Positions 1 to 64,000 of a stretch of DNA of 64,000 nt are shown piece by piece; positions within the stretch are counted from its first letter, which is position 1, and each line of letters starts with the position of its first letter. The stretch spans positions 44,613-108,612 of the IMG/VR virus record IMGVR_UViG_3300024303_000028, one strand, 5' to 3'. Made by a program: the position numbers and the translations under genes. The notes under the pieces were generated by a model that saw only the letters and a list, made by a program, of their open reading frames with translations, searched no databases and was not told where the DNA came from. Source of the DNA: a virus (taxonomy: Duplodnaviria; Heunggongvirae; Uroviricota; Caudoviricetes).

Positions 1-2
1 GC

Positions 3-3000
3 GTGCGTAGTGCTGTTGAATTCTTCTACGCATTTACTCACCGGTATACCATGATGGATAATCGAGCGAAAAATACGTTCTGGCATTTTGCCAAGACCGG
101 CGTTTTCCGCGAAGTGACAAAGCCCGTTGTCGAGTTGCTGCATGTGTACTGCGAGAAGGTCGGAGAAGATTATGTTACGACAGCCGATACGGCAATCGAT
201 ACTTCCAAGACCTACTACACAGAGTACGCGTTTGATCTATGGGACTATGATAACGATACTGCTCTTGGTATCGACAACAATGGCTCTCTGAGCTTCCCCT
301 ATGGTCGAGAGGATCGCGATTACAACATCGAAGGCAACCCCGCCAGCGGTTATGTTTTCAACGGTGCGCAGAGCACTTTCTGGTGTCGTCTCCGCGATTT
401 GCTGCCCGGCGAAATCACCAGCACGTTCAATTCTGTTGAGGCGGAATGCTTTAGCGCAAGCAACCTGATTAACGAGTTTGACGCATTCCAGGAATGCTAC
501 CCCGAGGAGCTGTGGAGGCTGGATGTAACTCGTAAGTACATTCGTACTTTTACCGGTCTGTCTGTTGATAACTCCAAGCCCAAGCACGATACTTCATACC
601 TTGGATCTATGATGCAGGGACGCAAGAAGTATCAGCGCCGGCAGTGGGAGCGCGATCAGGAAATGTATTTTGGTACGATGAACCTGATGAATAATGTGGT
701 CGGCGATAGCAACCGTATCACATTCCGCTGCTTCACTCCGAGTGGCGATGATATTGCGGTCAGGCCGGACTACACACTGCGAATGGTTCCGTTCTCCGAT
801 ATGTACCTGTCTGTCATGTTCGGTAACGGCAACACCCGTCAGGTGCGTGCGAAGGCAGGACAGGAATATACTATCGAATGTCCGCTGTCCTTCATGGACG
901 ATACGCAGGTGACAATTTACGGTGCGAACCGTATTCAGGCTCTGAACGACTTGTCTGCATGCTATATCGCAGCGAACAACTTCTCAATGGCTACCAAGCT
1001 TCGCAAGCTTGTTGTCGGTAATACAACCGAGGGTTACAGCAATCCGAAGCTGACGTCTCTGACGCTTGGTTCAAACAAGTTGCTTCAGGAGCTGGATATC
1101 CGTAATTGCGAGAACCTAACCGGCGCTCTGAATTTGTCTCAGTGTAGTAACCTTGTGAAGCTGCTTGCAGAAGGAACGAGCCTAACCGGCGTCACCTTCG
1201 CGACAAACGGTAAGGTGGAGACTGCCCACCTGCCGGATACTGTCAATACGCTGATCATGCGCAACCTGAATAATCTGACCGACTTCCAGATGGACCTCGA
1301 TTCTCTGGAGACGCTTACTTTGCAGGGCGGCGCTATCGACGGACTTGACCTAATCAATCAGAGTATTGACACACTTCGCGTGCTGAACTTGTATGATATT
1401 GACTGGACGCTGCCTGATACTACGTTGCTGAATGAAATGCTGGATTTATTCTACAGCATGGTGACTGGTAAGGTGTACGTGTCTGGCGCAATTCGTCAAC
1501 AGGAGCTACTGCAGTATGAAGAAGCGTGGGACGATTTGACTGTCAGCTATAACGCAGACAACATCGTCACCCAATACTTAGCGACATACGTGAATGCAGA
1601 TGGCGAAGTGCTGCGCGAGATCTATGTAGACCGTGGCGCTCTGCCTCCAGATCCCGTGGAATTAGGTCTAATCGCAACGCCGACAATGGAAAGCACCGCC
1701 CAATACAATTTCACCTTCAGCGGGTGGGACGGACTTGACACTGAGATGCTTGCTCCGCGTACGATCACAGCTACTTACGCTACTACTGTGCGTACATATA
1801 CTGTGACTTGGTACGCCCGTGCAGGTCTACCGCTAACTTCTGTATCCGCGGAATATGGCGCTGATGTGACTTACCCAGGTGAGACACCAACCAATACCAG
1901 CGAGGAAAGTACCTATGTGTACAATCTGTTCGCTGGATGGAATAAGTCTACCGGCTTCATTACCGGAGATACGGATGTGTATGCGATCTGGGATCGTGCC
2001 GAGCTACCTGCTGTCGGTAAAGATATGAAGGATATGACCCCGGGCGAACTATTCGCCGTCACCAGCTCCGGTAAGACTGCGAATTATTTCGTCAAGAAGG
2101 ACTATATCGACATCGACATCGGTCATGATTTTGCATTTGAGAATGTTGAGTCGCAACTACTCGCCGAGAATCATGTGCTTGATGGAACCATGTCTACCGT
2201 CATCGATACTGGTATCAAGCTGTTCGGAGAAGATGCGCGTTCCTTCACGCTGGCGATCTCCTACAAGTATAATGATACTACGGCGGATGGCACGATTGCA
2301 TCCTGTTTCGAGTACGACGGCTCTGAGGGATTCCGGTTGCGCTACAATAGCAATCCCGGCGTTCAGTGGGGCGATAAGAACGTTGCTGTCGGCTATCAGA
2401 AGCAGATGGAAATGCTTGTTGTTCGCTGGAACAAGGATGACCCGCTGCGCTTGCACGTGTATGCATACAACGAGCCGAGCGCACAGTTCTCTAACGCCTA
2501 TGTAAATGCACAGCTGATTCGCTCCAGGGCGACGAGCAGTGAGGCAACCTTGATCCTTGGTGGCTTCCGCTTCCTGGGTGACGGCGTGCTGGACGGATTC
2601 GCAAAGGGAAAGATCCACTGGTGTAAGATCTGGTTCGACGATCTCGGCCATACCAACTCCCAGCAACTGGCTTCCTGGCCACATGAAACATGGCGTGCAG
2701 AGTATGGCGGAACGGGTTGTTACTACCTTGCGCCCGATGGTACAAGCCAGAAGACCAACGCCACCTTCATTCTGAATAACCTTGTTGCAGATCGTACGAA
2801 GCGTATGAATCCGACGAGCACCAACGCCGGCGGTTGGGACAAGTGTGAGATGCGAACCTTCTTGAATGAAAAGCTGATCGACGCATTCCCCACTTCATGG
2901 CGTACAATGCTGAAGCAAGTCAAGGTAAATGCTACAGCGGGTGAGCAATCACACGATATTGTTGTATCAAAGGACTTTGTCCATCTGGCTGCTCGCCAGG

Positions 3001-3377
3001 AGATTGAGGCAAACCCGGGCGCTCCGTATTCCAGTGAGGGTTCGTATATCTTCAACTGGTATACAAATGATCCGTCTCGAATCAAGTTCCAAGGGCTGAT
3101 CGTCAAAGAGAATCCGCAATACTTCTTGTCAGATACTGACCCACGCGACATCACAACAAACAATGTGCAGGAGGGAGACATCTGGTGTAAGTCTACGGAA
3201 AGCAACCGAGGTTACATGCTGGTCAATGGTGAATGGATTGCCGCTATCGGCTGGTGGGAGCGTTCGCCTCTTGCGGCCAATTCCACGAACTTCTGTGGTG
3301 TGAACTATGTCGGTTGGTCCGGCAGCTACAGCCTTGCCGCGAACACCATTGGCGTTTGCCCCTGCTTCCATATCTAA
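3..3377 (+). CDS. Phage tail fibre / receptor-binding protein and DGR target gene; the 5' end probably continues upstream of the window; C-terminal variable region
   Basis: 1124-aa ORF with alternative GTG start at the window edge. Leucine-rich-repeat-like N-terminal segments (LTSLTLGSNKLLQELDIRNCENLTGALNLSQCSNLVKLL). The last ~43 codons (3241-3368) are a near-copy of the downstream template repeat. Confidence 0.8.
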   Translation: MRSAVEFFYAFTHRYTMMDNRAKNTFWHFAKTGVFREVTKPVVELLHVYCEKVGEDYVTTADTAIDTSKTYYTEYAFDLWDYDNDTALGIDNNGSLSFPYGREDRDYNIEGNPASGYVFNGAQSTFWCRLRDLLPGEITSTFNSVEAECFSASNLINEFDAFQECYPEELWRLDVTRKYIRTFTGLSVDNSKPKHDTSYLGSMMQGRKKYQRRQWERDQEMYFGTMNLMNNVVGDSNRITFRCFTPSGDDIAVRPDYTLRMVPFSDMYLSVMFGNGNTRQVRAKAGQEYTIECPLSFMDDTQVTIYGANRIQALNDLSACYIAANNFSMATKLRKLVVGNTTEGYSNPKLTSLTLGSNKLLQELDIRNCENLTGALNLSQCSNLVKLLAEGTSLTGVTFATNGKVETAHLPDTVNTLIMRNLNNLTDFQMDLDSLETLTLQGGAIDGLDLINQSIDTLRVLNLYDIDWTLPDTTLLNEMLDLFYSMVTGKVYVSGAIRQQELLQYEEAWDDLTVSYNADNIVTQYLATYVNADGEVLREIYVDRGALPPDPVELGLIATPTMESTAQYNFTFSGWDGLDTEMLAPRTITATYATTVRTYTVTWYARAGLPLTSVSAEYGADVTYPGETPTNTSEESTYVYNLFAGWNKSTGFITGDTDVYAIWDRAELPAVGKDMKDMTPGELFAVTSSGKTANYFVKKDYIDIDIGHDFAFENVESQLLAENHVLDGTMSTVIDTGIKLFGEDARSFTLAISYKYNDTTADGTIASCFEYDGSEGFRLRYNSNPGVQWGDKNVAVGYQKQMEMLVVRWNKDDPLRLHVYAYNEPSAQFSNAYVNAQLIRSRATSSEATLILGGFRFLGDGVLDGFAKGKIHWCKIWFDDLGHTNSQQLASWPHETWRAEYGGTGCYYLAPDGTSQKTNATFILNNLVADRTKRMNPTSTNAGGWDKCEMRTFLNEKLIDAFPTSWRTMLKQVKVNATAGEQSHDIVVSKDFVHLAARQEIEANPGAPYSSEGSYIFNWYTNDPSRIKFQGLIVKENPQYFLSDTDPRDITTNNVQEGDIWCKSTESNRGYMLVNGEWIAAIGWWERSPLAANSTNFCGVNYVGWSGSYSLAANTIGVCPCFHI
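3241..3368 (+). repeat. DGR variable region (VR) at the 3' end of the tail-fibre gene
   Basis: 128 nt aligned base-for-base to TR 4303-4430. The 18 mismatches all fall at positions where TR carries A (A->G/T/C). Both copies end in the shared GC-rich segment GGCGTTTGCCCCTG. Confidence 0.9.
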
Positions 3378-3472
3378 TATCTTTTCCGGGAGGGCGTGGA
3401 CGGCCCATGCTCTCCCTTATCTTCGTGCTGGCGGCTTGCCGTCCAGCACATCATGAAAACGAGGAATACAAT

Positions 3473-4276
3473 ATGTCGGTACATCGATCTAAACGGCGCA
3501 TATCGCGCTTTGAACTTGAACATTCGTTTTCGATCTTATATGCACATACGATCGAACAGCTATCGCACGTTAGTAAACGTCGGCGGAAGTGGCTCTGCCC
3601 TGCGATTGCTGAGCTTATGAATCACATGTACGACTTGCTGATGCGTGCATCAATCCGCATCAGCAGAAAAGGTATCGTAGACGAGACACGCTCAGAATTG
3701 ATTGTGTCCACCTTAAAGGACTTGTCGGCACTACAAAAACCATTATGGGTTTTGTGGAATGTCTGCGAATACCCTACCAAGAAAATGATCCGATGGATTA
3801 CTCTGATCAACGAGGCGAAGAGAATCATGCTGTATGAGTTAGCCAAGGACACTACGGATGTGAAGGATTTTACTATATATACCCTTGATTGGGATAAGGT
3901 GAAACGTGCAAAGTTTTTGCATATGATGAGCAAGCTACATCGCTACACTCATGGCAAAGTGGTGCATGCCCAGAGCAAGTACGATTCTACATCCGGCTCA
4001 ATGCTGATCGATCTTGTTGACGAGGCTTTCTATCAATTGATTCGTGCGAATGCCCGTATCCCTACGACTCGCGCAGAATACATTGAACGTCGTGACTGTA
4101 TCAACCAGGCTATCGTATGTTTGAGAGAGATGAACCGGCCTTTGCTGATGTATTTCAACACGCAACACTATAGCGAGAGCACTATGTGTGAGTGGTCTGA
4201 AATGCTGAGGCAAGAAATCAATATGCTGATTGCATTATCAAAATCTGATCAGAAACGTTTTGATTCCTTGAAATAA
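3473..4276 (+). CDS. avd: DGR accessory protein (Avd-like candidate, unusually long at 268 aa)
   Basis: Start chosen at the ATG 7 nt after RBS GAGGAA (3461-3466); the ORF-track start at 3233 would overlap the VR. Sits between target gene and TR as in canonical mtd-avd-TR-rt cassettes; helical-looking basic protein. Family assignment is by position only. Confidence 0.5.
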   Translation: MSVHRSKRRISRFELEHSFSILYAHTIEQLSHVSKRRRKWLCPAIAELMNHMYDLLMRASIRISRKGIVDETRSELIVSTLKDLSALQKPLWVLWNVCEYPTKKMIRWITLINEAKRIMLYELAKDTTDVKDFTIYTLDWDKVKRAKFLHMMSKLHRYTHGKVVHAQSKYDSTSGSMLIDLVDEAFYQLIRANARIPTTRAEYIERRDCINQAIVCLREMNRPLLMYFNTQHYSESTMCEWSEMLRQEINMLIALSKSDQKRFDSLK

Positions 4277-4302
4277 ACAACATACAGGTTATGTTCTGCC
4301 AT

Positions 4303-4430
4303 CCGCTATCAACTGGTGGGAGCGTTCGCCTAATGCGGCCAATTCCACGAACTTCTGTAATGTGAACAATAACGGTTGGTCCGACAACAACAACAATGCC
4401 ACGAACACCAATGGCGTTTGCCCCTGATTC
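4303..4430 (+). repeat. DGR template repeat (TR)
   Basis: Invariant copy of the VR; contains in-frame AAC AAC AAC AAC AAT codon run (Asn codons, typical of DGR templates); intergenic between avd-like gene and RT. Confidence 0.9.
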
Positions 4431-4725
4431 TCATATGAATAGTAACCACGTAATGAGGGTGAAGTTTATTTCTTGACGTAAGTCGACGACGACGCTATGA
4501 GAAGGAGAGCATGACCTTTCACAGATACTGTGACAAATATTACATGCCCATGATGCAATGGGCGTATGCTATGACAGCATTCCGTACGAATGGGTGGACG
4601 CTTCTTGCATGGACTGCTGGCTGATCAGCGCCACGGTTTTCATACCCAAACATTCCGGCTACACATGCTGATTGATTTCAAGCCGGACGGAGTAACATCA
4701 AAAACGAATCGGAGGATCACAAGGA

Positions 4726-6015
4726 TTGAATAATGCTGAACGTATCCAAGCGCGAATTCAGCGGGATAAGCAACGCAAGCTTGCCCGACGAATGGAGCGC
4801 AACAAGGAATACGACAATTTTGATCGCGTACTAACCATGCAGCATTACATGGAAGCGCTGAAGAAATGCAGACGCGGCGTTGACTGGAAGGGCAGTGTCC
4901 AGCAATACTCGCACAACTGCATCACCACAATCAAAGATACTATTGTTATGTTGCAGAAGGGAAAGCTGCCAAAGCTTGCCAACCCTAACGAAATCACCCT
5001 ATACGAACGTGGCAAACTGCGTGTTATCACGCCCATCATTATCGATGACAGAATGACACAGCGAGTATTGTGTGATTACTCCTTGGCACCAATGGTACAA
5101 GGGTCTTTGATTTACGATAATGGTGCGAGTATGCAGGGCAAAGGAGTCACGTTTGCCAGAGATCGTATGGATAAGCAACTCCGGAGTGCGATACGCAAAT
5201 GGGGCTCTGACTTCTATGTACTTGCTTTCGACTTCAAAAATTTCTTCGGCAGCATTCCTCATCAAGTGTGTCTGCAGGAGCTGGAACGGATATACACGGA
5301 TAAGCGCATCATTGATTTAGTGATGGGGATTATCAAATCATACCAGGTAATTCCTGCAAGCAAGATCAAAGATGAAAGGCTTCGACAGAAATACATGGAC
5401 GGGGTCGAAAAGAACCGGGCCGTTGGTATTTGTCTTGGAAGTCAGATCTCTCAGATTATGGCTTTGACTGTGCCGAATAAGCTCGATCACTATGTTAAGG
5501 ACGTTCGTTCTGTTAAGTATTACGCACGATATATGGACGACGGCGTGTTATTCTCTGACAGCAAAGAGTATCTGATGGATATCTACCGAGGTATGCAGGT
5601 AATTGCCAAGCAACTTGGGTTGCATTTCAATCAGAAGAAAACACGGATCGTCAAAATCACGAAGGGATTTACGTTCCTTAAAATCAAATATCGTGTGGTA
5701 TGCGGTAAGGTTATCAAGACACTGACGCGCAGCGGAACGGTTAGGATGCGACGCAAGTTGAAAAAGTTTAGGGGACTTGTTGATCGCGGGCGGATTATGA
5801 TGGATGACGTATTTGCATCCATGCAATCCTGGCTATCTCACACCAAGTATGCCAGGTCATATCGTACTAAGAAGAACATGGTCAATCTATATAACAACCT
5901 GTTTGACGGATACAGGTTGACAAAGAAATTTTCTCACACGAAAGGAGGAAGACAATATGCTGTACTACAAGCTGATCGACGGAACCAATATCGTTGGTGT
6001 TGGGACTTCGCTTGA
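4726..6015 (+). CDS. DGR reverse transcriptase
   Basis: TTG start 9 nt after RBS GGAGGA. RT catalytic motif ARYMDDGVLFSD (YxDD). DGR-type motif VGICLGSQISQ ([ILV]GxxxSQ instead of group-II QGxxxSP). Motif GLHFNQKKTRIV. Confidence 0.9.
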   Translation: MNNAERIQARIQRDKQRKLARRMERNKEYDNFDRVLTMQHYMEALKKCRRGVDWKGSVQQYSHNCITTIKDTIVMLQKGKLPKLANPNEITLYERGKLRVITPIIIDDRMTQRVLCDYSLAPMVQGSLIYDNGASMQGKGVTFARDRMDKQLRSAIRKWGSDFYVLAFDFKNFFGSIPHQVCLQELERIYTDKRIIDLVMGIIKSYQVIPASKIKDERLRQKYMDGVEKNRAVGICLGSQISQIMALTVPNKLDHYVKDVRSVKYYARYMDDGVLFSDSKEYLMDIYRGMQVIAKQLGLHFNQKKTRIVKITKGFTFLKIKYRVVCGKVIKTLTRSGTVRMRRKLKKFRGLVDRGRIMMDDVFASMQSWLSHTKYARSYRTKKNMVNLYNNLFDGYRLTKKFSHTKGGRQYAVLQADRRNQYRWCWDFA

Positions 6016-6703
6016 TATGCTGTGCTTCCAGCGCAAGCATCGTATTCTGTTAGGTTGTGATGTATCCGCGGCTCAGTATATTTCCTACAACGGGAAACTA
6101 TATCGTGCGATTTGGATGGCTCCTGAAACAGACCACCAGGAATGCACTCTGTTGGATGTAATCGAAATCGACTATACCGAGTATGATGCACTTCGGAAGG
6201 CATTAGAGGTCGATCAGGAAATCACAGTCGAGACGCCGAGCGATACGCAACCCGAAGCCGGCCTTCCTTCAGACGCAACGGTGGAATATGTGCGTGATAT
6301 GAAGATTGCGGAAATGAGTATCGCGTGTAATTCAGCCATTGAAAGCGGGTTCGACACCATATTGAGTGATGGTAACGTATATCATTTCTCATTAACTACA
6401 CAGGATCAGATTAACCTTCTGTCTCTATCTACTCTGATTGCTAACGGCATGACATCCATTCCATACCATGCAGATGGTGCGCTTTGCACTTATTACAGCG
6501 TTCAAGATATGATGCAGATTATCACGACTGCCACGCAGTATAAGACATATCATACATCGTACTTTAACAGCCTGCGAAATTGGATCAATGCCATGACTGA
6601 AATCTCTGAGATTTATGGTGTCAGTTACGGCGTTACTGTTCCGGAGGAATATTGTTCTGTCGTGTTGTCAGAGCTAAACAAGGTCTCACGGGTATCGGAG
6701 TGA
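5957..6703 (+). CDS. hypothetical protein
   Basis: 248-aa ORF with strong RBS AAAGGAGGAAG 6 nt upstream of ATG; overlaps the RT 3' end by 59 nt. Confidence 0.6.
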   Translation: MLYYKLIDGTNIVGVGTSLDMLCFQRKHRILLGCDVSAAQYISYNGKLYRAIWMAPETDHQECTLLDVIEIDYTEYDALRKALEVDQEITVETPSDTQPEAGLPSDATVEYVRDMKIAEMSIACNSAIESGFDTILSDGNVYHFSLTTQDQINLLSLSTLIANGMTSIPYHADGALCTYYSVQDMMQIITTATQYKTYHTSYFNSLRNWINAMTEISEIYGVSYGVTVPEEYCSVVLSELNKVSRVSE

Positions 6704-6709
6704 TGCCAT

Positions 6710-7141
6710 ATGAGGAACATATGTAAACACATGCTGCTGTTCGCTATGGGCGGCAGCATTTATTTATGCATTGAAATCATTTGGCGATGGCTGACGCAAA
6801 GCGCCCCTACACATTGGGCAATGTTTATCGTGGGTGGTGTTGTATTCCTACTTCTGGGATGGATCAACGAAGGACTCCCATGGACGATGCCGTTTGTATG
6901 GCAGTGTTTGCTTGGGACAATTACAGTTCTCTTTGTTGAATTTGTCAGCGGATGCATTTTGAATATTTGGCTTGGTCTTGCGATCTGGGATTATTCCGCG
7001 ATGCCGCTGAACATCCTCGGGCAAATCTGCCCACAGTTTGCACTCGCCTGGTTTGTGCTATCCGGTGTAGGGATCGTCGTAGACGATTGGCTAAGATACC
7101 ATCTGTTTCGTGAAGAACGCCCACATTATACGCTGCTTTGA
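6710..7141 (+). CDS. integral membrane protein (4 predicted TM helices)
   Basis: 143 aa, hydrophobic segments LLFAMGGSIYLCIEIIW, AMFIVGGVVFLLLGWI, LLGTITVLFVEFVSGCIL, FALAWFVLSGVGIVV. Confidence 0.55.
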   Translation: MRNICKHMLLFAMGGSIYLCIEIIWRWLTQSAPTHWAMFIVGGVVFLLLGWINEGLPWTMPFVWQCLLGTITVLFVEFVSGCILNIWLGLAIWDYSAMPLNILGQICPQFALAWFVLSGVGIVVDDWLRYHLFREERPHYTLL

Positions 7142-7165
7142 GCAGAAAGGAACGGAGGCGTAGAT

Positions 7166-7570
7166 ATGAAACGAATGATTATTATTGCAGCGGTCATTAT
7201 TTTCGTTGTCATGATCGCTGTCATCCACGTCTGTCCCGGCGGTCTGTACACTTGTGGTATGCTCCGTATTCCAGAGGCAGGACTTGATGTAGAGCTAACA
7301 ACTTCTATACATGGCTCTGATTGCGGGTGCTGCGGCGTATTGTACCAGGGAGGCGTGACTTATACTGACGACGACATGGAAGGTATACAGCTATATACCA
7401 TGGTATATCTGGCTATCATTGATTATAGTGTGACAGTTTTAGAATATGTGGGAAGCGAACCATGTCTTCGTTTTGGCAACCTGCTAATTGGGAACCATGG
7501 AATCATCAAAACAGACGGCGATTTGCTTGTTGTCAATGGTTGCGTTGTGTACCGTTTTGTACGGTTGTAA
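7166..7570 (+). CDS. hypothetical protein with N-terminal signal/anchor
   Basis: MKRMIIIAAVIIFVVMIAVIHV hydrophobic N-terminus; Cys-rich middle (GSDCGCCGV). Confidence 0.45.
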   Translation: MKRMIIIAAVIIFVVMIAVIHVCPGGLYTCGMLRIPEAGLDVELTTSIHGSDCGCCGVLYQGGVTYTDDDMEGIQLYTMVYLAIIDYSVTVLEYVGSEPCLRFGNLLIGNHGIIKTDGDLLVVNGCVVYRFVRL

Positions 7571-7648
7571 GCGTGAAAATTGATAATAAAAACTAAGTTT
7601 TATGTAGGTGGTTTTTTACATCAAGATAGAGAGGAAGATACATATCAC

Positions 7649-8098
7649 ATGGAATGGATACAACGAATTGGTTCAGTTCTCGGATATATCGCCACCGCTA
7701 TTGGTCTTTTCACAGTGATCAAGAGCGGTATCCTTAAGAAGGCGAAGCAGTACGTCGAGGAAACTGCGTGTACTGAAGAAAGTGATAAGATCCATCATGA
7801 TCTGGAGGAGCGTATGAACTCTATTGAGGATAAGTTCAGCGAGTTCTTAGATCGTGATACGGAGTTTAAGGAAAATTGGGAAGAACATATTAAGACCCAG
7901 CAACTTGTAGATCGCAAGGTGATGGCAGACATTATTGAACGTTTATATTACCAGAATCGTGATCACAAAACATTGGACGATAATGAGTTCCGCAGGTTGA
8001 CTGAGGTATATGAGATCTATCATAATTCTCCTGTTAACGGCAACTCCTATATCTCTGAGTTGTACCACACAATGCTGACATGGGAGCGTGTCCACTAA
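7649..8098 (+). CDS. hypothetical membrane-anchored protein (lysis-cassette neighbour)
   Basis: Start moved to the ATG after RBS GAGGAAG; N-terminal TM (IGSVLGYIATAIGLFTVI) then charged coiled region. Confidence 0.45.
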   Translation: MEWIQRIGSVLGYIATAIGLFTVIKSGILKKAKQYVEETACTEESDKIHHDLEERMNSIEDKFSEFLDRDTEFKENWEEHIKTQQLVDRKVMADIIERLYYQNRDHKTLDDNEFRRLTEVYEIYHNSPVNGNSYISELYHTMLTWERVH

Positions 8099-8110
8099 GG
8101 CGGTGATCGT

Positions 8111-8371
8111 TTGAAGAAGAAACGAGAATTCTCAAAGGTTCTTTGGGTCGTAGCGATGATTCACGCTACGGCCCTTACGATTTACACAATGATAGCTATC
8201 CTGATTACCGGAGATATCTCTCCTCTTGATACTTTAATTCCATCTGTGTTTGCTGAACTTGCGGCAGCCACAGGTTTCTATTACAGCAAGGCTAAGGCGG
8301 AGAACCTGATTAAACTGCGTAAGCAACACGGATCAGAAGTCTTCGGTGAATCTGGGGCCGCTGACACATAA
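8111..8371 (+). CDS. holin
   Basis: 86 aa, two TM segments (VLWVVAMIHATALTIYTMIAILI; LIPSVFAELAAATGFYY), charged C-terminus, immediately upstream of the endolysin. Confidence 0.65.
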   Translation: MKKKREFSKVLWVVAMIHATALTIYTMIAILITGDISPLDTLIPSVFAELAAATGFYYSKAKAENLIKLRKQHGSEVFGESGAADT

Positions 8372-8384
8372 GGAGGTACTGTCA

Positions 8385-9419
8385 GTGAATGAATTGATTC
8401 AAAAGGTGCTGGACATTGCGTTAGGCGAAGTAGGTTATCTTGAAAAAGAAACCTACGACCAGCTCGATCATGCAACTGCTAACGCCGGCGATGAGAACTT
8501 CACTAAATACCAAAGAGACCTCGCAAAGCTTAGCTATTTTAACGGGTCAAAAAAGGGAGTTGCATGGTGTGCTGTATTCGTGTGCTGGTGTTTCGTCCAA
8601 GTGATGGGCGAAGCGCTAGCAAAATCATTGCTTTGTCAACCCGATAAGGGAAATTGTGGTGCTGGGTGTAACTCACAGATGAATTACTACAAAAGCAAGA
8701 AGTGCTGGCATACCAGCAATCCGCAACCTGGTGATCAGATTATTTTCTGGAATAGTGCAAAGAAGGAGGGCTCTCACACCGGCATCGTATACAAAGTTGA
8801 TAAGACCTATGTTTACACGGTGGAGGGGAACACTTCCGGAGCAAGCGGCGTGATTGCCAACGGCGGCGGCGTGTGCAGCAAAAAGTATAAGCTGACCAAT
8901 ACCCGCATCGCCGGCTACGGTAGGCCGCGGTGGGAACTGGCTGTTGAGGTTGAATCAGATGTTACGCCCGTTCAGCCCGAAACCGAAAAGCCAGAGTCGG
9001 TAGAGATTCCTAACATGGTAACCGGCAATGCATGGGTACATGTGACCAGCGGATCTACAGTTAACTACCGTACCGGTCCGAGCACATCATATAAGCTTGT
9101 GTCTGCTATGCCACGCATTAAGCAGGGTGAGCAGGTCTACATCAAGACTAGCGACAGCACATGGGCTGCGGTTGAGTACAAGGGGCATCGCGGGTACGTT
9201 ATGATGAAGTATCTGACGCAAGAGCATCAAGATAATGACGCGACTATCTCTCCTGTAGAGCCGCAACCGATTACCTACACTACGGTTCAGGGAGATACTC
9301 TGTGGAAGATCTCTAGCAAGTTCCTTGGGAAGGGTAATCAGTATAAGAAGATCATGCAGGCGAACGGTATGAAGAATACTATCATTCGCCCTGGTATGGT
9401 CTTGAAGATTCCGGCATAA
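8385..9419 (+). CDS. endolysin: CHAP amidase/peptidase + bacterial SH3 + LysM
   Basis: GTG start 8 nt after AGGAGG. CHAP Cys/His pair (GVAWCAVFVCW ... GSHTGIVYKV ... VEGNTSG). SH3-like segment (GNAWVHVTSGSTVNYRTGPSTSYKLV). C-terminal LysM (YTTVQGDTLWKISSKFLG...MVLKIP). Confidence 0.85.
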   Translation: MNELIQKVLDIALGEVGYLEKETYDQLDHATANAGDENFTKYQRDLAKLSYFNGSKKGVAWCAVFVCWCFVQVMGEALAKSLLCQPDKGNCGAGCNSQMNYYKSKKCWHTSNPQPGDQIIFWNSAKKEGSHTGIVYKVDKTYVYTVEGNTSGASGVIANGGGVCSKKYKLTNTRIAGYGRPRWELAVEVESDVTPVQPETEKPESVEIPNMVTGNAWVHVTSGSTVNYRTGPSTSYKLVSAMPRIKQGEQVYIKTSDSTWAAVEYKGHRGYVMMKYLTQEHQDNDATISPVEPQPITYTTVQGDTLWKISSKFLGKGNQYKKIMQANGMKNTIIRPGMVLKIPA

Positions 9420-9441
9420 TCCGGTTAGTGGGTAAACAAAA

Positions 9442-9471
9442 AGGCTGGCTACGCACTACGCGCTGCCAGCC
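9442..9471 (+). terminator. stem-loop after the endolysin gene (weak terminator candidate)
   Basis: GGCTGGCtacgcactacgcgctGCCAGCC hairpin right after the endolysin stop; no strong T-tract. Confidence 0.35.
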
Positions 9472-9482
9472 CATAATTACCA

Positions 9483-9511
9483 TTGACACCAACCCAATGG
9501 TATGTTAAGAT
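9483..9511 (+). promoter_or_regulatory. sigma70-like promoter candidate for the integrase
   Basis: TTGACA (9483-9488), 17-nt spacer, TAAGAT (9506-9511); 120 nt upstream of the int start. Confidence 0.45.
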
Positions 9512-9629
9512 TTACTTAGGTTCATACCGCCGTTAATCGGCGTAAAGTCGAGGTATCACCCGACGCAAAGCAGATGGCAATCACGCCGTCTTGTTAGCGT
9601 TGGGTGATTTTTTTTACGGAGGTACTATC

Positions 9630-10838
9630 ATGGCAGGAGTTAGCGTTGAGAAACGCGGTAACAAGTGGCGGTATCGGTTCGATACCTCGTCTATGGACGG
9701 CAAACGTGCGCGAATCAGTAAGGGCGGATTTAACACAGAGAAGGAGGCGATGGCCGCCGGGATCAAGCACCTTGCCGAGTTTAACTCGACAGGTGTAATC
9801 TTTACCCCGTCTGAGATGTCGTACGGAGACTACTTAGCCGAGTGGATGGAGAAATACTGCCGACCTAATCTTAAACCAGAGACGTTGGTAAACTACGAAA
9901 AGCGAATCAGAATCCACATTAAGCCGAAACTGGGCAAGCACAAACTCAAGAACATAACGGCCTCTGTGATGCAGGAGCTGATCAACGAGATGTTCCAGAA
10001 TGGATATTCACGGAATACTCTGGCAACAATCCGCGGTATCCTGTCATCAAGTCTTGACTATGCAGTAGAACCGATGCGGTACATCGACAAGAATCCTGTG
10101 GTCTATGTACGGCTTCCTTCTGTTCGTGTGAAAAGCCAGGTTCCTACAAGATCTGAGCCCCATGTGTATATTACACCAGAACAAATGGAGGCAATATTTA
10201 AGCGCTTCCCAGAGAAGACTTCCCCTCACATCCCTTTGCAATTCGGCTATCGGTGCGGTTTGCGTATTGGTGAGGCGTTCGCTGTTTGTTGGAGCGATAT
10301 CGACTTCGAGAATAAGAAGTTAACCATCAATCGACAGATCCAGTATAACAGCCCACGTAAACTATGGTACTTCACTGAGCCAAAGTATGAATCTTCCAGA
10401 ACGATTGATCTTGATGATGAGATGGTTGCTCTACTTCTTCGTGAAAGGGAGAGACAAGAAAAGTCGAAAGCATACCACGCAGATGATTATCATCAGCAGT
10501 ACGAGGGGGCGTCTCGTCTTATCAACGACAAGAAGGATGGAGACCCTATCGACTTGGTTGCGGTACGTCCGGATGGTAGTTTAATTTCTCCGCGGGTGAT
10601 GTTGCACACCTCTTCGATTATCCACAAGGATCTTCACTTCCCGGAGTTCGACTTCCATTCATTGCGCCATACGCATACGTCTATGATGTTAGCAGCTGGA
10701 GCACCGATCAAATATGTGCAATATCGATTGGGTCATAAGCGACCAGACGTGACGTTGCGGGTGTATCAACACATGACTGAAGTTGTGGAGCGAAACGGAC
10801 AGGACGTACTTAGCGAGGTATTTAGGAAATCAGAGTAA
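9630..10838 (+). CDS. int: tyrosine site-specific integrase
   Basis: ATG after RBS ACGGAGG. N-terminal SAM-like domain. C-terminal catalytic signature HSLRHTHTSMMLAAGAPIKYVQYRLGHKRPDVTLRVYQHM (R..HxxR..Y). Confidence 0.9.
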   Translation: MAGVSVEKRGNKWRYRFDTSSMDGKRARISKGGFNTEKEAMAAGIKHLAEFNSTGVIFTPSEMSYGDYLAEWMEKYCRPNLKPETLVNYEKRIRIHIKPKLGKHKLKNITASVMQELINEMFQNGYSRNTLATIRGILSSSLDYAVEPMRYIDKNPVVYVRLPSVRVKSQVPTRSEPHVYITPEQMEAIFKRFPEKTSPHIPLQFGYRCGLRIGEAFAVCWSDIDFENKKLTINRQIQYNSPRKLWYFTEPKYESSRTIDLDDEMVALLLRERERQEKSKAYHADDYHQQYEGASRLINDKKDGDPIDLVAVRPDGSLISPRVMLHTSSIIHKDLHFPEFDFHSLRHTHTSMMLAAGAPIKYVQYRLGHKRPDVTLRVYQHMTEVVERNGQDVLSEVFRKSE

Positions 10839-10846
10839 AAAAAGAG

Positions 10847-10887
10847 GGACGGAAGCAAATCCGTCCCTCAAATTTTTGTTTGAAACT
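10847..10887 (+). terminator. rho-independent terminator after int
   Basis: GAGGGACGGaagcaaatCCGTCCCTC hairpin followed by AAATTTTTG. Confidence 0.7.
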
Positions 10888-10888
10888 T

Positions 10889-10999
10889 GTCCCCAGTCTG
10901 TCCCCACTTTGTCCCCATTCCTCCGTAAAGTGGGGACACGGGAAGTTTTCGTCCCCAATCTGTCCCCAGTCCTTCAAAAATCCGAGGTTTCTGTCCCCA
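10889..10999. repeat. cluster of six direct TGTCCCCA repeats plus one inverted copy (arm-type integrase binding sites, P-arm candidate)
   Basis: GTCCCCA at 10889, 10900, 10911, 10951, 10962, 10993 with 11-bp phasing inside sub-clusters; inverted TGGGGAC at 10931. Confidence 0.6.
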
Positions 11000-11195
11000 G
11001 TTTTGATTAGGTGAGTTAGGATGTATGGTACAAAAGTGCGGGATTTTCCGGGTTTTGATTACTTGGAGGCGTTCTCCACAGCCACGGCCACGGCGACGGT
11101 CGCGCCGACCATGGGGTTGTTGCCCATACCTACAAGTCCGACTCTTTTTGCAGGCTTATGTAAAAGTATGATGTTTATCACGCTTTGTTTCTATA

Positions 11196-11221
11196 GGGTT
11201 GGAGCGTTTATGTTCCAACCC
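11196..11221. other. candidate attP core: inverted repeat GGGTTGGA-gcgtttatgt-TCCAACCC
   Basis: 8-bp perfect inverted repeat around a 10-bp spacer, located between the two GTCCCCA arm clusters; role inferred. Confidence 0.35.
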
Positions 11222-11274
11222 TATTTCTTTTCTGACGGGGTGCAGAAATGCCGATTCATTCGCAATGATCTTTT

Positions 11275-11292
11275 GTCCCCATTTTGTCCCCA
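11275..11292. repeat. two further TGTCCCCA direct repeats (P'-arm candidate)
   Basis: TTTTGTCCCCATTTTGTCCCCAC, 11-bp spacing. Confidence 0.55.
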
Positions 11293-11385
11293 CTCGTACC
11301 GTGATAGACGGTTCCGATACACAACCCTATGGTATAGTACCAAAGTTGTTATATATTGTCAATAGTTGGAAGCGGCGGATGGGTA

Positions 11386-11422
11386 AAAAAAAATACGCCG
11401 CCCCGAAATAGGGACGGCGTAT
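11386..11422. terminator. bidirectional rho-independent terminator ending the leftward operon
   Basis: TACGCCGCCCCGaaatagGGACGGCGTA hairpin flanked by A9 on plus and T9 on minus. Confidence 0.7.
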
Positions 11423-11424
11423 AG

Positions 11425-11625
11425 TTATTGCATTATAGTGCCTGCATTGTTGATGCCGAGTTCAGAATCCAAATCGTAATCACAGTAGACCCCATCAAAT
11501 CGATACTGAATGATACAATTGGGGTGCTTTGATACGAAGTCGGCAACAAATTCATCGACGCTCTTAAAGCCAAGTTGCTTAATCATTCCGTTAGTGTATA
11601 GCATGAGACTCCCTCCGTTATACAT
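11425..11625 (-). CDS. hypothetical small protein
   Basis: 66-aa ORF at the end of the minus-strand operon. Confidence 0.35.
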   Translation of the reverse strand: MYNGGSLMLYTNGMIKQLGFKSVDEFVADFVSKHPNCIIQYRFDGVYCDYDLDSELGINNAGTIMQ

Positions 11626-11803
11626 TGTTGTGGTCGCGTAACTGATCTTTTATTTTTTCAAGCTGTCTATTGGTCTGGTATCGGCGATTGCTCAAACAAT
11701 ACTCACAACCTCCGTGGTTACGACACGAACGATCAACCGCCTTACCCCCACGATATGGTTTTCGCTTTGACTTTCCATAGATAATTGCTTTCTCCTCGCT
11801 CAT
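11618..11803 (-). CDS. hypothetical small basic Cys-rich protein
   Basis: 61 aa, CRNHGGCEYC; overlaps the HD gene end in another frame, so uncertain. Confidence 0.3.
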   Translation of the reverse strand: MSEEKAIIYGKSKRKPYRGGKAVDRSCRNHGGCEYCLSNRRYQTNRQLEKIKDQLRDHNNV

Positions 11804-12269
11804 AACCGTCTATCCCCCGATCCTCTTCACACGAAAGCAAATATACCAGATCCCGGCTGTATTTCCGCTGCCGCTGTGCGTCCATCAAGCTTATGTCTTG
11901 CAGTCTCGACAGATTCATGTTGTCAATGAGATCTGCGATTTTGACCTCTCGCGCAATGGGACTGTATGAAATGAATTTGATATAAGTTTTACGATCTCCG
12001 CATCCCACAGTATGATTTTGCGATAGCAACCGAACTTCGAAAGCTATTTCGTCTCCAAAGCGTTCGGTCAGTTCGTGGAATGTGGTAGCTGTATCCTCCA
12101 ACGTGTCGTGTAACAGTGCTACGATTTTTGCGTCTGGTGTTTTGCAACGATGACTGACGCGCAGAAGATGCCAGAAGTATGACTTGCCACCCTTATCGAC
12201 TTGTCCAGCATGCACCCTGGCTGCGAAAAACATAGCCCGATAATATGTAATCCATTCGTTTAATGTCAT
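11742..12269 (-). CDS. HD-domain phosphohydrolase
   Basis: H...HD...D metal-binding motifs (HLLRVSH ... ALLHDTLEDT). Confidence 0.7.
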   Translation of the reverse strand: MTLNEWITYYRAMFFAARVHAGQVDKGGKSYFWHLLRVSHRCKTPDAKIVALLHDTLEDTATTFHELTERFGDEIAFEVRLLSQNHTVGCGDRKTYIKFISYSPIAREVKIADLIDNMNLSRLQDISLMDAQRQRKYSRDLVYLLSCEEDRGIDGYERGESNYLWKVKAKTISWG

Positions 12270-12529
12270 GGCTTTTGATGCTCCTTTTGAATATTAAACC
12301 TGCGGCACCATTTACGTACAGCGTTATCAGATACCCGAAAGTATCTACCAGCAGCACAATAGTTCCATCCGAATAAATCAAGCACACGACGAATCGTCAC
12401 AGGATCCGGCAGTTCACTTTCTCTTTGCTGGTTACGGCAGTCCCGGCAGTACTTTGCTTTTGCGTCTTTTTGTGATCCGCAGATTGGGCATATCCATCGC
12501 TTGGTCGTTCGCATTTTATATGAACTCAA
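12266..12529 (-). CDS. small zinc-ribbon + HTH DNA-binding protein (homing-endonuclease-type DNA-binding module)
   Basis: CPICGSQ...CRDC zinc ribbon; C-terminal GRYFRVSDNAVRKWC nearly identical to the C-terminus of the HNH endonuclease at 48769-49332. Confidence 0.55.
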   Translation of the reverse strand: MSSYKMRTTKRWICPICGSQKDAKAKYCRDCRNQQRESELPDPVTIRRVLDLFGWNYCAAGRYFRVSDNAVRKWCRRFNIQKEHQKP

Positions 12530-12533
12530 TGCA

Positions 12534-12764
12534 TCACTCCCGATCAGTTTGCTTCATTTCAAAATGATCCATGGTAACATTACATTTACCATGTTCGCAG
12601 TCAAATACCCAAGAGCACAATTCTTCCTTGATCGCGTTCGCAGCCCATCCATCTACAAACATTTTCCTGATTTCATCTTCTGATCGTAGATCCGGGTTAT
12701 TCTCGTCGAGATTAAACTCGTATTCAATGCGGAAAATGCATTTGCCGTTAAGCACTGATCTCAC
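12534..12764 (-). CDS. hypothetical protein
   Basis: 76-aa ORF filling the gap between neighbouring genes. Confidence 0.4.
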   Translation of the reverse strand: MRSVLNGKCIFRIEYEFNLDENNPDLRSEDEIRKMFVDGWAANAIKEELCSWVFDCEHGKCNVTMDHFEMKQTDRE

Positions 12765-13191
12765 CTCGATGACCTGTGCTTCCGAACCCTCCGCGGGATT
12801 CGTCTTCCATACAGTTTACCTCGACAAACTCGACCGGTTCCATCTTCTTCATAATTCGGAACTGCGCGATTCGATCACCCTTGTGAATGATAGTATCTTC
12901 GACGGCCAGTGCAGCAAAACCCCAGATATCATTTTCACCGCAATATGAGTTATCAATGACGCCAACTGAATTTGCCATCAGGATACGCCACTTTTTATAT
13001 GTAGAAGAGCGGGGCGCCAAGTGTGCTTCGTATCCATCTGGAAGCTTCATCGACACACCAAGAGAGATGATGCGGAAAGTGCCGGCTGTCATTGGAACAT
13101 CCTCAGCAGCGTACAGATCAATCCAATCGCCATTCTGGATATGTTGAATTTTGGGGATATCGGCATCATGATACTTAATCTTTATTTCCAT
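12748..13191 (-). CDS. dut: dUTP diphosphatase
   Basis: dUTPase motifs: AGTFRIISLG, RSSTYKK, GVIDNSYCGEND, C-terminal RGGFGSTG. Confidence 0.85.
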   Translation of the reverse strand: MEIKIKYHDADIPKIQHIQNGDWIDLYAAEDVPMTAGTFRIISLGVSMKLPDGYEAHLAPRSSTYKKWRILMANSVGVIDNSYCGENDIWGFAALAVEDTIIHKGDRIAQFRIMKKMEPVEFVEVNCMEDESRGGFGSTGHRGEISA

Positions 13192-13678
13192 CTGTATTCT
13201 CCTTTGTCAGCATTTTTACGCAACGTGGAATATGCTTCTGCTTGAAGCCGCCGCTTACAAAACTTGTTTGAACGATATGGGGCATCACCCCATAGGTCTT
13301 GTAGTCCTCGAAGATATCATCGTCAAGCACGACCCAATTTGTCACTTCTGGATGACGATCAAGCCATTCGTGGATACCGCGTCCACGATCAAACATTTGG
13401 TCAGTCGTCTTATCATAGATCTCGATGCCTACGCTCAGCAATTTATCGTGCAGGTACTGTCCGTCTTTAGAGCGTAACTCTGGCGTTAAAGCCCATCCAC
13501 GTTTCCAAGTTGACGTCAGGACAACTTTCGCTTCTGTACGCTTCGCCAATTCTGCCAGAGCTTCAAGCGGTTCGTTGGCGACACCGATACATCCACTGGG
13601 TGCAAACTCTTTGGTGTATGCATAATTCAAAACACCATCTACATCTAAAAACACGACCCTCATTGTACCGCCTCCCAT
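13175..13678 (-). CDS. HAD-superfamily hydrolase (nucleotidase/phosphatase-like)
   Basis: VVFLDVDGVLN (DxDG motif I), small HAD core. Confidence 0.6.
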   Translation of the reverse strand: MGGGTMRVVFLDVDGVLNYAYTKEFAPSGCIGVANEPLEALAELAKRTEAKVVLTSTWKRGWALTPELRSKDGQYLHDKLLSVGIEIYDKTTDQMFDRGRGIHEWLDRHPEVTNWVVLDDDIFEDYKTYGVMPHIVQTSFVSGGFKQKHIPRCVKMLTKENTDGNKD

Positions 13679-13932
13679 TGTCCAGCTCCAATGTACCGGT
13701 ACAGTGACGCATCTCCTGAATATGTATAGAGGGATAATCCGTTGTACTGTTGGATATTCTTATCATTTTCAACAAAGTCAACGGCTTCGTTTTGATGCTT
13801 GAACTTTTTGACGAGATGACCGAGTGGATCATCCGTTGCGTTTATGGAATAATCTTCATATACATAGTATTGCTTTTTCATAGGTTTACCCCCGCCGCCC
13901 AGATAGCTGTGCAGATTATCGCAATCACACAC
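13660..13932 (-). CDS. hypothetical protein
   Basis: 90-aa ORF in operon context. Confidence 0.4.
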   Translation of the reverse strand: MCDCDNLHSYLGGGGKPMKKQYYVYEDYSINATDDPLGHLVKKFKHQNEAVDFVENDKNIQQYNGLSLYTYSGDASLYRYIGAGQWEAVQ

Positions 13933-13997
13933 ATGAGGAATACGCAGGCGACGAACTTGACAATACCGCGATGCTTTTTAGTTGACATACTTTCTCC

Positions 13998-14372
13998 TTA
14001 TTTCATATCACAGAGTTCTCGTAAGATATCTTCATTAAAGGGAAGAATTTTCTTTTCAGTATCAGATGAGTTGAAAGGTTTAAGCAAATCATTTAACCAT
14101 AACGTGTCCATGTCATATATATTATTAGGTAGTACGTTGATGGCGTTTTGAATATCAGTATGTGAAATTCGCATATCTTCGTCGCGTGGCATCGAAATTT
14201 CTCGCAACCCCGCGGCCCATCCTCTTTCTCGGCGTAACACTGGTGTTAAGCCTTCACGATTTTCATTGGATTGATGGCGTATTCGTTCACTAACTCTTCT
14301 CCATATATCTGCCGAAATCATATTACACACTGAGGTAGGTTCTTCATACCATCCGTTTCTAGTCATATACAA
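13998..14372 (-). CDS. hypothetical protein, paralog pair member (C-terminal LPFNEDILRELCDMK)
   Basis: Shares the C-terminal motif PF[ND][ED]xxLRE[LI]CD with the adjacent gene. Confidence 0.45.
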   Translation of the reverse strand: MYMTRNGWYEEPTSVCNMISADIWRRVSERIRHQSNENREGLTPVLRRERGWAAGLREISMPRDEDMRISHTDIQNAINVLPNNIYDMDTLWLNDLLKPFNSSDTEKKILPFNEDILRELCDMK

Positions 14373-14387
14373 CTCCTGTATATCAGC

Positions 14388-14750
14388 TTATTGATCACAA
14401 ATCTCTCGTAGCATATGATCGTCAAACGGAACCGCCTTTTCAGGAATATCCGGTTCCTCATCGAATAGATAAAACGATGCGTTATAGCGTTCGAAATTCG
14501 AGATACGTTCTGCATATTCTGACAAGCTATCCATTGTTTCAGGAGCTTTGTCTATAATAGGGGGAAAGAAATTGAATATGTCGGCCTTAAATACAGACTC
14601 TCCTGAGTTGCTATATTCAACAACCGGAAGCGATCCTCTATAAGGATTAAAAGGATGTTCAAGCTCATCTAGCGCTTGATCAATAGATGGTTCATACGAC
14701 GGCGTTTCGATGATAAATCTTTCATTACCGTAGATCCGGTTAACATCCAT
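14388..14750 (-). CDS. hypothetical protein, paralog pair member (C-terminal VPFDDHMLREICDQ)
   Basis: See above. Confidence 0.45.
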   Translation of the reverse strand: MDVNRIYGNERFIIETPSYEPSIDQALDELEHPFNPYRGSLPVVEYSNSGESVFKADIFNFFPPIIDKAPETMDSLSEYAERISNFERYNASFYLFDEEPDIPEKAVPFDDHMLREICDQ

Positions 14751-15291
14751 AGATTACAACCTCATTTTCTTTTATTGATCGCTTGGCATCAATCACTCGT
14801 TGATTCGACGATCCCTTATATTGCAGTCGCTTGTCTGCACAGCTGATATCATAATGACCATCGATAACTACATCGACCATTGAAATAACAGGAAGATGCG
14901 CAATCTCTTCCCAGAGAAATCCAGTATAAAGCCACACGTTAACATCACGATTCGCATGCGTATGCAAATACATCATAATCATTTCCAGCTGATATGGACG
15001 ATATAACGGATCACCGCCCGTCAGTGTAATCCCCGACAAGTATGGTCGCATATTAAACTCTTGAACGATCTGATCCAGCATTTCTGTTGTAATAATCTCG
15101 CCAGAATAAAAGTCGTGTGTGCCTGGATTGTGGCAACCAGGACAATGATGGTCGCATCCACTGAAATACAAGGCCAGACGAACACCCTCGCCATCTGCTA
15201 AACTGTCGTAACATATACCAGACAAACGAATCGCGTCCTTTATACCATCTTCCCTAATAGGTAGCTCTCGCATTATGCTGCCTCCTGACAA
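14740..15291 (-). CDS. nrdG: anaerobic ribonucleotide reductase activating protein (radical SAM)
   Basis: FSGCDHHCPGCHN cysteine cluster, small size, directly downstream of nrdD in the operon. Confidence 0.8.
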   Translation of the reverse strand: MSGGSIMRELPIREDGIKDAIRLSGICYDSLADGEGVRLALYFSGCDHHCPGCHNPGTHDFYSGEIITTEMLDQIVQEFNMRPYLSGITLTGGDPLYRPYQLEMIMMYLHTHANRDVNVWLYTGFLWEEIAHLPVISMVDVVIDGHYDISCADKRLQYKGSSNQRVIDAKRSIKENEVVIYGC

Positions 15292-15965
15292 AATTCGTGC
15301 TCACACGGACCAGCCCATTGCATTGCCATAGCTTTGGCGATGCCTGGGAATGTCTTGCTCCGCGTTTTCTGGTCGCGCTCTCTACGCCCTCGGAATCTTC
15401 GATAGTTTCCATAAGCGTCTTTGTGGCCTCCGTTTACATATGGTTCGTGATTTTCTATAACACACGTCGGCTCAAGTGGATCAACACCCTTCAGCCATAA
15501 GCACGTACGCTTGCTGTATGGGTGCCCGTGATGATAAGGTTGAATAATTTGATCATATGGTGGTAAGTTAACAAGCTTCATCGGAACTGGGTTTTCAATA
15601 ACAACCCGGTCACAATCTGCATGATAAAAGGCCAAGAAAAACTCCTTGGCCTTCATCGCCTTCTCGAAGCGTTCTTGTTGAATGACGCCGTTGACACGCA
15701 TCCTGACTGCACCGGCATTTGAAAGATAAGTACATGGAGGATGCGCTATAATCATATCCCATTTTCCCGGGATACTGTGCCATTTCGAATCCATCGTCTG
15801 GAATCTGCAACGTCCGTTAATAAGAGGGAGGACATCCCCGATGATATGCCATTCGGGGTGTCCTCCGGAACATTGTTGAATATCGCATGAATACGCCTCG
15901 TGGCCTAATTCACGCATGGCGATGGTAATGGCTTGAGATTCCTCACATGCAATTAGTACTCTCAT
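15273..15965 (-). CDS. DNA cytosine-C5 methyltransferase-like protein with divergent motif I
   Basis: Start set at MRVLIACEES. Motif IV-like HPPCTYLSNAG (catalytic Pro-Cys). Motif VI-like VVIENPVPM (ENV). The usual SAM-binding FxGxGG position reads IACEESQ. Confidence 0.5.
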   Translation of the reverse strand: MRVLIACEESQAITIAMRELGHEAYSCDIQQCSGGHPEWHIIGDVLPLINGRCRFQTMDSKWHSIPGKWDMIIAHPPCTYLSNAGAVRMRVNGVIQQERFEKAMKAKEFFLAFYHADCDRVVIENPVPMKLVNLPPYDQIIQPYHHGHPYSKRTCLWLKGVDPLEPTCVIENHEPYVNGGHKDAYGNYRRFRGRRERDQKTRSKTFPGIAKAMAMQWAGPCEHEFCQEAA

Positions 15966-18225
15966 AGCTCTCCTGTGAATCAATGGTATGACGAACGCGA
16001 TCACAAACCTCAGTCTGCTTGCCATGATTGAAACGGCGATAATCAGAAGACAGATAGCCGGTTACCCGACGCAATTGAGTAATATTTTCACTTCCGCATT
16101 CAGGACAGGTACTGTCAAACTCGGACTGGAAACCGCAGTCGTTGCACGTGTCCAGCGGGAAATTGAAGGCGAGGTATGGGATATCAAGTTTTTGGAACGC
16201 ATAGTCGATAATGTCTTCAACGGCCTTATGGTTAGACATGAGGCTTGAATCACACTCGATATAGGTGATTGTTCCGCCAGTACAAAGCTTTGTAAACGGC
16301 GCTTCGATACGGAGCTTCTCGTAGATGCCGACCTTTTCCCACACAGGAACGTGGTGTGAGTTTGTCAGGTACTCACGCTCGGTTACATTAGGAATAATGC
16401 CGTACTGATCACGGAGCTTCTTCATTGCGGTGAAGCAAAGATTCTCCGCGGGCGTTGCGTAGCAACTACCATTCAGATTGTTACGTTCACTAAACTCCTG
16501 AGCGTATAGATTGATGCGGCGTACAACACTATATGCGAACTCCCAGACCTCGCGATCGTAGACATGACTCTTGCCGAACAGCGCTTGACACATTTCGGCA
16601 ATGCCAATAAAGCCAAACGCAAACGTTCCGTGCTTCAGCGCTTCAGACACGTCGTCCTGACACTTATCAGCATCCTTGATCGTGCCGTTCTGATACATAA
16701 AGGGAGCCGCCTTCGGTGACTGCGCCTTCATGATCTCAAAGCGCTTCAGGTGTGCACGCTCAACCATTTGTAGTGTAGACTCTAGAGCAGCCCAGAAACC
16801 TTCCAGGTCGGGCTCGGTACGTTCTCCGCGGCAAATGCCATACTCAATTCCTAGCTTGGGGAGGATAATCGTAATGGGCGTGTTATTTCCACGACCTACC
16901 CGAGTATATCCCAGACCATTGCGGTCGTAGCCGATCAAGGTGCGGCAGCCCATGGTGCTGAAGATTGTATCGGGATCATTCGGATCCTCATGTGCTTCTG
17001 ACCAGTCGCCATTGCACCAGTTCGGGAAGATGCGTTTCGGCATTGATTCAATGCCCTTTAGCTTCTCACGGTAGTTCGGGTCACCCGGAGCAGCATTAAC
17101 GCCTTTCTTATAAGAAAAGATACTGATAGGGAAAATGCTGGTCGTATGGTGCTTGCCGACACCTTCGATGCTTGCCTGAAGGAACCAGCGGGTAACGAGC
17201 TTGCCTTCAGGAGTCGTATCGCGGCCATAGTTCAATGAACTGAATGGCACCTGAGCGCCTGCACGGGATTCAAGCGTTCCAAGATTGTGCCATAGCGCCT
17301 GCGCTGCCTGCATACCCTCACGCTCTAACATGTCTTTGGCATATGTATAAGCGTCGGAATAAGAACATAGCAATGCTTGGTTATCAATGGTAATGACGTT
17401 ATCAAACAGCGTCGTGTATGCTTCCTCAATTTCGTCATCGCTGCAAGCATAAATGTACTTCATGCCGTCGCGGTGGTGACGACGGAAACTCATGGCGACA
17501 TAAGGCGCCAAGTCGGTGTCAATGTGGGCAGAAGCCACACCACCGTACTGACATTGGCTCTGCAACTGCATCGCAACAGCGACCAGTTGACACGCGGTAG
17601 AGAAACTCGTGGGAGGGCGCACATCACAATTACGCGTTGCAAATCCCTCGGTAAAAAGTTTCTTAAAGTCGATGAATAGGCAATTGTGAGCGCCTACGTT
17701 GTAGTGATCCAGATCGTGCTGATAGATCAGACCTCCCTTATGAGCTTCTGCTACATCAGCATCCATATTGTACTCAAGAGCAATGTTCTTCTGCAGAATT
17801 CCCGCAGCTTCATTCTTGCGGCCACCAAATGTATGCTCGTCCACATTGGCATTTGCGTTATCAATGCTCTTGCCGGAAGTCTTCTCCTGAATCTGCTGGA
17901 CGGTGGTATTGCGCAGGTCGCGTTGGCGAGATCGTTCAGCGCGATACAGGATGTACTGCTTCGCCACATCCTTGCGATCAGAGGACATAAGATTGCTCTC
18001 TACCATGTCCTGAACTAGCTCTACAGTTGGAATGCTCTGCATCGCTTCGCATTCTGCATAAATCTTTTGGGCAATAGCGAACGCAAGAGCTTCATCAACT
18101 CCGGCTTCCGTTTCCCGCATAGCCCGTGAGATAGCGGAAATAATTCGCGTCTTCTGGAAGAGGACGGTGCGCCCATCCCTCTTGAGAATTTGCATTGGTT
18201 TATCTTGTGGAAAAAGTATTGTCAT
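15943..18225 (-). CDS. nrdD: anaerobic ribonucleoside-triphosphate reductase
   Basis: 760 aa; N-terminal ATP-cone-like segment. C-terminal Zn-ribbon (CNDCGF...CPECG). Glycyl-radical motif RRVTGYLS. Confidence 0.9.
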   Translation of the reverse strand: MTILFPQDKPMQILKRDGRTVLFQKTRIISAISRAMRETEAGVDEALAFAIAQKIYAECEAMQSIPTVELVQDMVESNLMSSDRKDVAKQYILYRAERSRQRDLRNTTVQQIQEKTSGKSIDNANANVDEHTFGGRKNEAAGILQKNIALEYNMDADVAEAHKGGLIYQHDLDHYNVGAHNCLFIDFKKLFTEGFATRNCDVRPPTSFSTACQLVAVAMQLQSQCQYGGVASAHIDTDLAPYVAMSFRRHHRDGMKYIYACSDDEIEEAYTTLFDNVITIDNQALLCSYSDAYTYAKDMLEREGMQAAQALWHNLGTLESRAGAQVPFSSLNYGRDTTPEGKLVTRWFLQASIEGVGKHHTTSIFPISIFSYKKGVNAAPGDPNYREKLKGIESMPKRIFPNWCNGDWSEAHEDPNDPDTIFSTMGCRTLIGYDRNGLGYTRVGRGNNTPITIILPKLGIEYGICRGERTEPDLEGFWAALESTLQMVERAHLKRFEIMKAQSPKAAPFMYQNGTIKDADKCQDDVSEALKHGTFAFGFIGIAEMCQALFGKSHVYDREVWEFAYSVVRRINLYAQEFSERNNLNGSCYATPAENLCFTAMKKLRDQYGIIPNVTEREYLTNSHHVPVWEKVGIYEKLRIEAPFTKLCTGGTITYIECDSSLMSNHKAVEDIIDYAFQKLDIPYLAFNFPLDTCNDCGFQSEFDSTCPECGSENITQLRRVTGYLSSDYRRFNHGKQTEVCDRVRHTIDSQESYESTNCM

Positions 18226-18270
18226 CGTAAAAACCTTCCTTAATATGTATGGTTTCTAGATGGCGCTCTG

Positions 18271-18789
18271 TCACGAAGCCACCACAACACAAATGTTGTG
18301 ACGAAGATCGTCGATCGTGCCGTTATTTACTACAACATAGTCTGGCGTAACCGTGTTCATAGCTGTTTCAGAGGGGTGGTTGCGCTGTTCCTCTGTTAAT
18401 GTAGACGCAACATCTCGATCAACACGGATATGCGTCACGCGATAGCCCGCTTCCTTAAGACGATCGATCTCATTGGGGAAACGACAATCTGGGATAATTG
18501 CATAATCCCAATTCTCACCAAACAGATCGAAAATGCTGATCAGGAAGTTGACCCAGAAGTCAGGGTGCTGCTTACGCACGACATCGGTCCCGACATACTG
18601 AAGCAGTGACCTGCCAGCCTCATCTTTCTGGCCATCCCAATCGAAGAGAGTCCTGCAAAGATGCTTCAAAAGATCGGCATTATGAGTAACAAGCACAGAC
18701 TGACCATGCTGCTCCAGCTTTTCTTTCATAATCTGGGCTACCGTATCTTTACCAGCGCCGGCGTGGCCGGAAATGCAGATCACGCGCAT
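18271..18789 (-). CDS. P-loop deoxynucleoside monophosphate kinase-like protein
   Basis: Walker A ISGHAGAGKDT; ~170 aa like phage dNMP kinases. Confidence 0.6.
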   Translation of the reverse strand: MRVICISGHAGAGKDTVAQIMKEKLEQHGQSVLVTHNADLLKHLCRTLFDWDGQKDEAGRSLLQYVGTDVVRKQHPDFWVNFLISIFDLFGENWDYAIIPDCRFPNEIDRLKEAGYRVTHIRVDRDVASTLTEEQRNHPSETAMNTVTPDYVVVNNGTIDDLRHNICVVVAS

Positions 18790-19616
18790 AGACGTTCCAC
18801 CTCCATATCCTGACCATCTTTATCAGGCTCTACGCCAAGAACCTGATAGATCTCGGAAAGATCAAGTTGAAGAATACCGTCCGTCTCTTCATTGGTTTTC
18901 ATATAGCCTTTCAGTTCGTTAACGATACTGTGGATTCTCATACGAACGGCATCAGCATCTGGTGTAAGTTCATCAATAAAGATAAACTCCTGCGCATAGG
19001 GAAGATCACGAGCCCACTCAATGAACGAGCCGCTCCATTCTGTAAGCTTATGATTACGACGCTGGTCCCTGCTGCACATTGCGGCGAGATTCTCGTATGT
19101 CATGGTGACAGTACGAGTCTGGAGCCATCCTTCCGGTAACCACCGAATCAGTTCTTTCCAGTACCGCTTGTCCTTGGTCTGCAAATACAATTGACGCAAC
19201 TGCTCCAAATCTTCAAGGAAACACTCGACTCGAATACTCAGAGAAATCGGATCGATCAGCTGGAGAGAACCGTTGTAGTCATCGATCTCAAAACGCTCCT
19301 TGGTAATTGGGGTCGTTGCAAGCTTATGCATAGTTGACGTAGAGTTGGCAGTAGTGCCAACATGATATGTATCAAATTCCTTCCACCAAAAAAGAGGCGC
19401 CGTGATATCCACAGACACCATGATTTGACGAAGAAACTTACGATGAACGCTGCCGGCGCGAATAAGCTGTTGCGCAAGACGCATATCATTTGGCCCGATC
19501 ATATACCTTGTTGCATCAATCGGATAGCTGTCAGACTTATGCCAACTCTCCTTTGGATTGCGCATGCCGCGAAGAGCATGCTCGAAGCCCCATACCTGCG
19601 TGTGTTCAAACTTCAT
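18780..19616 (-). CDS. ThyX-like (flavin-dependent thymidylate synthase family) protein with a non-canonical substrate motif
   Basis: ThyX-like blocks (APLFWWKEF ... ARDLP/WLPEGWLQTRTVTMTYENL). The expected RHRxxS reads TYHVGTTANSTS. Alignment is by eye. Confidence 0.45.
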   Translation of the reverse strand: MKFEHTQVWGFEHALRGMRNPKESWHKSDSYPIDATRYMIGPNDMRLAQQLIRAGSVHRKFLRQIMVSVDITAPLFWWKEFDTYHVGTTANSTSTMHKLATTPITKERFEIDDYNGSLQLIDPISLSIRVECFLEDLEQLRQLYLQTKDKRYWKELIRWLPEGWLQTRTVTMTYENLAAMCSRDQRRNHKLTEWSGSFIEWARDLPYAQEFIFIDELTPDADAVRMRIHSIVNELKGYMKTNEETDGILQLDLSEIYQVLGVEPDKDGQDMEVERLCA

Positions 19617-19742
19617 TATACGTCTTTTCCTTCCCGTCGTTCTTGCTCAGAGCAATCACCTGCAATTTTCATACAGGCGGCAATCATAATCAGAATGAAA
19701 ATCAATATCATCGCAATGATGACAATGACTCCAATGGCGGTA

Positions 19743-20036
19743 TCACTCATTTACAGCGCCCTCTGCATCCGACTCCTTTGCCTTGGAATCGGCTGACTCA
19801 GCGGTATCTTCTGATTTCTGATCGGGGTTGCGTGCCTTGGAGCAGAAATCAATGATATCATTCAAACGCTCCTCTGGCGTAATAGCAGCATTGGTCGCCT
19901 TATTCATGATCACCTGTGCCATAGCATAGGTACCACGGGACAGGCCGAGCGTATGCGCTTTGGAAAGTTGCTGACGAATTGCTTCCTCCGCAGCAAGCCT
20001 GTTCTTCTGGCGAAGTTCTTCACTTCTACGAGACAT
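19743..20036 (-). CDS. hypothetical protein
   Basis: 97-aa hydrophilic ORF. Confidence 0.4.
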   Translation of the reverse strand: MSRRSEELRQKNRLAAEEAIRQQLSKAHTLGLSRGTYAMAQVIMNKATNAAITPEERLNDIIDFCSKARNPDQKSEDTAESADSKAKESDAEGAVNE

Positions 20037-20058
20037 ATGTATACCCCCTTATGTATTG

Positions 20059-20268
20059 TTACTCCCATTCTTCAGGAGCGATTGTACACTTAGCAACGAG
20101 CGAACTATATAGTTCATCTAAACATGTCATACACAAACTGAAGCGGCTCTGCGTCCCATCCATTTTCGAACCGTATCCAAATTGAATACGGAACGATACT
20201 CCCAAATAACCTATGGACGGATCTAACATTTTCCCGCAGCAATTACACACATGATTTTGTTGATCCAT
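20059..20268 (-). CDS. hypothetical zinc-ribbon protein
   Basis: CNCCGK...CMTC; start trimmed to an internal Met to limit overlap with the phosphoesterase gene. Confidence 0.35.
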   Translation of the reverse strand: MDQQNHVCNCCGKMLDPSIGYLGVSFRIQFGYGSKMDGTQSRFSLCMTCLDELYSSLVAKCTIAPEEWE

Positions 20269-20995
20269 ATGTATCCTCCCTATATGGGAAAGCAATAATA
20301 TCATGGTACAACATCTTGTGGTTGTCAATCGTTTCATCCACATGATAATGTGCATTGTACCAGTATAAAATTCGTGTTTTATCTTTTAGGGTCTGAAGCC
20401 ACTCTTCTGTGCTGGTATCGACAACAGACTGATCAACTTGCGGGAGAAAGGCATGTACCGGCCGAACACTCATCGGACAGGTATGCGTCAGCATAACATC
20501 GATTCGGTTCCCGCGGGATTCGAGCACCTGTTCGCACAATGCCTTGGTTTCATCGCTGGGCTGCTCGCTGGCAAACCAACGATACTGATCAAAACCACAT
20601 GACATTGCCTCTATCCGTTCTTCCTTATCAACGCTGTATGCGCCGCCAATGACCATCGTGTCCAGACCATTAAGATGATAGACCGATCCGTCTACTGCGA
20701 AAAGAATATTGGGAAATTCCGGCTCATACATGACCTCTGCACCATTCCATTCTTTTGTGCAATACCCGTCGATATTTTGAGGTCGTTCTTCGTGGTTGCC
20801 ATGGATGCAGAAGAAGGTTAACGGCATGGAAGAAAGCTGTCTTTTTGCATGATGATCTCGCCATCCACCATAATAATTCAACCCGACGTCGCCAAGTATG
20901 ATCATGACGTCCTTCTCCACACTGGTCTGGTGGCTCTTGCAAAACCAGAATAGTCGCTCAAAGTCTCGATGTGTGTCTCCGGTCATGTAAATCAT
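20243..20995 (-). CDS. calcineurin-like metallophosphoesterase
   Basis: GDTHRD, ILGDVGLNYYGG, GNHE motifs. Confidence 0.75.
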   Translation of the reverse strand: MIYMTGDTHRDFERLFWFCKSHQTSVEKDVMIILGDVGLNYYGGWRDHHAKRQLSSMPLTFFCIHGNHEERPQNIDGYCTKEWNGAEVMYEPEFPNILFAVDGSVYHLNGLDTMVIGGAYSVDKEERIEAMSCGFDQYRWFASEQPSDETKALCEQVLESRGNRIDVMLTHTCPMSVRPVHAFLPQVDQSVVDTSTEEWLQTLKDKTRILYWYNAHYHVDETIDNHKMLYHDIIAFPYREDTYGSTKSCV

Positions 20996-21155
20996 TCAAT
21001 ATCCCTCCGGAAAATGTACTCATCAAACCACACTTCATCCTGATAGTGGCCGTCGCGGAAGATACTGAATCGATACATTCCACGATCAGGATCGTAGTCG
21101 ATACGTAATAGATCGCTTTCAGCAATCCACTGAAGGGATTGATGTTGATCGCTCA

Positions 21156-24100
21156 TCATTCAGATTCCTCCTCGAACACTTCTTGTTCACCAGGATAATG
21201 TTTACGATATCCTGTCATAGTAAAATATTGACCTTCTCTGGTATAACCCGTACATGTGATGACGTCACCTTTGTCGATCGGCTCTTTGTCATAGACTCGA
21301 TTGAACACGGTAAAACGTGTTTCAATCCCGCTTCCGATGGACTGTGTGATGATGCTCCATCCGAATTGCTTTCCATCCTTTTTCCTATGAAGCGGATAGA
21401 TCTCTTTCACGTAAAGCAATGGACGATCTTCATCACGCCCAGTCACATATCCGGAATAACCCATTGCTTCATTGAAATATCTGATTTTGGAAATCACATC
21501 AAGGTCCGGTAGATTCAGACCGAGGATCCTTTCTTCACACTCACGGAGAATCGAACGGATATCCAGAATCGTATAACTCGCGGATTCCTTCCCGGACTTA
21601 GTCACGGATGTACTATACTTCTGGACAATCGGCTCTGCATATGAACCAGCTACCTTCTCTTTCTTGATCTGCTTCGCCTCGCCGCATTTGAAGAAATCAA
21701 AAACACCAACGATGCGTTCAAGCTCTCGCTGGTTTCCGAACTTCCTGAAGAAGTCAATATGTAGCAGGATATCAATCTGGCGATGATCTACGCCGCCAAC
21801 AGCCGTAAGATCCATAAGCACGTCCATAAAATGAGTATACTCTTTTTCTGAACCAAGACTATGCAAAATCTTTGATGCCTTCGTGCTCATGAACTTAATC
21901 GACGAGATCCCCTTCGCGATGGTCTTGTCCTCCGGAGAGCATGCGTATTCTCCCCCGGAGATACCGAATCGAGGAGATGTAACAGAAATACCATACTGGC
22001 GAGCGGTTGTCGTACCATTATGGATATCCTCATCATTTGCAGCGTTATTCAGAAATGCAGTGATGAACTCTGCCGGATAGTAATACCTGTAATACGCACA
22101 CAAATAACCGAGCAAACAGTAAGCAATGGAATGATTATACCCGAATTGATAACTTGCTGAGTCCTCGATGATCTGAAGGAATTCTTTTGCTTCCTCCTCC
22201 GCCTCGTTGCGTGGGCGTGGAGACTTTCGACAGTAGCCCTCAAGAATGCTTGGCATCGCCTTATCCAGTCGATCCTTCTGCTTTCGTCCAATCGCCCGTC
22301 GAATGTTATCTGCTTCGCTACCGGAAAGACCGCAAATCTGTTGAAGGAACTTAATCGTGTCCTCCTGATAAATCAGGTAGCCAAGGTTCTCCTTCAGAAG
22401 GTCATCGATAATTTCTGATGGATTATGATGCTGCATTCTGGCCAGCAGTTGGTCGCGATACGATGCTCCTGACGGGCGAATACACGCCGTCACTAGTGAC
22501 ATATCAAAAATACTTTGTGGCCTGAATTTCTTCAGGCTTTCAAAAGCATATCCGCCTTCAAACTGAAAGATGCCGCCGGGCGACTTCAGCATATCCTGCC
22601 ACACAGCCTTGTCTTCCCAGTCGATCTCATGAGAACGAGGATAAGGGATACCGATCAAGCGGCATGTATCACGGATAACCGTCACAGTTTTTAGAATCAG
22701 GAAATCATATTTCGCCAGACCCACCTCATGGGCTTCGTCCATATCCATCACTAGACATAGATCGTCGTCCTTATAAAAGCAACCGAATTCCTGCTGAAGA
22801 TCCACAGGAGAGATAACGATGCCGGCGGGATGTACAGACTGGCTCGACTTCGTGCCATGAAGACCATCATAATAATAAAAGACTTCCGGATGCGCCTTCC
22901 TTGCAGCATCTGGATCAGACGAGTATTCCTTCTTCATCTTGTCAATACGTTTCAGATGATAAGGATTGTCTGGATCGATGGTGATAGACTGCCAGTTCAG
23001 ACGCTTACTGTTTTCGAGAAATTTGGCGAGCTTGTCCGGATGGTTCTTTTCCTCCCACCGTTTACGAAGTGCGCCGCCGATCGCATCGATAGTTGCCAGA
23101 TCTGCGAGTGTGCCGTATGCACCGACTCGGGCGGTGTACTTCTTACCAAAACGTCCGATGATGTGTTTGAAGATGGCCGGACGATCTGTGTCGATAACAT
23201 CGACGTCGATATCACCGATCTCTTCTCGATCTTCATTACAAAAGCGAGAGAATACGGTATGCCATGTTTCTGGATTCAGGTCGATAACATCGGTAACATA
23301 TGCGATTCGTGATCCGCCTACAGAGCCTCTGGCAGGACCAACCGGAATATTGTTTTCTCTGCACCATCCCAGCAGCTCTGCCATGGAAAGCATGAAGCCA
23401 TCCATATGAAGCTTTCGGAAAACGCGGAGTTCTTCAGCGATTGCATCGCGGAAAGCGGATTCCTGATGACGAGGAATCACGCCCGTATTTAGCTTCTCCG
23501 TCAACTTCTCTTCGATGAGCGCTTCAAATTTTTGCGAATCGTTCTCGTGCGTTCCGTACAGAATTGGGTACTTGATGCGGCGGTCAAGCTCAAATTCTTC
23601 TACAGAGTCTGCCATGCGATTTGTCGCATCGATCGCGTCGAGGTATACTTCCTTCGGCAACGCACCTTGAAGTCTGAACATCTCTTCCAGCTCCTCACGG
23701 GTGTGCCAAGTCAGGTCGAAATCATCTTCATTTCCATAACTCTTATCCTTATACTTCATTAGGATACTTCTGCATTCCGCCTTATAGCGAGAGGAGTTAT
23801 GGGTGTCTGTGCCGGCAATTAGTTGCTTGTTGAACTCCAAAGCGAGTTGCAACAAGAACGAGTTGTATTCCCGCTGATCATCACAGATGTGAGGCTGGAC
23901 TTCAAGATAGTCATATCGTTCGACCAGTCGATTGAACATATGATGATCCCTTGGCAACTTGGCCAGTGGTGATGCAAGACACGCGCTGGTTGTGATAATG
24001 TTATCGGACAGAGACAGGAATTCTTCAAACGAAATACGATTGGTGTAGTAAAAATGGTGTTCGTCAGATGAAAGAGCAATCAGCTCATTCAGCTCCCGAA

Positions 24101-24377
24101 CGCCTGCTAAATTCTTAGCGATGAGTACAGTATGGAAATTGTCACGAACCCTTGGTTCGAGTTGCTCCGTTAGATATATTTCAACAGCATGTATGTATTT
24201 GATCCCGCGTTTATCACATTCAATCTTCTTGGACACCCATCCCAACGGTTTGCCATGTTCTGAAAACGCGATGGATTTCATTCCTTGCTGTTCCGCAAGA
24301 TCCAAGTACTCCTTAAAGTTAGAGCAACTATCCAGAAGAGAATCATCGGAATGTAAATGATATACGGTATAACTCAT
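21156..24377 (-). CDS. dnaE: DNA polymerase III alpha-type replicative polymerase (PHP + polymerase core)
   Basis: Start at MSYTVYHLHSDDS (PHP-domain His motif); ~1070 aa; consistent with a phage-encoded DnaE. Confidence 0.8.
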   Translation of the reverse strand: MSYTVYHLHSDDSLLDSCSNFKEYLDLAEQQGMKSIAFSEHGKPLGWVSKKIECDKRGIKYIHAVEIYLTEQLEPRVRDNFHTVLIAKNLAGVRELNELIALSSDEHHFYYTNRISFEEFLSLSDNIITTSACLASPLAKLPRDHHMFNRLVERYDYLEVQPHICDDQREYNSFLLQLALEFNKQLIAGTDTHNSSRYKAECRSILMKYKDKSYGNEDDFDLTWHTREELEEMFRLQGALPKEVYLDAIDATNRMADSVEEFELDRRIKYPILYGTHENDSQKFEALIEEKLTEKLNTGVIPRHQESAFRDAIAEELRVFRKLHMDGFMLSMAELLGWCRENNIPVGPARGSVGGSRIAYVTDVIDLNPETWHTVFSRFCNEDREEIGDIDVDVIDTDRPAIFKHIIGRFGKKYTARVGAYGTLADLATIDAIGGALRKRWEEKNHPDKLAKFLENSKRLNWQSITIDPDNPYHLKRIDKMKKEYSSDPDAARKAHPEVFYYYDGLHGTKSSQSVHPAGIVISPVDLQQEFGCFYKDDDLCLVMDMDEAHEVGLAKYDFLILKTVTVIRDTCRLIGIPYPRSHEIDWEDKAVWQDMLKSPGGIFQFEGGYAFESLKKFRPQSIFDMSLVTACIRPSGASYRDQLLARMQHHNPSEIIDDLLKENLGYLIYQEDTIKFLQQICGLSGSEADNIRRAIGRKQKDRLDKAMPSILEGYCRKSPRPRNEAEEEAKEFLQIIEDSASYQFGYNHSIAYCLLGYLCAYYRYYYPAEFITAFLNNAANDEDIHNGTTTARQYGISVTSPRFGISGGEYACSPEDKTIAKGISSIKFMSTKASKILHSLGSEKEYTHFMDVLMDLTAVGGVDHRQIDILLHIDFFRKFGNQRELERIVGVFDFFKCGEAKQIKKEKVAGSYAEPIVQKYSTSVTKSGKESASYTILDIRSILRECEERILGLNLPDLDVISKIRYFNEAMGYSGYVTGRDEDRPLLYVKEIYPLHRKKDGKQFGWSIITQSIGSGIETRFTVFNRVYDKEPIDKGDVITCTGYTREGQYFTMTGYRKHYPGEQEVFEEESE

Positions 24378-24844
24378 GCAGCAATACCCTCTGAGCATTC
24401 TTCCACAGGTTTGCCGTCTTCCCACTTCCTGAAATCAAAATTCATCCAATACTCCGGATAATTTGATAGTTTGGAAAGAACGTCGTCGCCGAAGTAGAAT
24501 GAAACGGCCGGCCTGGATCCAAGCCACCACGAGAAATCCCGCTCCTTCCAAGGATGCTTTTCAAGTTCCTTTGCGGGGATAACCAGGATACATGGAACAA
24601 TATTATGTATCATGTCTTCCTTTGTATAGCCGCAGTTCAATACACCATCGCATGGTTCAAGCACAGCACAATCGAAGGGGAAATACACATCGACCTGTCC
24701 TGAAACGAATCGCTCGTATACCGTACCTGCATTGCAATCATACGGCGCATCGTTCCAGTCATCGCCGTAGTATTCTTGTAGGTCGTCATCGCCCAAGAAA
24801 AAACGGACGATGTTACCCTTTCTCTCGAAGTCGATAATCTTCAT
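24374..24844 (-). CDS. hypothetical protein
   Basis: 156 aa; its stop abuts the dnaE start. Confidence 0.45.
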   Translation of the reverse strand: MKIIDFERKGNIVRFFLGDDDLQEYYGDDWNDAPYDCNAGTVYERFVSGQVDVYFPFDCAVLEPCDGVLNCGYTKEDMIHNIVPCILVIPAKELEKHPWKERDFSWWLGSRPAVSFYFGDDVLSKLSNYPEYWMNFDFRKWEDGKPVEECSEGIAA

Positions 24845-25856
24845 TGTTTAGAGTCCTTTCATTCAAAGGTTCCCGTTGATTATAAAGCCATTCCCAGATA
24901 TCCCGCCCCTTATCAACCGGCGCCATTTTGTCCTCCAATGCTTTGTGTCGGTTCCTGACCCAGAAGACCTGCGCGTATTGCGTCAACTTCATAATCCTCG
25001 CATCCTTCGTGATATCCACATCGGCGTCGAGAGCAAACGTAATACGAATTTGATGGAAGTTAGATAGACGCAAAAGAGCTTCGAACTGGCTCTGTGAAAG
25101 ATGCGAAGTCATCAGTGCTCCACAATTCTCATAACCCCAGCCCCATGCCATCATTACAGATTTGGCGCCCTCGAAAAGAATGATTTCCTTCATATCCTGA
25201 ATGGCTTTCTGATTCTCAGCAAAGCCATAAATCGTATCCAGAGTGCCGATGGATCCCATGTATGTATATTTTCTGATGCCCTTCTGTTTGAAATCTGGGT
25301 CGCAAGTACGGCCGCTGACGCAAAAAATACGACCAGCATAGTCTCTGACCGGATAGACGATGCGGTTGTCTACGGCGTCATACCGAACTCCGAAGCGCTT
25401 CATAGCTTCCCATGAAATGCCCTCGTCAGCCCATGGCTGTAATTTTTCCTTGCGCATTTCATATCGGTCCATGTATCTTTCGGGAAGTGGTTTAGCCGTT
25501 GTCTGAGGGGTCGGCTTCTCTTGGTGACGATATTTCTTGGCGATCCTTGAAGCCTCCAGCCGGGTGACTACTCCATCCTCTGTTTCGGTGATATGTGCGA
25601 ACGCCTTTAGCTTCTGCACTGCTTGGCGTACAGAAATACCGTCAACCTTCGTGATGAAGTCAATGATGTTGCCGCCAAACCCCACAGAGAAATCGTAAAA
25701 GAACTTTGTCTCTGGCCGCAAAGAAAAAGATGGCGTTTTTTCATTCGGGTTGAATGGAGAAATCGCCCACAGCTCGCCACCCTTTTCTTCAAACTCGCAG
25801 TACTGAGACATATATTCGACAATATCGACAGCTTCTATGATATCAGCAACTTCCAC
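24813..25856 (-). CDS. DnaG-like DNA primase (TOPRIM) with a degenerate zinc-binding domain
   Basis: ISPFNPNEKTPSF aligns to DnaG CPFHxEKTPSF, but the Cys/His ligands are replaced; TOPRIM-like ILFEGAKSVMMAWG. Confidence 0.65.
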   Translation of the reverse strand: MEVADIIEAVDIVEYMSQYCEFEEKGGELWAISPFNPNEKTPSFSLRPETKFFYDFSVGFGGNIIDFITKVDGISVRQAVQKLKAFAHITETEDGVVTRLEASRIAKKYRHQEKPTPQTTAKPLPERYMDRYEMRKEKLQPWADEGISWEAMKRFGVRYDAVDNRIVYPVRDYAGRIFCVSGRTCDPDFKQKGIRKYTYMGSIGTLDTIYGFAENQKAIQDMKEIILFEGAKSVMMAWGWGYENCGALMTSHLSQSQFEALLRLSNFHQIRITFALDADVDITKDARIMKLTQYAQVFWVRNRHKALEDKMAPVDKGRDIWEWLYNQREPLNERTLNNEDYRLREKG

Positions 25857-25868
25857 CCAACCACCTCC

Positions 25869-27212
25869 TTAATACGGGGTTGTCGGCATATGTTGTTGAG
25901 CCTCTTCGTAGCTAATGATGTTGCCGTCAAAAACCATATCGATGTATTCACCGTCGGCCATTTGCTCACCATTACGATTAAACTTGACGATCAGCTTTTT
26001 ATTCCCGCATGCGGCTCCGTCTGCATCCAGTTCTTCCTGAGTTTTGCTTTGAAGCATCAGAATTGTTGAGGCGTTGCGGGCGATCTTAGCGGAATCAGCA
26101 AGACGACCGGTGGAGGTTGCCTGTGCTGCACCAATACCCGCGATATTCATCTCTCCACAAATACGATTCTTGACCGTATCCACAAGCCCGCCGAGTGATT
26201 GATACGAAGCGAATGCATCCTTCTCATCAGCTCCTTTGAAGTAGTCTACAATCAGGACATCAATTCCCTGCGTGTGGAATACTTTTTTAACTGATGTATA
26301 AATGCTCTGCTCGTCAAAGCTCGGCATGTACAGATGCGTAAAACCACACGACTTCAGCCATTCCTTTGCCTGCAGAATTAACGCACGCTCCTCATCGTTA
26401 TATAATCCAAACCTGATTGTGCGGAAAGACAGGCCGGTTAAATGAGATAGCATTCGACAAGTAAATAGCTCCGAATTCAATTCGCTGTCTATGTAGAAAA
26501 CACGATACCCTCGTTTGAGCAGATCGGCAGCGCAGTTCAGAAGCATCATGGACTTACCCATCTTCTGTTCCGCGCCGAAGATGATCAACTCTCCTCGTTC
26601 GATCTGGACATATCGATTCAGATTCTCGAACTTAAATGGAATGATGCCGGCCGCATTTGGTTGGTGCTTTCGTTCGATCGATTCAAAATACCCATCAACC
26701 ACGTCTTTGAATTGCGGAATTTCAGTGGCTGTGGAAAACTCCAACATTACATTATCCAGCGTCGAATAGATCTGATGCTCGATATCCGCGCTTCCACCGG
26801 TTTCGCATATCCGTTTGCAGGCTTCCAACTTTTCGTATGTATGCCGTCTGAACGCTGAATCAAGCACTGCGCCAACGACCACCATGTAATCTTCTCGATT
26901 TGTTCTGGCAATGAATCTTGCGTTGTTCAACAGATCCTGTAGAGACGGAATCGAAATGATACGCGTTGCGTCATTCCCGACATGTTCAGTGCCCTTATAC
27001 ATGTTAAGAATGTTCATGATGTTATACGCATCAACTTTATCCACGCCCTTCTTGGCCAGCTCCTGCACAGCAAAATAGACATAGGCGTTCTGCGGATTCG
27101 TGAAATGGTTGGGTCGAAGCTGTTCAGAAAAGAATATCAGCTCCGGGTCCAAAACAACCGAGGCGATGACACCCGCCTCGGCTTCTACGTTTTTGATATC
27201 GCTTGCTGCCAT
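25869..27212 (-). CDS. dnaB: replicative DNA helicase (DnaB family)
   Basis: Start set at MAASDIKNVEAEAGVIASVVL (DnaB N-terminal motif); Walker A GAEQKMGKSMMLLN; RecA-like core. Confidence 0.8.
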   Translation of the reverse strand: MAASDIKNVEAEAGVIASVVLDPELIFFSEQLRPNHFTNPQNAYVYFAVQELAKKGVDKVDAYNIMNILNMYKGTEHVGNDATRIISIPSLQDLLNNARFIARTNREDYMVVVGAVLDSAFRRHTYEKLEACKRICETGGSADIEHQIYSTLDNVMLEFSTATEIPQFKDVVDGYFESIERKHQPNAAGIIPFKFENLNRYVQIERGELIIFGAEQKMGKSMMLLNCAADLLKRGYRVFYIDSELNSELFTCRMLSHLTGLSFRTIRFGLYNDEERALILQAKEWLKSCGFTHLYMPSFDEQSIYTSVKKVFHTQGIDVLIVDYFKGADEKDAFASYQSLGGLVDTVKNRICGEMNIAGIGAAQATSTGRLADSAKIARNASTILMLQSKTQEELDADGAACGNKKLIVKFNRNGEQMADGEYIDMVFDGNIISYEEAQQHMPTTPY

Positions 27213-27220
27213 GACTGACG

Positions 27221-27994
27221 TCAACCTCCCATTTCGTAGTAGACACAAGCTCCATGTACACCGCATATATGCTGACACTGGAAAAACTCGATTTGTGGTG
27301 GGAAATCATCCGCGGCTTCAAGACTATGGATCAGATTCAATGCCCACCTCTTTGCCTCTTCGTAAGCTGGCAGAGAAAATTTTTCACGAACGATTTCGCC
27401 AGTTCGATAACAATGAAATACGAGTTCTTCCGGTAGTTTGCCATAATGCTTTTCCACCCATACTGAATACAGATAAAGCTGACGAAGATATGCATCGAGC
27501 TCTTTATCGGATTTGGTCGGCTTTGTCCGTTTGCTTCTTTGCTTAAGCGGATGAGATTTATGATCCACCAGAATCAACCCACCATCTTGTTTGCGAAGAA
27601 GCATATCGACATATCCGATAAACGGGTAGCCGTCCAATTCAAACTCAATTTGATTCTCAATGCCAAGAATTTCAACATCACATGGCTTGATCCGCTCCAT
27701 GCATTCTAAACCTTGATTAAAAAACTTTCGTTTGATACTGGATTGGATTCGACCTTTGATCTCGGTGAAAAAGCCAGATATATATCGAATGAATAAAGCA
27801 TCACGGCTTATATGCCCAGAATAGTATCCGGCGAGCAACCGGTGAATGAAGGAGCCATACTCCGCATAGAAGCATGGCTCCTCCTCTTCCGGATATATGT
27901 AGGTGAGCAGGAAGCGGTAGGGGCAATCCTCATAACTTCTCAGACGTGAATAACTCCATGTCATTTGAGAAATCAGGTATGAATATCTCCCCAT
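27221..27994 (-). CDS. PD-(D/E)XK nuclease of the Cas4/RecB family with Fe-S cysteine cluster
   Basis: N-terminal Cys (EDCPYRF). C-terminal CQHICGVHGAC cluster. ILVDHK nuclease core. Confidence 0.65.
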   Translation of the reverse strand: MGRYSYLISQMTWSYSRLRSYEDCPYRFLLTYIYPEEEEPCFYAEYGSFIHRLLAGYYSGHISRDALFIRYISGFFTEIKGRIQSSIKRKFFNQGLECMERIKPCDVEILGIENQIEFELDGYPFIGYVDMLLRKQDGGLILVDHKSHPLKQRSKRTKPTKSDKELDAYLRQLYLYSVWVEKHYGKLPEELVFHCYRTGEIVREKFSLPAYEEAKRWALNLIHSLEAADDFPPQIEFFQCQHICGVHGACVYYEMGG

Positions 27995-28005
27995 TTATAT
28001 CCTCA

Positions 28006-28386
28006 TCAGAACGGAAGCTCGTTGCTGTCAGATTCTACGGGGTTTGCTTCGGGTACTTCCTGGACGGGCGCGGCGTCTGGACGTACGGCGTTGCCGGACT
28101 CAGCACGTTCAAAAGAGAACACGGCGTAATTCACATACTCCTTCCGCGCCTCCTTATCATAACGAGAAGTCACGTCCACATCGCCGAGCTTAATGCGATC
28201 CCTTTCTCGAAGTTGTAGCGCATCTACAGCGCAGTTGCCGACAAAGTTACAAAAGCCGGAGAAATCCTGTTCATATTCGCCAGTCTGCTTATTCTTGCGG
28301 CTCGTAGACAGACGAACCTTGGTTACATTGGGACGTGTAGATTCCACGCTCCACACAGTTGCATAACCACCATTACGGAAACCCAT
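28006..28386 (-). CDS. ssb: single-stranded DNA-binding protein
   Basis: OB-fold-sized protein with acidic tail ending DSNELPF (SSB C-terminal D-x-P-F type). Confidence 0.7.
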   Translation of the reverse strand: MGFRNGGYATVWSVESTRPNVTKVRLSTSRKNKQTGEYEQDFSGFCNFVGNCAVDALQLRERDRIKLGDVDVTSRYDKEARKEYVNYAVFSFERAESGNAVRPDAAPVQEVPEANPVESDSNELPF

Positions 28387-28415
28387 ATGAAAACCTCCTA
28401 CTATTTATACAGTTC

Positions 28416-28871
28416 TTACAGTTTAGAGAGATCCCAATTGAACGGGAGCTCGCTCTTGCAATATGGATAGATCGGGCAGTCCGGACAGTACTCGTGGTGA
28501 TCACAACACCACTTGATGAACTTCATTGCAAGTGCAACGTTGCCAAACGTAACTTCCTTCTCAGCAGTATCGGGAAGTGCCTTTCCAGTCGCCGTCACCT
28601 CGGAACAGCATTCACAAGGGGCGTTTACAAACTCCTCCTTCGAGAACGTTGACTTGCTGTTCTTAGGAAAGCAGATCTCTTCTTGGGGATCATCTTCAAC
28701 ATCAAAGCCGGAAATCGGATCGTACTTAAACAGCTCGGCATAGAGCTTGTATGCACGCGGGCCGACCTGGCAGACGTCTCGACGAATAAGCGAATAGCCA
28801 TCAGCAACGGCTGCGTTGACCAGGTTATCAAACGATTCCGGGACATCATGAACAATTGTCTTGATTTGCAT
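28416..28871 (-). CDS. hypothetical Cys-rich protein
   Basis: 151 aa, CECC, CCDHHEYCPDCPIYPYC. Confidence 0.45.
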   Translation of the reverse strand: MQIKTIVHDVPESFDNLVNAAVADGYSLIRRDVCQVGPRAYKLYAELFKYDPISGFDVEDDPQEEICFPKNSKSTFSKEEFVNAPCECCSEVTATGKALPDTAEKEVTFGNVALAMKFIKWCCDHHEYCPDCPIYPYCKSELPFNWDLSKL

Positions 28872-28881
28872 CGGTAACTCC

Positions 28882-29601
28882 TTACTGGTTCTCCGTCAGC
28901 TTATTCAGCTCTTCGAGCAGTTGAGCTGCGACAACCGGATCAGTTATGTTATTGTAGTTCGCGCACGGCTTTCCAGCCTTGTCCTTTGCGAACTTCTTAA
29001 TGATATCGACCACATGATCCTTCTGGTCAGGATGTTCGGCCAAATAAGACTGCACCGACAGATTGATCACTGAAGTGATCTGCTTGGCAGTTTCCCGATC
29101 CTCCTGTTCCTCTGCTTCCTTCTTCTTGGAGCGCCAGTTATCAGGATCATCCTCCGTGGTAGAAATATTGAAATACTTCAGCAGGAAATAACGTGATGTG
29201 TAGCTCAGACCAGAACCTAATGCCTGAGATGCGTCACTCTGTTGACCTACGAGTGTCCACGGAACAATAATACGGTCGTTCGGATTAGCATTGTTGATCC
29301 AATGCCATTCCATATCGCACCACACAAGTACCTCGTTGATCTTTTCTTCAAACACCTTACCGTCCCTGGCGGCCTTGGTTTTGACATAATGATACGGTTC
29401 GACGTGAGTAGTACCGGGTACGATCCGAGGAATCAAAGACACCCCATGCTTGCGCATCAAACCTTTGATGCTTGCAAGAATGAGGTCGTCTGTTACATAT
29501 TTATAGTTGTATCCCGCGCGGTTCTTCTGCAGGACTTCAACAGGCTTGCCAATTTCAGCAAGCTTCTGATAGATGTTTAGGGGCGCTGCCGTTTCAGCCA
29601 T
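28882..29601 (-). CDS. ERF-family single-strand annealing recombinase
   Basis: Start at MAETAAPLNIY with AAGGAG RBS; ERF-like core (GYNYKYVTDDLILASI). Confidence 0.7.
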   Translation of the reverse strand: MAETAAPLNIYQKLAEIGKPVEVLQKNRAGYNYKYVTDDLILASIKGLMRKHGVSLIPRIVPGTTHVEPYHYVKTKAARDGKVFEEKINEVLVWCDMEWHWINNANPNDRIIVPWTLVGQQSDASQALGSGLSYTSRYFLLKYFNISTTEDDPDNWRSKKKEAEEQEDRETAKQITSVINLSVQSYLAEHPDQKDHVVDIIKKFAKDKAGKPCANYNNITDPVVAAQLLEELNKLTENQ

Positions 29602-29963
29602 TGTTGAAAGCTCTCCTTGTCTTTCTGATAAATATATATACAATTCGGGGCTTCGGCAATCCGAAGTTCCGTTAGAATATCAGTCCATTGTTCTCTGCTT
29701 GTTATTCGATATGGACGCCATCCAGACGGATTTGGCTCATAACGACATTGCATCAGCTTTCGCCTACACTTCTCCGCATCATCCTTGGACAAAAACACGG
29801 CAAGCATCCAATAGAAACCTGTCATGTATTCGGCTAGACAATATCCGTTTGAACTTTGTTTCAACTTGACCAATCGTAGCGGCCATCTCTTGCTGTCCTG
29901 GCAGATCATTTGAACAATGGCGTAAAACTCATTAGGCAGAGGATTCTTATTCATCTGCATCAT
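29577..29963 (-). CDS. hypothetical protein
   Basis: 128-aa ORF, 4-nt overlap chain with neighbours. Confidence 0.45.
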   Translation of the reverse strand: MMQMNKNPLPNEFYAIVQMICQDSKRWPLRLVKLKQSSNGYCLAEYMTGFYWMLAVFLSKDDAEKCRRKLMQCRYEPNPSGWRPYRITSREQWTDILTELRIAEAPNCIYIYQKDKESFQQWLKRQRP

Positions 29964-30412
29964 GGTCTATGGATCGAAGACGAAAACCCGAATGCCTCAC
30001 GAAGTTTGGATTGCACTGCAATCTTCACCTGCTGATCGAGGTATTCCTTAAGAGTACTACCCACCTGTGCCTGAACAGCACGATCCATATGGTCTGCAAC
30101 AATGTCGTTGAAGGATTCACCGCGAAGGGAAAATTGCTCACGAACAGCATCGCACAGTGTATCGCGAATAGTCTCAGCCACCTTTTCCTTAAACTTCCGG
30201 GAAGGCTCAGACCATATGTTTTTGATGCTGGCAACCTTGTCCTCGATAACACGATTACACTCACCTTCAATTGTTACGGCGATGGTTTCTCGCGTGATCT
30301 GTTTAACCCGATCGCGAATCAATTTTTCGATTTCTTCATCAAGAATCTGATTATCATCCAGATCCAGATTAAGTATAATTCGTTTCATACATTTCCTTTC
30401 TAGTTTTGACAT
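29960..30412 (-). CDS. hypothetical protein
   Basis: 150 aa. Confidence 0.45.
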   Translation of the reverse strand: MSKLERKCMKRIILNLDLDDNQILDEEIEKLIRDRVKQITRETIAVTIEGECNRVIEDKVASIKNIWSEPSRKFKEKVAETIRDTLCDAVREQFSLRGESFNDIVADHMDRAVQAQVGSTLKEYLDQQVKIAVQSKLREAFGFSSSIHRP

Positions 30413-30425
30413 GTCCTCCAGTACA

Positions 30426-30725
30426 TCAAATGATGCTCTTTTGACTCCAGTAATTGTATGAATCTTTCAGGGTGTAAGCTTTTCCCTCCAACCACAGAAT
30501 GTCTCTTGCGGACACGGACCCCGAGGCTTGAACAACTTCTTCGATGTCTTCTTCTGTGATCTCATATACCTCAATCCGAGGCATACAAGTATAGGATGAA
30601 TTTCGGTTGAGATTACCGAGGACTGCTTTGAAGAGTTCAAATTCTTCGTCGGTAAGATACGCGATGCCTATAGTACTATCGTCGCAACCTATGTTATGGA
30701 TAAAATATAGCTTAGCGTCCATCAT
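30426..30725 (-). CDS. hypothetical protein
   Basis: 99 aa. Confidence 0.4.
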   Translation of the reverse strand: MMDAKLYFIHNIGCDDSTIGIAYLTDEEFELFKAVLGNLNRNSSYTCMPRIEVYEITEEDIEEVVQASGSVSARDILWLEGKAYTLKDSYNYWSQKSII

Positions 30726-30739
30726 ATGATACCTCTGAT

Positions 30740-31162
30740 TTATGTAGGCATATCATTCAACACGTCAGTACGGCACCGGTAAGCTCGCCCTTCTATCTTC
30801 TCTCTGGCAACCCTGGTCTTGCCTTGTATGGATGCAAACTGATCAGGCAGGTTGCCATACTTTAATGCGAATTGATACATAGGTTCCAGCAACTCTATCT
30901 CAATTTTACAAGCACGTCTGTTACGTAGAGCTTCCGTTAGTTTCTGATAAAGCTTATTACCTTTTGAAGCGCTCAGATTTGGATGGAGTTCAGCATAATG
31001 CTGAATATCAATCACCTGATTCTCATACTCTTGCTGGAGACGCACTGCTTCTTCATATCGAGGCCGGATTTCCCGGAAGAACTTTGCGAAATCTCGCAAA
31101 GTTTCTTCGGGGGAAATTTCCAGCAGAACCTCGGAGGGATGCGTTTGTGCAAACTGAACCAC
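30740..31162 (-). CDS. hypothetical protein
   Basis: 140 aa. Confidence 0.45.
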   Translation of the reverse strand: MVQFAQTHPSEVLLEISPEETLRDFAKFFREIRPRYEEAVRLQQEYENQVIDIQHYAELHPNLSASKGNKLYQKLTEALRNRRACKIEIELLEPMYQFALKYGNLPDQFASIQGKTRVAREKIEGRAYRCRTDVLNDMPT

Positions 31163-31528
31163 GGTTTAAAAAACCTCCATGTACATATTTATATCAAGCG
31201 GCAATCTGTTGTTTAGTTATTAACAGCAGTTGCTGTTCCTGAGCAATATCACATTGATATGTATCAAGCGCCATTTTTATAGTTTCATACAGTTTCTCCA
31301 TTGGAGATTTCACAATTCGTTCATGAAAAACAATATATGGTTCAATCATCTTGTAGTGTTCGGGGGTGATTGTCGAATACTTCCCGTTAGTGAGCCACAG
31401 CCTGTAAGAGCCATAATAGAGATTTTCATCTTTTTCACCTTAAAGCAATGAATTCTTTGATTTATAGGCTCATTGTTTTTTATTGCTTTAAGTATAGTTT
31501 GTACATCAGTCATAAACCACCCGGCAAA

Positions 31529-32443
31529 TCAATCCGGGTCGATGATCGGAAGCACACCATAGTCGCCGCCAATATAAGTAGTAGGCAGCTGACCATTCCA
31601 AAGATTTGTCTCCATATACTGAATCAGGGCATCAGTCAAAGACTCTGAGATCAACTGGTTTGCTTCGGCCTCGGCTTCGGCCTTAACCTTAACCGCATAC
31701 GCTTCTGCGTCAGCCTTCATCTTGGCGACGTCTGCATTTGCCTGCGCCTCAATCTTTTCGCGCTCGGCACGCTGCTGTGCGACCATGGTTTCTTGCTCCT
31801 GTTCGGTCTGGGTCTTCTGAAGAACCTGAGTGGCAACCTGCTTGGCTTCAATAGCATCAGTAAAAGAATCAGCAAAATCAATATCCAGAGAAACAGAGAT
31901 GATATTCAGACCGTAGGGTTCAACTGCTGACCGAATGGCAGACAGCAGCTCCGGAGAAAGAACTTCGCGGTTTGCAATCAGCTCCTCCGCACTACGGGTT
32001 GAAATCAGAACACGACCTGATTCTTCCAGGCGATGAGGAACAAGCACATCATAATAATCCTTACCAACGCTTCGATACAGCTTCATCGCTGCAGTCTTAT
32101 CAATTGCGAACGAAATGCGACCAGACACCTTGACCTCCTGCATATCTGCAGAGAACGCCAAGAATGTAAACTCCTTGGTCTGCTCGCGATTATCCATCAT
32201 AACAATAGACTGCCACGGAGCCTTCATATTTAAGCCGGCCTCAATGGTGGTATCGCTGACTCTGCCGAACGTTGTCAAAATGCCGGTATAACCAGTCGGT
32301 ACGGTAGAGATCGTGGACATGCCGAGAAGAATGATGGCGGCGATCAGAGCAACGACGCCCATGGGCGTGCATTCTCTACGGATAACAAGAGCCATAACGA
32401 TGCCGACCAGCAACGCAATAATGCCCAGTACAAACAAAAACAT
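31529..32443 (-). CDS. SPFH/band-7 (stomatin/prohibitin-like) membrane protein
   Basis: N-terminal TM, SPFH core, C-terminal Ala/Glu/Lys-rich coiled coil. Confidence 0.7.
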   Translation of the reverse strand: MFLFVLGIIALLVGIVMALVIRRECTPMGVVALIAAIILLGMSTISTVPTGYTGILTTFGRVSDTTIEAGLNMKAPWQSIVMMDNREQTKEFTFLAFSADMQEVKVSGRISFAIDKTAAMKLYRSVGKDYYDVLVPHRLEESGRVLISTRSAEELIANREVLSPELLSAIRSAVEPYGLNIISVSLDIDFADSFTDAIEAKQVATQVLQKTQTEQEQETMVAQQRAEREKIEAQANADVAKMKADAEAYAVKVKAEAEAEANQLISESLTDALIQYMETNLWNGQLPTTYIGGDYGVLPIIDPD

Positions 32444-32477
32444 GAGTATATCCTCCTTAAATTCCTTGTCTTACAGA

Positions 32478-33098
32478 TCACGAAATATGGAAAACAATAC
32501 GAGTATTTGACCAGTCTACCTCCTCAGGAACGAAGGCATGTTGCTGGCTATCCCAATGTCGACAATAGTCTTCGAATGCATTGATCCGAAGTCTAACTCC
32601 CTCTTTGATGCGACGCCAGACATCTCTCGTTCCCCACGACTCCGTCCACTCATAATACTGATAAGCCATCTGCTCGTCTGCAGTCAGCTGCCGATACTCC
32701 GCCGGCGTCAGCATTTCGCAATTCGGATCTGGATCATTTGTGATCCCAGCTTCATACTGAAGGAGTGACTGCCGCGGGATGTATCCACTGAATTCCGGGG
32801 TGTCCAGACGCTTCGACAGAAACCAGGACGCCGGCAACGTGCGAAGGTACAGGTCGCCATAATCCCGATACTCCCGAAGCTCATCCTTCAGCTTCTCGCT
32901 CAAATCTTCATATGGAAGCGAGACGACATCTTCGATGTCCATCATGGCATTCCGTACTGCACTTGCGCCGCTGACGACCGGGACCAGATGAAATCCGTTG
33001 TGGTTCGGATTTGTATTCGGATAGTAGGTATACATGTCAATGTTGACCCACTTTCCGTCGATCTTTGCTTCGGTGTAAACATCAACTGAGACGCTCAT
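32478..33098 (-). CDS. hypothetical protein
   Basis: 206 aa. Confidence 0.45.
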   Translation of the reverse strand: MSVSVDVYTEAKIDGKWVNIDMYTYYPNTNPNHNGFHLVPVVSGASAVRNAMMDIEDVVSLPYEDLSEKLKDELREYRDYGDLYLRTLPASWFLSKRLDTPEFSGYIPRQSLLQYEAGITNDPDPNCEMLTPAEYRQLTADEQMAYQYYEWTESWGTRDVWRRIKEGVRLRINAFEDYCRHWDSQQHAFVPEEVDWSNTRIVFHIS

Positions 33099-33149
33099 AA
33101 ATTACCTCCTTGCGCATTCGGGGAACCTTTTTACGGTACATACGTTTTC

Positions 33150-33186
33150 CTTCCTTTTAATTATTGCAATCAAAAAGAGACGGCGT
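33150..33186 (-). terminator. rho-independent terminator
   Basis: GAGACGACGTGATACGCCGTCTC hairpin followed by TTTTTG on the minus strand, just after the 33188 gene. Confidence 0.6.
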
Positions 33187-33187
33187 A

Positions 33188-33934
33188 TCACGTCGTCTCC
33201 TGATGCTCTGAAAATATGTCCTCGGGGCGATATCGCCACGCGAGGTACTGAGGGAGAATGTGAGGGTCAAACCACTCAAGAGTTCCCATCCGCTCGTCAT
33301 GATATGCACGGTAGAACTTCCCGGAAGTCTCAACCTTTTTGCACGACAGTTGCATAGGAAACCACTTTGGCGGTTCTTCTCCCGACATCTCATAATGCCG
33401 TCTCACTCTGGAAACAGCATTCTGAATGGCAGGCCGTAGCGTATTCTTCAAGCGCTGGTAGTCGCTTTGACCCTCTCCATTTTTATGTGTTCGCAGAATG
33501 GTTGTTCCGTCTGCACGGACACAATGGCGTTCTTTGTGAGGACCACGGGGCGGATCAATGAACTCTCGAAGATCGCAAGCCACACGAAGGTCTTCAACGG
33601 CCTCTGCGTAGATTGGGTAATACCCCTCCAAAGGAAGGGTGGAGGATCGATAAAGAGGTTTGGACGGCATGCCTGCGTAATCATGCGGTGCTCTGATACG
33701 CATTCTGATAAAGTCGATATCATATGGCTTAACACACACCGTCATGTCGGCATCCATACCGCTATACAACAACCACAGAAAAGCACGATAAACATGGTTG
33801 ATCGTGCTTGTCGGAGTGATTGGAAGGGCGACATCCATCACCAGCTTCAAATGAAGCGGCGAGGTAACATACTCACTAAGTATGCCCTCATAGTCCTTTG
33901 TTGTGAAAAAATCTTGACGCTTTTCCCGAGCCAT
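33188..33934 (-). CDS. hypothetical protein
   Basis: 248 aa, directly downstream of the MazF-like gene. Confidence 0.45.
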   Translation of the reverse strand: MAREKRQDFFTTKDYEGILSEYVTSPLHLKLVMDVALPITPTSTINHVYRAFLWLLYSGMDADMTVCVKPYDIDFIRMRIRAPHDYAGMPSKPLYRSSTLPLEGYYPIYAEAVEDLRVACDLREFIDPPRGPHKERHCVRADGTTILRTHKNGEGQSDYQRLKNTLRPAIQNAVSRVRRHYEMSGEEPPKWFPMQLSCKKVETSGKFYRAYHDERMGTLEWFDPHILPQYLAWRYRPEDIFSEHQETT

Positions 33935-33943
33935 AATAGCACC

Positions 33944-34381
33944 TCATGCGACAGTATTTAGTCTAATAGCTTGTTCATGTGCTTCCAGCAAAGACGCGAC
34001 ATCCAGAAATGAGATGGCGGCTGTTGCGGCAAGATGAGCCGACGCGACCGGACGCATCAAATGCTTGGGTAACGTCGTGATATATTGTCCAATCGCCGAT
34101 TTCGGCAAACATTTAGGACATTCCGCTAAAACCATACTGTCATACATGAGTCCTGTTTCAGACGCATTCAGCAAAACATGTGTTGGCATGTTCAGCTTCT
34201 TGAGCGAAGTGGTTAATGGCAATGCAATGATGTTCGGGCTATGGATGTTTCCGACATTGTTCTGAAATACAACGCCGGGTCTCATCCCATTTTGCTCGTG
34301 AGGTACGTCACCGAAGTTCATCAGATAAACTTCTCCGCACCTGACGTGTGATGATGCAGTCATGGGACTACGTTTGTTCAC
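33944..34381 (-). CDS. MazF/PemK-family endoribonuclease toxin-like protein
   Basis: GEVYLMNFGDVPHEQNGMRPGVVFQNNVGN...PTHVLL...TGLMYDSMVLAEC; GTG start after AAGGAG. Confidence 0.6.
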   Translation of the reverse strand: MNKRSPMTASSHVRCGEVYLMNFGDVPHEQNGMRPGVVFQNNVGNIHSPNIIALPLTTSLKKLNMPTHVLLNASETGLMYDSMVLAECPKCLPKSAIGQYITTLPKHLMRPVASAHLAATAAISFLDVASLLEAHEQAIRLNTVA

Positions 34382-34486
34382 GTACGATCTCCTTTCTTCG
34401 TCGAATCAGGAAAACAGCTGGTTAAGCATATAGATCGTACCACAACAATCGACACTCTGTCAAGATACTTCTTTTTCGATTCCTCC

Positions 34487-34852
34487 TTAATTTTTCGAAC
34501 CGTCGCTATATCGACATACGCGACGCGCCTGCTCAGCTACATTATCTTTGGTAACCTCGCTCGGCAATTGTTCCTCTTTCACTGAATCTTTATGGGCTTC
34601 CATTTCCCACTTGAAAACATTGACAAGAAATACACATCCTCCAATACCGACAATAGATTGAAGGATGATAGTACCCGCGTTGAACTCAGATATGGTCATC
34701 AATAAAACACCAATGACGATGATGCCCACAATGACTAGGAAAAGCTTCAGGCAGGCATCAAATGATGACAGCTTTAGCTCTTCGACAAAAAACTTGTATA
34801 CGACATAGACTATACCAATAATAATCCATGCCAGTCCGACTGCAAGACTCAC
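34487..34852 (-). CDS. integral membrane protein
   Basis: 121 aa with three hydrophobic helices. Confidence 0.5.
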   Translation of the reverse strand: MSLAVGLAWIIIGIVYVVYKFFVEELKLSSFDACLKLFLVIVGIIVIGVLLMTISEFNAGTIILQSIVGIGGCVFLVNVFKWEMEAHKDSVKEEQLPSEVTKDNVAEQARRVCRYSDGSKN

Positions 34853-34869
34853 ACAATCACCGCCGTTTC

Positions 34870-35100
34870 TTAATGTGAAGCCTCGTCAAGATGTTCGATC
34901 GCTTCTGAAATTGAGTCCATTGCACTATCCATGGCATCGATGGCTTCCTCCATCATCTGACCACGCTCGGACTCTTGGATCCCTTCTGGAAGATTATCGA
35001 AGGAATCCTGTTCGTCATCTCTTACCTGTATCACGAGCTCAGAAGCTTGCTCTAACATATGACGAGCCTGCTGCAATGTTTTGCGTTTCTTCTGGTTCAC
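34870..35100 (-). CDS. small acidic helical protein
   Basis: 76 aa. Confidence 0.4.
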   Translation of the reverse strand: MNQKKRKTLQQARHMLEQASELVIQVRDDEQDSFDNLPEGIQESERGQMMEEAIDAMDSAMDSISEAIEHLDEASH

Positions 35101-35154
35101 AAATGATCACCTGCCTTTATTGTAGTCGAGAGATGGAATAGTGTCAAGTATATA

Positions 35155-35928
35155 TCAAATGAGATACCACTTAACAATATCTTCAGACACACCAATGATT
35201 CGCGTATACGCTAATGCATCGACGCCATTGGGATCCCCGTCATATACAATGTTTGGCGGATAAGCGTACTCAGACATTTCAGCATCTATCATGATATCAA
35301 TGATTGCCTCGTGAAGCTTCTGTTCGATCAAATCATATTGAGAACGACTGTGTACCTTAGTGCAGGCATTACCCAGTTCTTTCACAACTTCATATACAGC
35401 CATTGTAATTGGTACAGTAATGAAGCGACCGCAGTACTTCTCTTTGATTTCATCGATACACCTCGGATATTTTGTCTCCAGATTAGGAATATCTACACAT
35501 ACGATGTTCTCTTTACCATATGCGTTGCATAGTAGGGCGACGTGAAGAAGGCCAGCTACACCTTCTGGTGCCTTGATGAGAATTTTCTTGCCAGGCATCA
35601 GCGGATGTTTAGATCGGATTTTTGAGACCATCTCGTCTAAGCTCATATCGAGATACAGAAAAATGTACGGATCCATGTTCCTCCTGAGTACGAAAGCCCG
35701 GCCTGCTTGGACAGAGCTGAAGGATTCGATTGAGACATCTTGTAAAGAATTTTTATTAAATATTGAATATCCAATATATTCTTGGCGAAACGTATGATCG
35801 GATAGGTGCGGAAGATCGAGCTGCACAGCAGCTTTGAGCGAGTTGACGTAAAAGCGATTGAGTGAATGGCGTTCCACGAAACAAGGGACGATCTTCGACT
35901 TAACTTGCAGAAATTGCAAAGAGTACAT
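35155..35928 (-). CDS. hypothetical protein
   Basis: 257 aa. Confidence 0.45.
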   Translation of the reverse strand: MYSLQFLQVKSKIVPCFVERHSLNRFYVNSLKAAVQLDLPHLSDHTFRQEYIGYSIFNKNSLQDVSIESFSSVQAGRAFVLRRNMDPYIFLYLDMSLDEMVSKIRSKHPLMPGKKILIKAPEGVAGLLHVALLCNAYGKENIVCVDIPNLETKYPRCIDEIKEKYCGRFITVPITMAVYEVVKELGNACTKVHSRSQYDLIEQKLHEAIIDIMIDAEMSEYAYPPNIVYDGDPNGVDALAYTRIIGVSEDIVKWYLI

Positions 35929-36135
35929 ATTCCCAATATATGTATCCTACCAAATCTTTTCAGATCCAAATGAAGCCGCATAGAGCAGCGGCGGCGCTGG
36001 CACAGATCCTTATGATATAAACCATAAAGTTCCCGCCGAAGGCAACACTGTGCATCAAATAAGACGCTTTGTTGCTATAAAACAAGATGAATCATATCTT
36101 CTTTCAGCCCTGACCGAGCAGGCCGGACATGTAGA

Positions 36136-36846
36136 TTATGCGTTTAGTTTGTCCAGGAAATACTCAATGGCTTCATCGAAAGAGTCATTGACATTAAACT
36201 GAGGGGTGAAATTCAATGTCGTCTCCAGCATGAAGCATTCGGCTCGATTAGAAACCTCGTCCGCCCTTGCCAGCAGTTCTTTGGATATGCAACGAATCTT
36301 CTGCTGGTCAAATGTGACAGACTGCTGTTCTTCAACATCGTATGTGTATGTGACCTGATTCCCTTCTGCATTGAAGCGACGAGCAGTTCCGGTCGTCATG
36401 TTGGTACGCGGACGGGTGTTGGCCAATGCGCCGAGCCGGCGAGCAACACTCTGTACGATCTTATTACATGCAAGTTCGTGATCCAGCTGGAAGGAAGAAA
36501 ACCTTTTCGCATTCGTAATCTCGCTGGACAGAACGCGCTTTTCCTCCATGATGGCAAGTATGAAGTTGACAACGCCACCAACATCATAATGTGGACCGCG
36601 AGATGGGTAAAGCTGATCAGATGTAAATGTTTCATCGGTCGCTTCTGGATCTGCCTTAGATCGATGATGTACTTGGATGACTTCAATTGTGTGAAGTGAA
36701 TTACTGAGATACATTTCGGCTTTCATGAGCAATGTATCAAGGTAATTCTGGTATCGGAAACCTTCCTTTAGATTCATTGGATATCCCTCCTTATGTATTG
36801 TGAGACATCTGTCTCTTGATAGCCAACTTTTCCAGACGGGCATCAT
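36136..36846 (-). CDS. hypothetical protein
   Basis: 236 aa. Confidence 0.45.
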   Translation of the reverse strand: MMPVWKSWLSRDRCLTIHKEGYPMNLKEGFRYQNYLDTLLMKAEMYLSNSLHTIEVIQVHHRSKADPEATDETFTSDQLYPSRGPHYDVGGVVNFILAIMEEKRVLSSEITNAKRFSSFQLDHELACNKIVQSVARRLGALANTRPRTNMTTGTARRFNAEGNQVTYTYDVEEQQSVTFDQQKIRCISKELLARADEVSNRAECFMLETTLNFTPQFNVNDSFDEAIEYFLDKLNA

Positions 36847-37069
36847 AGATCGTTACCTGATGAGACGGCTCGCGATGCTTGGGCTCGCCAAACACCTTCA
36901 CATTGACGCTCATGTCATCAGGATCGAACTGATCAACCTCAACGATTGCCAACTCAAATTCTTCACCATGCACATCAATGGAAATGCTGACGTCCGGCAA
37001 CTTATCGTGATCATTGATCCGGATGCGAAGCGGACCCATTTGGGTATCGAGTTTCATTTCTGAAATCAT
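36791..37069 (-). CDS. hypothetical protein
   Basis: 92 aa. Confidence 0.4.
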   Translation of the reverse strand: MISEMKLDTQMGPLRIRINDHDKLPDVSISIDVHGEEFELAIVEVDQFDPDDMSVNVKVFGEPKHREPSHQVTIYDARLEKLAIKRQMSHNT

Positions 37070-37087
37070 TGGAATGCACCTCCTGAT

Positions 37088-37336
37088 TTAGTTTCTTTTT
37101 GCAAAATGAATAATCAAATCAATACCTTCTGTTGTGTATTCGCAATGGTAACTATCATAGATATACTCATGCTCATCCAACGGCAATCGTAGTGTGATGA
37201 GTTCTCCATAGAGAGATGGGTCGATTCTTACATGCGGATACTTTCGATAGCCCAAGGTTTGACTTGAGCATCCTGTTAGTAAGAATGCGGCTAGTGTAAA
37301 TATAACTAGCAATACAACAACTTTCTTAACGCTCAC
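37088..37336 (-). CDS. small lipoprotein
   Basis: Signal peptide with lipobox LLTGC. Confidence 0.5.
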   Translation of the reverse strand: MSVKKVVVLLVIFTLAAFLLTGCSSQTLGYRKYPHVRIDPSLYGELITLRLPLDEHEYIYDSYHCEYTTEGIDLIIHFAKRN

Positions 37337-37362
37337 TGTTATCCCCTCACGAAATGATAGTT

Positions 37363-37758
37363 TTATTCGTTACCGAGCCAGAGGATTAAACACCCCAACA
37401 TCTCTCTTTTCTTCCAGAACTGCCACCACCTCTTGCGCTTATAGTCAATATGAGAAATAATAGCAGGGTAGTTTTCGTATTTGTCACCGACTTTAACATC
37501 CCGACTTCCTGTCAAATAGAATGTATCGCCTTTCGCCAACGGAACAACTCTTACGTTGTCTGGATAGTCTTCTGCTTTGATGATCATCTTCCACATCTCA
37601 CACATAGCTTGCCTCTCAAAAACCAGTTTGCTTGCCAACCAGGTATATCTTTTTCTTGCATTTAGGGCAGACAATATAATACCAACATACCTCTTCGCAA
37701 CATGGAGGAAGCATCTCACGTTGCACCTCATGATCGTAATAAGCAATTTCGCTATCAC
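37363..37758 (-). CDS. hypothetical protein
   Basis: 131 aa. Confidence 0.4.
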   Translation of the reverse strand: MIAKLLITIMRCNVRCFLHVAKRYVGIILSALNARKRYTWLASKLVFERQAMCEMWKMIIKAEDYPDNVRVVPLAKGDTFYLTGSRDVKVGDKYENYPAIISHIDYKRKRWWQFWKKREMLGCLILWLGNE

Positions 37759-37804
37759 ACTTACTACATGAAGCTACTTTTTCTGTCTCGTTGAGAATCC
37801 TCAT
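37616..37804 (-). CDS. small zinc-ribbon protein
   Basis: CSKCDSE...CPKCKKK; overlaps the previous ORF, so only one of the two may be real. Confidence 0.3.
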   Translation of the reverse strand: MRILNETEKVASCSKCDSEIAYYDHEVQREMLPPCCEEVCWYYIVCPKCKKKIYLVGKQTGF

Positions 37805-37894
37805 TCCGGTCCCTTCTGCTTATAAGAAAGCAACTCCTAGAGATATGCGAGGTACCGTTCATGTACCTCAACATTATTGCCAATGTTCCACACT

Positions 37895-38185
37895 CTACTC
37901 ATATTCGCATAGCTTTATTGTTTCTGGCTTCATTTCATGCCACCAACCGGTTTGAGGCGGTTTCATGCCTTGCCTTCCGCATTCGTCAAATGTATATGGA
38001 ACATTGTTACATATATAATAATGACCTCTAAACCAGAAAAGCTGACCACGAATAAAGGTGCCGTCTAAAGTTTCACCTTCGTAGAACAATTCTGTCAAGC
38101 TGATCGCCATGTTGCTCACCTCAACAAATGAAATTATACTTTTAGTCGTTGATCGATGGTATGTAGGCCGCGCTCCAGCATCCAT
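37895..38185 (-). CDS. hypothetical protein
   Basis: 96 aa. Confidence 0.4.
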   Translation of the reverse strand: MDAGARPTYHRSTTKSIISFVEVSNMAISLTELFYEGETLDGTFIRGQLFWFRGHYYICNNVPYTFDECGRQGMKPPQTGWWHEMKPETIKLCEYE

Positions 38186-38520
38186 TGGATAGCTTTCTCT
38201 CCGTCATGAAAATGAATTACATCATGTAAACTTGGAACAAGCTTCTGATATTCAACCTTCAATGTTAATTCCATATCTGCATCATCCCACTCTCGAAATA
38301 CCACTTCACCACTTACACAAAGCATACGACCTTTGCTTCGACTTTCGGTGTAGGCGTATATCAAATTGCTGTTACAAAGCTCGTGAATATTTGTCCAAGT
38401 ATAATGCCACTCAGAATTTCTGACCTCGGACTCATCTTTAATGCACGTCCCGCACCAACGATGTGCTACTTCCTTCCCCTGATAAAAGAGCCCTGTCCTA
38501 ATTTTATAAAAATGCGTCAT
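38134..38520 (-). CDS. hypothetical protein
   Basis: 128 aa. Confidence 0.4.
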   Translation of the reverse strand: MTHFYKIRTGLFYQGKEVAHRWCGTCIKDESEVRNSEWHYTWTNIHELCNSNLIYAYTESRSKGRMLCVSGEVVFREWDDADMELTLKVEYQKLVPSLHDVIHFHDGEKAIQWMLERGLHTIDQRLKV

Positions 38521-38552
38521 CTGAATACCTCGCTTCCGTGCTTATCTCTTGC

Positions 38553-38774
38553 TCACGCATTACAACAATCAACGACGTAGAACCTCGCGCCGCATGGCGG
38601 AACGAATCCCGGCGGTTGATTGTTGCGAAGCCGGCTGCGTCTGATAGCCGAATAAATCGTGAACGGCAGCATACCCATCATCTTGGCAAGCTCAGGAACG
38701 CTGTCCGCAACGGCTAATGGAAGTTCGTACTGATCTGGTGTAACGGCTATGTATAGCTTAGCTCTCATACGCAA
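38553..38774 (-). CDS. hypothetical protein
   Basis: 73 aa. Confidence 0.35.
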   Translation of the reverse strand: MRMRAKLYIAVTPDQYELPLAVADSVPELAKMMGMLPFTIYSAIRRSRLRNNQPPGFVPPCGARFYVVDCCNA

Positions 38775-39430
38775 TCACTCCTAAATACTCCATCTGAGTT
38801 TTCTTTAGGGAGTATTGTGAGCCTTGCATAGATGTCACAATATGATCGGTCAAAATAATCATCCACCTTACCGAGGAACCATGTATGTCTGCAATTCTCC
38901 CAACGGCGATCGCCACCGGTTCTGGAGTGGATATACAAAACATCTTCGCGACCAACATACCGATTCCACATATGAAACTGGTCTCGTATTCGCTTCTCGG
39001 CCTGCCTGATACGCCATTTGAGAATCTTTCTTCGCTTACCGTGGATGCGCTCCCAACGAATGCCAGTGTAGGTGGGTCTAACGACCTTACGCCCTGCGAA
39101 TACGGCTTCCTCGAGAACATAGGTGAGATAACGCCTTCGGATTGCGTCGGTACGTTTACTGTACTCATGCGACCAACTTTTTCCCCAGTTACTGACACAA
39201 AGACATGTCGCCTCTTCGATGGCCTGTTCGCGAATAATGTTTTGAATGGAGTTTTCGGAAACTGCTTCTTCGTCCTTCATCAAGCGATACCCGCGCAGTC
39301 TGGGAACGATAATACCGTTCAGTTCTGCTAATTCCTGTAAGTTATCGATTTGCGCATACGCCTTTAGATCCATAGCAGTCGTCTCCTTAATGTTCGTCAA
39401 ACACGACACAATCGACCTCGCCGTCTTCAT
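38765..39430 (-). CDS. hypothetical protein
   Basis: 221 aa. Confidence 0.45.
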   Translation of the reverse strand: MKTARSIVSCLTNIKETTAMDLKAYAQIDNLQELAELNGIIVPRLRGYRLMKDEEAVSENSIQNIIREQAIEEATCLCVSNWGKSWSHEYSKRTDAIRRRYLTYVLEEAVFAGRKVVRPTYTGIRWERIHGKRRKILKWRIRQAEKRIRDQFHMWNRYVGREDVLYIHSRTGGDRRWENCRHTWFLGKVDDYFDRSYCDIYARLTILPKENSDGVFRSDCV

Positions 39431-40022
39431 AAAATCCGCGTTTTAGATCCCAACATGAGCATCCGGTTGCAACACAATCACCGCAATACTTGGGGCATTT
39501 GACCGCCCGATCAGGAATTGCCTCGTCATCGTGTTTGAAACGAATGTAAGCAACAGGCAAACCATATGGATTATCGGGCTTCCAGTCTCCCCATGAGGAG
39601 AAGACGATGCTCAGGTTGGAAGGAAGATCACCGGCCGCTTCTATGTATGCATTTACCAACTCATACTGCTTGGTAAAGCAGAGAAATTTCGTGTCCGGAA
39701 TATGTTGAGCAACGCGAACGATCATCTCCATATACTCAGCATCCGGAATGTCGCCAGAGGAGTGCCAGCGGAAAAATTTCGCCTTGAACGCAGCGATCAT
39801 TACATCGCGTTCGTATTGAAGCGGATCCTCCCGCCAGATCTGGAGGTTTGTTTCGGCTAATTCCCGAACATGCGGGAATAAAAAACGCCCTTTCCGGGCG
39901 TAACACTTCTTGAAGCAGGGTGCATCTGGTCTGCAGGTCGTGCCTGCCGGTAGATTGACGGATGGAATGTCCGTCCCAAGCTTGGTATTTCCTCTTGAAA
40001 TATGCACACGCTCTAGGATCAA
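39387..40022 (-). CDS. hypothetical Cys-rich protein
   Basis: 211 aa; N-terminal CRPDAPCFKKCYA and C-terminal CPKYCGDCVATGCSC clusters. Confidence 0.45.
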   Translation of the reverse strand: MILERVHISRGNTKLGTDIPSVNLPAGTTCRPDAPCFKKCYARKGRFLFPHVRELAETNLQIWREDPLQYERDVMIAAFKAKFFRWHSSGDIPDAEYMEMIVRVAQHIPDTKFLCFTKQYELVNAYIEAAGDLPSNLSIVFSSWGDWKPDNPYGLPVAYIRFKHDDEAIPDRAVKCPKYCGDCVATGCSCWDLKRGFYEDGEVDCVVFDEH

Positions 40023-40088
40023 AATGAACCTCCTTATTCACTTGTCAAATGATTGCAATGAAAAAGAGCGCCGAAGCGCTCTGATGAC

Positions 40089-40571
40089 TTATTTGAACTT
40101 GGGATAGAAAACTTCGACATCCCAATCTGACAGATGTTTTTCCAGCTTCTTATTGAACACTTGCGTTTTACTATCGTACCGCTCGCATTCAAAGAAGCGT
40201 CCGTCATTATACACAGCGATCTTTAACGGCATCCCCGTCGCTTTAATCCATGAGGCAAGAAGCTCCAGGGACAAATCCACGTCCTGATCTTCTTCTGCTT
40301 TTTGCTGAGGAATAATCGCACACCATACAACACGGGAGTCCTTATCGTTCGGCGTCTTCACCATACTCCCAGGCCACTTTAGCTTTGTTGGGTAAACCCA
40401 AAGTCTGCCCGGACGTTTCTTGTATCCGACCGCTTCGCATATTTCATCTGATTTGCTATACAGATCCATCGTTGGTGCGCCTAGGAGCGCACCATCCTTG
40501 GTCATAATACAAACGAAAATATGAGCTAATGAGTTGGAGACGTCGGATCCGGCTCGAGCAATGTGCACCAT
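40089..40571 (-). CDS. hypothetical protein
   Basis: 160 aa. Confidence 0.45.
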   Translation of the reverse strand: MVHIARAGSDVSNSLAHIFVCIMTKDGALLGAPTMDLYSKSDEICEAVGYKKRPGRLWVYPTKLKWPGSMVKTPNDKDSRVVWCAIIPQQKAEEDQDVDLSLELLASWIKATGMPLKIAVYNDGRFFECERYDSKTQVFNKKLEKHLSDWDVEVFYPKFK

Positions 40572-40616
40572 GTGTATGACTCCTTCAGTATCAGGATATA
40601 TATGTATTCGGCGTGT

Positions 40617-41087
40617 TTATCCTTTATCCTTCCTGCAAACCAGGACATCGAAGTCTTTCAGTTCTCTTTCCAGTAAATTGAGAACTTTACTCCAGTCTCC
40701 GCCTCCTCGAACACACCCCATCATATACGGAACGGCGACGCTTCGAAATCCGCGCCGGCGCATTTCATGAGCAAGATCCTTTAGGCAAGATGCCAACGCG
40801 GCATAGTTCGTCTGTTGCTTATCCCTGCCGAATGAGAGCTGTGCAAACAAATTGGCGATCGCAAACGGCTTTGTCTCTTCTCCTCTGATTAGTACCGTTT
40901 GCGTCATCCCGAGTAAGTTTTGAGGACGTATCTCTCGACAGACAGTGCGGTGGCGGACATATACATCCGGAAACAAGGCTTTGACCTGCGCCGCAACTCC
41001 GCTGCCCATTACGCCCATACAATTAACCTGATGGGCAATAATATCCACATCGGTGTCGAACAGATCTGCATCGATGATTTTCATCAA
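40617..41087 (-). CDS. macro-domain protein (ADP-ribose binding/hydrolase-like)
   Basis: IIAHQVNCMGVMGSGVAAQ resembles the macro-domain glycine-rich ADP-ribose loop; ~155 aa. Confidence 0.55.
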   Translation of the reverse strand: MMKIIDADLFDTDVDIIAHQVNCMGVMGSGVAAQVKALFPDVYVRHRTVCREIRPQNLLGMTQTVLIRGEETKPFAIANLFAQLSFGRDKQQTNYAALASCLKDLAHEMRRRGFRSVAVPYMMGCVRGGGDWSKVLNLLERELKDFDVLVCRKDKG

Positions 41088-41758
41088 GCATGATCCTCCA
41101 TAATAAGAGAACGTAAAAGACCTTCCTGTAAAGGAGAGGGTGGAGCCACCTTTCTGGTGATCACGTCAAAAAGTGTATGCGCGATGGCTTCGAGAACGCT
41201 TGGTGTTTTGAAAGACCGGATCGCCTCGATGATTTCTTGGGGAATCTGAGATGCAAGATCAGTGCCGAAAATAACAGCGAGATTACTTTCGATGCTTGAG
41301 CCGGCGTCCAGAACACGATTTGGAAGCTCACTTGGCATCCCGGGGAAACATGTGATGCCGTAGTATTCTTCCCACGATGTACCATCAAAGTAGTAAGCCC
41401 ACATGTTATCGTCTTCACCCTGAAATGAAATGTACGATCCGGGCTTTACAAAAGGAGCGATGATGTTGAAGAGATCTTCTGCGTCTTCGGAATGCCAATT
41501 ATTATGCTCAAACCAAAACGTCAGATTGTTCTCAACTCCGTTATTGTTTCGGATACAATACATAGGCTCAAGCACGAATCCGAAACGCGAAAAGACTTCA
41601 TAAACATCCTTTGTGTGAGGTCCGCCAGTCCGATCTTGATATTCATTATACCCCGCAATCAAATGTGGAATATACTCTACGGGAATAGCACAATCACTTG
41701 TGCAGGAATGTGCATAGTAAGACATCAGAAATCTCCCTTCACGAATCTTGGCCACCAC
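41084..41758 (-). CDS. hypothetical protein
   Basis: 224 aa. Confidence 0.45.
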   Translation of the reverse strand: MVAKIREGRFLMSYYAHSCTSDCAIPVEYIPHLIAGYNEYQDRTGGPHTKDVYEVFSRFGFVLEPMYCIRNNNGVENNLTFWFEHNNWHSEDAEDLFNIIAPFVKPGSYISFQGEDDNMWAYYFDGTSWEEYYGITCFPGMPSELPNRVLDAGSSIESNLAVIFGTDLASQIPQEIIEAIRSFKTPSVLEAIAHTLFDVITRKVAPPSPLQEGLLRSLIMEDHA

Positions 41759-42030
41759 TCAACGGTATCGCCGACTTCATACAAACCCCATCGGTCTTCG
41801 CTAACGACCCATGACGAACAACATTTCCCTGCTGGATCTGTGATGGCCAGAACGAAAACCTCCGGCGTCTTCGCATCAGCTGGATAATACGCCGGGTGAT
41901 GATTCTTCCCGGTGATCGTACCAGTCATGGGTGGAGGATTTATGAGATTCCACGCAACTGATCCGACTGCGAAAACAAGTGCAATGATGAGCGCCAGAAA
42001 AGGAATGAGAAGCGATTCTTCACGCTGCAT
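41725..42030 (-). CDS. small membrane protein
   Basis: 101 aa, N-terminal TM. Confidence 0.4.
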   Translation of the reverse strand: MQREESLLIPFLALIIALVFAVGSVAWNLINPPPMTGTITGKNHHPAYYPADAKTPEVFVLAITDPAGKCCSSWVVSEDRWGLYEVGDTVEWWPRFVKGDF

Positions 42031-42081
42031 AAAAGCCTCCTATGTGTATGTGGTGTTTTGTATGTATTCGTATGCGAATAT

Positions 42082-42450
42082 TTATGCAAAGATAGATGTC
42101 AGATCGAGAGGAACTGGACAAAACTTGTTGGATCGCCCACGCTGTATATGCTCTAACAATTCGAACGCAGAACATACGTAGAACGGTATACCGACAATTT
42201 GTAGTTTATTACGTAAGATCTTAGAGGAAATAAGGTATTGTTTATTTGGTTTGATATCATGTCTGATTCGATGATATAGAAAGTCTTCTATACAGTGACC
42301 GCACGCATTTGCCGGGGTACCATCGCACCATACAATACCAAGTAACGCGAGCTGATCCAATAACTCATCGACTGTTTCGTGGCTATCCTCACGGAAATCT
42401 ACTAGGAGTTCCCCGTTTAAGAACTCCTGAATGAGATCTCTATGGATCAT
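42082..42450 (-). CDS. hypothetical protein
   Basis: 122 aa. Confidence 0.4.
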   Translation of the reverse strand: MIHRDLIQEFLNGELLVDFREDSHETVDELLDQLALLGIVWCDGTPANACGHCIEDFLYHRIRHDIKPNKQYLISSKILRNKLQIVGIPFYVCSAFELLEHIQRGRSNKFCPVPLDLTSIFA

Positions 42451-43577
42451 GCAATCGAACTCCTTGCACTCATCCTATGAAATACTTTGGCGCAATCTAC
42501 AATCTGTTCTGCGGCGAACTCTGCTTCCTCCTCCGTGATATACGGTGGGATGGTAATTCGGATAGAATTCATTGCGTCTTCGTCGCTCATGCCGATCGCT
42601 TTGAGAACGTAGCTTGGCGTATACTCACCAGACGAGCAGGCGCTTCCTCTGCTGACATATACACCGCGTCCGGACAAGGCGAGTGTAAATGCTTCGCCGT
42701 CAATCCCCGGGAAACAAAGGTTCAAATTGTTCGCCGCGCGAGATTCGAGGTTTGCACCATTTAGTTTCGTATTCGGCAACTCACTCATGATGTACTGATA
42801 CATTTTGTCTCGCATACTGCGAACATGACTCATCTGGATCAATGCATATTGCTCATCAACAAAACTGGCATCGAGGCTGGTTGCCAGATTCAGGATCAGC
42901 TGGTCTGGTTCTGTACCGGCTCTCAGGCCGAATTGCTGATGGCCACCATGGATTAGCGGATCAATCTTCGTCCCGCCCTTAATATACAGGATCCCGATCC
43001 CCTTCGGAGCGCCGAATTTATGGCCGGAAATCGAAACAAGGTCTGCAAATACCATAGTGTTGATGCACATGGGTAAATGATACGCTGCTGCCTGAACGCA
43101 ATCAGAATGGAAAAGCACTCCATGGCTTTTCGCATAGACTTGATACGGGGCAAGACTCTGGTATGTACCAAGCTCGTGATTCAGAGTTCCAATAGAAATG
43201 AGGATGGTATCCTGATCAACCGCTTGGTAAAAAGCTTCTGGTTGAATGTATCCGCCGGGATTAACAGGCAGATATGTAACACGGAACCCCTGACGCTCCA
43301 GAAACCTACAGCTTTCCAACACGGACGGGTGTTCGATCTGCGTAGTAATGATGTGTTTTCCCTTATCCTGATTGGCGTAAGCAACGCCCTTGATTGCCCA
43401 GTTGTTGCTTTCTGAACCACCGGATGTAAAAAAAAGTTCATCCGGACTACAACCCAGTACGTTTGCAATGTCCTGCTTGGCAAATGTGATCCGGGACTTA
43501 GCGGTCTGACCGCCCTTATGAATGGATGATGGGTTATATCCAAATCCACTTGCTGCGTGATCCAAATTGACGATCAT
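42447..43577 (-). CDS. cysteine desulfurase (NifS/IscS-type PLP aminotransferase class V)
   Basis: PLP-lysine motif SISGHKFGAPKGIG; catalytic-cysteine loop SRGSACSSGE; 376 aa. Confidence 0.75.
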   Translation of the reverse strand: MIVNLDHAASGFGYNPSSIHKGGQTAKSRITFAKQDIANVLGCSPDELFFTSGGSESNNWAIKGVAYANQDKGKHIITTQIEHPSVLESCRFLERQGFRVTYLPVNPGGYIQPEAFYQAVDQDTILISIGTLNHELGTYQSLAPYQVYAKSHGVLFHSDCVQAAAYHLPMCINTMVFADLVSISGHKFGAPKGIGILYIKGGTKIDPLIHGGHQQFGLRAGTEPDQLILNLATSLDASFVDEQYALIQMSHVRSMRDKMYQYIMSELPNTKLNGANLESRAANNLNLCFPGIDGEAFTLALSGRGVYVSRGSACSSGEYTPSYVLKAIGMSDEDAMNSIRITIPPYITEEEAEFAAEQIVDCAKVFHRMSARSSIA

Positions 43578-43604
43578 ATCCTATACCTCCTTGTGTTCAA
43601 TGAG

Positions 43605-43675
43605 AGCGCATGACGGGGATCGAACCCGCGCTGCCTGCTTGGAAGGCAGGTGTGCTGCCGCTACACCACATGCGC
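43605..43675 (-). tRNA. tRNA-Gly (anticodon UCC)
   Basis: Acceptor GCGCATG/CATGCGC, anticodon arm CCTGC-CTTCCAA-GCAGG, T-arm GCGGG-TTCGATC-CCCGT; cloverleaf folded by hand. Confidence 0.75.
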
Positions 43676-43689
43676 AAAAAGATCTACCC

Positions 43690-44274
43690 TTACGAGTAGA
43701 TCAGACTAAGATTCAATGGGAATATTTCTGGACGTTCAGGGAACGAAAGAACATCCCATACATCTTCAAGATATACTTCCACATATGCAGTCTCAAGAAC
43801 TGGTGCTTTGAGAGCGCATTCACTACCGTTACAGAAAAACCAGCAACCACGTTTTTTCACTGGGTTCTCACGGCCGAAATAACCAAATCGCTCTTCAATC
43901 TCAGCACAACCGATGTTCATATCGGGATAGCTATCGAAGAAATCAGCTATAAAACGTGGCAAGTATTTTCGCGGAACAAAAACACGTATACCGCATTCGA
44001 ATGGGTCAGTAACACGTCCGAATGGTAATGACACTGTGCCTCGCTCAGTCACTTCCCGCATCTTGTTCACCTTCCAGTATCCTAATATACTTATACACCG
44101 TCGGCCGGCTGATATCACACAGCTTTGCGACCTGACAGATATTAAGCTCGCCGTTCTTATATCGCGGATAAATGCGTTTGAACTTCGATGGGATTTTGGC
44201 CAGAGTCGTTGGGGGTCTGCCTGGCCGGGAGTTCTTAACTGACACGTTTTCCTGATGATCTTCAGAGTCCACAA
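43690..44274 (-). CDS. hypothetical protein, PLDL-motif family member (true start probably internal)
   Basis: C-terminus EIFPLNLSLIYS matches the P-L-[DN]-L-x-x-[IL]-[FY] family motif. Confidence 0.4.
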   Translation of the reverse strand: MWTLKIIRKTCQLRTPGQADPQRLWPKSHRSSNAFIRDIRTASLISVRSQSCVISAGRRCISILGYWKVNKMREVTERGTVSLPFGRVTDPFECGIRVFVPRKYLPRFIADFFDSYPDMNIGCAEIEERFGYFGRENPVKKRGCWFFCNGSECALKAPVLETAYVEVYLEDVWDVLSFPERPEIFPLNLSLIYS

Positions 44275-44413
44275 ACCAAGACATGTGCTGATGATATGCA
44301 GGACTGATCAAGAGCTTCAAAATGTTCTCGATACTTGAGTCGCTCCCGTCGATCATACTGATCCACATTTCCACATCCGGTAATAAACCTTGGAATGAGA
44401 CGACGATCTTCAT
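44045..44413 (-). CDS. helix-turn-helix DNA-binding protein
   Basis: C-terminal HTH ICQVAKLCDISRPTVYKYIRIL; partially overlaps the previous ORF. Confidence 0.45.
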   Translation of the reverse strand: MKIVVSFQGLLPDVEMWISMIDGSDSSIENILKLLISPAYHQHMSWFVDSEDHQENVSVKNSRPGRPPTTLAKIPSKFKRIYPRYKNGELNICQVAKLCDISRPTVYKYIRILEGEQDAGSD

Positions 44414-44417
44414 TTTC

Positions 44418-44762
44418 TTACTCCTCTTCCAGTAGACTGATCAGAGCATTTGCGTTCTCGCCGATGGTGATCATGTCCTCAAAGTTGGATGTATTCACAA
44501 AGTGAATCAGCTGGTCAATGGTGGTAAAGATGATCTCATCCATTAGTTCTCCATCGACGCAAACCGTAATCATCCTGAGATACGGAAGAACTGCGACCTG
44601 AACCTCAGTCTCTTCTTTGCCATACTCGGTATACGCAATATCCATGCTGGGCTGGAGACTCTGGAAAACATTGTGCTGACCATATTCGCGAATGCAAAAG
44701 GCGTTCATGGCCGTCAGCATACGAACGAGCTGACTCGCGTTCAGTGATGTCTGAGTTGTCAT
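44418..44762 (-). CDS. hypothetical protein
   Basis: 114 aa. Confidence 0.4.
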   Translation of the reverse strand: MTTQTSLNASQLVRMLTAMNAFCIREYGQHNVFQSLQPSMDIAYTEYGKEETEVQVAVLPYLRMITVCVDGELMDEIIFTTIDQLIHFVNTSNFEDMITIGENANALISLLEEE

Positions 44763-44772
44763 ATTACCCTCC

Positions 44773-45036
44773 TCAAAACTTCAGTTTGTTCAAAATACAC
44801 TCTGCTATATTTCTCAGGTGTTCGTGGCGCTGTTCTTCGCTCTGGAAACAACCAGTCCAGCCATCGCCGACTGCAGCCTCATAAATGATCTCACCATCTA
44901 CGTCTGGATAGGAGCAATACAGTGATCCACACCGAAGACGAACATAGCCCACAAGATGGTCGTTAGGGTCATAGACATCGTACTGTTCCGGACATGCGGA
45001 GCATGTACGAACAAACAGCAAATTACCAATTTGCAT
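44773..45036 (-). CDS. hypothetical protein
   Basis: 87 aa. Confidence 0.4.
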   Translation of the reverse strand: MQIGNLLFVRTCSACPEQYDVYDPNDHLVGYVRLRCGSLYCSYPDVDGEIIYEAAVGDGWTGCFQSEEQRHEHLRNIAECILNKLKF

Positions 45037-45136
45037 GTTACGCCTCCTGATTACTTCTTTACAATGTAACGATCACAGCCAACATAAGCACTCACCACAC
45101 GCATGATTGATCCCTTTGGAATCTCTTGGTGCTTTC

Positions 45137-45397
45137 TCACAACTCCTGAAAAATATATCTAGAGTTCATGGTTTCGACGATCAAATCATTCTGATCGCGG
45201 AAAATGTTCTCGACACGAGAAGTTTGGAGATAGCCATCCTTGAGGTTGCCATCTCTATCCTTATGGTACATCAGCCACATGCACCAGCCAATGGTCAGCT
45301 CTTCGCAAAACGAAACGGTGCAACCAATACGGAGTGGATAACGGCCGTCAGTACGGGTTTCCCCGGTCTTGATATGTTGAATATCTTTAATAATCAT
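45137..45397 (-). CDS. hypothetical protein
   Basis: 86 aa. Confidence 0.4.
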   Translation of the reverse strand: MIIKDIQHIKTGETRTDGRYPLRIGCTVSFCEELTIGWCMWLMYHKDRDGNLKDGYLQTSRVENIFRDQNDLIVETMNSRYIFQEL

Positions 45398-45415
45398 GAT
45401 TGAGACTCCTTCTAT

Positions 45416-45661
45416 TTACTCTGACAGAGTTAACACATGCTGTTTTCTGGTGTTCCTCGCGCGAACAATTTCAGATCGCAGGCAACCACATGAACGCGTC
45501 AGTTGCCTACGCAAAGACTGTCCAGAAACAATGCACGTGTTTCCGCACTTACATTTGCAGTACCACATGGCTGCGGTGGAGGTCCCGAACTTTTGGCGTG
45601 GAGCTCGTCCGGACACATATAAGTTGCCGACAGTTCTGCCGGTCATATCAACAACGCGCAT
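45416..45661 (-). CDS. small zinc-ribbon protein
   Basis: CKCKCGNTC...CGC. Confidence 0.4.
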   Translation of the reverse strand: MRVVDMTGRTVGNLYVSGRAPRQKFGTSTAAMWYCKCKCGNTCIVSGQSLRRQLTRSCGCLRSEIVRARNTRKQHVLTLSE

Positions 45662-45850
45662 ACTTCCTCCATATTATCTTATGAATGTTTGAGATAAGCC
45701 GCTATGAGACGATATGGTAACCGTCGTCCCGGGCATGAACCAAGATTTCACCGACAGCCAAACCACGTCGATAGAGACTTCACACATGGCGGAAATCTCG
45801 TATGTCCGTCCCGTCTGATGATTTCTGACAGTATAAATCATCGTCGCACC

Positions 45851-46219
45851 TCACTCGATAGTGAACTTTTTGACTCGAACAGGAGCATCCGGCTTTAGTG
45901 AGCGCATGGTTTCTATCATATGCTGTGTGCCTCTGCTCTCTCCGTCATGGAATGCAACCAGTGCATCTGCATACTTGGCCATCTGGACATTCCTGCGGAA
46001 GCCGGCAAGCTTACCAAATGACGCCCAGTCCGCAGGGAATGTAATAAGGCCATACCCTCGCTCCTTTGCATATCGTTCGCCCAGCGCATCCGCTCCGCGG
46101 GCATGACCGCTTACGATCTCAATCGGCTCTTTGACATTGGCGAGTACCTTATCGAGATAAGACTTGAGCATCTCGTAATCACTGAAGCTCCGACTTCCGG
46201 CAACGATAACACGAAACAT
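45851..46219 (-). CDS. Rossmann-like DprA/SLOG-type small protein (phage-associated DUF)
   Basis: RVIVAGSRSF...IVSGHARGAD glycine-rich nucleotide-binding-like loops. Confidence 0.45.
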   Translation of the reverse strand: MFRVIVAGSRSFSDYEMLKSYLDKVLANVKEPIEIVSGHARGADALGERYAKERGYGLITFPADWASFGKLAGFRRNVQMAKYADALVAFHDGESRGTQHMIETMRSLKPDAPVRVKKFTIE

Positions 46220-46244
46220 GGTTGACCTCCTTCAAATTTTTAAG

Positions 46245-46328
46245 TGGCGCAGGTGGGACTCGAACCCACACGCTGTTCCCAGCACCGGATTTTGAGACCG
46301 GTTCGTCTGCCATTCCGTACACTGCGCC
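46245..46328 (-). tRNA. tRNA-Leu (anticodon CAA), class II
   Basis: Acceptor GGCGCAG/CTGCGCC, loop CTCAAAA, extra arm GCTG-GGAA-CAGC, T-arm GTGGG-TTCGAGT-CCCAC. Confidence 0.65.
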
Positions 46329-46329
46329 G

Positions 46330-46440
46330 AAAGAAAATCCAGCCTGAATAATCGGCTGGATCTGTTTGCGGGTACTCTTTCAGCCCGCGGCTTAGGCGGG
46401 GAACTTCCCCGCTTTATGAGCCGCGCCCGCCCGGCATATG
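46330..46440 (-). ncRNA. hairpin-rich noncoding segment (terminator and/or small RNA candidate)
   Basis: Minus strand: GCGGGGaagttCCCCGC and CCAGCCgattattcaGGCTGG hairpins, the second followed by ATTTTCTTTC. Confidence 0.3.
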
Positions 46441-46462
46441 GTTATAAATCCCTTCTTCATCC

Positions 46463-46550
46463 AAGGCTCAGCCGAGATTCGAACTCGGTTCACCATAAGC
46501 ATCACACCATCGCCAATGCTTAAGACCCAAGGACTCAGAGAATTTGCGTT
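46463..46550 (-). pseudogene. tRNA-like fragment (T-arm plus 3' acceptor remnant, no matching 5' acceptor)
   Basis: CCGAG-TTCGAAT-CTCGG T-arm followed by CTGAGCC, but no complementary 5' strand found. Confidence 0.3.
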
Positions 46551-46755
46551 TCAAGATCTGTAATTTCATATTTTTCTTGGGCATGAAAATACGATCTGCC
46601 TTTGAAGTACGCGCCGCACTTACACTTATAGTGTCGCACAACCTCAATTTCCCAATCATTTTCGTTGTAGTCCGTTTCCAATATCTTGAGATTCAGGGCG
46701 TCATTGCACTGCGGGCATCTCGTCGTGTGTTAGCGCTCCTCAAATTTTATTTTTA

Positions 46756-47061
46756 TTACTTCCAATCCAACATCTGTCCACACTGAGTACAATAAATATC
46801 GTCTTTGGTTACATCTGGATGGTATTTATTTTCTCCGCAAGCACAGCCACAAGTAGGACATCCATATTTCCAACCATCATCAATCAACAACTTATATGTC
46901 AGCTTCTCAGGCTTCTTTGGAATCTGTTTCTCAAGGGCTTCTTTTGCCATCTCTAACCATTCAATATCGTCTGAAGTTAGTTGATATCCTAATGTTTCAT
47001 CGTAATGATAATCAGAGGATAAAACATCATCAATGTATTTAATTGCTTCTTTTACATCCAT
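46756..47061 (-). CDS. small Cys-rich (zinc-binding) protein
   Basis: GCPTCGCACGENKYH...CTQCG. Confidence 0.45.
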   Translation of the reverse strand: MDVKEAIKYIDDVLSSDYHYDETLGYQLTSDDIEWLEMAKEALEKQIPKKPEKLTYKLLIDDGWKYGCPTCGCACGENKYHPDVTKDDIYCTQCGQMLDWK

Positions 47062-47100
47062 AAATTTACCCCTTAAAAGTTTGTTTTTATAATATTTCCG

Positions 47101-47406
47101 TTAGCTCAACGATGGCTTTCCGAAGTCAACCATCTCCAGAGTACTTGTATTTGCATTATTGATAAGCATTGTTAGTTGTTTTTGTAAGATTTTTGCCTCA
47201 TCAATGGTAAGTCTAATAGTTGAACACCACTGCCCTTGATATCTGCGATATGTCTCCAAGCTAATGCGTACTTTGCCATTATCATCTTCTATCCACATTG
47301 TAGTGTTAAGAGACTCGTCTCCTTGTTTGAATCGGAAACTTGTTTGTGTCTTGTCATTACAACGTTTTGCCGCTTCGAGTATGTCCTTTTTTAAATTCGC
47401 TGACAA
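47101..47406 (-). CDS. hypothetical protein
   Basis: 101 aa; TTG start. Confidence 0.4.
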   Translation of the reverse strand: MSANLKKDILEAAKRCNDKTQTSFRFKQGDESLNTTMWIEDDNGKVRISLETYRRYQGQWCSTIRLTIDEAKILQKQLTMLINNANTSTLEMVDFGKPSLS

Positions 47407-47436
47407 ATAATCACCTCATAAAATTCGTATTATAAG

Positions 47437-47508
47437 TGGATCCAGAGGGATTCGAACCCCCGACTCCCTGCTTGCAAAGCAGGTACGCTACCGCTGCGTC
47501 ATGAACCC
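47437..47508 (-). tRNA. tRNA-Ala (anticodon UGC)
   Basis: Anticodon arm CCTGC-TTTGCAA-GCAGG; G3:U70 wobble in the acceptor stem (Ala identity element); T-arm GGGGG-TTCGAAT-CCCTC. Confidence 0.75.
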
Positions 47509-47790
47509 ATGAAGCACAGCAATGGACGAACGTTTTTACCTGTTAAACTAACCGCCAGCTATTGACGGTATCGGGTTTGAACCAATGTGTTCGGACCATT
47601 GCTGTGGAGAGTCGGCTCGTTCAGGGCGACCATTCCTTATTAGATGCAACGCTCTCTATGCATTAACCAAGACTGGAGCGCAAGCTGAGGAGGTCGATCT
47701 CAGTTGCATTCTCCAATGGAACATGGATTTCTGTTCTCTGGGGAAGATCCAACGGGTTGCGCTTACAGCATGGCAGAGGCGTGTTGGATA

Positions 47791-47879
47791 TGGTGCCGAT
47801 GGCGGGGGTCGAACCCGCGGTGTATCGATGTAACGGTTTTTAAGACCGCTGTGTCTCGTCCTGTCTGCACCACATCGGC
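47791..47879 (-). tRNA. tRNA-Leu (anticodon UAA), class II, encoded CCA
   Basis: Acceptor GCCGATG/CATCGGC then ACCA; loop CTTAAAA; 14-nt variable arm; T-arm GCGGG-TTCGACC-CCCGC. Confidence 0.75.
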
Positions 47880-47912
47880 ATGTGTATCATTTCATCCGGA
47901 CATGTTTCAAAT

Positions 47913-48242
47913 TCATTGAAAGATTTCTTTCAAATCCAACGGGATGACAGAATCTTCAATAGTCTCGAGTTCTTCGATGCCGATGATCTTGTACCCATGT
48001 CTTTTGAAATAAGACGCCTGATCCCAGCCAACGCCAAGATCGTATAGGGACTTGCCGATGGTAACATTCTCTCCATACTTTTCATAAGCGAACTTCAGCC
48101 ATTTCTCGTCATACTTATCATATATGCACGTCTCAGGATGTAGTGTCTTTCTAGCAAATAGCATGAAGGTAAGTGCGTTCATGCCACAACGAACTGCAAC
48201 TTTACCTTCCTCAAAGCCGTCTGGTAGAACGAATTGCTTCAT
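47913..48242 (-). CDS. PLDL-motif family small protein (paralog 1)
   Basis: 109 aa, N-terminal VAVRC...LTFMLFA, C-terminal VIPLDLKEIFQ. Confidence 0.55.
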   Translation of the reverse strand: MKQFVLPDGFEEGKVAVRCGMNALTFMLFARKTLHPETCIYDKYDEKWLKFAYEKYGENVTIGKSLYDLGVGWDQASYFKRHGYKIIGIEELETIEDSVIPLDLKEIFQ

Positions 48243-48258
48243 CTGTCCATCTCCCTCT

Positions 48259-48588
48259 TTATGAGTAAATATCGGTTAGATTCAATGGATTTGGGTTGCA
48301 TCGACCGGTGACATGGGCATCGAAGTATTCCTCAAATTCTGTAAATGGGATAACCGGAAAGCCATACTCAGAATAAAAAATTTCCTCACCCGTACTTAAT
48401 CTACCGTCTAGCTTACGAACGCCAAGCCCATGCGCATAACACACCGTCTTGAAGTCATAACGATCCAGCTCGCCGCCGAGCGGATAATGCGAGAAACCAA
48501 ATTCCTCGGCAAGATCACAGAAGAGATCGTTGTCCTTTGCTTCGACCTTAACGGCCATCCGAGTATTCATCAAGTCTCTAAAATTCAT
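48259..48588 (-). CDS. PLDL-motif family small protein (paralog 2)
   Basis: 109 aa, C-terminal NPNPLNLTDIYS. Confidence 0.55.
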   Translation of the reverse strand: MNFRDLMNTRMAVKVEAKDNDLFCDLAEEFGFSHYPLGGELDRYDFKTVCYAHGLGVRKLDGRLSTGEEIFYSEYGFPVIPFTEFEEYFDAHVTGRCNPNPLNLTDIYS

Positions 48589-48606
48589 ACGATCCCTCCA
48601 TTAAAG

Positions 48607-48686
48607 TGCAGGAAGCGGGACTTGAACCCGCACGTGCTGGACACCAGATCCTAAGTCTGGCGCGTCTGCCATTCCGCCATTCCTGC
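48607..48686 (-). tRNA. tRNA-Leu (anticodon UAG), class II
   Basis: Acceptor GCAGGAA/TTCCTGC; arm CCAGA-CTTAGGA-TCTGG; 13-nt variable region; T-arm GCGGG-TTCAAGT-CCCGC. Confidence 0.7.
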
Positions 48687-48687
48687 A

Positions 48688-48778
48688 TGGTAGGAGCTCC
48701 CGGATTCGAACCGGGGTTTACCTTGCTAGGGCTTCCGGTTTATAAGACCGGGGCTCTCACCGGCTGAGCTAAGCTCCC
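48688..48778 (-). tRNA. unusual tRNA: anticodon UAU (Ile-like), class-I-type D-arm but a 19-nt extra arm, encoded CCA
   Basis: Acceptor GGGAGCT/AGCTCCT+ACCA; D-arm GCTC-AGCCGGTGA-GAGC; anticodon arm CCGGT-CTTATAA-ACCGG; T-arm CCCGG-TTCGAAT-CCGGG; 5' end overlaps the HNH gene's last 3 codons. Confidence 0.5.
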
Positions 48779-49332
48779 ATTTGATAAGCTCTTGAATGTG
48801 ATTCCAATCCGTAACTCTTGCACCATTTTCTGACAGCATTATCAGTAACTGAGTACATTCTCCCCACAGCAGTGAAGTTCCCGTGCTGCTCACTAATCAC
48901 CGATCTCAGTTCTTTCTTGGAAGGCTTAGCTGATACACGCTGTCGTCTCACTACGGTGCGCTGCTTTCGCTTTGAATGGCTAGCGCCTTTCATATTTTCT
49001 TTATGGTCAACCCATCGCAAATTACCTAGATGATTGTTTGCACGATTACGATCGATGTGGTCTACCTCTGGAAGTGATAACGGATTGTCAAGAAATGCTT
49101 CTGCAACTAAGCGATGAATGTACTTTTTATATTGTTTTCCATCGACATTCAGACCAATTTGCATATAACCAGTAGTAGTTACATATGATTGCCGAAGATG
49201 CTCGGGTTGCCACACCAATGCGCCGTTATTCTTTATATACCGTCCCTTCGTAAGAACCCTTCCATGAGATGAAATCATGTGAGAAGATTCAAAGCCGACT
49301 ACATCTTTCCAAACCTCCTGTGTATAATCCAT
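48769..49332 (-). CDS. HNH homing endonuclease (NUMOD4-like N-terminus, HNH core, C-terminal HTH)
   Basis: Start at MDYTQEVW after a GGAG RBS. VDHIDRNRANNHLGNLRWVDHKEN HNH motif. C-terminal GRMYSVTDNAVRKWC shared with ORF 12266-12529. Confidence 0.8.
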   Translation of the reverse strand: MDYTQEVWKDVVGFESSHMISSHGRVLTKGRYIKNNGALVWQPEHLRQSYVTTTGYMQIGLNVDGKQYKKYIHRLVAEAFLDNPLSLPEVDHIDRNRANNHLGNLRWVDHKENMKGASHSKRKQRTVVRRQRVSAKPSKKELRSVISEQHGNFTAVGRMYSVTDNAVRKWCKSYGLESHSRAYQMGA

Positions 49333-49697
49333 ACCATTCACTCCAAACATAAATAGAATGGGACAGCAGGTCTGACGGACTGCTGTCCCAAGGCACTGTC
49401 TTACTCCTGTCAGTGGAGCGTAAAGACGATGCCACAATCCGCGCCTCCGCTACCCTTTATGCATGGGGCGTGAGGCACTTGCGCTTTGCCAGTCATCAGC
49501 GTTTGTCAACAGGCAACTGATCAGGCCGCCGCGGCGCCGCTCGAAAACATAACTAGCATGCCACGCCGCTTGTTGTTTTGGGACTTTGAACCCACAGGGA
49601 TTCCGGACTCCCCGGTAGCTTTACTGGCGGACCTTAACGTCGGTCCAAACGGCGGATGGGTTGTGATCGGCTAACCTCTTTTGCTCTAAATGCCGTG

Positions 49698-49770
49698 AGC
49701 TACTGGTGGGACTTGAACCCACGACCTACTGATTACGAGACAGTTGCTCTACCTGCTGAGCTACAGCAGC
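49698..49770 (-). tRNA. tRNA-Thr (anticodon CGU)
   Basis: Acceptor GCTGCTG/CAGTAGC; arm ACTGT-CTCGTAA-TCAGT (U31-U39 mismatch); T-arm GTGGG-TTCAAGT-CCCAC. Confidence 0.65.
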
Positions 49771-50030
49771 ATATGGTACAGACTAAAGTCGCGTACTTCA
49801 GTTGTACCACACGTTTGCAAACACTCTGGCCTGTATACAAGCCATTGTCGGGAGCGAGAGGAATCGAACCTCATCAAACCATCTCTCCCATACCAACCCG
49901 GTTAGGTCCGGGCAGCCCGCGCATCTGCCGTTTGATCGCAGTGAGAACGTACCCGCCATTCGACTTGATATTGATCGTCCTCACTCTGCCTTTGAGTAGT
50001 GGCGCAATTTGCTATCATATCTACTCGTGG

Positions 50031-50114
50031 AGCTGGTAGCCAGATTCGAACTGGCGATGCGGTTTCCCATCCGGCTTACAAAACCGGCGCACTCGGCCGC
50101 TGTGCGATACCAGC
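50031..50114 (-). tRNA. unusual tRNA: anticodon UGU (Thr-like) with a 15-nt extra arm
   Basis: Acceptor GCTGGTA/TACCAGC; arm CCGGT-TTTGTAA-GCCGG; extra arm (G)ATG-GGAAACCG-CAT(C); T-arm GCCAG-TTCGAAT-CTGGC. Confidence 0.5.
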
Positions 50115-50121
50115 ATGATTG

Positions 50122-50451
50122 TTATTCGTTTATATCCCAACATGTGAAAATCAACGATAGATCAAGCGGAGAAACACGTTCAATTTCTCCACAAACATCG
50201 CTTAATGTAAGAATCGGATCTTTGCCAACGCTGTCTCGACTAAGGTGTATTCCGAGACGCCTGTCGCCATGTCGACCTCGCGTCATACCAAGATACATAT
50301 GCTTGAAGGGCTTAATCGAACAATGGCGACTGCATTCCTCACCGTTAATCCAAACAATGTTTTCTCGAGCACACAAATCCATGAACGCGTAGAACTCGTC
50401 CGCCCCATTGATTTCGATCGCATAATTCCCGTGAATAATCCGGTCCATCAT
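50122..50451 (-). CDS. PLDL-motif family small protein (paralog 3)
   Basis: 109 aa, AIEINGADEFYAFMDLCARENIVW, C-terminal VSPLDLSLIFTCW. Confidence 0.55.
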   Translation of the reverse strand: MMDRIIHGNYAIEINGADEFYAFMDLCARENIVWINGEECSRHCSIKPFKHMYLGMTRGRHGDRRLGIHLSRDSVGKDPILTLSDVCGEIERVSPLDLSLIFTCWDINE

Positions 50452-50475
50452 ACCCCTCCATGTTAGAATTAAAAG

Positions 50476-50856
50476 TCATAAACCGGCATCCTCCATGTAT
50501 ATGTCATTTAGATCAATCGGTGCAACACATGTGCTGGGCACATACCCACACGCATCGAGAAGATCCTCATATGTATAAACGACCTGTGGACTCAGAGGTT
50601 TATGAGCATATCGGCCGACACATCCATACGTGGTGAGAGCAATACACGGTTCCCATCCACGTTCTTCATCCTTTCGATATAATTCGTCTATATGATCGGA
50701 TAACAAAGATGCACCGCTTGCAAACACCCATCCAAGCTCATGAAGCATTTCACATACATGGCGAAAGTCGTCTGCGTGGATACGGAATGCAACCGTACCA
50801 TTTTTATTCATTACGAAACCATTTGTGATGTCGACATATTGTCTTATTGCATCCAT
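50476..50856 (-). CDS. PLDL-motif family protein (paralog 4)
   Basis: Start trimmed to MDAIRQY (AAGGTGG RBS) because the track N-terminus (GTGGSNPS) is a translation of tRNA-Ser; C-terminal APIDLNDIYMEDAGL. Confidence 0.5.
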   Translation of the reverse strand: MDAIRQYVDITNGFVMNKNGTVAFRIHADDFRHVCEMLHELGWVFASGASLLSDHIDELYRKDEERGWEPCIALTTYGCVGRYAHKPLSPQVVYTYEDLLDACGYVPSTCVAPIDLNDIYMEDAGL

Positions 50857-50894
50857 ACTTCCGCCCACCTTACATCTTAATGCTGAATACCAAG

Positions 50895-50980
50895 CGCAGC
50901 GAGAGGGATTCGAACCCCCGGTGCCTTTCGACATCACTGGTTTTCAAGACCAGCGCCTTAAACCGCTCGGCCATCGCTGC
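50895..50980 (-). tRNA. tRNA-Ser (anticodon UGA), class II
   Basis: Acceptor GCAGCGA/TCGCTGC; arm CTGGT-CTTGAAA-ACCAG; 17-nt variable arm; T-arm GGGGG-TTCGAAT-CCCTC. Confidence 0.75.
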
Positions 50981-50994
50981 ACAAAACAAATGAA

Positions 50995-51309
50995 TTACTC
51001 ACTATATAACTGAATAAGATCCAGGGGAACTGGATCAGATTGATTTCGGATATCAATCTCAAGCTCTTCAAAACTAATCACATGACACGGATAATACTTA
51101 CGATCACACACCGTATCATACATTAAATGATAGCATCGATTGAAAATGATTGTGCGATCGATTTTCCCTATGCTGAGAAACTTACTATAATCCGTTGGCT
51201 TATCGCCGCTACCCCATACCAGACCGCATTTTTCACATAGATTCATGAACTCTACAAGCTGACTTTTGTTGCATAGAACAGCAACTTCTCCGTCCAAAAA
51301 TCTCTGCAT
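50995..51309 (-). CDS. PLDL-motif family small protein (paralog 5)
   Basis: 104 aa, GEVAVLCNKSQLVEFMNLCEKCGLVW, C-terminal DPVPLDLIQLYSE. Confidence 0.55.
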   Translation of the reverse strand: MQRFLDGEVAVLCNKSQLVEFMNLCEKCGLVWGSGDKPTDYSKFLSIGKIDRTIIFNRCYHLMYDTVCDRKYYPCHVISFEELEIDIRNQSDPVPLDLIQLYSE

Positions 51310-51472
51310 ACATCCTCCTAATTAGAAAACATTCAGGCTCCCTTATGCACCTTTGCCGAAGCGAGGGAGCCACCGTGCTTGGAGTGGGCGCGGCCCGAGC
51401 TCATATATTTGCTCGGATATGAACAGACAATGTGAAATGCTATGCGTACACAAGACTCAGGCGGCAACCTGA

Positions 51473-51548
51473 ATGGCTGGGGATGCAGGACTTGAACCTG
51501 CGCATACGGGAGTCAAAGTCCCGTGCCTTCACCAACTTGGCGAATCCC
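51473..51548 (-). tRNA. tRNA-Gln (anticodon UUG), encoded CCA
   Basis: U1:A72 acceptor TGGGGAT/ATCCCCA then GCCA; arm CGGGA-CTTTGAC-TCCCG; T-arm GCAGG-TTCAAGT-CCTGC. Confidence 0.75.
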
Positions 51549-52050
51549 CAACGGGGGTCGGTTTCACCGGGCGTCCACCCAAGACCAGGGGTCTTGGATT
51601 GCTTTCTCTAACCGACAAGGATGCACTTTCTCTTTAGCCCCGCGCAGAAGGCAGCGTTTCCTCCCGCTTGCACACTTTCGTAGTGCCCACGCTATCAACG
51701 CCAGTTATTCGGCGATCATTCCGGGAGCGACCCGGTCGCACGGGACTCATCCCTCTGGTTACCACCCTGTCAAGGCGTGGATAGTCTAAGCGTTAGGCGA
51801 CCTCCCCGCTTCCCGGAAGGGAGATCTGCCTGCTGGAATCGTACCAGCCCCTCCATGCTTCTTCGATACTTCTCCACATGGATTCGAACCTCGCTTATTC
51901 AGGATCACACACAACCTGATCGCTCCCTCATCTACAGCTCAGAGGAAGCTTTGGCGTAGCACAGAGGCTGTACAGTGAGCCCGCCGGATGTTTATGCTCT
52001 TTACGCCACATTATTGCGAGCAGACTTTTACCCGGTACTGCCATAAGGGG

Positions 52051-52124
52051 CGTCTGAGTGAAGGGATTCGAACCCCCGACCCCCTGACCCCAAATCAGGC
52101 GCGCTACCAAACTGCGCTACACTC
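52051..52124 (-). tRNA. tRNA-Pro (anticodon UGG)
   Basis: C1:G72 acceptor CTGAGTG/CACTCAG; arm CCTGA-TTTGGGG-TCAGG; T-arm GGGGG-TTCGAAT-CCCTT. Confidence 0.75.
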
Positions 52125-52135
52125 AGATATGAGCC

Positions 52136-52357
52136 TTACGGCTCATTGGAACCAACCAATCTACAAAAGTTAAGCCGAACCAGTTCCTTCGTCTTCGTCC
52201 GAACCCGATCGATCGCTTCATGATATGCGTCAGCAATATCCTTAGCTTGGATTCGGAAGTAGAAACGCATTTCTCCGGGCGTGGTTACAAGTTTATTTCG
52301 ATTGCATGCGAATGCCACTTCAACGAACATGACCTCATATGTATTCATTATGGCCAC
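52136..52357 (-). CDS. hypothetical protein
   Basis: 73 aa. Confidence 0.4.
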   Translation of the reverse strand: MAIMNTYEVMFVEVAFACNRNKLVTTPGEMRFYFRIQAKDIADAYHEAIDRVRTKTKELVRLNFCRLVGSNEP

Positions 52358-52505
52358 CTCCGATGGTTACATACGATACTCCTGACCGCACTTCTTGCAG
52401 ATTTTCTCGTAGTGATACCGGCTATCCCGATACTTCTGATAGTTGATGACCTGGACGGTCTGCCATTCGTGACGATGGAACAGTTTCTTAATCCACTTGA
52501 TCATG

Positions 52506-52880
52506 TTATATTTCTCCCTTCATGTTTGTACGAAAAGATTGCAGTACATCCTCCGGAAACGGTATTCTTTCCGGTGCTGTCCGACGAAAGCCTTTATGTG
52601 CATGTGTCAGATGCTCGTAAGTGATGAGCGCGGCATCCGAAGCAAGTATATTATGATTCGCGATCGAAATACAATAGAGGCTCATGTCCTTAACCTGGAA
52701 GTAGTAGTGATCGAAGCAATCATCTGTGAGAAAGTCCGGATCAACACGAACTTCCAAATTCAACAGCTCATTTCCAAACTGGCGCCGTTGATTTCCTGAT
52801 GCGCAGTGAACCAAAAACTCACCATTCAGGATCTTATCTGATATCTCCGTTTCGTACCAAGGAACGAACTTACTTTCCAT
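52506..52880 (-). CDS. hypothetical protein
   Basis: 124 aa. Confidence 0.45.
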   Translation of the reverse strand: MESKFVPWYETEISDKILNGEFLVHCASGNQRRQFGNELLNLEVRVDPDFLTDDCFDHYYFQVKDMSLYCISIANHNILASDAALITYEHLTHAHKGFRRTAPERIPFPEDVLQSFRTNMKGEI

Positions 52881-52889
52881 GGTGCCTCC

Positions 52890-53120
52890 TCACATACCGT
52901 ATTGACGGATCCTGTCAATCTCAACCAGTACACCTTCCAGATCACCACGATCAAACAAGCCGTCGATGATTCGTTGCTGGTAATACGGTGATAATAAAAC
53001 GACGGTTTCGTCAGGCCAATCAGAACACTTGACCAGGATCTGCGTCTTCTTATTCTGTATCTTACAAGCAAACGTATCGTCGTGCTCGATGATCTGTGCG
53101 GCGATCTCTTTCAGTGTCAT
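52890..53120 (-). CDS. hypothetical protein
   Basis: 76 aa. Confidence 0.4.
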   Translation of the reverse strand: MTLKEIAAQIIEHDDTFACKIQNKKTQILVKCSDWPDETVVLLSPYYQQRIIDGLFDRGDLEGVLVEIDRIRQYGM

Positions 53121-53479
53121 TGTCCGTTCCTTTCAGATCCAAGGTACATTGTAGCTTGCCCGGTAGTTTGAAATCGCGAAACGAATTCTGAGTTATCGCC
53201 TGGAAGCTCCACATGTCTCTTCCGTTCGTATACCAGAGGTTGCATTTGCGGAACATCAGGGACTTGACAACTGGACGCCCAGCGCCTATAGGATTCGGCA
53301 GAGTAGTATGTATGGTTCACGTAGTTCTGGTACTCTTGGACACACGCCTTGGCGAATTCAACCGATTGCGTATGGAACGCAGACTCGACGTGCCGACCGT
53401 AATTAAATGCAGATAGGATAACCAGAAGAAAAATGGCTACGCCGATTGCGGTTAAGAAAACATCCATATGTACCTCCAA
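53117..53479 (-). CDS. membrane-anchored hypothetical protein
   Basis: 120 aa, N-terminal TM (VFLTAIGVAIFLLVILSAF). Confidence 0.45.
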   Translation of the reverse strand: MEVHMDVFLTAIGVAIFLLVILSAFNYGRHVESAFHTQSVEFAKACVQEYQNYVNHTYYSAESYRRWASSCQVPDVPQMQPLVYERKRHVELPGDNSEFVSRFQTTGQATMYLGSERNGQ

Positions 53480-53535
53480 TACTCAATTATGATGTAGTAA
53501 GACTCGTCATCCTGCAAAGCTTGATGAATCTAATA

Positions 53536-53587
53536 AATTCTGAGACCCCTGGGCTAATACCGTATTAGCACTAGGGTCTTAGAATTT
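53536..53587. terminator. long nested palindrome / bidirectional terminator-like hairpin
   Basis: AATTCTGAGACCC ... GGGTCTTAGAATT 13-bp stem (1 mismatch) enclosing inner palindrome GCTAATAccgTATTAGC; T-rich both sides. Confidence 0.5.
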
Positions 53588-54059
53588 ATTTGATTGATCC
53601 AGCGTGCGGCCAAAGGTTATTGAGAATATACGATACATCAGGTCACACCTTGATGTCCTGTTCGCTAAGCGTCAGGTATGCATGACGAGTGATTGTGCTT
53701 CACAATCTGAAAGTGAGGCTCGTGACGTCTTCTCGAGGAGGAAGGCGCCATGGACCAGGTTCCTGAGCTGATCCGGAGCGGAGTTCAACGATCGTCAGTG
53801 TCTGGAGTCTGGGCAGAAGAACGAACGATATATGCGCAGTGGGACGAAGCGTTCGTGTGCTCGACCAGGACTAAGAGGTGAGCGGCCGCTTGAGTCGCAG
53901 CGAGCTGTCTCTCAAGGGCCCGCGGGACGACCGGTACCCGCAGGCGGGCAGGCTCCTCCTCCCTGACAATTCGTTACCACCGGTGAAACCTGATGGTGTT
54001 CGGTTGAAACGAACTATTCATTGTGAAGCGAAGGCTGATATTACATCAGCACGGATTGG

Positions 54060-54314
54060 TTACGGGACTCGGTATACGTCAACACAACCAGGAATGTGGC
54101 CGTCCATGGAGTCGTTGACGAGGTACATTTCATCCTGAAGGTCGAAGGAAAAGTACATCACACCAAGAACAGACTTGGCGTCGATCCTTCGGGTGCCGTC
54201 TTTATTCTCGATAGAGAAGGCGTAGGGCAGCGGGAGAAGCGTCTGAACGAAGTTCATGACTTCCGCCTGATTCGTCAGGCGAATATGAGCACGAGAATGA
54301 GGAACATGGTTCAT
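54060..54314 (-). CDS. HPr-like (PTS phosphocarrier fold) small protein
   Basis: 84 aa; IDAKSVLGVMYFSF resembles the HPr AKS[IL]xxxxxLG core; N-terminal PHSRAHI near the HPr His15 position. Tentative. Confidence 0.4.
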   Translation of the reverse strand: MNHVPHSRAHIRLTNQAEVMNFVQTLLPLPYAFSIENKDGTRRIDAKSVLGVMYFSFDLQDEMYLVNDSMDGHIPGCVDVYRVP

Positions 54315-54387
54315 CTTGAAAACCTCCTTGTGTTAGAGAAGCCTGTTGCTTTCTCTTTATCATATATAAGGAAATTGACACGCCCTC

Positions 54388-54588
54388 TCAAAGTACGGTA
54401 AGTTCCGTCCGTTGAAAGGGGTCAAAAATGCGTAAATTTTGAAAATGATTCGCCGAAGATACCTCCAACACCGACTCTTGGAAGTACTCTTCGTACTCCT
54501 TTCTGGTGGGGAAAAGCATCCAACTGCCATCCGGGAGCCGGCCTCTGTGACCGCTCGGAACATCAAAGCCGCAGGGCGAATCATACAT
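54388..54588 (-). CDS. small ORF translationally coupled to the RT gene
   Basis: 66 aa; its start overlaps the RT stop by 8 nt. Confidence 0.3.
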   Translation of the reverse strand: MYDSPCGFDVPSGHRGRLPDGSWMLFPTRKEYEEYFQESVLEVSSANHFQNLRIFDPFQRTELTVL

Positions 54589-55723
54589 TACCGGACAGCT
54601 CCTTTCTGACCATTTCCATCAGGTCGACATTGAACTTCTCATTGTAGCGGCGAATGATATGTTCAATGTAGTCCTTTTCAACCATCTTGTAATAGGAAAT
54701 CAAACCGGAGAAAACCTGCACATCATGCAGTTCCCAATGCGTACCTTTCTGGACATCACAAATGAAGGAGTGACACATGGCTTTGAAACGATCCACGTTC
54801 TTCCAACCAATAGTGATTTGATTTCGACCGTTGAGCATCAGACCGAGACACCAATTGCTGCCGGAAGAAGAACCGTAGTGAGTCTTCTTACCATTGATAG
54901 AAAAAGGAGCGTTGAATGCCTTCAGGGTTGCAACGACCCTTGCTTCGATCTTTTTATAATTGAAGTCATGGGGACAGCTGATCAGAATATCGTCGGCATA
55001 TCGGGTATACGTCATATGCACTTCATGAAGTCCGTTGGCTAGGCGATGGTCAAGGGGGATCATCATGAGGTTGGTCAACATGGGAGAGATCGGCGTACCC
55101 TGAGGCAACCCACCGTTCAGCGTGCAGAGATTCAAACATTTCCTCAAAGCGACAGGGCCTTCAGGATCTCGCACAACCTCCGTAAAGGGGAAGATCTGTG
55201 TGATCTGATCGAACAAAAAGTTCTCAGTGGTAGACGGAAAAAAACCGGAAAAGTCCAGCTTCAAAAACCATCGTGCACCGGTGGCCTGATGGCGCTTCAG
55301 GACATCAACCGTGCTACGATCTTTGACGTATGCGAAAGCGGATGTATGATGGAGAGCGAAAAACTTCGTCTCAAAGATCGTTTTCAGCTCGTTCAGCGCC
55401 GCTTTCAACTCTTCATTCGGAGCGTCGATCTGGCGCAAACCGCCGGTCTTCTTCGGAATGTGGAAGGTATGGTACAGTTCTTGACGAGGCCGGTTGTACA
55501 ATGCGGCATGACGATCTGCAAAATCTTTCAAAACCGCGGTCAGAAGTGATGGGGATACCTGTGCTCTGAGACGTTCCGGAATTTGAGACACGTGACGGGT
55601 GATCGTTCCGCCACCGGCGACACGGTCAGGCTCATTCAGAAGGGACTCGAATGATCCATAAATCATTTCCTCGAGAGTCAGCTGTCGAGCTTTACGAAGA
55701 ATATGAGTAGTAATGTAAGGCAT
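54581..55723 (-). CDS. retron-type reverse transcriptase
   Basis: Start at the ATG 9 nt after GGAGG. Motifs LKLDFSGFFPST (xDxxxFFxSI-like), LPQGTPISPMLTNL, RYADDILIS (YADD), KKTHYGSSSGSNWCLGLMLN (retron NxxH...VTG-type region, here CLG). No maturase X or endonuclease domain. Confidence 0.75.
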   Translation of the reverse strand: MPYITTHILRKARQLTLEEMIYGSFESLLNEPDRVAGGGTITRHVSQIPERLRAQVSPSLLTAVLKDFADRHAALYNRPRQELYHTFHIPKKTGGLRQIDAPNEELKAALNELKTIFETKFFALHHTSAFAYVKDRSTVDVLKRHQATGARWFLKLDFSGFFPSTTENFLFDQITQIFPFTEVVRDPEGPVALRKCLNLCTLNGGLPQGTPISPMLTNLMMIPLDHRLANGLHEVHMTYTRYADDILISCPHDFNYKKIEARVVATLKAFNAPFSINGKKTHYGSSSGSNWCLGLMLNGRNQITIGWKNVDRFKAMCHSFICDVQKGTHWELHDVQVFSGLISYYKMVEKDYIEHIIRRYNEKFNVDLMEMVRKELSGNV

Positions 55724-56076
55724 GGATGAACCTCCTCTGTAACCTGTGATATCTGTGTGGATGAGGGGCACGCAAGTTAGTTAGTGCTCGTTGCAGTAAC
55801 TTAGCGATTGGTGCCTTAGAGAAAAATTTGTCGATGAGTGCGAACAACATGTTGCTTTGGTAAAGGTTGAAGGAACTGATATCTTGGGGTTGACAATCGA
55901 GTCGAAATCTGTTACCAGAAGCGAGCAGTTGCCTGAAGAGAAGAGGCGCGCGTAATACGTGGATCCTGCAGCTGGCTGCCTCTCTCTCCTCGCCGACGAT
56001 TCGTTACTCCCGGTAAGACCTGAGAGTCCTCCTAAAGATAGAAGGTATGCGTTACAGAATTAACATTTTAGGTGCG
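55724..56076 (-). ncRNA. candidate retron ncRNA (msr/msd) region upstream of the RT
   Basis: 353-nt ORF-poor leader. 8-nt inverted repeat UCUGUAAC (plus 56051-56058) ... GUUACAGA (plus 55736-55743) at its two ends, like a2/a1. Five GTWAC motifs. 10-nt palindrome CAACATGTTG. Confidence 0.3.
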
Positions 56077-56730
56077 TTAGCACATAGTGATGAAACTCAA
56101 GAGGGTTTCATCACTGAATGTAAAGGTCGGTTCGCTAATGACAAAACGACCAGCAGCATCGGGGGCGAAATGGACGTTCGGATCGATCTTGATGATGGGG
56201 TTAAGGGGATGAGGTTTCTGAGGGTCCAGTCTCGTTGTACCGCCCCTGTATGTATATTTGAAATAGGACTTCATACCGCAGAAGGAACGTGTGACGGCGG
56301 ATTGACGAAGAACGTCGGCAATTTTCCACGACTCACCCTCATCCTGTACGGTGTTATGTCTTTCTGGGAACTGCAGAAGTTGCGAAATAGCAGGAAGTGA
56401 AGCGATGCATTGCGCCGCTTGAAGCTTCCCCTGTGTTTTCCTCAAATGCTTGGGGACCGACACCTTGATAACGAACGGCTGGAGCATATTGCGTTCTTCT
56501 TCTGAGAAGAGGCGCAACAAACCATCGTCCTTATTCAGCCACTTGTGAATCCGGCTTGTCAGGTAAAAATTGTCAGGGACGCCATAGTCAGAGAACGAAG
56601 AGTACGCAACGCTGTTTCTGGCAAGAAGAAACTCTTCGCTTACTTTCGTCCACGGGATAGGATCTTTGAAGTATCCATCCTTTCGGCCGAAAAGCACGAT
56701 CGAACCGACAGGGATATCGGCGAAACGCAT
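56077..56730 (-). CDS. hypothetical protein upstream of the retron-like unit
   Basis: 217 aa. Confidence 0.45.
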   Translation of the reverse strand: MRFADIPVGSIVLFGRKDGYFKDPIPWTKVSEEFLLARNSVAYSSFSDYGVPDNFYLTSRIHKWLNKDDGLLRLFSEEERNMLQPFVIKVSVPKHLRKTQGKLQAAQCIASLPAISQLLQFPERHNTVQDEGESWKIADVLRQSAVTRSFCGMKSYFKYTYRGGTTRLDPQKPHPLNPIIKIDPNVHFAPDAAGRFVISEPTFTFSDETLLSFITMC

Positions 56731-56754
56731 AGCCTTTCACTCCTTTCTGCTATA

Positions 56755-57429
56755 TTAAAGGGCGACGAGATCGAACTTGAAAGCGTCGAAGATGATCATC
56801 TTCTTCAGCTCCTCACCGCGGACGAAGTTGATGAAGTTTGCGACACCCATAGCGACGATGTTACGAATGGTGGGGCATACGGAAAGCTCCACGCCACAGG
56901 CGGAAACAGGCGTTTCGGCTTTTGCTTCCTCATGGGTGAAATCCATAGAGGCGATGAAGGATTTGACCATCTGCTGGTCAGACCAGTCGGCAGCATAATG
57001 CTGAGCGTCGGTCAGACGAGTTCGGAAGTCGAAGAAACCCTTGATGAATGAATTACCGACACAGGACTTCGCGATCTTCTGACGGAGCTCGATGGAGTCG
57101 ACACAGAGGAAGACATATCCCGCCAGGTTTTGATTGACATACCCCTTCGTCTGCACCCGCAGATCCTTCTTCACATCAGGGTTGATGCGGGCGAGGTGGT
57201 CGGCTAGTGCTTCAACCTTCGGGCGACCAATATCTTCATGGTCGAAAAGCTGGTTGGAAATGTTCTTGGACTCCACGACATCGAAGTCGTAGAGAGTCAT
57301 CTGAGTGATGCCAAAGCGTGCAAGGTTTTCAGCGACAACGGAACCAACAGAACCGCAACCGATGATGTGTACACGGCCCTTCACGTCGTTCGGGCTGAAC
57401 CAGCCGTGAAACTTGATCTGGTTGAACAT
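56755..57429 (-). CDS. ThiF/MoeB/HesA-family E1-like adenylyltransferase
   Basis: Rossmann loop HIIGCGSVGSVVAENLARFG; DIGRPKVEALADHLARINPDV matches the ThiF/MoeB signature; C-terminal Cys pair SACGVELSVC. Confidence 0.75.
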   Translation of the reverse strand: MFNQIKFHGWFSPNDVKGRVHIIGCGSVGSVVAENLARFGITQMTLYDFDVVESKNISNQLFDHEDIGRPKVEALADHLARINPDVKKDLRVQTKGYVNQNLAGYVFLCVDSIELRQKIAKSCVGNSFIKGFFDFRTRLTDAQHYAADWSDQQMVKSFIASMDFTHEEAKAETPVSACGVELSVCPTIRNIVAMGVANFINFVRGEELKKMIIFDAFKFDLVAL

Positions 57430-57443
57430 GTGATTGATCCTCC

Positions 57444-58304
57444 TTAATACTGATGGTATCCGCCGCCCCAGATGAAATCATCATAATCATCGACATCGTC
57501 GATATCAAAACCCTGATTGTTAACAGGATTCGCGTAAGACGGGCGCGTTTTGGTGGTATCCGCTTTGGTACGAGCTTTCTTAGGCGTCTGGGGCTGCTTC
57601 GTAGACGCCGTCTGAGTTTTGGCAGCAGCACCAGACTTTCCACCGACGGTAGTAGGCGTGGCGGGGGTGTACCTGCGGGTTGCGATCAGAGAATTTGCTT
57701 CCTCAATGAAAGTACGAATCTTGGACTGCGGGAAAATGATGTCCACATCTTCCTTTTCATAGAGGGTGTTGTTGTCTGCATCGTACACCTTGACGATGTA
57801 CTCACGACGCTTATTCAGAATCATGAAGATATAAAAACCTTCATCGTTCAGCTGCGCAACGATCTTGCCCTGATGCTCAAGGTCAGTACCAGACGGGGAA
57901 CACGCCATGTTGACATGACTATGAGCCTGGAACTTCAGCTTCGCGAAGTCCTCATCATTGATCGTCATCAGCCAGGCATCATAAGCCTCCTGGTCGGTTT
58001 CGACAGTTACACCAGTAACCGTCTGAGGATACACCAGAATCTTTTCGACCAGGAAATGATTGGGGGCGACTCTGCTGACCAGACCATGCCAGGCGACTTC
58101 GGTACTGAAGTAGTCGATCAGGGCGAACATTTTTTCACAGGCTTCTTCAGTGAACTCAACCTTCACACGCTCATCGTTGCGAAAGGAAAAGTCCTGACTG
58201 AATGCAAGCTTGCCATCGAGGATCTGCATGCCGGGCAACTTCTTCATGAGTTGCTCAGCAATCTGACCCAAAATCTGAGGAGTGACACGCATAGGCTTAG
58301 GCAT
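57444..58304 (-). CDS. JAMM/JAB (MPN+) metallopeptidase
   Basis: HSHVNMACSPSGTD = HxHx7Sx2D JAMM motif, upstream Glu (EVAWHG); low-complexity Thr/Lys/Pro tail ending FIWGGGYHQY. Confidence 0.75.
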   Translation of the reverse strand: MPKPMRVTPQILGQIAEQLMKKLPGMQILDGKLAFSQDFSFRNDERVKVEFTEEACEKMFALIDYFSTEVAWHGLVSRVAPNHFLVEKILVYPQTVTGVTVETDQEAYDAWLMTINDEDFAKLKFQAHSHVNMACSPSGTDLEHQGKIVAQLNDEGFYIFMILNKRREYIVKVYDADNNTLYEKEDVDIIFPQSKIRTFIEEANSLIATRRYTPATPTTVGGKSGAAAKTQTASTKQPQTPKKARTKADTTKTRPSYANPVNNQGFDIDDVDDYDDFIWGGGYHQY

Positions 58305-59742
58305 TATTCAACTCTCCCTTCAAATACAGCAGAGCGTCCTCCGGACTAACGAACCGCCCATCAAGCAGTTCGATACATTTCTTGCTGGTACAGAACAGTT
58401 CTTCGAGGAAGTGGGTCATCGTCGGGGATTCACCGACATTCAGAGACGCAGCACTGGTCTTACACTGCATCACAGCGCCGATCAGATCACCTGCCTGAAT
58501 TCGATCCTGAATCAGCTCAAGATGCTGACCGAAGCAGGCGAAGTGGTACAGGTGCGGATTCGGCATATAGTCCTTGTATTCCGGAGCGAAGCTATAACTA
58601 CTCACGGTACTGATGGTTCCACGGGTATCGAGGTTATAGTACGCGACGAAACGAACCTTCATAATGGGATCAGGTCCGAAGATTGCTTTCAGAAGCATCA
58701 TGCGATCTTCCTCATCATCGAAGAAATCGCTGACGGATACATCATCCCAATAGAAAGAATCTTCATTGTTGGCGATAGACTCAAACATATCGGGATCCCA
58801 GAATTCGATAGGAGTGGTGACGATGAAGGAAAAACCCTCAGCTTTAGCTTCCACGGGATTAAACCACGTCTGATGATTCAGGAATTCGATGAGTTCTTCA
58901 TCGTTGCCGCCGGCGTTCTTACGGAGGATGTACGCAGACAGATCGAGATTCCGCTGATCCAGCATGAGACACAGTTCGCGGTAGCTCGCCATCAAATCGG
59001 ACATCCTGCGCCGAATGTGGCTGATATCTTCGTTGAGCGCATTGATATGAACGTCAGCGACGCGCTTCATCAAACCGCCGCAAACGCTTTTGATCTGATA
59101 CCCACGGAAGTCGATATTCTTTTCGAGAACTCGAATGGCGTTCAGATACGCTTCCTCGGTTTCGCTGTTAAGGCCGCGGATGACCTCGAACTCTTCGGGG
59201 GTAACCGGCTTACCCTCAAAAAGCGCAGGCAGCAGGGGCGGGATCAGACACTGCAGAGCATGCCATGTACGCGTATCCATCGTGTTGAGGAAGATCAGCA
59301 CAGCACACTTCTCCTTGTTGCAGAAGATGCGACAGTGAGAGACCAGCTTCGTGCTTTCGATATGACTGCTCAGTTTTGCAACATACTCAAAGTTGGAATC
59401 CTTGAACTTGTCGCTCAGATTCTGCATCGTATTGTCAGCCCGTTCTCCAGCCTGGCGAAGATTGACAATCGCAATCTCGTGATCCGGGACATGGCCAATG
59501 ACTCGCGTCATCAGATGTTCGTCGTCAAGGTAATTACCCGAGGATTCGATATTCACGGCAGAATCATTTACCCACATGGAAAACGTCTCTCCTTCGGGCA
59601 AACGGTTGCCGAGAAACGCTCTCAGGGTTGCGGTGAAAGAATAGTCGCCGCGGAAGGTGCGGCCCGAAATACGATCAAAGATCGCGTTACCAGCGGGACT
59701 GGTGAACTGGGTGTCCTGCTGGGTGACGGAATACATAAACAT
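58297..59742 (-). CDS. large protein with C-terminal E2/UBC-like signature (tentative)
   Basis: C-terminal YSFAPEYKDYMPNPHLYHFACFGQ resembles UBC FxPEYPxxPP...HPN...C. N-terminal ~350 aa unassigned. Operon order (this gene, JAB, E1) matches E2-JAB-E1 systems. Confidence 0.4.
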   Translation of the reverse strand: MFMYSVTQQDTQFTSPAGNAIFDRISGRTFRGDYSFTATLRAFLGNRLPEGETFSMWVNDSAVNIESSGNYLDDEHLMTRVIGHVPDHEIAIVNLRQAGERADNTMQNLSDKFKDSNFEYVAKLSSHIESTKLVSHCRIFCNKEKCAVLIFLNTMDTRTWHALQCLIPPLLPALFEGKPVTPEEFEVIRGLNSETEEAYLNAIRVLEKNIDFRGYQIKSVCGGLMKRVADVHINALNEDISHIRRRMSDLMASYRELCLMLDQRNLDLSAYILRKNAGGNDEELIEFLNHQTWFNPVEAKAEGFSFIVTTPIEFWDPDMFESIANNEDSFYWDDVSVSDFFDDEEDRMMLLKAIFGPDPIMKVRFVAYYNLDTRGTISTVSSYSFAPEYKDYMPNPHLYHFACFGQHLELIQDRIQAGDLIGAVMQCKTSAASLNVGESPTMTHFLEELFCTSKKCIELLDGRFVSPEDALLYLKGELNNA

Positions 59743-59835
59743 TTAGAAACCTCCTCACGGCGATTTGTACATGAGACCCTAATCAAAGGAAAGGCCGGGA
59801 CTTAACGCCCCGGCCTTGATTTTCGATTATTCCGA

Positions 59836-60534
59836 TCAGGCTTCGGTGATAGCCGCAGCGACGGCAGCCTTCTCAGCCTTGACCTCCGCCAGAGCGGCGG
59901 CGAAACCAGCCTCGACCTTGCGCAGCTGCAGGATGGCGACGCCGACCTCTTCCTGAACCCACGCCTTCATATCGACGGTGCCCTCGGGAGCAGTCAGGGT
60001 CACAAGGGCATTGCCCTCAGCGGTAGTGACGCGGGAGAACATCACACCGTTCTGACCGACACAACCGCCCTTATCGCCGTCAGTCAGGATGCTGAAAACC
60101 GCATGCTTTTCGGCACCGGAACCTTCCATCAGGGACAGGACGGCAGGGCGATACTTCTTCAGGAGCTTGATATCCTCGAGCTTCTGAGAGGAAATGATGT
60201 GGGCGATGTTGCCGATGATCTGGATCTTGGCGACGGGAGTGTCGTTGGCGGCCACAACTTCGGCCTCGCAATCGGAGGCGTTGTCGGCCTTGGTGGTCAC
60301 CATGACGAAGCAGCGAGGACTGGTGATGCCCAGGTCATCCAGGGACTTATCGATCGCGCCGGTGGGCAGGGAGGAACCGTCGATGGAGACGACGCCGGTG
60401 GCGTAGTCCATGCCGGCCTCATTGAAGATCTCACGCACGGTAGCGCCGGAGGAAACGTTGACGGTCTTGCTGGTGACGTTGTTGCGGACGGTAACGGAAA
60501 CGATCTGAGACATATTTATTCTCCTTTTATTCAA
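59836..60534 (-). CDS. hypothetical protein with N-terminal beta-grasp-like (ubiquitin-like?) region
   Basis: First ~80 aa alternate beta/alpha like a beta-grasp fold, but no C-terminal Gly-Gly; Ala-rich helical C-terminus. Assignment weak. Confidence 0.3.
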   Translation of the reverse strand: MNKRRINMSQIVSVTVRNNVTSKTVNVSSGATVREIFNEAGMDYATGVVSIDGSSLPTGAIDKSLDDLGITSPRCFVMVTTKADNASDCEAEVVAANDTPVAKIQIIGNIAHIISSQKLEDIKLLKKYRPAVLSLMEGSGAEKHAVFSILTDGDKGGCVGQNGVMFSRVTTAEGNALVTLTAPEGTVDMKAWVQEEVGVAILQLRKVEAGFAAALAEVKAEKAAVAAAITEA

Positions 60535-60860
60535 ATGATTTTGTATTTCGGAACTTTACCACGATTTACCGTGGTGGGGAGGTTGGTCGAGTTCAGTGGG
60601 GGAACGCGAACGCTGCTTCATGCTCTTCTCTCCTTTTCGGTCGTGAAGCGTACACCTTCAAATTGTCCGGGAAGTGAAAACTCCCCGCCGCAGTTCGTTA
60701 CCCTTTTGGGCATCCACCCTGCACCTCGTGGCGGTTGCGGCTCTGCAGGGCTACGGCCGCCTACCCACAATGGCGGCACGCATCCGATCCTCTGTTTAAT
60801 TAACATTTTTGTTAATCGATCGGCATTAAAAAACCTCGGCGACCATGACCGAGGTGAGGG

Positions 60861-61226
60861 TTAGCTGAAAACGAAATCCAGATTCAATGGGATTGCTTTT
60901 TCCAGATGAAGCACAGCATCTTCGAGAGCGTAACGGCGCTCTTTTTGGGAAAATTCAGGCTTTCTTGTACCTCCCACAATGATATCTCGATAGCCATTGT
61001 GACCGATCCAGCAATCGATCATACACCAATCGCAGTTACCAACGCAGTCATCTACAGATACTTTTGTTGGATTTATCCCGGCCGAAGTACGAATGCCTGC
61101 TTCTTCAAAAGCACGGAATACGTCAGCCGCATATGCCTTCTGAAAAAGCAGGGTAGAAACATGCTTATACTGATCCCCGTCAGGAATCGGCAATGTCGGG
61201 AACAGAAGGTTGAAATCAAGTTGCAC
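60861..61226 (-). CDS. PLDL-motif family small protein (paralog 6)
   Basis: C-terminal AIPLNLDFVFS. Confidence 0.5.
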   Translation of the reverse strand: MQLDFNLLFPTLPIPDGDQYKHVSTLLFQKAYAADVFRAFEEAGIRTSAGINPTKVSVDDCVGNCDWCMIDCWIGHNGYRDIIVGGTRKPEFSQKERRYALEDAVLHLEKAIPLNLDFVFS

Positions 61227-61369
61227 CTTAGAACCTCCTTAGCATAGGAAACAATCCACCGGAATCAGCTGACGCTCTTCAGCAGATAAAACAGGCATTT
61301 CAAACGCAATGGACGAGAAACGTTTCTTGAGCCAGGACTTTACAAGAGCGAGCATACGAACCTCCTTAA

Positions 61370-61732
61370 TTACCGCCGAAATTTGATCTTAGCAACGTCA
61401 TAGGCTTCAGGTACATTCGGAACAGGTGTGGGGCAGCGAATACAAAGAAACTGATCTGAATTAAAATATTTATCATATTCAGGATCTTTTTTGAATTCAT
61501 CAAACAATTCCTTCAGTACTATCAAAGATTCCTGAATGCACTGAACAGAAATATCCTGCTTAATCCCATCAGTAACCGCGTATATGTGCCTACCCTCACG
61601 AATAATACTGATTCGTTTCATTGATCTCACTCCAAAATATTTATTTAGCTCATTGAGGCGTATGCAATTTTCAAATGCAATCTTCGCAGGTGCAGTCATC
61701 GTATTCGACAACCCAAATCCAGTCATCACCAT
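61370..61732 (-). CDS. hypothetical protein
   Basis: 120 aa. Confidence 0.4.
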   Translation of the reverse strand: MVMTGFGLSNTMTAPAKIAFENCIRLNELNKYFGVRSMKRISIIREGRHIYAVTDGIKQDISVQCIQESLIVLKELFDEFKKDPEYDKYFNSDQFLCIRCPTPVPNVPEAYDVAKIKFRR

Positions 61733-61907
61733 AGTTGTTGAATGGATTCAGGAGCCAAATCCCGTGTGAGTCTTCATCGAACACGAGCAAGCCGTAACGA
61801 TGACGAGCAATCTGCCATGCGGCTTTAGGGAACGCGCTGTAGGCAACGGTAGCCGCAGCTGACAGAATCAGATAGGCGATCAGGACAGTGCCTAAAAACT
61901 TACGCAT
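61671..61907 (-). CDS. small secreted/membrane protein
   Basis: Signal-peptide-like MRKFLGTVLIAYLILSAAATVA. Confidence 0.4.
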   Translation of the reverse strand: MRKFLGTVLIAYLILSAAATVAYSAFPKAAWQIARHRYGLLVFDEDSHGIWLLNPFNNYGDDWIWVVEYDDCTCEDCI

Positions 61908-62050
61908 CGCATTACCTCCAAAGAGAATTGCCCTGTACTGGAATCGAACCAGCTTTAGAAATTCCGCTTACCGCGACAATTACTAAACCACTCAGGGCAT
62001 AAAAAGACGCCCGGCACAAACTGGGCGTCTTAGGCGATTCGTTTTTACTT

Positions 62051-62431
62051 TCAGGACTTCGGGACGAAAACATTCGGGACAGTACAATCAATACAAACAT
62101 CGCCATTTTCCAGCGAATCGATGCCCACGGAAGAGCAGTATGAAAGCACCTTACAGAACCTCTGCACATCCTCACCATGTGTATCGAATACCAAAAAGTG
62201 TGCGGTGATTCCGCCGTTAATTTCAGCGGGTCTCAAATTCACTTTCTGAACCTCGCCGTCCAGCGCCTTCGCTTTTGCAAGGAAGTAATTCAGGAGTTCA
62301 ATCAGCCTATCCATCTGGGGCTGATTGATTACATAATCCGAATCCTTGCGCAAAGACAAAACATGTTGGTAAATCTTACCCAACCTGGCGACATATTCTT
62401 CATCCGTCATATGACGATTTACTTCAGGCAT
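62051..62431 (-). CDS. hypothetical protein
   Basis: 126 aa. Confidence 0.4.
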   Translation of the reverse strand: MPEVNRHMTDEEYVARLGKIYQHVLSLRKDSDYVINQPQMDRLIELLNYFLAKAKALDGEVQKVNLRPAEINGGITAHFLVFDTHGEDVQRFCKVLSYCSSVGIDSLENGDVCIDCTVPNVFVPKS

Positions 62432-62448
62432 AAACCCTCCTTAAGCCA

Positions 62449-62835
62449 TTAGGAAACATTTGTTGGGATAACCTCGCCGAGTTCCTTTAGGATCTTTCTG
62501 GCGCTCGCATAGCAGAACGTCGGGTTATCCTTTTTGTGCGCAGCTTTATATGCGTACACCTCTTTTAGCGTAGAGGCGAAAACCTGCTTATCGACAGTCT
62601 CACCATTACGAGCCATAAAACTCAAACGATCTTTTACTTCTGGAATTGCTAAGCATTCGCTCATGGCGTAACGATGCTTACCGCAATACAGATACATAAA
62701 ATTCAAATTGACAGATGCGCTCGCTTCGCTCATGGTATCATCTCCCTTCGCGGGAATATTATACCATAAGCGATACAAGAATTGCAACGGCTTACGCAGG
62801 CATTCGACCTTTAGAGATGGAACTTTCCTGGTCAT
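62449..62835 (-). CDS. hypothetical protein
   Basis: 128 aa. Confidence 0.4.
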   Translation of the reverse strand: MTRKVPSLKVECLRKPLQFLYRLWYNIPAKGDDTMSEASASVNLNFMYLYCGKHRYAMSECLAIPEVKDRLSFMARNGETVDKQVFASTLKEVYAYKAAHKKDNPTFCYASARKILKELGEVIPTNVS

Positions 62836-63143
62836 ACGACGATGGTAATTCGTACAGGACGAACCGGATCAACGGAACGCGGAGCAGAAGCCGCTTCAGC
62901 TGCGCGAGCCTTAGCGATCCGTTCCTCATTCAAAAACCTCAGGACATCGAGTTTTTCTCGATGCGCCGCATTGATTTCACAGCGCTCACAGTCGATGCGG
63001 TAACCGCGCTCACAGCAAATCTGGCACGAGCGGCGAAAACTTTTGATGGCCTGGAACTGATTCATCGCAGATTCCTGCCATTCCGCGCCAATGCGCTCAA
63101 AGTTCGTCATGCAGAGAAACCCTCCATCAGTTCGACTTTGCAA
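62832..63143 (-). CDS. hypothetical zinc-finger protein
   Basis: CQICCERGYRIDCERCE. Confidence 0.4.
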   Translation of the reverse strand: MQSRTDGGFLCMTNFERIGAEWQESAMNQFQAIKSFRRSCQICCERGYRIDCERCEINAAHREKLDVLRFLNEERIAKARAAEAASAPRSVDPVRPVRITIVV

Positions 63144-63370
63144 ACCTCAGCGGTAACAACGTGGTAGGGCTTAAAGAATTCGGCCCTTTCAGGAGCGTCA
63201 GCAGAAAGCTCCATAAAGTGCTTTCGGTACGCATAAGCATCGCGCTCGTTCGTAAAAACCTTCAGAATCGAAACGCAACTCAGGAACCCGTTCTCCAGAC
63301 GGCCTGTGCCCATAACGGCATAAACCTTACTCGGACCACTTTTGTGCTCCATCATCATTCCTCCATTCAA
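63107..63370 (-). CDS. hypothetical protein
   Basis: 87 aa. Confidence 0.4.
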   Translation of the reverse strand: MNGGMMMEHKSGPSKVYAVMGTGRLENGFLSCVSILKVFTNERDAYAYRKHFMELSADAPERAEFFKPYHVVTAEVCKVELMEGFSA

Positions 63371-63515
63371 AACCTTCGGGGCTTATGCCCACACGAAAAG
63401 GTATGACGCGCTTCAGTACAGCTTGCACCTCCTTTCTGCGCGCCATACCCTTGGTGTGTAGGCACACACCTGGCTTTAAGTCGTCATCACCTCCGGATTT
63501 CAAACTTGGATCGGC

Positions 63516-63878
63516 TTACGCCGCAGAGTTTTCTTCAGTTGCCACAGGCTCCAGAACCACAGGTTCTTCAGCTGCAAGCTTTTCGGACTTCACAGGCTTA
63601 CGGGCGGGCTGGGCATCGGTGTCGGAAGTGGCATCCTTACGGGGCTTAAACTGCAGCTGGTAGGGCTTGCCGGTGACGATCATATGAACAGCCTCGAACA
63701 CATAGTCACAAACCTTGGTACCCTTCAGAACCTTGATGGAGCCAAGGCCCTTACCATGGGACGTGAAACAGTTGACGAGGAAGGCAACGTCCTTGCCGTT
63801 AGCCTTCACCTTGTTGCCATCCTTCCCATCGTCAACCCAAACGAGGGCGTCGATGATGGGCTGGAGCAGCTTCAGCAA
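63516..63878 (-). CDS. hypothetical protein
   Basis: 120 aa. Confidence 0.4.
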   Translation of the reverse strand: MLKLLQPIIDALVWVDDGKDGNKVKANGKDVAFLVNCFTSHGKGLGSIKVLKGTKVCDYVFEAVHMIVTGKPYQLQFKPRKDATSDTDAQPARKPVKSEKLAAEEPVVLEPVATEENSAA

Positions 63879-64000
63879 CTGCGAGTTGGAGGTGGGGGTA
63901 GCGCCGGCCTTTTCCTTCTGCGCGGCTTCACGGATGGGATAGGTCTTCAGAAGTTCAGTGAGGGCTTCAGGGGAACCGCCCAGCTCCTTCTGAGCACGGT

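Follow-up and report, generated by a model that had tools for sequence, protein, structure and literature searches.

A BPP-1-type diversity-generating retroelement with a predicted double Avd protein in a large phage of gut Clostridia

In a 64,000-nucleotide stretch of phage DNA (the window), we identified with high confidence a complete diversity-generating retroelement (DGR) of the BPP-1 type. It is arranged in the order target-avd-TR-RT, lies in a large integrase-encoding phage of gut Clostridia, and would operate by the mechanism described below (Table 1). The initial annotation had proposed a complete DGR, and every defining DGR feature that can be examined in sequence was found: adenine-specific differences between TR and VR, a DGR-type reverse transcriptase (RT), an Avd-family protein, a spacer RNA, a tail-module gene with the VR at its 3′ end, and a stop-free TR. 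The proposed order of target, accessory gene, TR, and RT was also seen, with the spacer RNA separating TR from RT. Gut viromes abound in phage DGRs that vary the receptor-binding domains of tails, and such systems are well known, so the element itself is unsurprising. It is a known kind of system, and the variant is its accessory protein, a predicted fused double Avd.

Table 1. Features of the DGR in the window, with coordinates, strand, and supporting details.
Feature	Position	Strand	Basis or remark
DGR target gene, 3′ part, 1,124 codons + stop	3..3377	+	ORF list, L001 alignment, phrog_14959 match
C-terminal DUF6273 domain with VR, target residues 920-1124	2760..3374	+	Pfam PF19789, E 4.5e-10
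VR	3241..3368	+	mutagenised sites seen within 3249-3349
IMH-like VR 3′ end: conserved G/C-rich GGCGTTTGCCCC then TGCTTCCATATC	3351..3373	+	kept in all relatives
12-bp hairpin with T-rich tail	3388..3416	+	11 nt past target stop codon
G/C-rich hairpin GTGCTGGCGGCTTGCCGTCCAGCAC	3425..3449	+	directly upstream of accessory gene
Accessory gene, predicted 267-aa tandem-duplicated Avd	3473..4276	+	bundles at residues ~1-125 and ~140-265
Segment 5′ of TR, AGGTTATGTTCT	4286..4297	+	predicted to pair with spacer 4506-4517
TR	4303..4430	+	34 mutable adenines, 20 codons, 14 AAY
TR 3′ end, IMH*-like, TTCTCATA	4428..4435	+	template strand of predicted TR:spacer duplex
Rfam RF03077 RT-2 RNA, structured TR-RT spacer	4474..4715	+	47.5 bits vs gathering 40, E 7e-8
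Spacer segment TATGAGAA-GG-AGAGCATGACCT	4496..4517	+	first 8 nt predicted to pair with TR 3′ end, last 12 nt with 4286-4297
Covarying hairpins inside RT-2 RNA	4519-4533, 4546-4563, 4566-4580		
DGR reverse transcriptase, 429 aa	4726..6015	+	TTG start 10 nt after GGAGG

The VR and TR aligned without gaps over 128 nt at an offset of 1062, with 18 mismatches, and the homology ended abruptly on both sides. At all 18 mismatches the TR base was A (hypergeometric P = 1.2e-12, given 35 A in the 128-nt TR), and at non-A sites the VR did not differ from the TR. The initial annotation had described this base-for-base alignment with every mismatch at an A of the downstream copy. We reproduced the alignment and each of the listed substitution strings, and tabulating the mismatches by TR base confined them to adenines. 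The further claim that all 18 reflect adenine mutagenesis held for 17 of them. The remaining mismatch, A4427/C3365, recurred as an identical A/C pair in every one of the 15 DGRs that have both repeats, that of Roseburia phage Shimadzu among them, and is therefore a fixed difference rather than a product of mutagenesis. It resembles a difference between IMH* and IMH: after GGCGTTTGCCCC, the VR reads TGCTTCCATATC and the TR reads TGATTCTCATAT, with the C/A difference fixed at every locus. All 34 mutable adenines fell at codon position 1 or 2, with none at position 3, and no stop codon can be reached by mutating them. Self-BLAST of the whole 64-kb window returned no other TR/VR-like pair, and a scan with the non-A positions of the TR found no second VR in the 64 kb.

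The surroundings of the VR are also those of a DGR, with putative non-identical IMH/IMH*-type ends behind the G/C-rich element and inverted repeats 3′ of the VR. The first of the two hairpins looks like a terminator or cruciform. A hairpin of differing sequence occupied the same position in the related contigs L001 and L004, and likewise in most relatives. The core of the second hairpin (CTGGCGGC...GCCGCC) was kept across relatives.

Comparison among relatives supports recent activity of the DGR, that is, since the lineages diverged. Between the window and L001, which are 92% identical, the VR differed at 20 sites, all of them TR-A sites, and at none of the 93 non-A sites. The TR differed at 1 of 128 positions. 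The TR (0.8%) and the spacer RNA (2.4%) were the most conserved segments in this comparison, set against 6-8% divergence of the flanking genes. Similarly, L012 and L014 (98.6% identical) shared the same TR, and their VRs differed at 19 sites, all TR-A. An A bias was present in 14 of 14 relatives with a VR/TR pair (11-21 mismatches at TR adenines and ≤3 at other bases). Such variation of the VR with a constant TR can be read as the comparative counterpart of a population test. We consider it improbable that the element is a structurally complete relic, inactive in this genome and with a frozen VR. Wu et al. (2018) cautioned that many of the DGRs detected in genomes have been inactivated, and a bacterial genome (L003) carried a decayed remnant of the same family, with a truncated target and accessory gene and no RT. 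In the window, however, all ORFs were intact and the catalytic motifs present, the TR and spacer RNA were the least diverged segments, the VR matched the TR at non-A sites, and the VRs of close relatives differed solely at TR-A sites.

The target gene extends beyond the window. What had been annotated as a 1124-aa tail-fibre gene begins at base 3 only since the window edge cuts the ORF. In L001, the full target is 2,630 aa and base 1 of the window corresponds to approximately codon 1,505, suggesting that the full-length window target is a giant tail protein of about 2,630 aa. The gene comes after Dit (phrog_33) in L001, which is the Tal position. The label "tail fibre" is approximate, since the gene holds the Tal position. 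The VR fell within the final 43 codons of the target gene. Its domain, DUF6273, is reported as a target of DGRs and as C-lectin-like in fold (PMC10743442, PMC11792537). For the target itself, a profile search of the PDB yielded no match; the AF2 model of the domain was poor (pLDDT 58), and Foldseek hits obtained from it are meaningless.

Avd proteins are essential to DGRs. In BPP-1, Avd is a single-bundle protein of 128 aa, and its homopentamer positions the template:primer duplex. The accessory protein of the window has the four-helix-bundle fold of bAvd and the "23S rRNA IVS / S23" proteins and is basic (pI 9.5). Its size departs from that of the usual Avd protomer (~110-130 aa, basic, one bundle, homopentamer), with 267 aa and two bundles per chain. 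Among full-length members of the accessory family, 14 of 18 matched the PHROG for the Avd protein of DGRs (phrog_3206; best E = 8.6e-9), as did 10 of 12 C-halves taken alone, at E values down to 2.1e-6. From these profile matches, the protein is best described as a fusion of two diverged Avd paralogues, which presumably serve jointly as the Avd scaffold. Relatives of the tandem Avd were numerous in metagenomes (~290 at 50% clustering), and there were none among 50,697 GenBank phages.

Could the 267-aa protein be something other than a functional doubled Avd? Only its N-terminal bundle might act as Avd, the C-half being a helical appendage of other origin, or two merged genes might have yielded the long ORF as an artefact. 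The halves had no similarity by BLASTP, but profile comparison aligned them over 119 columns (97.3% probability, E = 2.3e-11), and while no Pfam family, including those related to Avd, matched the protein or either half, the C-halves matched the Avd PHROG. An artefact of merging is at odds with the 85 cluster representatives with E ≤1e-30, which were mostly full-length (260-290 aa), and with an ORF that was uninterrupted both in the window and in those retrieved relatives that hold the gene in full. A two-gene split form does exist in L021, but it retains both halves and gives each a ribosome-binding site to itself, an argument that neither half is dispensable. We therefore regard a nonfunctional or artefactual doubling as quite unlikely and retain the interpretation of two fused Avd paralogues.

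The RT matched RVT_1 (E = 2.5e-17) and phrog_1423 (E = 2e-64), and its best solved relative was bRT, the RT of the Bordetella phage DGR (PDB 8ub7_A; E = 2.3e-13). The YMDD motif reported initially was present at residues 269-272. The other reported motif, [IV]GxxxSQ, needed correction: residues 237-243 read LGSQISQ, which fits [LIV]GxxxSQ and aligns to IGSLTSQ of bRT. Judged by its best solved relative and the aligned motifs, the RT is of the DGR class. At its 3′ end, the RT gene shares 59 nt with the gene that follows. A second RT in the window is of the retron type and is unrelated to the DGR RT.

The spacer between TR and RT contains a member of the Rfam family RT-2, a marginal one whose match spans the full model (1-222). 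At the equivalent position, RT-2 was found at or above the gathering threshold in L001, L004, L005, L006, and L013, and below it in L009, L010, L012, and L019. Scores ranged from 22 to 81.5 bits in the relatives and reached 144.9 bits in phage Shimadzu, an isolated phage whose Avd, TR/VR pair, and RT are annotated. The window and ten relatives have this RNA between TR and RT.

Covariation supports two neighboring duplexes that would close off the TR as a loop, an arrangement known from the BPP-1 ribonucleoprotein. The duplex 4286-4297:4506-4517 had 12 bp, of which 7 pairs carried compensatory changes, and 95% of its cells were paired (RNAalifold, pair counts); a duplex of this type was also found in phage Shimadzu. 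The predicted duplex between the TR 3′ end and the spacer covaried in L007 (CGCGC/GCGCG) and in Shimadzu (TTCCAC/GTGGAA). It was mostly invariant in sequence, with the spacer segment GAGAAGGA unchanged in 14 loci, and its covariation, which comprises a single pair in A6 together with the variants of L007 and Shimadzu, was thinner than that of the other helices. For both closing duplexes together with two hairpins, 91.8% of cells were paired, compared to 43-54% with slid partners. The covariation score for the same helices was 0.548 versus ≤0.169, and 0 of 500 shuffles reached 0.548. In the cryo-EM structure of the BPP-1 ribonucleoprotein, a TR117-129:Sp47-56 duplex is primed at Sp A56. By analogy, A4503 is a candidate priming nucleotide.

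It is effectively refuted that the TR and VR are an ordinary direct repeat, diverged after duplication or gene conversion, with an A bias from chance or composition and an unrelated RT as neighbor: the retron-type RT does indicate that an RT by itself is little proof, but all 18 mismatches lie at A (P ~1e-12), 14 independent relatives repeat the pattern, the adenines of the in-frame repeat are limited to the first two positions of codons, and the repeats have Avd, RT-2 RNA, and a DGR-type RT exactly between or beside them.

Under the DGR reading, a transcript with putative ends would cover at least position 4286, the TR (4303-4430), and the RT-2 spacer to ~4715. Spacer positions 4496-4517 would pair with the TR 3′ end (4428-4435) and the upstream segment (4286-4297), closing the TR loop. 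The RT, bound to the doubled Avd, would then prime cDNA in cis from the spacer strand. With priming at the candidate nucleotide A4503, A4427 would be copied first, and the upstream duplex may serve to stop synthesis, as suggested by analogy with the BPP-1 cryo-EM structure. The RT would copy the TR faithfully except opposite adenines. The cDNA would replace the VR from 3241 to ~3350, with the G/C-rich IMH-like element (3351-3362) as the 3′ limit. As a result, up to 20 DUF6273 codons could be varied, allowing ~1e20 possible proteins with no stop codon possible. The presumed effect of this variation is altered receptor binding.

The window resembles the prototype DGR of BPP-1 (mtd-avd-TR-brt) in its gene order, in a tail receptor-binding gene with the VR at its 3′ end, in adenine-specific mismatches, and in a homologous RT with aligned motifs. 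Furthermore, both have non-identical IMH*/IMH-like TR and VR ends after a G/C-rich element, inverted repeats 3′ of the VR, and a spacer in two adjacent duplexes, of which one is predicted to involve the TR 3′ end and the other sequence upstream of the TR. In contrast, the BPP-1 spacer is RT-10 (~140 nt) and that of the window RT-2 (~295 nt), and the upstream strand of the duplex lies inside avd in BPP-1 but in the avd-TR intergenic gap in the window. Mtd has 381 aa, whereas the window target would have ~2,630 aa and carries DUF6273. The RTs are only distantly related in sequence, and the host of the window phage is a Gram-positive anaerobe. Within the classification of Wu et al. (2018), the window fits architecture B1 (avd-TR-RT), and its target falls inside the reported size range (44-2,697 aa). 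That study described avd genes "of similar length" and one DGR with two avd genes, with no fused double Avd described.

The closest annotated phage was Roseburia phage Shimadzu (LR596903.1), which also has the closest annotated RT (36% identity). It has the same gene order, with annotated tail fibre, Avd, and RT, and RT-2 between TR and RT. Its TR and VR are A-biased with the fixed endings CTGATTC (TR) and CTGCTTC (VR), and both closing duplexes are present with different sequence. Shimadzu differs in having a single Avd of 136 aa, whose similarity to the window protein is weak and limited to the C-terminal half (hhalign E = 1.6e-4), a target of 431 aa, and a genome of 45 kb, compared to 136-171 kb for the phages related to the window. 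Faecalibacterium prophages Lelie, Roos, and Pioen and phages nd4 and nd12 likewise carry the VR in the C-terminal part of DUF6273 in a tail-associated protein, and their RTs are detectable homologues of the window RT (28-32% identity). Their targets are far smaller, and tblastn found no match to the tandem Avd in their proteins.

A two-bundle Avd chain raises the question of how the scaffold is assembled, given that Avd in BPP-1 forms a pentameric barrel. Structural studies and DGR engineering gain a natural point of comparison from such a chain. Together, the window and Shimadzu appear to give the orphan family RT-2 a function, that of a DGR spacer RNA, on which Weinberg and colleagues reportedly only speculated in 2017. 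The covariation independently supports conservation, in a distant Gram-positive phage lineage, of the RNA architecture with two duplexes that cryo-EM revealed in BPP-1, and it points to a specific candidate priming adenosine. A broader reading, which we hold to be evenly balanced as a whole, would join these points. DGRs of this lineage would have two diverged Avd paralogues, mostly fused (265 aa) and sometimes encoded by adjacent genes, with a scaffold geometry or stoichiometry unlike the BPP-1 homopentamer; and RT-2 would be the cis-priming spacer RNA of an entire branch of Clostridia-phage DGRs, keeping the closed, two-duplex TR loop of BPP-1 without sequence similarity to RT-10. The doubled Avd, the RT-2 spacer RNA, the target ORF cut by the window, and the fixed IMH/IMH* mismatch had all been overlooked in the initial annotation.

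The evidence supports reading the system as a phage diversity-generating retroelement (DGR) that targets a tail receptor-binding domain. Systems of this kind are well known; the one real departure in architecture is that the accessory protein (Avd) is fused or paired. By-products of the analysis are a function for the Rfam motif RT-2 and covariation support, in a distant lineage, for the RNA architecture of the prototype DGR in Bordetella phage BPP-1.

Features of the DGR locus and of the remainder of the window
Feature	Position	Strand	Details
Target ORF (VR-bearing)	3-3377	+	From the ORF list; cut by window edge
Variable repeat (VR)	3241-3368	+	Final 43 codons of target ORF
Hairpin 1	3388-3416	+	Terminator-like, 3' of VR
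Hairpin 2	3425-3449	+	3' of VR, just upstream of accessory gene start
Accessory gene	3473-4276	+	267 aa
Template repeat (TR)	4303-4430	+	Begins 26 nt past accessory stop codon
TR-RT spacer	4431-4725	+	295 nt
Rfam RF03077 RT-2	4474-4715	+	Full model, 47.5 bits versus gathering score 40
DGR reverse transcriptase (RT)	4726-6015	+	TTG start 10 nt past GGAGG
NrdD	15943-18225		
PolIII alpha	21156-24425		
Second RT, retron type	54581-55771	-	396 aa; NCBIfam and PADLOC

Our re-alignment of the two repeats agreed with the initial annotation, which had placed a 128-nt pair here. Without gaps and at an offset of 1062, the copies differ at 18 sites, and the TR carries A at all 18. Since the TR contains 35 A in 128 nt, the probability that every mismatch would fall on A by chance is 1.2e-12. 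Similarity stops sharply at either end of the pair. Self-BLAST of the whole 64-kb window found no other A-biased repeat pair, and scanning it with the non-A positions of the TR found no second, remote VR on either strand. The 34 mutable TR adenines are all in codon positions 1 or 2 and are spread over 20 codons. Fourteen of these codons are AAY, and in none of the 20 can mutation give rise to a stop. In theory, ~3e20 DNA variants could be generated, corresponding to ~1.2e20 protein variants.

One of the 18 mismatches appears to have a different origin. At the 3' end of the repeats, a conserved GGCGTTTGCCCC is followed by TGCTTCCATATC in the VR and by TGATTCTCATAT in the TR. All relatives, and also Roseburia phage Shimadzu (LR596903.1), show this same pairing of A in the TR (A4427) with C in the VR (C3365). 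Because copying the TR base into the VR would introduce a TGA stop codon into the target gene, A4427/C3365 is best read as a fixed difference between IMH* (TR end) and IMH (VR end), probably lying 3' of the transfer boundary. The initial annotation had attributed every mismatch to mutagenesis; all 18 do fall on TR adenines, but with this difference fixed, 17 mutagenic ones remain. The two hairpins that follow the VR fold better than shuffled sequences (z = -3.95), and the core of the second (CTGGCGGC...GCCGCC) is conserved across relatives. This G/C hairpin (ATCTGGCGGC-loop-GCCGCC, with equivalents in loci L002 to L018) occurs in nearly all relatives at varying distance from the VR. It may be a cruciform that enhances homing, or it may regulate avd.

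Relatives of the locus, found via the accessory protein, included Logan and JGI contigs, IMG/VR contigs of 136-171 kb, and metagenome-assembled genomes (MAGs) assigned to Eubacteriales, Clostridia, and Ruminococcus. The previously noted order of target, accessory gene, TR, and RT is present in the window and was kept in every relative with a complete locus. VR/TR mismatches were A-biased in 14 of 14 relatives with such a pair, with 11-21 at TR adenines and no more than 3 elsewhere, the latter mostly within the IMH-like tail of the alignment. Between the window and its 92%-identical contig L001, the target, accessory, and RT genes differ by 6-8% and the spacer RNA by 2.4%, while the TR differs at 1 of 128 positions. 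In the VR, there were no differences at the 93 sites that are not templated by adenine (P = 2e-4 at the average rate) versus 20 at sites templated by TR adenines. Similarly, loci L012 and L014 share 98.6% identity and the same TR sequence, and their VRs differ at 19 sites, all of them TR-A positions. Such a pattern is what would be expected if a conserved TR had been the source of repeated, unidirectional transfer with mutagenesis at adenines. As comparative evidence, it is no proof of activity in this genome today.

The DGR family of the window also has a degraded member at 9248-10567 of a 352-kb contig from a bacterial genome (GCA_965328685.1), consisting of a 211-aa DUF6273 fragment and a truncated 188-aa accessory gene without an RT or a TR/VR pair; it adjoins an integrase and NrdD/NrdG. 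MAG contig L019 carries, at 1-603 and upstream of its doubled-Avd gene, part of an RT that includes the motifs IGDQCSQ and YMDD; the genes may be ordered differently there, or a second DGR may lie in tandem.

The RT matches RVT_1 (E = 2.5e-17) and phrog_1423 (E = 2e-64), and its closest solved structure is bRT, the RT of the Bordetella phage DGR (8ub7_A; E = 2.3e-13). Its LGSQISQ motif aligns with IGSLTSQ of bRT, and YMDD is present. The claim of a complete DGR acting on a tail gene, first made from sequence alone, is borne out by the A-only mismatches, the constancy of the TR against a varying VR in relatives, and a bRT-like RT. Downstream of the RT are a DUF4376/tail-fiber-like gene, a CHAP-SH3-LysM endolysin, and an integrase. 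Among annotated phage DGRs, the closest is that of Shimadzu, whose RT is 36% identical to the one in the window. Near the integrase end of phage Shimadzu (L020 8302-8353; record positions 24284-24335), there is a sub-threshold match to a type-P1 twister ribozyme (56.5 bits versus a gathering score of 67.2; E = 7e-11).

The accessory protein had no match in Pfam, NCBIfam, or PADLOC. Among 50,697 GenBank phages, tblastn returned no homologs of it and megablast no matches to window positions 1-8000. However, it belongs to a coherent family whose full-length members span 260-290 aa; in a library of representatives of clusters formed at 50% identity, 292 matched at E ≤ 1e-3 and 85 at E ≤ 1e-30. PHROG 3206 ("Avd protein of DGR") matched 14 of 18 family members (best E = 8.6e-9), covering residues 2-118 of the window protein. 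When C-terminal halves were scanned alone, 10 of 12 matched the same PHROG (best E = 2.1e-6). Profile-profile comparison aligned the N-terminal half with the C-terminal half over 119 columns (97.3% probability, E = 2.3e-11), a duplication visible only in this way, as BLASTP gave no alignment. An AlphaFold model (pLDDT 85, pTM 0.83) contains two sets of four long helices, and the protein is basic, with a pI of 9.5 that equals the mean reported for Avds (Wu et al. 2018). Searches of PDB sequences returned no matches with the full profile and only chance-level matches with the C-half profile. The 267-aa protein is a doubled Avd, in contrast to the ordinary 136-aa Avd of Shimadzu.

In a further relative (L021, 1167-1967), a pair of neighboring genes encodes the two halves separately, as proteins of 129 and 133 aa, and a DUF6273 target of 196 aa lies upstream of the pair. 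A stop codon closes the first gene, and a ribosome-binding site of its own precedes the second; the N-half gene aligned to positions 1-124 of the family profile (98.7% probability). Since L021 keeps both halves as two genes, both Avd paralogs are retained, whether fused or split. Avd genes have been described as "of similar length," with one DGR reported to carry two (Wu et al. 2018). The literature searched contained no account of an Avd in fused or tandem form, although earlier notice elsewhere, e.g., in Roux et al. 2021, is possible.

Of 19 "RT" motifs, RT-2 among them, only RT-10 could be tied to a DGR, that of BPP-1, with the speculation that other RT motifs might serve other DGRs (Weinberg et al. 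2017). We found RT-2 between TR and RT at or above the gathering score in the window, L001, L004, L005, L006, and L013, below it in L009, L010, L012, and L019, and at 144.9 bits in Shimadzu. The literature searched held no mention of RT-2 as a DGR RNA; earlier notice elsewhere is possible. The aligned spacers (12-14) share an invariant GAGAAGGA and several covarying helices. Two helices are long-range. The first pairs the 3' end of the TR (4428-4435, TTCTCATA) with spacer positions 4496-4503 (TATGAGAA). The second, whose spacer strand starts two nucleotides past that of the first, pairs 4506-4517 with 4286-4297 just upstream of the TR (12 bp, 7 compensatory). In the alignment used for pair counts, 91.8% of cells pair in the named structure versus 43-54% with partners slid, and the covariation score is 0.548 versus at most 0.169; none of 500 shuffles reached the observed values. 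In the aligned set, the TR:spacer helix hardly varies in sequence, but it does covary in L007 (CGCGC/GCGCG) and Shimadzu (TTCCAC/GTGGAA). The upstream duplex of Shimadzu is a perfect 12 bp with a sequence unlike that of the window.

This two-duplex layout, obtained here from covariation, is the same as in the BPP-1 ribonucleoprotein solved by cryo-EM, where A56 of the spacer (Sp) primes synthesis, with TR G117 serving as the first template base. By analogy, A4503 would be the candidate priming nucleotide and A4427 the candidate first template base. A promoter scan gave 9 matches against 7.3 expected, no better than chance. We rejected the candidate at 4268-4295 as the DGR RNA promoter because the RNA would start inside the covariation-supported upstream duplex.

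The initial annotation was correct about the position of the VR at the end of the target gene, but the tail-fiber ORF it described is incomplete because the window starts within the gene. In contig L001, whose nucleotide sequence is 92% identical to the window over 9.4 kb, the whole gene codes for 2,630 aa, and window base 1 lies at about codon 1,505 of it. There, the gene lies directly 3' of the distal tail protein Dit (phrog_33), upstream of which come a 120-aa ORF and then one of at least 1,298 aa. This arrangement places the target in the Tal, or central-fiber, position of a siphovirus-type tail module. Pfam DUF6273 covers the last ~205 residues of the target (E = 4.5e-10); Faecalibacterium prophages and phages nd4 and nd12 are reported to use this domain as a C-lectin-like DGR target (PMC10743442, PMC11792537). 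An AF2 model of the C-terminal 229 aa, built from only 5 homologs, reached a pLDDT of 58 and does not confirm the C-lectin fold; Foldseek matches for this model and a profile search of the PDB were uninformative.

Elsewhere in the window, 11 tRNA genes (Gly, three Leu, Ala, Ile(tat), two Thr, Ser, Gln, and Pro) lie on the minus strand at 43604-52126. Together with NrdD, PolIII alpha, DnaB, and DnaG, they mark a large phage genome; the IMG/VR relatives span 136-171 kb. The second RT best matches the NCBIfam retron St85 family (188 bits, below the cutoff of 235) and PADLOC RT_II-A (E = 4.7e-51). It is not part of a second DGR, because it is of retron type and no A-biased repeat lies close to it. 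The 305 nt upstream (55772-56076) folded no better than shuffles (z = -1.4) and yielded no msr/msd RNA. An 85-nt imperfect palindrome, 82% self-complementary, lies ~1 kb downstream of this RT (53519-53603). Two genes from the second RT, a 224-aa protein (56755-57429, minus strand) matches PADLOC E1-E2 (Cap2-like) proteins over ~70 residues (E = 8.5e-20).

Follow-up and report, generated by a model that had tools for sequence, protein, structure and literature searches.

Eight related genes in and around a tRNA array

The window, the whole 64,000-nt stretch of DNA analyzed here, comes from an uncultured gut-type phage and carries eight minus-strand genes whose products share the C-terminal motif P-[LI]-[DN]-L-x-x-[ILV]-[FY] (referred to as the tail). 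Neither this family nor its C-terminal peptide has been described previously. A first-pass annotation had reported seven paralogs of about 105 aa interleaved with tRNA genes, and all seven C-termini that it quoted were recovered on the minus strand where it had placed them. The family does exist but has an eighth member (42082-42450), which lies outside the range then considered, and one of the eight possibly shares only its tail with the others (see below). Genes are named after their first coordinate, and endings are given up to the stop codon:

42082-42450, minus strand: member 1, 122 aa, ending PVPLDLTSIFA; tail codons 42111-42088
43690-44061, minus strand: member 2, 123 aa (126 aa from 44070), ending IFPLNLSLIYS; tail codons 43719-43696
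47913-48242, minus strand: member 3, 109 aa, ending VIPLDLKEIFQ; tail codons 47942-47919
48259-48588, minus strand: member 4, 109 aa, ending NPNPLNLTDIYS; tail codons 48288-48265
50122-50451, minus strand: member 5, 109 aa, ending VSPLDLSLIFT plus CWDINE; tail codons 50169-50146
50476-50856, minus strand: member 6, 126 aa, ending APIDLNDIYM plus EDAGL; tail codons 50520-50497
50995-51309, minus strand: member 7, 104 aa, ending DPVPLDLIQLYSE; tail codons 51027-51004
60861-61226, minus strand: member 8, 121 aa, GTG start, ending AIPLNLDFVFS; tail codons 60890-60867
43604-52126, minus strand: array of 11 co-oriented tRNA genes
48769-49353: HNH homing endonuclease gene within the tRNA array

Six of the eight members are embedded in the tRNA array, which bears out the reported interleaving. 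The gaps between stop codon and tRNA are merely 7-33 nt: tRNA-Gly lies 14 nt downstream of 43690, tRNA-Leu(taa) 33 nt downstream of 47913, tRNA-Thr 7 nt downstream of 50122 and tRNA-Ser 14 nt downstream of 50995, while 48259 starts 17 nt past tRNA-Leu(tag). The relative L002 (13 tRNAs) and the distant phage L094 (7 tRNAs, 14 paralogs) show the same arrangement. The start codon of 42082 overlaps the stop codon of a NifS-like gene (ATGA), and both this overlap and the tail are kept in its orthologues in L001, L002 and L006. Gene 60861 lies 9.5 kb off the array, immediately upstream of an E1/JAB gene cluster; a terminator-like hairpin follows the gene. The members are probably made from a long minus-strand non-structural transcription unit that also holds the tRNA genes; from the conserved ORFs, the presence of Shine-Dalgarno sequences and dN/dS ratios mostly below 1, we infer that they are expressed and translated.

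For two members, the mechanical ORFs extend beyond the genes themselves. Gene 43690 codes for 123-126 aa (start at 44061 or 44070) rather than 194 aa, and the start of 50476 was set at 50856 (126 aa) because the 153-aa mechanical ORF runs into tRNA-Ser; public assemblies have both genes called in their shorter forms. Two members also carry residues beyond the motif. In 50122, a deletion of about 230 bp joined the tail to the final codons of a 71-aa gene (..IFTCWDINE) that is still intact in L002; the counterparts in L002 and P0022 end in ..LIFT and are followed by the 71-aa gene ending in ..GWDINE, which identifies the six additional residues as the scar of a deletion. In 50476 (..IYMEDAGL), the extension came about through loss of a stop codon, the L002 orthologue ending in ..IDLDDIYM and that of L005 in ..ALDLASIYIL. 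Both L002 counterparts thus end with the motif, one residue and a stop codon. Judged from these alignments, the ancestral ending is the motif followed by 0-2 residues (mostly 1) and a stop codon, and the post-motif residues of 50122 and 50476 are recent variants. Their 5-6 residues mean either that a free C-terminus beside the motif is not strictly required, or that these two copies are decaying.

The tail is conserved at the protein level

The tail is the best-conserved part of these proteins. All six of its specified positions are kept in 8/8 members, whereas the bodies are far less conserved (pairwise identity of only 17-27%) and the linker that precedes the tail is unconserved and variable in length. 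The ending [LIF][DN]L..[ILV][FY] followed by 0-2 residues was found in none of 7,554 control ORFs (stop-to-stop, at least 60 aa) from 1.38 Mb of unrelated DNA, compared to 6 of 423 ORFs in the window, where two further ORFs have it with extensions. When 50995 and 43690 are compared with their L002 and L001 orthologues, the bodies of which are 39-40% identical, the tail positions are kept and the x positions and flanks have changed: the 43690 orthologues (39-40% identity) end in PLDLTQIYS and the L002 orthologue of 50995 (39% identity) in ..VPFDLNKIYG. A distant orthologue of 60861, P0040, ends in ..PTPLSLDSIFS, and the L001 orthologue of 47913 has a degenerate tail (..PIESLLDLFAVSGVVVIL).

Different paralogs encode the conserved residues by different synonymous codons (CCT, CCA, CCG and CCC for proline; CTC, TTG, CTT, CTG and CTA for leucine), and the selection therefore acts on the protein and not on the DNA. 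This variation effectively refutes a nucleic-acid signal, such as a promoter, terminator, tRNA-processing or recombination site laid over the ORF ends, an explanation to which we assign practically no probability. Several ORF ends do lie 7-33 nt ahead of a tRNA gene, as such a signal would have it, but the amino acids are preserved despite free variation at third-codon positions, and members without a following tRNA have the same tail. Moreover, the sole DNA repeat between tails is 30 nt long with 73% identity, and promoter-like and terminator-like sites occur at chance level.

The tail is attached to divergent bodies

The body is an uncharacterised, phage-specific alpha/beta domain of about 90 aa, for which we found neither a Pfam hit nor an annotated PHROG nor a matching fold in the PDB. 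The N-terminal pattern described earlier (G-x-V-A-V..., F-x-x-L-C-E-x-x-G-x-x-W) is clear in 50995, 50122, 42082 and 50476, 50995 being the member nearest to the family consensus; in 47913, 48259 and 60861 it is less distinct, and 43690 lacks it. Gene 43690 also escaped detection by a body HMM (body5) that had been built without this member, and its tail-trimmed body gave an hhalign probability of 0.1 against every other subfamily, suggesting that 43690 may share only the tail with the other members. Among 12 orthologues of 48259, 18 of 29 positions vary in a hypervariable central patch (residues 54-82), compared to 2 of the 27 C-terminal residues, where the tail is invariant. The proteins are acidic, with a pI of 4.6-5.6 for the eight window members, and acidity extends to 22/22 proteins when the 14 of L094 are included; this is typical for protein-binding phage accessory proteins.

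Searches with tail-free body HMMs revealed the body domain without the tail, in 1-4 tandem copies, in the larger phage proteins P0033-35, P0039, P0041 and P0042, whose internal repeats run directly into the next repeat. One tandem-repeat relative sits among Lar anti-restriction, SSB and HTH genes. The body is also homologous or structurally similar to phrog_9112, phrog_4897, BFVD entry A0A8S5MEC5 and D4N4K7 of Leuconostoc phage 1-A4, all of them uncharacterised proteins that lack the tail and are often tandemly repeated or fused to other domains.

A serious though unlikely rival explanation treats the tail as part of the fold: a C-terminal helix would cap the protein by packing in cis into a hydrophobic groove of the body that carries it, with no external partner. 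Such a helix may go back to tandem-repeat ancestors, as what is left of the following repeat's N-terminal helix. This view is to be taken seriously because of AlphaFold2: the better (second) model of 50995, with a mean pLDDT of 79, gives the linker and tail (residues 91-104) a pLDDT of about 80-84 and a short helix at residues 98-102, which suggests that the tail may pack against the body of the same molecule. In the tandem-repeat relatives, the equivalent position, a few residues past each body, is taken by an amphipathic D-F-x-E-F helix that belongs to the next repeat. However, the first model, from a shallower alignment, gave a tail pLDDT of only 59-68. The tail is also more conserved than any body core position and is uniform across bodies of about 17% identity, the same tail occurs on one body without detectable homology and behind linkers of varying length, and both the last repeats and the single domains of other phage proteins have none.

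The same model hints that the tail can pack on a body surface, which could be that of another paralog. Tails would then assemble the paralogs, the tail of one on the body of another, as a non-covalent remake of the tandem-domain architecture, in line with the occurrence of the body as 2-4 covalent copies in other phages and with a tail that is uniform within a genome. We regard this as quite improbable: the body surfaces are so extremely divergent that a common receptor groove is not evident, and the 43690 body is unrelated.

A second lineage carries its own uniform tail

Phage L094 is a distant relative, its GP88 being 65% identical to that of the window. All of its 14 body paralogs end in a different, equally uniform tail, D-[IL]-x-x-[IL]-L-x-COOH. 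Body identity is 0.17 within the window and 0.21 within L094, compared to 0.18 between them, and the best match of several window bodies lies in L094 and not in the window. Tail identity, in contrast, is 0.42 and 0.41 within the two genomes and 0.25 between them, a comparison of two lineages only, in which body similarities are saturated and poorly resolved. Tails that are uniform within a genome, on bodies that are not, are what one would expect if the tails co-evolved with a single partner specific to the genome or host.

A proposed common docking peptide for one partner

The reading best supported by these sequences, to which we give about an even chance, is that the bodies vary while a constant peptide at the C-terminus docks all of them on one common partner. 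A docking role had been proposed in the first-pass annotation and is favored by the tail being conserved far above the bodies, the variable linker, the unrelated 43690 body, the tail-free bodies elsewhere and the L094 variant. We infer that the tail binds in trans, that the partner is single and that the bodies bind different targets. The eight genes encode small acidic phage proteins that form a rapidly diversifying family, each made of three parts: the alpha/beta body (about 90 aa), a linker of some 7-16 residues with little conservation and the invariant peptide P-hydrophobic-[D/N]-L-x-x-hydrophobic-[F/Y]-x-COOH. In this peptide, position -7 is acidic or an amide and positions -6, -3 and -2 are hydrophobic, which would yield an amphipathic motif of one turn. 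Through it, all paralogs would be tethered to a single site on one partner, be it a conserved phage protein or a hub or machine of the host. Different specificities would come from the divergent bodies, some of which have a hypervariable patch in the middle, and the set would therefore work as an array of adaptors or inhibitors on one plug.

Candidate partners and related systems

The first-pass annotation had likened the tail to QLxLF beta-clamp-binding peptides. Known clamp peptides include the bacterial QL[SD]LF motif, the PIP box Qxx[LIM]xx[FY][FY] and the gp45-binding C-terminal tails of gp43, gp33 and gp55 in T4, and the window tails would resemble them in placing one short hydrophobic C-terminal peptide on several different proteins that share a hub. 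L-[DN]-L also occurs in QLNLF of UmuC, and the hydrophobic-x-x-hydrophobic-aromatic spacing (i, i+3, i+4) is PIP-like. The phage codes for a DnaE-type polymerase, DnaB and DnaG, and since no sliding-clamp gene was seen in 72 kb, PCNA/gp45-type clamps included, it presumably relies on the host clamp. Nevertheless, the likeness fails in its defining features: Gln occurs in none of the 8 window and 14 L094 tails, the spacing is unlike that of QL[SD]LF, the double aromatic of the PIP box is missing, the L094 tails lack the aromatic altogether, and the C-terminus of the phage DnaE is without the motif. Binding to DnaN, through a QLxLF-type or PIP-like motif, is thus very improbable.

Protease or chaperone tagging, also raised earlier, is a possible reading of the sequences. 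C-terminal recognition tags such as ssrA and SulA are well known, and a degron for timed joint degradation of the members by a host or phage protease would fit the extreme C-terminal position, the uncharged final residues and a motif common to functionally diversified proteins. We nonetheless judge it improbable, as eight constrained positions exceed the need of known bacterial C-degrons, the motif is unlike LAA-type tags, the lineage-specific variant is left unexplained and no protease gene lies nearby in the 72 kb examined.

Proteasome activators end in the HbYX motif (hydrophobic-Y-X-COOH), and to our knowledge the likely hosts, being clostridial, would not be expected to have 20S proteasomes. 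The window tails have the form hydrophobic-[F/Y]-X-COOH, mostly with exactly one residue past the aromatic, but Phe is as frequent as Tyr, 0-2 residues (up to 6 in the window) trail it, and L094 has Leu at -2, so that HbYX does not hold across the superfamily. The HslU tail inserts between HslV subunits, and HslU octapeptides alone dock or activate (PMC4106860). The tails of E. coli HslU (E-D-L-S-R-F-I-L-COOH) and T. brucei HslU2 (I-D-L-A-K-Y-I-L-COOH) (PMC4106860) align in gapless register with those of the window (L-D-L-S-L-I-F-T-COOH) and L094 (G-D-L-S-E-I-L-S-COOH), all sharing Asp at -7 and hydrophobic residues at -6, -3 and -2. By mimicking such tails, which AAA+ activators insert into self-compartmentalised peptidases (HslV for HslU, 20S-type rings for HbYX), the phage proteins could block, open or re-target a host protease. 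This too has a low probability in our judgment, and the likeness is only a lead: HslU has its aromatic at -3 and the window tails have theirs at -2, a polar or variable residue stands last instead of a conserved Leu, the amphipathic pattern is common to many unrelated docking peptides, and the bodies are not AAA+ ATPases.

For a docking peptide shared by variable bodies, two known designs offer parallels. The adaptor SspB carries a C-terminal ClpX-binding (XB) tail with the basic motif LRVVK. There is no sequence or fold relationship, the window tails are acidic-hydrophobic, and the phage families comprise 8-14 diversified paralogs per genome; the suggested likeness is one of layout, in which a folded body binds the target and a flexible unconserved linker joins it to a short conserved peptide, placed at the very C-terminus, for docking on a machine. 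Poxvirus ankyrin-repeat/PRANC (F-box-like) families are fast-evolving paralogs with variable target-binding bodies and a conserved C-terminal module that engages a host machine. Although these belong to eukaryotic viruses and use a folded F-box-like domain where the phage has an 8-residue peptide, the two would be alike in design, not by homology.

An array of small proteins with a common C-terminal peptide lies among tRNA genes

A six-frame scan of the window for [LIVM]-[DN]-L-x-x-[ILVM]-[FY] returned eight matches near the ends of minus-strand ORFs, each coding for a body (an alpha/beta domain of ~90 aa), a linker and a C-terminal tail, P-[LI]-[DN]-L-x-x-[ILV]-[FY]. The first-pass annotation had described seven members at 43690-61226. 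All seven were found (named here by left coordinate: 43690, 47913, 48259, 50122, 50476, 50995 and 60861), but the count was too low, as the scan recovered an eighth:

42082-42450, minus strand, family member outside the first-pass set, ending in ..PVPLDLTSIFA

Two genes had been over-extended in the mechanical ORF list: 43690 codes for 123-126 aa, and 50476 was set at 126 aa because the longer ORF enters tRNA-Ser. On 22-27 public metagenome contigs, the longest of 121,714 bp, gene calling gave exactly the shorter form of both. Seven of the eight genes have a GGAGG-type Shine-Dalgarno sequence in front of them, less clear for 50476.

The reported interleaving with tRNA genes was borne out, ARAGORN placing 11 of them at 43,604-52,126, all on the minus strand. 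In L094, a distantly related phage of a second lineage, the array is likewise interspersed with tRNA genes, of which the locus has 7; in each of these two related lineages the family forms an array within a cluster of tRNA genes. Very little space separates ORFs from tRNA genes at 43675-51000: the stop-to-tRNA gaps measure 14, 33, 7 and 14 nt, and 17 nt lie between one tRNA gene and the following start codon, an arrangement that suggests polycistronic tRNA-mRNA transcripts whose mRNA ends would be defined by tRNA processing. The tRNA array also contains an HNH/NUMOD4 homing endonuclease gene (48769-49353, within the region 48688-49437), where the related contig L002 has tRNA-Met and tRNA-Val (9582-9791); the adjacent 'tRNA-Ile(tat)' called at 48688-48778 is unusually long (91 nt) and runs into the endonuclease ORF at its 3' end.

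The tail is constrained at the protein level

The conserved C-terminal peptide marks a phage protein family that is real, statistically robust and previously undescribed. In unrelated control DNA (1.38 Mb), none of the 7,554 stop-to-stop ORFs that are 60 aa or longer ends in the motif, compared to 6 of 423 in the window, where a further two end in it with extensions. A far more permissive core pattern gave counts of 3/2,181 in controls, 4/134 in the window and 7/35 in L094. The only other near-match within the window, LQLDLSEIYQ, is internal and probably fortuitous; it lies ~20 residues before the end of a 278-aa protein without Pfam match (18780-19616), encoded between dNMP kinase and phosphoesterase genes in a nucleotide-metabolism block.

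Synonymous codons vary freely at the conserved tail residues (CCT, CCA, CCG and CCC for Pro; CTC, TTG, CTT, CTG and CTA for Leu), the only DNA repeat shared by any two tails spans 30 nt at 73% identity, and promoter-like and terminator-like sites show no excess over shuffled expectation. A DNA-level signal was thus rejected, and the constraint acts on the protein.

Conserved tails are attached to divergent bodies

The eight proteins are 17-27% identical overall, and the multiple alignment called for by the first-pass annotation confirmed that the motif is positionally conserved, the only invariant columns falling in the tail. Profile-profile comparison after trimming of the tail related the body of 50995 to those of 50122, 42082, 60861, 47913, 50476 and 48259 with probabilities of 93%, 83%, 66%, 63%, 33% and 14%, respectively. 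The body of 43690 matched no other subfamily in trimmed profile-profile comparison (probability 0.1) and went undetected by a body HMM built without it.

Identity between window proteins and their L002 orthologues ranges from 96% down to 39%, indicating mosaic and fast evolution, with dN/dS of 0.14-0.57 in most pairs. The bodies of 50995 and 43690 are only 39-40% identical to their orthologues, and the specified tail positions are nonetheless retained. In the orthogroup of 48259 (12 sequences), 18 of 29 positions vary within residues 54-82, a hypervariable central patch, as against 2 of 27 in the C-terminal 27 residues, one of which is the free last residue. The dN/dS of this gene (48259-48588) relative to L002 is 1.38; outside the patch the protein, tail included, hardly varies. 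Variation driven by a DGR was considered and rejected, since neither this patch nor any member has a template repeat within 42-62 kb and the VR/TR pair of the window's DGR belongs to a tail-fibre gene:

3-6015, classical DGR: VR at 3241-3368, TR at 4303-4430 (86% identical), RT at 4726-6015

The tail-fibre-like ORF (DUF6273) that has the variable repeat at its 3' end codes for at least 1,124 aa.

The body is a widespread domain that also occurs without the tail

As had been stated from sequence, the family matches no recognised system: the body has no significant profile match in Pfam-A, PHROGs or PADLOC, and the PDB yielded neither a sequence nor a fold match. The HMM search that had been proposed, run with HMMER over 1.84 billion representative proteins, gave 20 matches at E-values up to 1e-3, falling into two groups. 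The first comprises tail-bearing relatives on syntenic contigs (P0036, P0037, P0038 and P0040, ending ..PLSLDSIFS). The second comprises larger phage proteins with 1-4 tandem copies of the ~90-aa domain and no tail (P0033-35, P0039, P0041 and P0042), together with the single-domain P0044. The larger proteins are assigned to PHROGs of unknown function, and one sits amid Lar anti-restriction, SSB and HTH genes. A new and widespread phage domain is thereby defined.

Further searches gave little more. Word-indexed homologue searches from three different alignments were of limited value, returning near relatives only; when IMG/VR and the JGI metagenomes were scanned with the family profile and with a 76-aa protein as anchor (see below), one single-domain protein was added and nothing else; and INPHARED contained no DNA match and no family member. 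A GP88-anchored search found the body family within 10 kb at none of 63 loci, and the arrays are not universal.

The AlphaFold2 model of 50995 built from a wider alignment (mean pLDDT 79) contains a helix (2-5), a strand (9-13), two helices (15-27 and 42-49) and short strands, followed by a strand (76-79), a helix (80-89) and a short tail helix (98-102). A confidence of ~80 suggests that the tail may pack in cis on its own body, which is the main rival to an interaction in trans.

A second lineage carries its own uniform tail

P0044 is encoded on L094 (41 kb), whose GP88 is 65% identical to that of the window. A 6.3-kb stretch of L094 codes for 14 paralogs, 100-141 aa in length, that contain the body domain and all share a uniform tail distinct from the window's, D-[IL]-x-x-[IL]-L-x-COOH, with endings that include ..GDIASILL, ..GDLSEILS, ..SDILDILQ, ..DDLMQILQ, ..GDIHDILQ, ..DNIESILL and ..FLESILTT. 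Three of the 14 (L094 4292-5821) carry a ..GG extension (..VLTGG, ..ILSGG and ..ILTNAGG); these Gly-Gly ends recall ubiquitin-like C-termini, although the predicted body of the family is not a beta-grasp.

Tails of the two lineages align as homologous ends of one domain and share, counting from the C-terminus, Asp/Asn (-7), a hydrophobic residue (-6), two free positions, a hydrophobic residue (-3), a hydrophobic or aromatic residue (-2) and a free last residue (-1). Bodies are about as alike within genomes (identity 0.17 and 0.21) as they are between genomes (0.18), and several window bodies match an L094 body better than any other body of the window, whereas tail identity is 0.42 and 0.41 within genomes and 0.25 between them.

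Comparison with the related contigs L002 (111 kb), L001, L005 and L006 bears on the ancestral form. Seven of the eight orthologues were seen in L002, that of 60861 falling outside the locus read, and every one ends with the motif, one residue and a stop codon (e.g. ..APIDLDDIYM, ..SPLDLSLIFT, ..VPFDLNKIYG and ..ACPLDLTQIYS). As for the two extended window copies, ..IFTCWDINE results from a ~230-bp deletion that took the stop codon and a 71-aa gene, joining the tail to the last codons of that gene, and ..IYMEDAGL from loss of the stop codon. No residue follows the aromatic in P0036 (..LDLASIF), two follow it in L005 (..ALDLASIYIL), and the tail of one L001 orthologue is degenerate.

Both arrays also contain a 76-aa protein (..LLSPYYQ..G.FD..D..GVL.E..; window 52890-53120, L094 1265-1495) that is 45% identical between the lineages, far better conserved than the array proteins, and a candidate for a phage-encoded partner of the family. 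Pattern scans of IMG/VR and the JGI metagenomes revealed no further copy.

A docking peptide is the most economical reading

The most economical reading is that of a modular family in which a variable body is joined by a flexible linker to a constant C-terminal docking peptide that would take all paralogs to a single partner. We infer this mechanism because the tail is the best-conserved element, because at least one of the bodies that carry it is unrelated while the body domain occurs elsewhere without it, because linker length varies, and because tail variants are uniform within each genome and differ between genomes, as expected if the tail tracks one genome- or host-specific receptor. The tail could possibly act instead as a degron, or the paralogs could self-assemble.

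One weak lead to the partner is adjacent to the array:

42447-43577, NifS-like cysteine desulfurase, stop codon overlapping the start of 42082 (ATGA)

The translational coupling of this gene to 42082 is kept in all relatives (L001, L002 and L006), which would suit NifS as the tail partner. However, tail-bearing ORFs are found in none of five distant NifS-carrying phages (L009-L013) retrieved by a NifS-anchored IMG/VR search, and the 12.6 kb of L094 read contain no NifS gene. Among GTDB genomes, the window NifS matches only cellular NifS proteins (39-45% identity, mostly Clostridia), and the same search revealed no prophage.

If the tail is a docking peptide, the family could be an 'adaptor battery' in which hypervariable acidic bodies would capture different host proteins, e.g. 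components of defence systems, and the common C-terminal plug would deliver them all to one host machine, e.g. an AAA+ protease or peptidase ring, to be destroyed or sequestered. Co-evolution of the plug with that machine would explain the genome-specific tail variants. We regard this extension as unlikely; it would be the bacterial-virus counterpart of hijacking by poxvirus ANK/F-box and lentiviral Vif-type proteins.

The small accessory-protein multigene arrays of large temperate phages are mostly uncharacterised, and this family, besides indicating that such arrays recur in association with clusters of phage tRNA genes, offers a direct experimental handle: a short, invariant and easily synthesised C-terminal peptide on 8-14 unrelated-looking proteins per genome, with a distinct variant in a second lineage. 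Should the peptide be a docking plug, one pull-down would name the hub targeted by these phages, the variable bodies would define the set of host targets, and the 'constant plug, variable body' strategy of eukaryotic viruses would be shown to operate in bacterial viruses as well.

The tail differs from known docking motifs

The bacterial beta-clamp binding motif (QL[SD]LF or QLxLxL) binds the hydrophobic cleft of DnaN, and the tail had been likened to it. That likeness did not hold: Gln at motif position 1 is present in none of the eight window tails, which have Pro or another residue instead, nor in any of the 14 L094 tails; the constrained hydrophobics lie at -6, -3 and -2 (i, i+3, i+4) instead of motif positions 2, 4 and 5 (or 6), an extra Leu at -8 being confined to the window lineage; and the phage DnaE has no such tail. 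The PIP box (Qxx[LIM]xx[FY][FY]) was rejected because Gln is absent and because window tails have [ILV][FY], and L094 tails [IL]L, at positions 7-8. Pfam detected no PCNA/gp45-type clamp in the scanned window ORFs or in the pre-computed marks of L007, a locus reaching ~8 kb past the window end, and the roughly 72 kb examined contain no clamp, HslV-like or ClpP-like gene. The SSB C-terminal tip (D-D-D-[IL]-P-F-COOH) was also rejected, as no family tail ends in PF; the SSB encoded by the phage itself (28006-28386) has the canonical tip, ..SNELPF.

The HbYX motif of proteasome activators consists of a hydrophobic residue, a penultimate Tyr and any residue at the extreme C-terminus. The aromatic of the window tails (four Tyr, four Phe) is penultimate in five of eight as found and was so ancestrally in the two extended copies, 50995 carrying two trailing residues; the window tails resemble the HbYX form, whereas L094 has Leu at -2. 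A literature search on phage HbYX or shared C-terminal motifs found nothing relevant. HslU's C-terminal tail, [ED]-D-L-x-x-[FY]-I-L-COOH, shares a gapless register with family tails, as in EDLSRFIL and IDLAKYIL (PMC4106860). Family tails match its Asp at -7, Leu at -6 and hydrophobics at -3 and -2, but not its aromatic at -3 or terminal Leu. The resemblance to HslU and HbYX is only a lead, because neither the position of the aromatic nor the last residue nor the L094 variant fits, and because this one-turn amphipathic pattern occurs in many unrelated docking peptides.

Genomic context of the array

This is a temperate phage of the SPbeta-like or phiCD211-like kind. The window (47% G+C) is occupied by one long minus-strand non-structural block running from ~64 kb down to ~11.7 kb, and codes for a tyrosine integrase, a CHAP-SH3-LysM endolysin, replication proteins (DnaE-type polymerase, DnaB, DnaG, Erf recombinase and SSB) and enzymes of nucleotide metabolism (NrdD/NrdG, dUTPase and dNMP kinase). 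By DnaE, the closest cultured relatives in INPHARED are the C. difficile phages LIBA6276 and LIBA2945 (43%). Three further genes lie near the array:

54581-55771, second reverse transcriptase, scoring as a retron type II-A RT (PADLOC, E = 4.7e-51)
56755-57429, ThiF/E1-like protein
57444-58304, JAB-like protein (weak match)

The second reverse transcriptase is flanked by 38-nt direct repeats (53956-53993 and 55986-56023, 82% identical), and the region 53956-56023 may represent a retron, non-coding RNA included, carried by the phage. The E1/JAB pair is accompanied by unannotated proteins of 481, 232 and 217 aa; the whole (56077-60534), immediately downstream of 60861, is a predicted phage ubiquitin-like conjugation or deconjugation module, the JAB-like match being weak. 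A MazF/PemK-like toxin gene (33944-34381) also lies in the non-structural block. Just past the right end of the window (L007 1-4700) are a divergently transcribed gene for a YonO-type (RdRP-fold) RNA polymerase and genes for a YonV-like protein and for a second member of the integrase family, which mark the phage as SPbeta-like.

Follow-up and report, generated by a model that had tools for sequence, protein, structure and literature searches.

What does a retron-type reverse transcriptase (RT) do in a phage genome, and which of its neighbours does it work with? Retrons, as they are currently described, are bacterial tripartite defence systems in which a toxic effector is combined with an RT and an ncRNA, and to our knowledge every description involves a single ncRNA. 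The locus considered here lies in a stretch of 64,000 nt from a large gut phage (the window), in which the first-pass annotation had joined the RT to a short HPr-like protein encoded downstream of it. We have come to look elsewhere for its partners, since those conserved with the RT are additional ncRNA units and an upstream operon for E1- and JAB-like proteins, neither of which that annotation had noted (Table 1). Our preferred reading, which we hold to be somewhat more probable than all its rivals taken together, is of a retron that belongs to a phage lineage, makes several msDNAs and acts in phage–host or phage–phage conflict.

Table 1. Features of the RT cassette and of the genes beside it, in window coordinates
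Feature	Position	Strand	Size	Evidence or remark
ncRNA unit 2	53697..54029	(-)	333 nt	covariance model R1, 45 bits, E=6e-9; fold closes on arms
p84, Crh/HPr-like protein	54060..54314	(-)	84 aa	sporadic passenger
p66	54388..54588	(-)	66 aa	sporadic passenger
Retron-clade RT	54581..55723	(-)	380 aa from ATG	YADD active site; Pfam, PADLOC, NCBIfam and PDB matches
ncRNA unit 1, msr/msd-like	55736..56058	(-)	323 nt, 5' arm to 3' arm	covariance model R1, 68 bits, E=2e-14
Unit 1 3' arm (a2-type)	55736..55743	(-)	8 nt	GTTACAGA = GUUACAGA
Unit 1 conserved 5' module	55995..56045	(-)		covariation on 40 sequences
Unit 1 single-stranded segment	55995-56007	(-)		GUAACGAAUCGUC
Unit 1 hairpin 2	56007-56026	(-)		
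Unit 1 hairpin 1	56028-56045	(-)		
Unit 1 5' arm (a1-type)	56051..56058	(-)	8 nt	TCTGTAAC = UCUGUAAC
Variable gene between ThiF and unit 1	56077..56730	(-)	217 aa	DUF6273 at E=0.13 only
ThiF/MoeB-type E1-like adenylyltransferase	56755..57429	(-)	224 aa	GCGSVGS motif; Pfam ThiF 5e-27
JAB/JAMM metallopeptidase-like protein	57444..58304	(-)	286 aa	complete HxHx7SxxD motif, HSHVNMACSPSGTD
p481	58297..59742	(-)	481 aa	two alpha/beta domains around a long helix; conserved NPH...C403 motif
p232	59836..60534	(-)	232 aa	position conserved; weak Pfam SAMP2, E=0.027

The reverse transcriptase and its leader

Judged by its sequence, the RT is a member of the retron RT clade with an intact YADD site. Its top 25 PADLOC matches are retron RT models throughout (best RT_II-A, 4e-51, 172 bits; RT_I-A, 142 bits), NCBIfam prefers retron_St85_RT (1.5e-55) to the group II (6e-23) and Drt2 (2e-15) models, and the best matches in the PDB are the RTs of retrons Ec78, Ec83, Ec67 and Ec86; grouping with group II or DGR enzymes was not seen. 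Membership of the St85 type is not indicated, the retron_St85_RT score of 188.5 bits falling under the curated cut-off of 235 and an NDT-like gene being absent from the cassette. The earlier description of a 380-aa enzyme with retron-type motifs and without maturase or endonuclease domains holds for position, size and domain content (Pfam finds RVT_1 alone), and the motifs YADD, LPQGTPISP and DFSGFFPS are all present. The canonical NAxxH and VTG are not, and variants stand in their places, which, as read from the sequence and the alignment, are DVLKRH (family consensus DAxKRH) and CLG (N-W-[NC]-L-G in the family). A family-specific extension of about 60–75 aa precedes the N-terminus. We considered and rejected a group II intron RT, since Pfam reports RVT_1 only and Rfam gives nothing over 53400–56200 even at E ≤ 10 apart from chance miRNA matches on a hairpin at 53519–53603, and no msr family. 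Introns were also rejected for some RTs in loci from metagenome-assembled genomes (MAGs), where the match is longer than the gene; the extra length consists of in-frame insertions.

The gap of 353 nt between the upstream gene and the RT had been proposed as an ORF-poor msr/msd leader bounded by an 8-nt inverted repeat and rich in GTWAC, and this part of the first-pass annotation is confirmed. The gap holds no ORF of at least 80 aa, its sole ORF (52 aa) overlaps the RT start, and five copies of GTWAC can be counted by eye, among them both repeat arms and a conserved GUAAC after hairpin 2. Unit 1, which ends 12 nt ahead of the RT start codon, is of the msr/msd type: it has a1- and a2-type arms, a G follows the 5' one, and its minimum free energy fold closes on those arms. 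The G, at 56050, is presumed from the sequence to be the branching G, and reverse transcription is presumed to start just 5' of the 3' arm.

On its own an 8-nt repeat is weak evidence, and it is the comparison with relatives that takes this one far beyond chance. Almost all relatives have an orthologue of unit 1 ahead of the RT, and covariation across about 150 related loci is seen for the terminal repeat, for the G that follows the 5' arm and for the two 5' hairpins. Of the 76 distinct upstream regions, 65 contain inverted repeats that match perfectly over 8 nt or more and span 230–470 nt; they represent 38 different arm sequences, and, with no constraint imposed, a G follows the 5' arm in 58 of the 65 loci. 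When every unit is counted, 135/183 have arms 8 nt or longer, whereas shuffled sequences gave 0/183, the wrong side 0/183 and a search for direct copies 3/183; at a length of at least 7 nt, 144 of the 183 distinct units have arms of their own. The two hairpins of the 5' module tell the same story: in 40 sequences, 82% of cells are paired versus 39–56% in slid controls, double-change cells number 168 versus 53 in shuffles (0/500 shuffles as good), and 14 of the 15 hairpin base pairs change on both sides. The single-stranded GUAACRAAUUGUC is also conserved in the units.

Arrays of units with variable interiors

Unit 1 is not alone. Just below the range covered by the first-pass annotation, which missed it, lies a complete second unit with 10-nt arms (GCUUCACAAU at 54020–54029 and AUUGUGAAGC at 53697–53706), a G at 54019, both hairpins and GUAACGAAUUGUC; a 38-nt repeat was also noted for it. 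The covariance search found no copies in the 64-kb window besides these two. Among relatives, the model found 206 units across 86 loci, to which a further 80 loci from MAGs add 131, and all 337 of the 337 matches lie on the RT strand. The usual layout is one unit upstream of the RT, ending 10–35 nt ahead of its start codon, with the remaining one or two after it, and in most relatives the next unit begins 5–35 nt past the RT stop. By nhmmer the commonest count per locus is three (L019 and L039 are examples of three-unit loci), with nine units at E<0.01 in locus L037 and seven in locus L165, and flanking units are still kept beside distant relatives of the RT at 34–41% identity. The units are ~300 nt long (median about 295 nt). 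We lean modestly towards the view that one RT is served by several complete template ncRNAs, two in the window and up to 8–9 in relatives.

What lies between the conserved modules behaves very differently. Across ten phages that are ~95% identical, unit interiors drop to 64–81% identity, against 95–100% for the 5' modules, and in ncRNA-A 45–76% of interior columns are variable versus 8–13% in the RT gene. The interiors are divergence hot-spots, with a pattern of sequence change like that of an arms race. Adenine-specific variation was not seen in them. They are enriched in C and A (31% A, 29% C, 20% G and 20% T, where the background is 29/21/25/25), which leaves the complementary strand poor in stop codons. 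No long msd hairpin is evident, the putative full-length cDNAs folding no better than shuffles (z -0.75 and +0.83), and a small internal hairpin is conserved in one orthologous group only. A copy or target of the interiors, of the DGR-like or recombineering kind, was sought in the window and none was found; the same search in 2.6 Mb of related loci returned only units cut short by the end of a contig and a single match of 28 nt, which we take to be chance. Neither blastn of both units nor megablast of the region gave a match among GenBank phages.

Neighbouring genes and the phage lineage

Directly upstream of the RT the picture is of a ubiquitin-like operon. The ThiF protein matches the PADLOC E1-E2 (Cap2-type) models at 8.5e-20 and the NCBIfam '6A-MBL cap2_3' model. 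The JAB gene is conserved upstream of the RT, and HMM support for its product is weak (PADLOC JAB, 5e-4). The protein p481 is probably E2/RWD-like; its fold matches, of the E2/RWD kind, are weak, its best Pfam match has E=0.22, PHROG, NCBIfam and PADLOC returned nothing and a PDB profile search returned nothing convincing. In p232, the N-terminal ~70 aa may form a ubiquitin-like beta-grasp domain, and defence models matched neither of these two proteins. The 217-aa gene next to unit 1 is found in some relatives only.

The linkage of this operon to the RT is extensive. The RT is present in 79/79 testable ThiF-anchored viral loci, the co-occurrence holds with the search anchored on either gene, linkage persists down to 32% RT identity, and the order p232-p481-JAB-ThiF-ncRNA-RT is kept in about 95% of the loci whose flanks are long enough. 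Four loci (L103, L107, L110 and L113), on a different backbone, have the RT and units without the operon. The linkage could simply reflect synteny in a single lineage of phages. We also thought of the RT as a substrate of E1/E2, in the manner of the CD-NTases of type II CBASS, and dropped the idea; RT C-termini end in ...DL[RSKG] and are not uniformly Gly.

The lineage itself is a large one. Its RTs fall into 439 clusters at 50% identity (E ≤ 1e-30), its carriers include 308 viral contigs and 81 MAG contigs, and its sources are human, ruminant, rabbit, chicken and termite guts; across it, RT identity is 32–69% and ThiF identity 41–80%. One locus, L145, is an isolate contig ('Clostridiales Family XIII bacterium PM5-7'), whose RT looks partial. 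In the window the cassette lies within a co-directional gene block of 52 kb and sits between replication genes and tRNA genes, with genes for a DNA polymerase, primase, helicase and NrdD on the RT strand; in many loci, tRNA arrays follow the units. A scan for promoters and terminators over 53300–57000 gave nothing above shuffled expectation. The window encodes an integrase and some relatives lie on MAG contigs of 200–430 kb, so that the phage is probably temperate, and the integrase makes expression in lysogens, with a defence role, possible. A genuine diversity-generating retroelement (DGR) is also present at 1–6015 of the window, and its own RT (4726–6015) is positive in the adenine-specific template/variable repeat test.

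Downstream of the RT, the two short ORFs are just where the first-pass annotation had placed them, including the overlap between the p66 ATG and the RT stop (ATGTATGA); p84 has its own AAGGAGG ribosome-binding site. Its description of p84 as HPr-like is borne out by profiles. Pfam PTS-HPr is matched by 13/13 members of the p84 family (best 5.6e-5), the window protein searched alone reaching 15.8 bits where the gathering score is 23, and a p84 profile run against the PDB finds HPr/Crh chains only (best Crh, 5.7e-4), with matches that span almost the whole length of Crh. The Ser46 motif is kept (AKSVLGVMY; AKS(V/I)(L/M)GVM in the family) and His15 is absent, so that p84 resembles Crh. The assignment is one by profiles, since a single-sequence structure model (pLDDT 48) was unusable. 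We regard p84 as a passenger gene separate from the retron and probably concerned with host carbon-catabolite control.

What the cassette may do and how it compares with known systems

How might such a cassette work? Beyond the RNA structure we infer the remaining steps, msDNA included, from sequence and, for the early ones, from the biochemistry of known retrons. The RT would bind every unit by its conserved 5' module, the 2'-OH of the G, held out by the terminal stem, would serve as primer, and copying of the variable interior would begin beside the 3' arm, at the base (usually G) on its 5' side. The products would be branched msDNAs that differ from one another and have little secondary structure. 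The cassette would be a vertically inherited phage module and not a classical toxin/antitoxin retron. The msDNA–RT complexes would most likely serve as decoys or sensors in conflict, which is the weakest step, and would likely work with, or be controlled by, the adjacent E1/JAB/E2-like operon.

Several other explanations have to be weighed against this one, and the most serious, although we consider it unlikely, is that of an anti-phage retron carried by a prophage for superinfection exclusion or abortive infection, with the ubiquitin-like operon as its effector. Here the msDNAs would act as guards, and attack by a second phage would free or license an E1-E2-JAB module similar to Bil or to Cap2/Cap3. 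Such a reading fits a probably temperate phage, the Cap2-type matches of the ThiF protein, the intact JAMM motif and the co-occurrence of RT and ThiF in both search directions, and it also fits known retrons, which serve in defence and sense phage proteins through their msDNA. However, prophage defence cargo is usually patchy, whereas this block co-diverges with its lineage at a fixed position; the cassette is co-directional with the 52-kb block that holds replication genes; p481 and p232 match no defence model and their E2 and Ubl assignments are weak; and four loci manage to keep the RT and units without the operon. The first-pass model, a tripartite retron with p66 and/or p84 as effector, could point to two ORFs on the RT strand between the RT and unit 2, one of them overlapping the RT stop and the other belonging to the HPr/Crh family, yet it is largely refuted by their distribution. 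In tblastn searches of 167 RT-anchored loci, p84 occurs in 5 and p66 in 9, and most relatives go from the RT stop to an ncRNA unit within 5–35 nt. Neither protein matches PADLOC or other defence models, and a Crh-like protein is more simply explained as a catabolite-control passenger, leaving this the least probable of the readings considered.

The remaining alternatives concern the units themselves. They might be structured RNAs with a non-template role, for example in regulating or processing the tRNA region or as sponges, while the RT acts elsewhere or only binds them. The missing long msd hairpin, the poorly conserved interiors and the location at the head of tRNA arrays are all in keeping with this, but a terminal stem with an adjacent G is the priming geometry of retrons and is kept over at least 38 arm sequences, and the units occur only beside the RT and on its strand (even in the four loci without the operon), with no further copy in the 64-kb window, so we rate the idea as quite improbable. 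Fainter still is the chance that the units are templates of the DRT kind, yielding concatemeric or gene-forming cDNA as in DRT2 instead of branched msDNA. Long, unstructured interiors enriched in C and A, with few stop codons on the complementary strand, are what one might hope to see; against them stand an RT far closer to retrons (1.5e-55) than to Drt2 (2e-15), the a1/a2-G architecture of the units, and the hypervariability of the interiors, indels included, from one near-identical phage to the next, a pattern that speaks against any conserved protein being encoded there.

If the multi-msDNA retron that we prefer is taken as the starting point, a bolder and distinctly tentative proposal, which we would not ourselves expect to be right in full, is that a large-phage lineage of gut Clostridia has a natural multiplexed retron, in which one RT uses an array of ncRNAs, each with a conserved handle and a fast-evolving template, and combines a repertoire of single-stranded DNAs with a ubiquitin-like conjugation machine as the virus's own programmable decoys, guides or sensors, in place of a toxin-antitoxin defence of bacteria. 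The departures from the current picture of retrons are several ncRNAs per RT, no known effector, and a fixed phage module beside an E1/JAB operon. Should the msDNAs be made, this would be a retron function serving the virus, and one that links two immune-type modules, reverse transcription and ubiquitin-like conjugation. There would be a practical side too, in that the arrays would provide natural designs for multi-template retron editors, with unstructured templates of ~200 nt and mutually compatible handles. The record of the window is also corrected, the HPr-like gene now standing as a separate passenger.

Among known systems, the RT is most similar to those of retrons II-A (St85/Sen2, Ec86/Eco1) and I-A (Ec78, Ec83), and the cassette resembles theirs in placing the ncRNA immediately ahead of the RT and in the make-up of that ncRNA, which is bounded by an inverted repeat, has a G next to the 5' arm and forms msr-like hairpins. 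Unlike them, the phage lineage has no NDT, PtuAB or other known effector; its units are ~300 nt long without a long msd hairpin; its RT has the DVLKRH and CLG motifs and the additional N-terminal 60–75 aa; and its cassette is inherited across the whole lineage, whereas those retrons are patchy defence cargo. As far as is known, published retrons have one ncRNA per RT, compared with 2–9 in the phage lineage. PADLOC, Pfam and NCBIfam found no effector of the described types (I–XIII) in the cassette, whose conserved gene neighbours are limited to ThiF, JAB, p481 and p232, and the phage retron fits none of the 13; the earlier suggestion of a new phage-borne retron or defence-RT subtype therefore stands as far as being phage-borne and of no described type is concerned, and fails in its choice of an HPr partner. 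Within the searchable literature, a scope outside which one preprint (10.64898/2026.09.22.753630, 'ncRNA array') falls, we found no description of phage retrons, natural ncRNA arrays or E1/JAB-linked RTs.

Three further comparisons are instructive. The operon shares with Bil and with type II CBASS (Cap2/Cap3) a ThiF-type E1, a JAB protein with a full JAMM motif, fold matches of the E2/RWD kind and a possible beta-grasp protein, but its E1 is a short, stand-alone protein of 224 aa, there is no CD-NTase, the E2 and Ubl calls are weak, and its location in a phage and coupling to a retron have been described for neither system. DGRs similarly offer a phage-borne RT with an adjacent non-coding template, whereas here the RT is of the retron clade, the window holds no variable-repeat copy of the units and the variation is not adenine-specific. 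With Crh/HPr, p84 shares a profile match of near full length and the motif of the Ser46 region, and it differs in being phage-encoded, in lacking His15 and in scoring below the Pfam gathering score. The closest parallel to the arrays is an engineered one: in multitrons (PMC10370050), a single RT serves several ncRNAs or msds with different templates, and while those arrays are synthetic and built on Eco1, the phage arrays are natural and their arms and interiors differ from unit to unit.

The leader ncRNA and its reverse transcriptase

The first-pass annotation saw an ORF-poor leader ahead of the reverse transcriptase (RT), bounded by an 8-nt inverted repeat like retron a1/a2, and both observations hold: the 353-nt gap between the 217-aa gene and the RT contains no ORF as long as 80 aa, an ORF-free gap of 300–400 nt precedes the RT in nearly all related loci, and the repeat is the window's copy of a covarying, lineage-wide stem. 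When the last 75 nt of each upstream region were compared with the sequence further upstream and the longest inverted repeat was taken, 65 of 76 distinct regions gave a perfect 8–12-nt stem spanning 230–470 nt. The arms take 38 sequences among the loci with complementarity kept throughout (for example, CTGTAAC/GTTACAG, CTGCAAT/ATTGCAG, GTTTGTGTT/AACACAAAC and TTAGTTCAAA/TTTGAACTAA), and a G directly follows the 5′ arm in 58, and directly precedes the 3′ arm in 57, of these 65. Arms of at least 8 nt were found in 135 of 183 real units, as against 0–3 of 183 in controls (shuffled sequence, wrong side, direct copies). The segment 3′ of the G forms two hairpins and includes the single-stranded motif GUAACRAAUUGUC, which is conserved. 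Compensatory change in the hairpins is abundant (40 sequences), with 82% of cells paired versus 39–56% when the partner is slid, and none of 500 shuffles equalled the real alignment. Judged from its sequence, the leader is a retron ncRNA with a1/a2, priming-G and msr layout.

The enzyme, whose sole domain is RVT_1, was also claimed to be of retron type, and its best PADLOC, NCBIfam and PDB matches are indeed all retron RTs. PADLOC places RT_II-A first (4e-51), followed by I-A, XII, III-A and others; in NCBIfam, retron_St85_RT (1.5e-55, under the model cut-off) stands far ahead of group II (6e-23) and Drt2 (2e-15); and the closest structures are the Ec78, Ec83, Ec67 and Ec86 RTs. The active-site YADD and palm motifs are intact, family-specific variants replace the canonical NAxxH and VTG signatures, and the N-terminus is 60–75 aa longer. 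Relatives are plentiful: at least 120 proteins share about 50% identity (E<1e-117), and the lineage amounts to 439 clusters at 50% identity (E≤1e-30), with RTs on 308 IMG/VR viral contigs and on 81 contigs of species-representative genomes, nearly all gut Clostridia MAGs.

Some relatives vary in length, with in-frame insertions of ~70–75 aa after residue ~96 (loci L131, L136, L140 and L141) or near residue ~270 (L153 and L157), and the RT of locus L166 is apparently frameshifted. The family has a public record in GenBank, an unannotated phage scaffold of human-gut origin from Mexico (L001; MT835544.1, 27178–28380), whose RT is 40% identical to that of the window and whose gene order, p481–JAB–ThiF–ncRNA–RT, is the same.

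Features of the retron cassette and its surroundings in the window
Feature	Position	Strand	Remarks
DGR	1–6015	+	
ORF ending in variable repeat	3–3377		
Variable repeat	3241–3368		
ORF with weak Avd-like match	3233–4276		
Template repeat	4303–4430		
Rfam RT-2 RNA	4474–4715		47.5 bits; between template repeat and DGR RT
DGR RT	4726–6015		
Endolysin	8346–9419	+	adjoins DGR
Tyrosine-integrase-like gene	9591–10838	+	PHROG 1, 5e-72; adjoins DGR
Eleven tRNA genes	43604–52126	−	downstream of retron; include Ile-UAU and two Thr
120-aa ORF	starts 53479		
Hairpin	53519–53603		
Non-coding stretch, ~580 nt		−	between 84-aa and 120-aa ORFs
Unit 2, full	53697–54029	−	3′ of 84-aa ORF; own 10-nt arms, G, both hairpins, GUAACGAAUUGUC
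Unit 2, model match	53939–54029		
p84, 84 aa	54314–54060	−	own ribosome-binding site
p66, 66 aa	54588–54388	−	ATG overlaps RT stop
RT, 380 aa	55723–54581	−	RVT_1 domain only
Leader arms	56051–56058, 55736–55743		
217-aa gene	ends 56077	−	next gene 5′ of RT leader
Ubiquitin-like conjugation-type operon	56755–60534	−	possible Ubl, probable E2/RWD-like, JAB, ThiF E1

Several units for one enzyme

A covariance model built on the 5′ module of the units matches at two places in the 64-kb window, namely the leader (68 bits) and a second unit (45 bits, E=6e-9). Among relatives it detects 337 units, every one on the RT strand: 206 come from 86 loci, and another 80 loci, from MAGs, supply 131. Arms of their own, at least 7 nt long, are present in 144 of 183 distinct units, whose median length is ~295 nt. 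In the usual layout, unit A ends 10–35 nt before the RT, while units B and C stand in tandem and start 5–35 nt past its stop; the commonest count is three units per locus (nhmmer), and units still flank RTs of only 34–41% identity. The largest arrays are those of related loci L037 (4510–9791), with nine units at E<0.01, and L165 (395–2423), with seven in ~2 kb at intervals of roughly 290–370 nt. In the window, p66 and p84 stand in place of the relatives' unit B. About 95 nt 3′ of unit 2, before the next gene, lies a near-perfect hairpin (42-nt arms, 83% complementary, 1-nt loop), which may be a terminator or processing site and is the cause of chance miRNA matches in Rfam.

The unit interiors are ~200 nt long and moderately enriched in C and A (A 31, C 29, G 20, T 20%, versus 29/21/25/25 for the loci). 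Folded as DNA, the putative cDNAs are no more stable than shuffled controls, so the classical long msd hairpin is absent; a short internal hairpin is conserved in one orthologous group only. Divergence between ten phages that share ~95% identity across the locus is concentrated in the interiors (64–81% identity), as against 95–100% for 5′ modules and 3′ ends; in ncRNA-A, 45–76% of interior columns vary, compared with 8–13% in the RT gene, and transversions make up about half of the changes rather than ~8%. Adenine-specific variation was not seen in the interiors, and their pattern fits segment replacement, unusual mutational input or diversifying selection alike. A search of the window, related loci and GenBank phages for a target of the interiors gave none.

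Neighbouring genes and possible roles

By profile matches the 84-aa ORF is probably HPr-like, as first proposed: all 13 members of its family match Pfam PTS-HPr (best 5.6e-5), and every PDB chain matched by its profile is an HPr or Crh, near full length (Crh, 5.7e-4). The Ser46 motif is kept and His15 is absent. The accompanying proposal that it is the retron's effector is essentially excluded by gene distribution: of 167 RT-anchored loci searched by tblastn, 5 have p84 and 9 have p66. We read p84 as a probable Crh-like passenger gene, which may give the phage a means to interfere with carbon-catabolite control in a Firmicute host.

Quite different is the ubiquitin-like operon, which is kept throughout the phage lineage. 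Four tightly spaced genes directly upstream of the RT, on the same strand, encode p232, whose N-terminus may be a beta-grasp domain (SAMP2, E=0.027), p481, which is probably E2/RWD-like, a JAB protein whose JAMM motif is complete, and a ThiF-type E1. The operon–ncRNA–RT order is kept in ~95% of loci with enough flank, down to 32–37% RT identity, and of the 80 best viral loci among ThiF relatives (on 434 viral contigs), 79 have the RT downstream, while the eightieth stops at a contig end. The operon is missing from four loci that have RT and units, so the link to E1/JAB, though strong, is not absolute, and the tightest module consists of RT and units alone.

The phage (~110 kb, by a 99%-identical relative) is probably temperate; its genes include endolysin, integrase, DNA polymerase, primase, DnaB helicase and NrdD, and the cassette sits within a 52-kb co-directional block with replication and tRNA genes. 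In many related loci tRNA arrays come right after the ncRNA arrays, and tRNA-Leu(UAA) is often upstream of the p481 gene; the tRNA array of one related phage (L011) holds a predicted tmRNA gene at 9211–9629. The window also holds a textbook DGR, whose repeats differ at 18 positions, all 18 at template adenines, so the phage carries two different retroelements.

What might the cassette do? These are ncRNAs of a retron-clade RT, with retron priming geometry, covarying, strictly co-oriented and found only beside the RT. By analogy with retron biochemistry, the RT would bind the conserved 5′ module of each unit, the 2′-OH of the G would prime, and copying of the interior would yield branched msDNA; the prediction is two products for the window phage and at least three for most relatives. 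The main rival to a role in the phage's own interest is a defence system that protects the lysogen, with the ubiquitin-like operon as effector. We lean, weakly, towards a cassette that might help the phage against its hosts or competing phages, perhaps jointly with that operon, because inheritance is fixed lineage-wide among replication and tRNA genes, there is no known toxin and the templates evolve fast.

Comparison with known retrons

The cassette is predicted to work like a retron, and most of the structural features that define membership are present. What it lacks is a canonical msd hairpin, the canonical RT signatures and an effector of a described type, and its RT falls under the curated cut-off for type II-A RTs. 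In the searchable portions of the literature, including those of a 2026 survey using 13 described types, phage-lineage retrons, natural multi-ncRNA arrays and the E1/JAB association are not described; priority is uncertain, as a September 2026 preprint mentions an 'ncRNA array' and a reverse transcriptase. As far as that searchable text goes, retron arrays otherwise exist only as engineered multitrons (PMC10370050), whereas the arrays of this phage lineage are natural.
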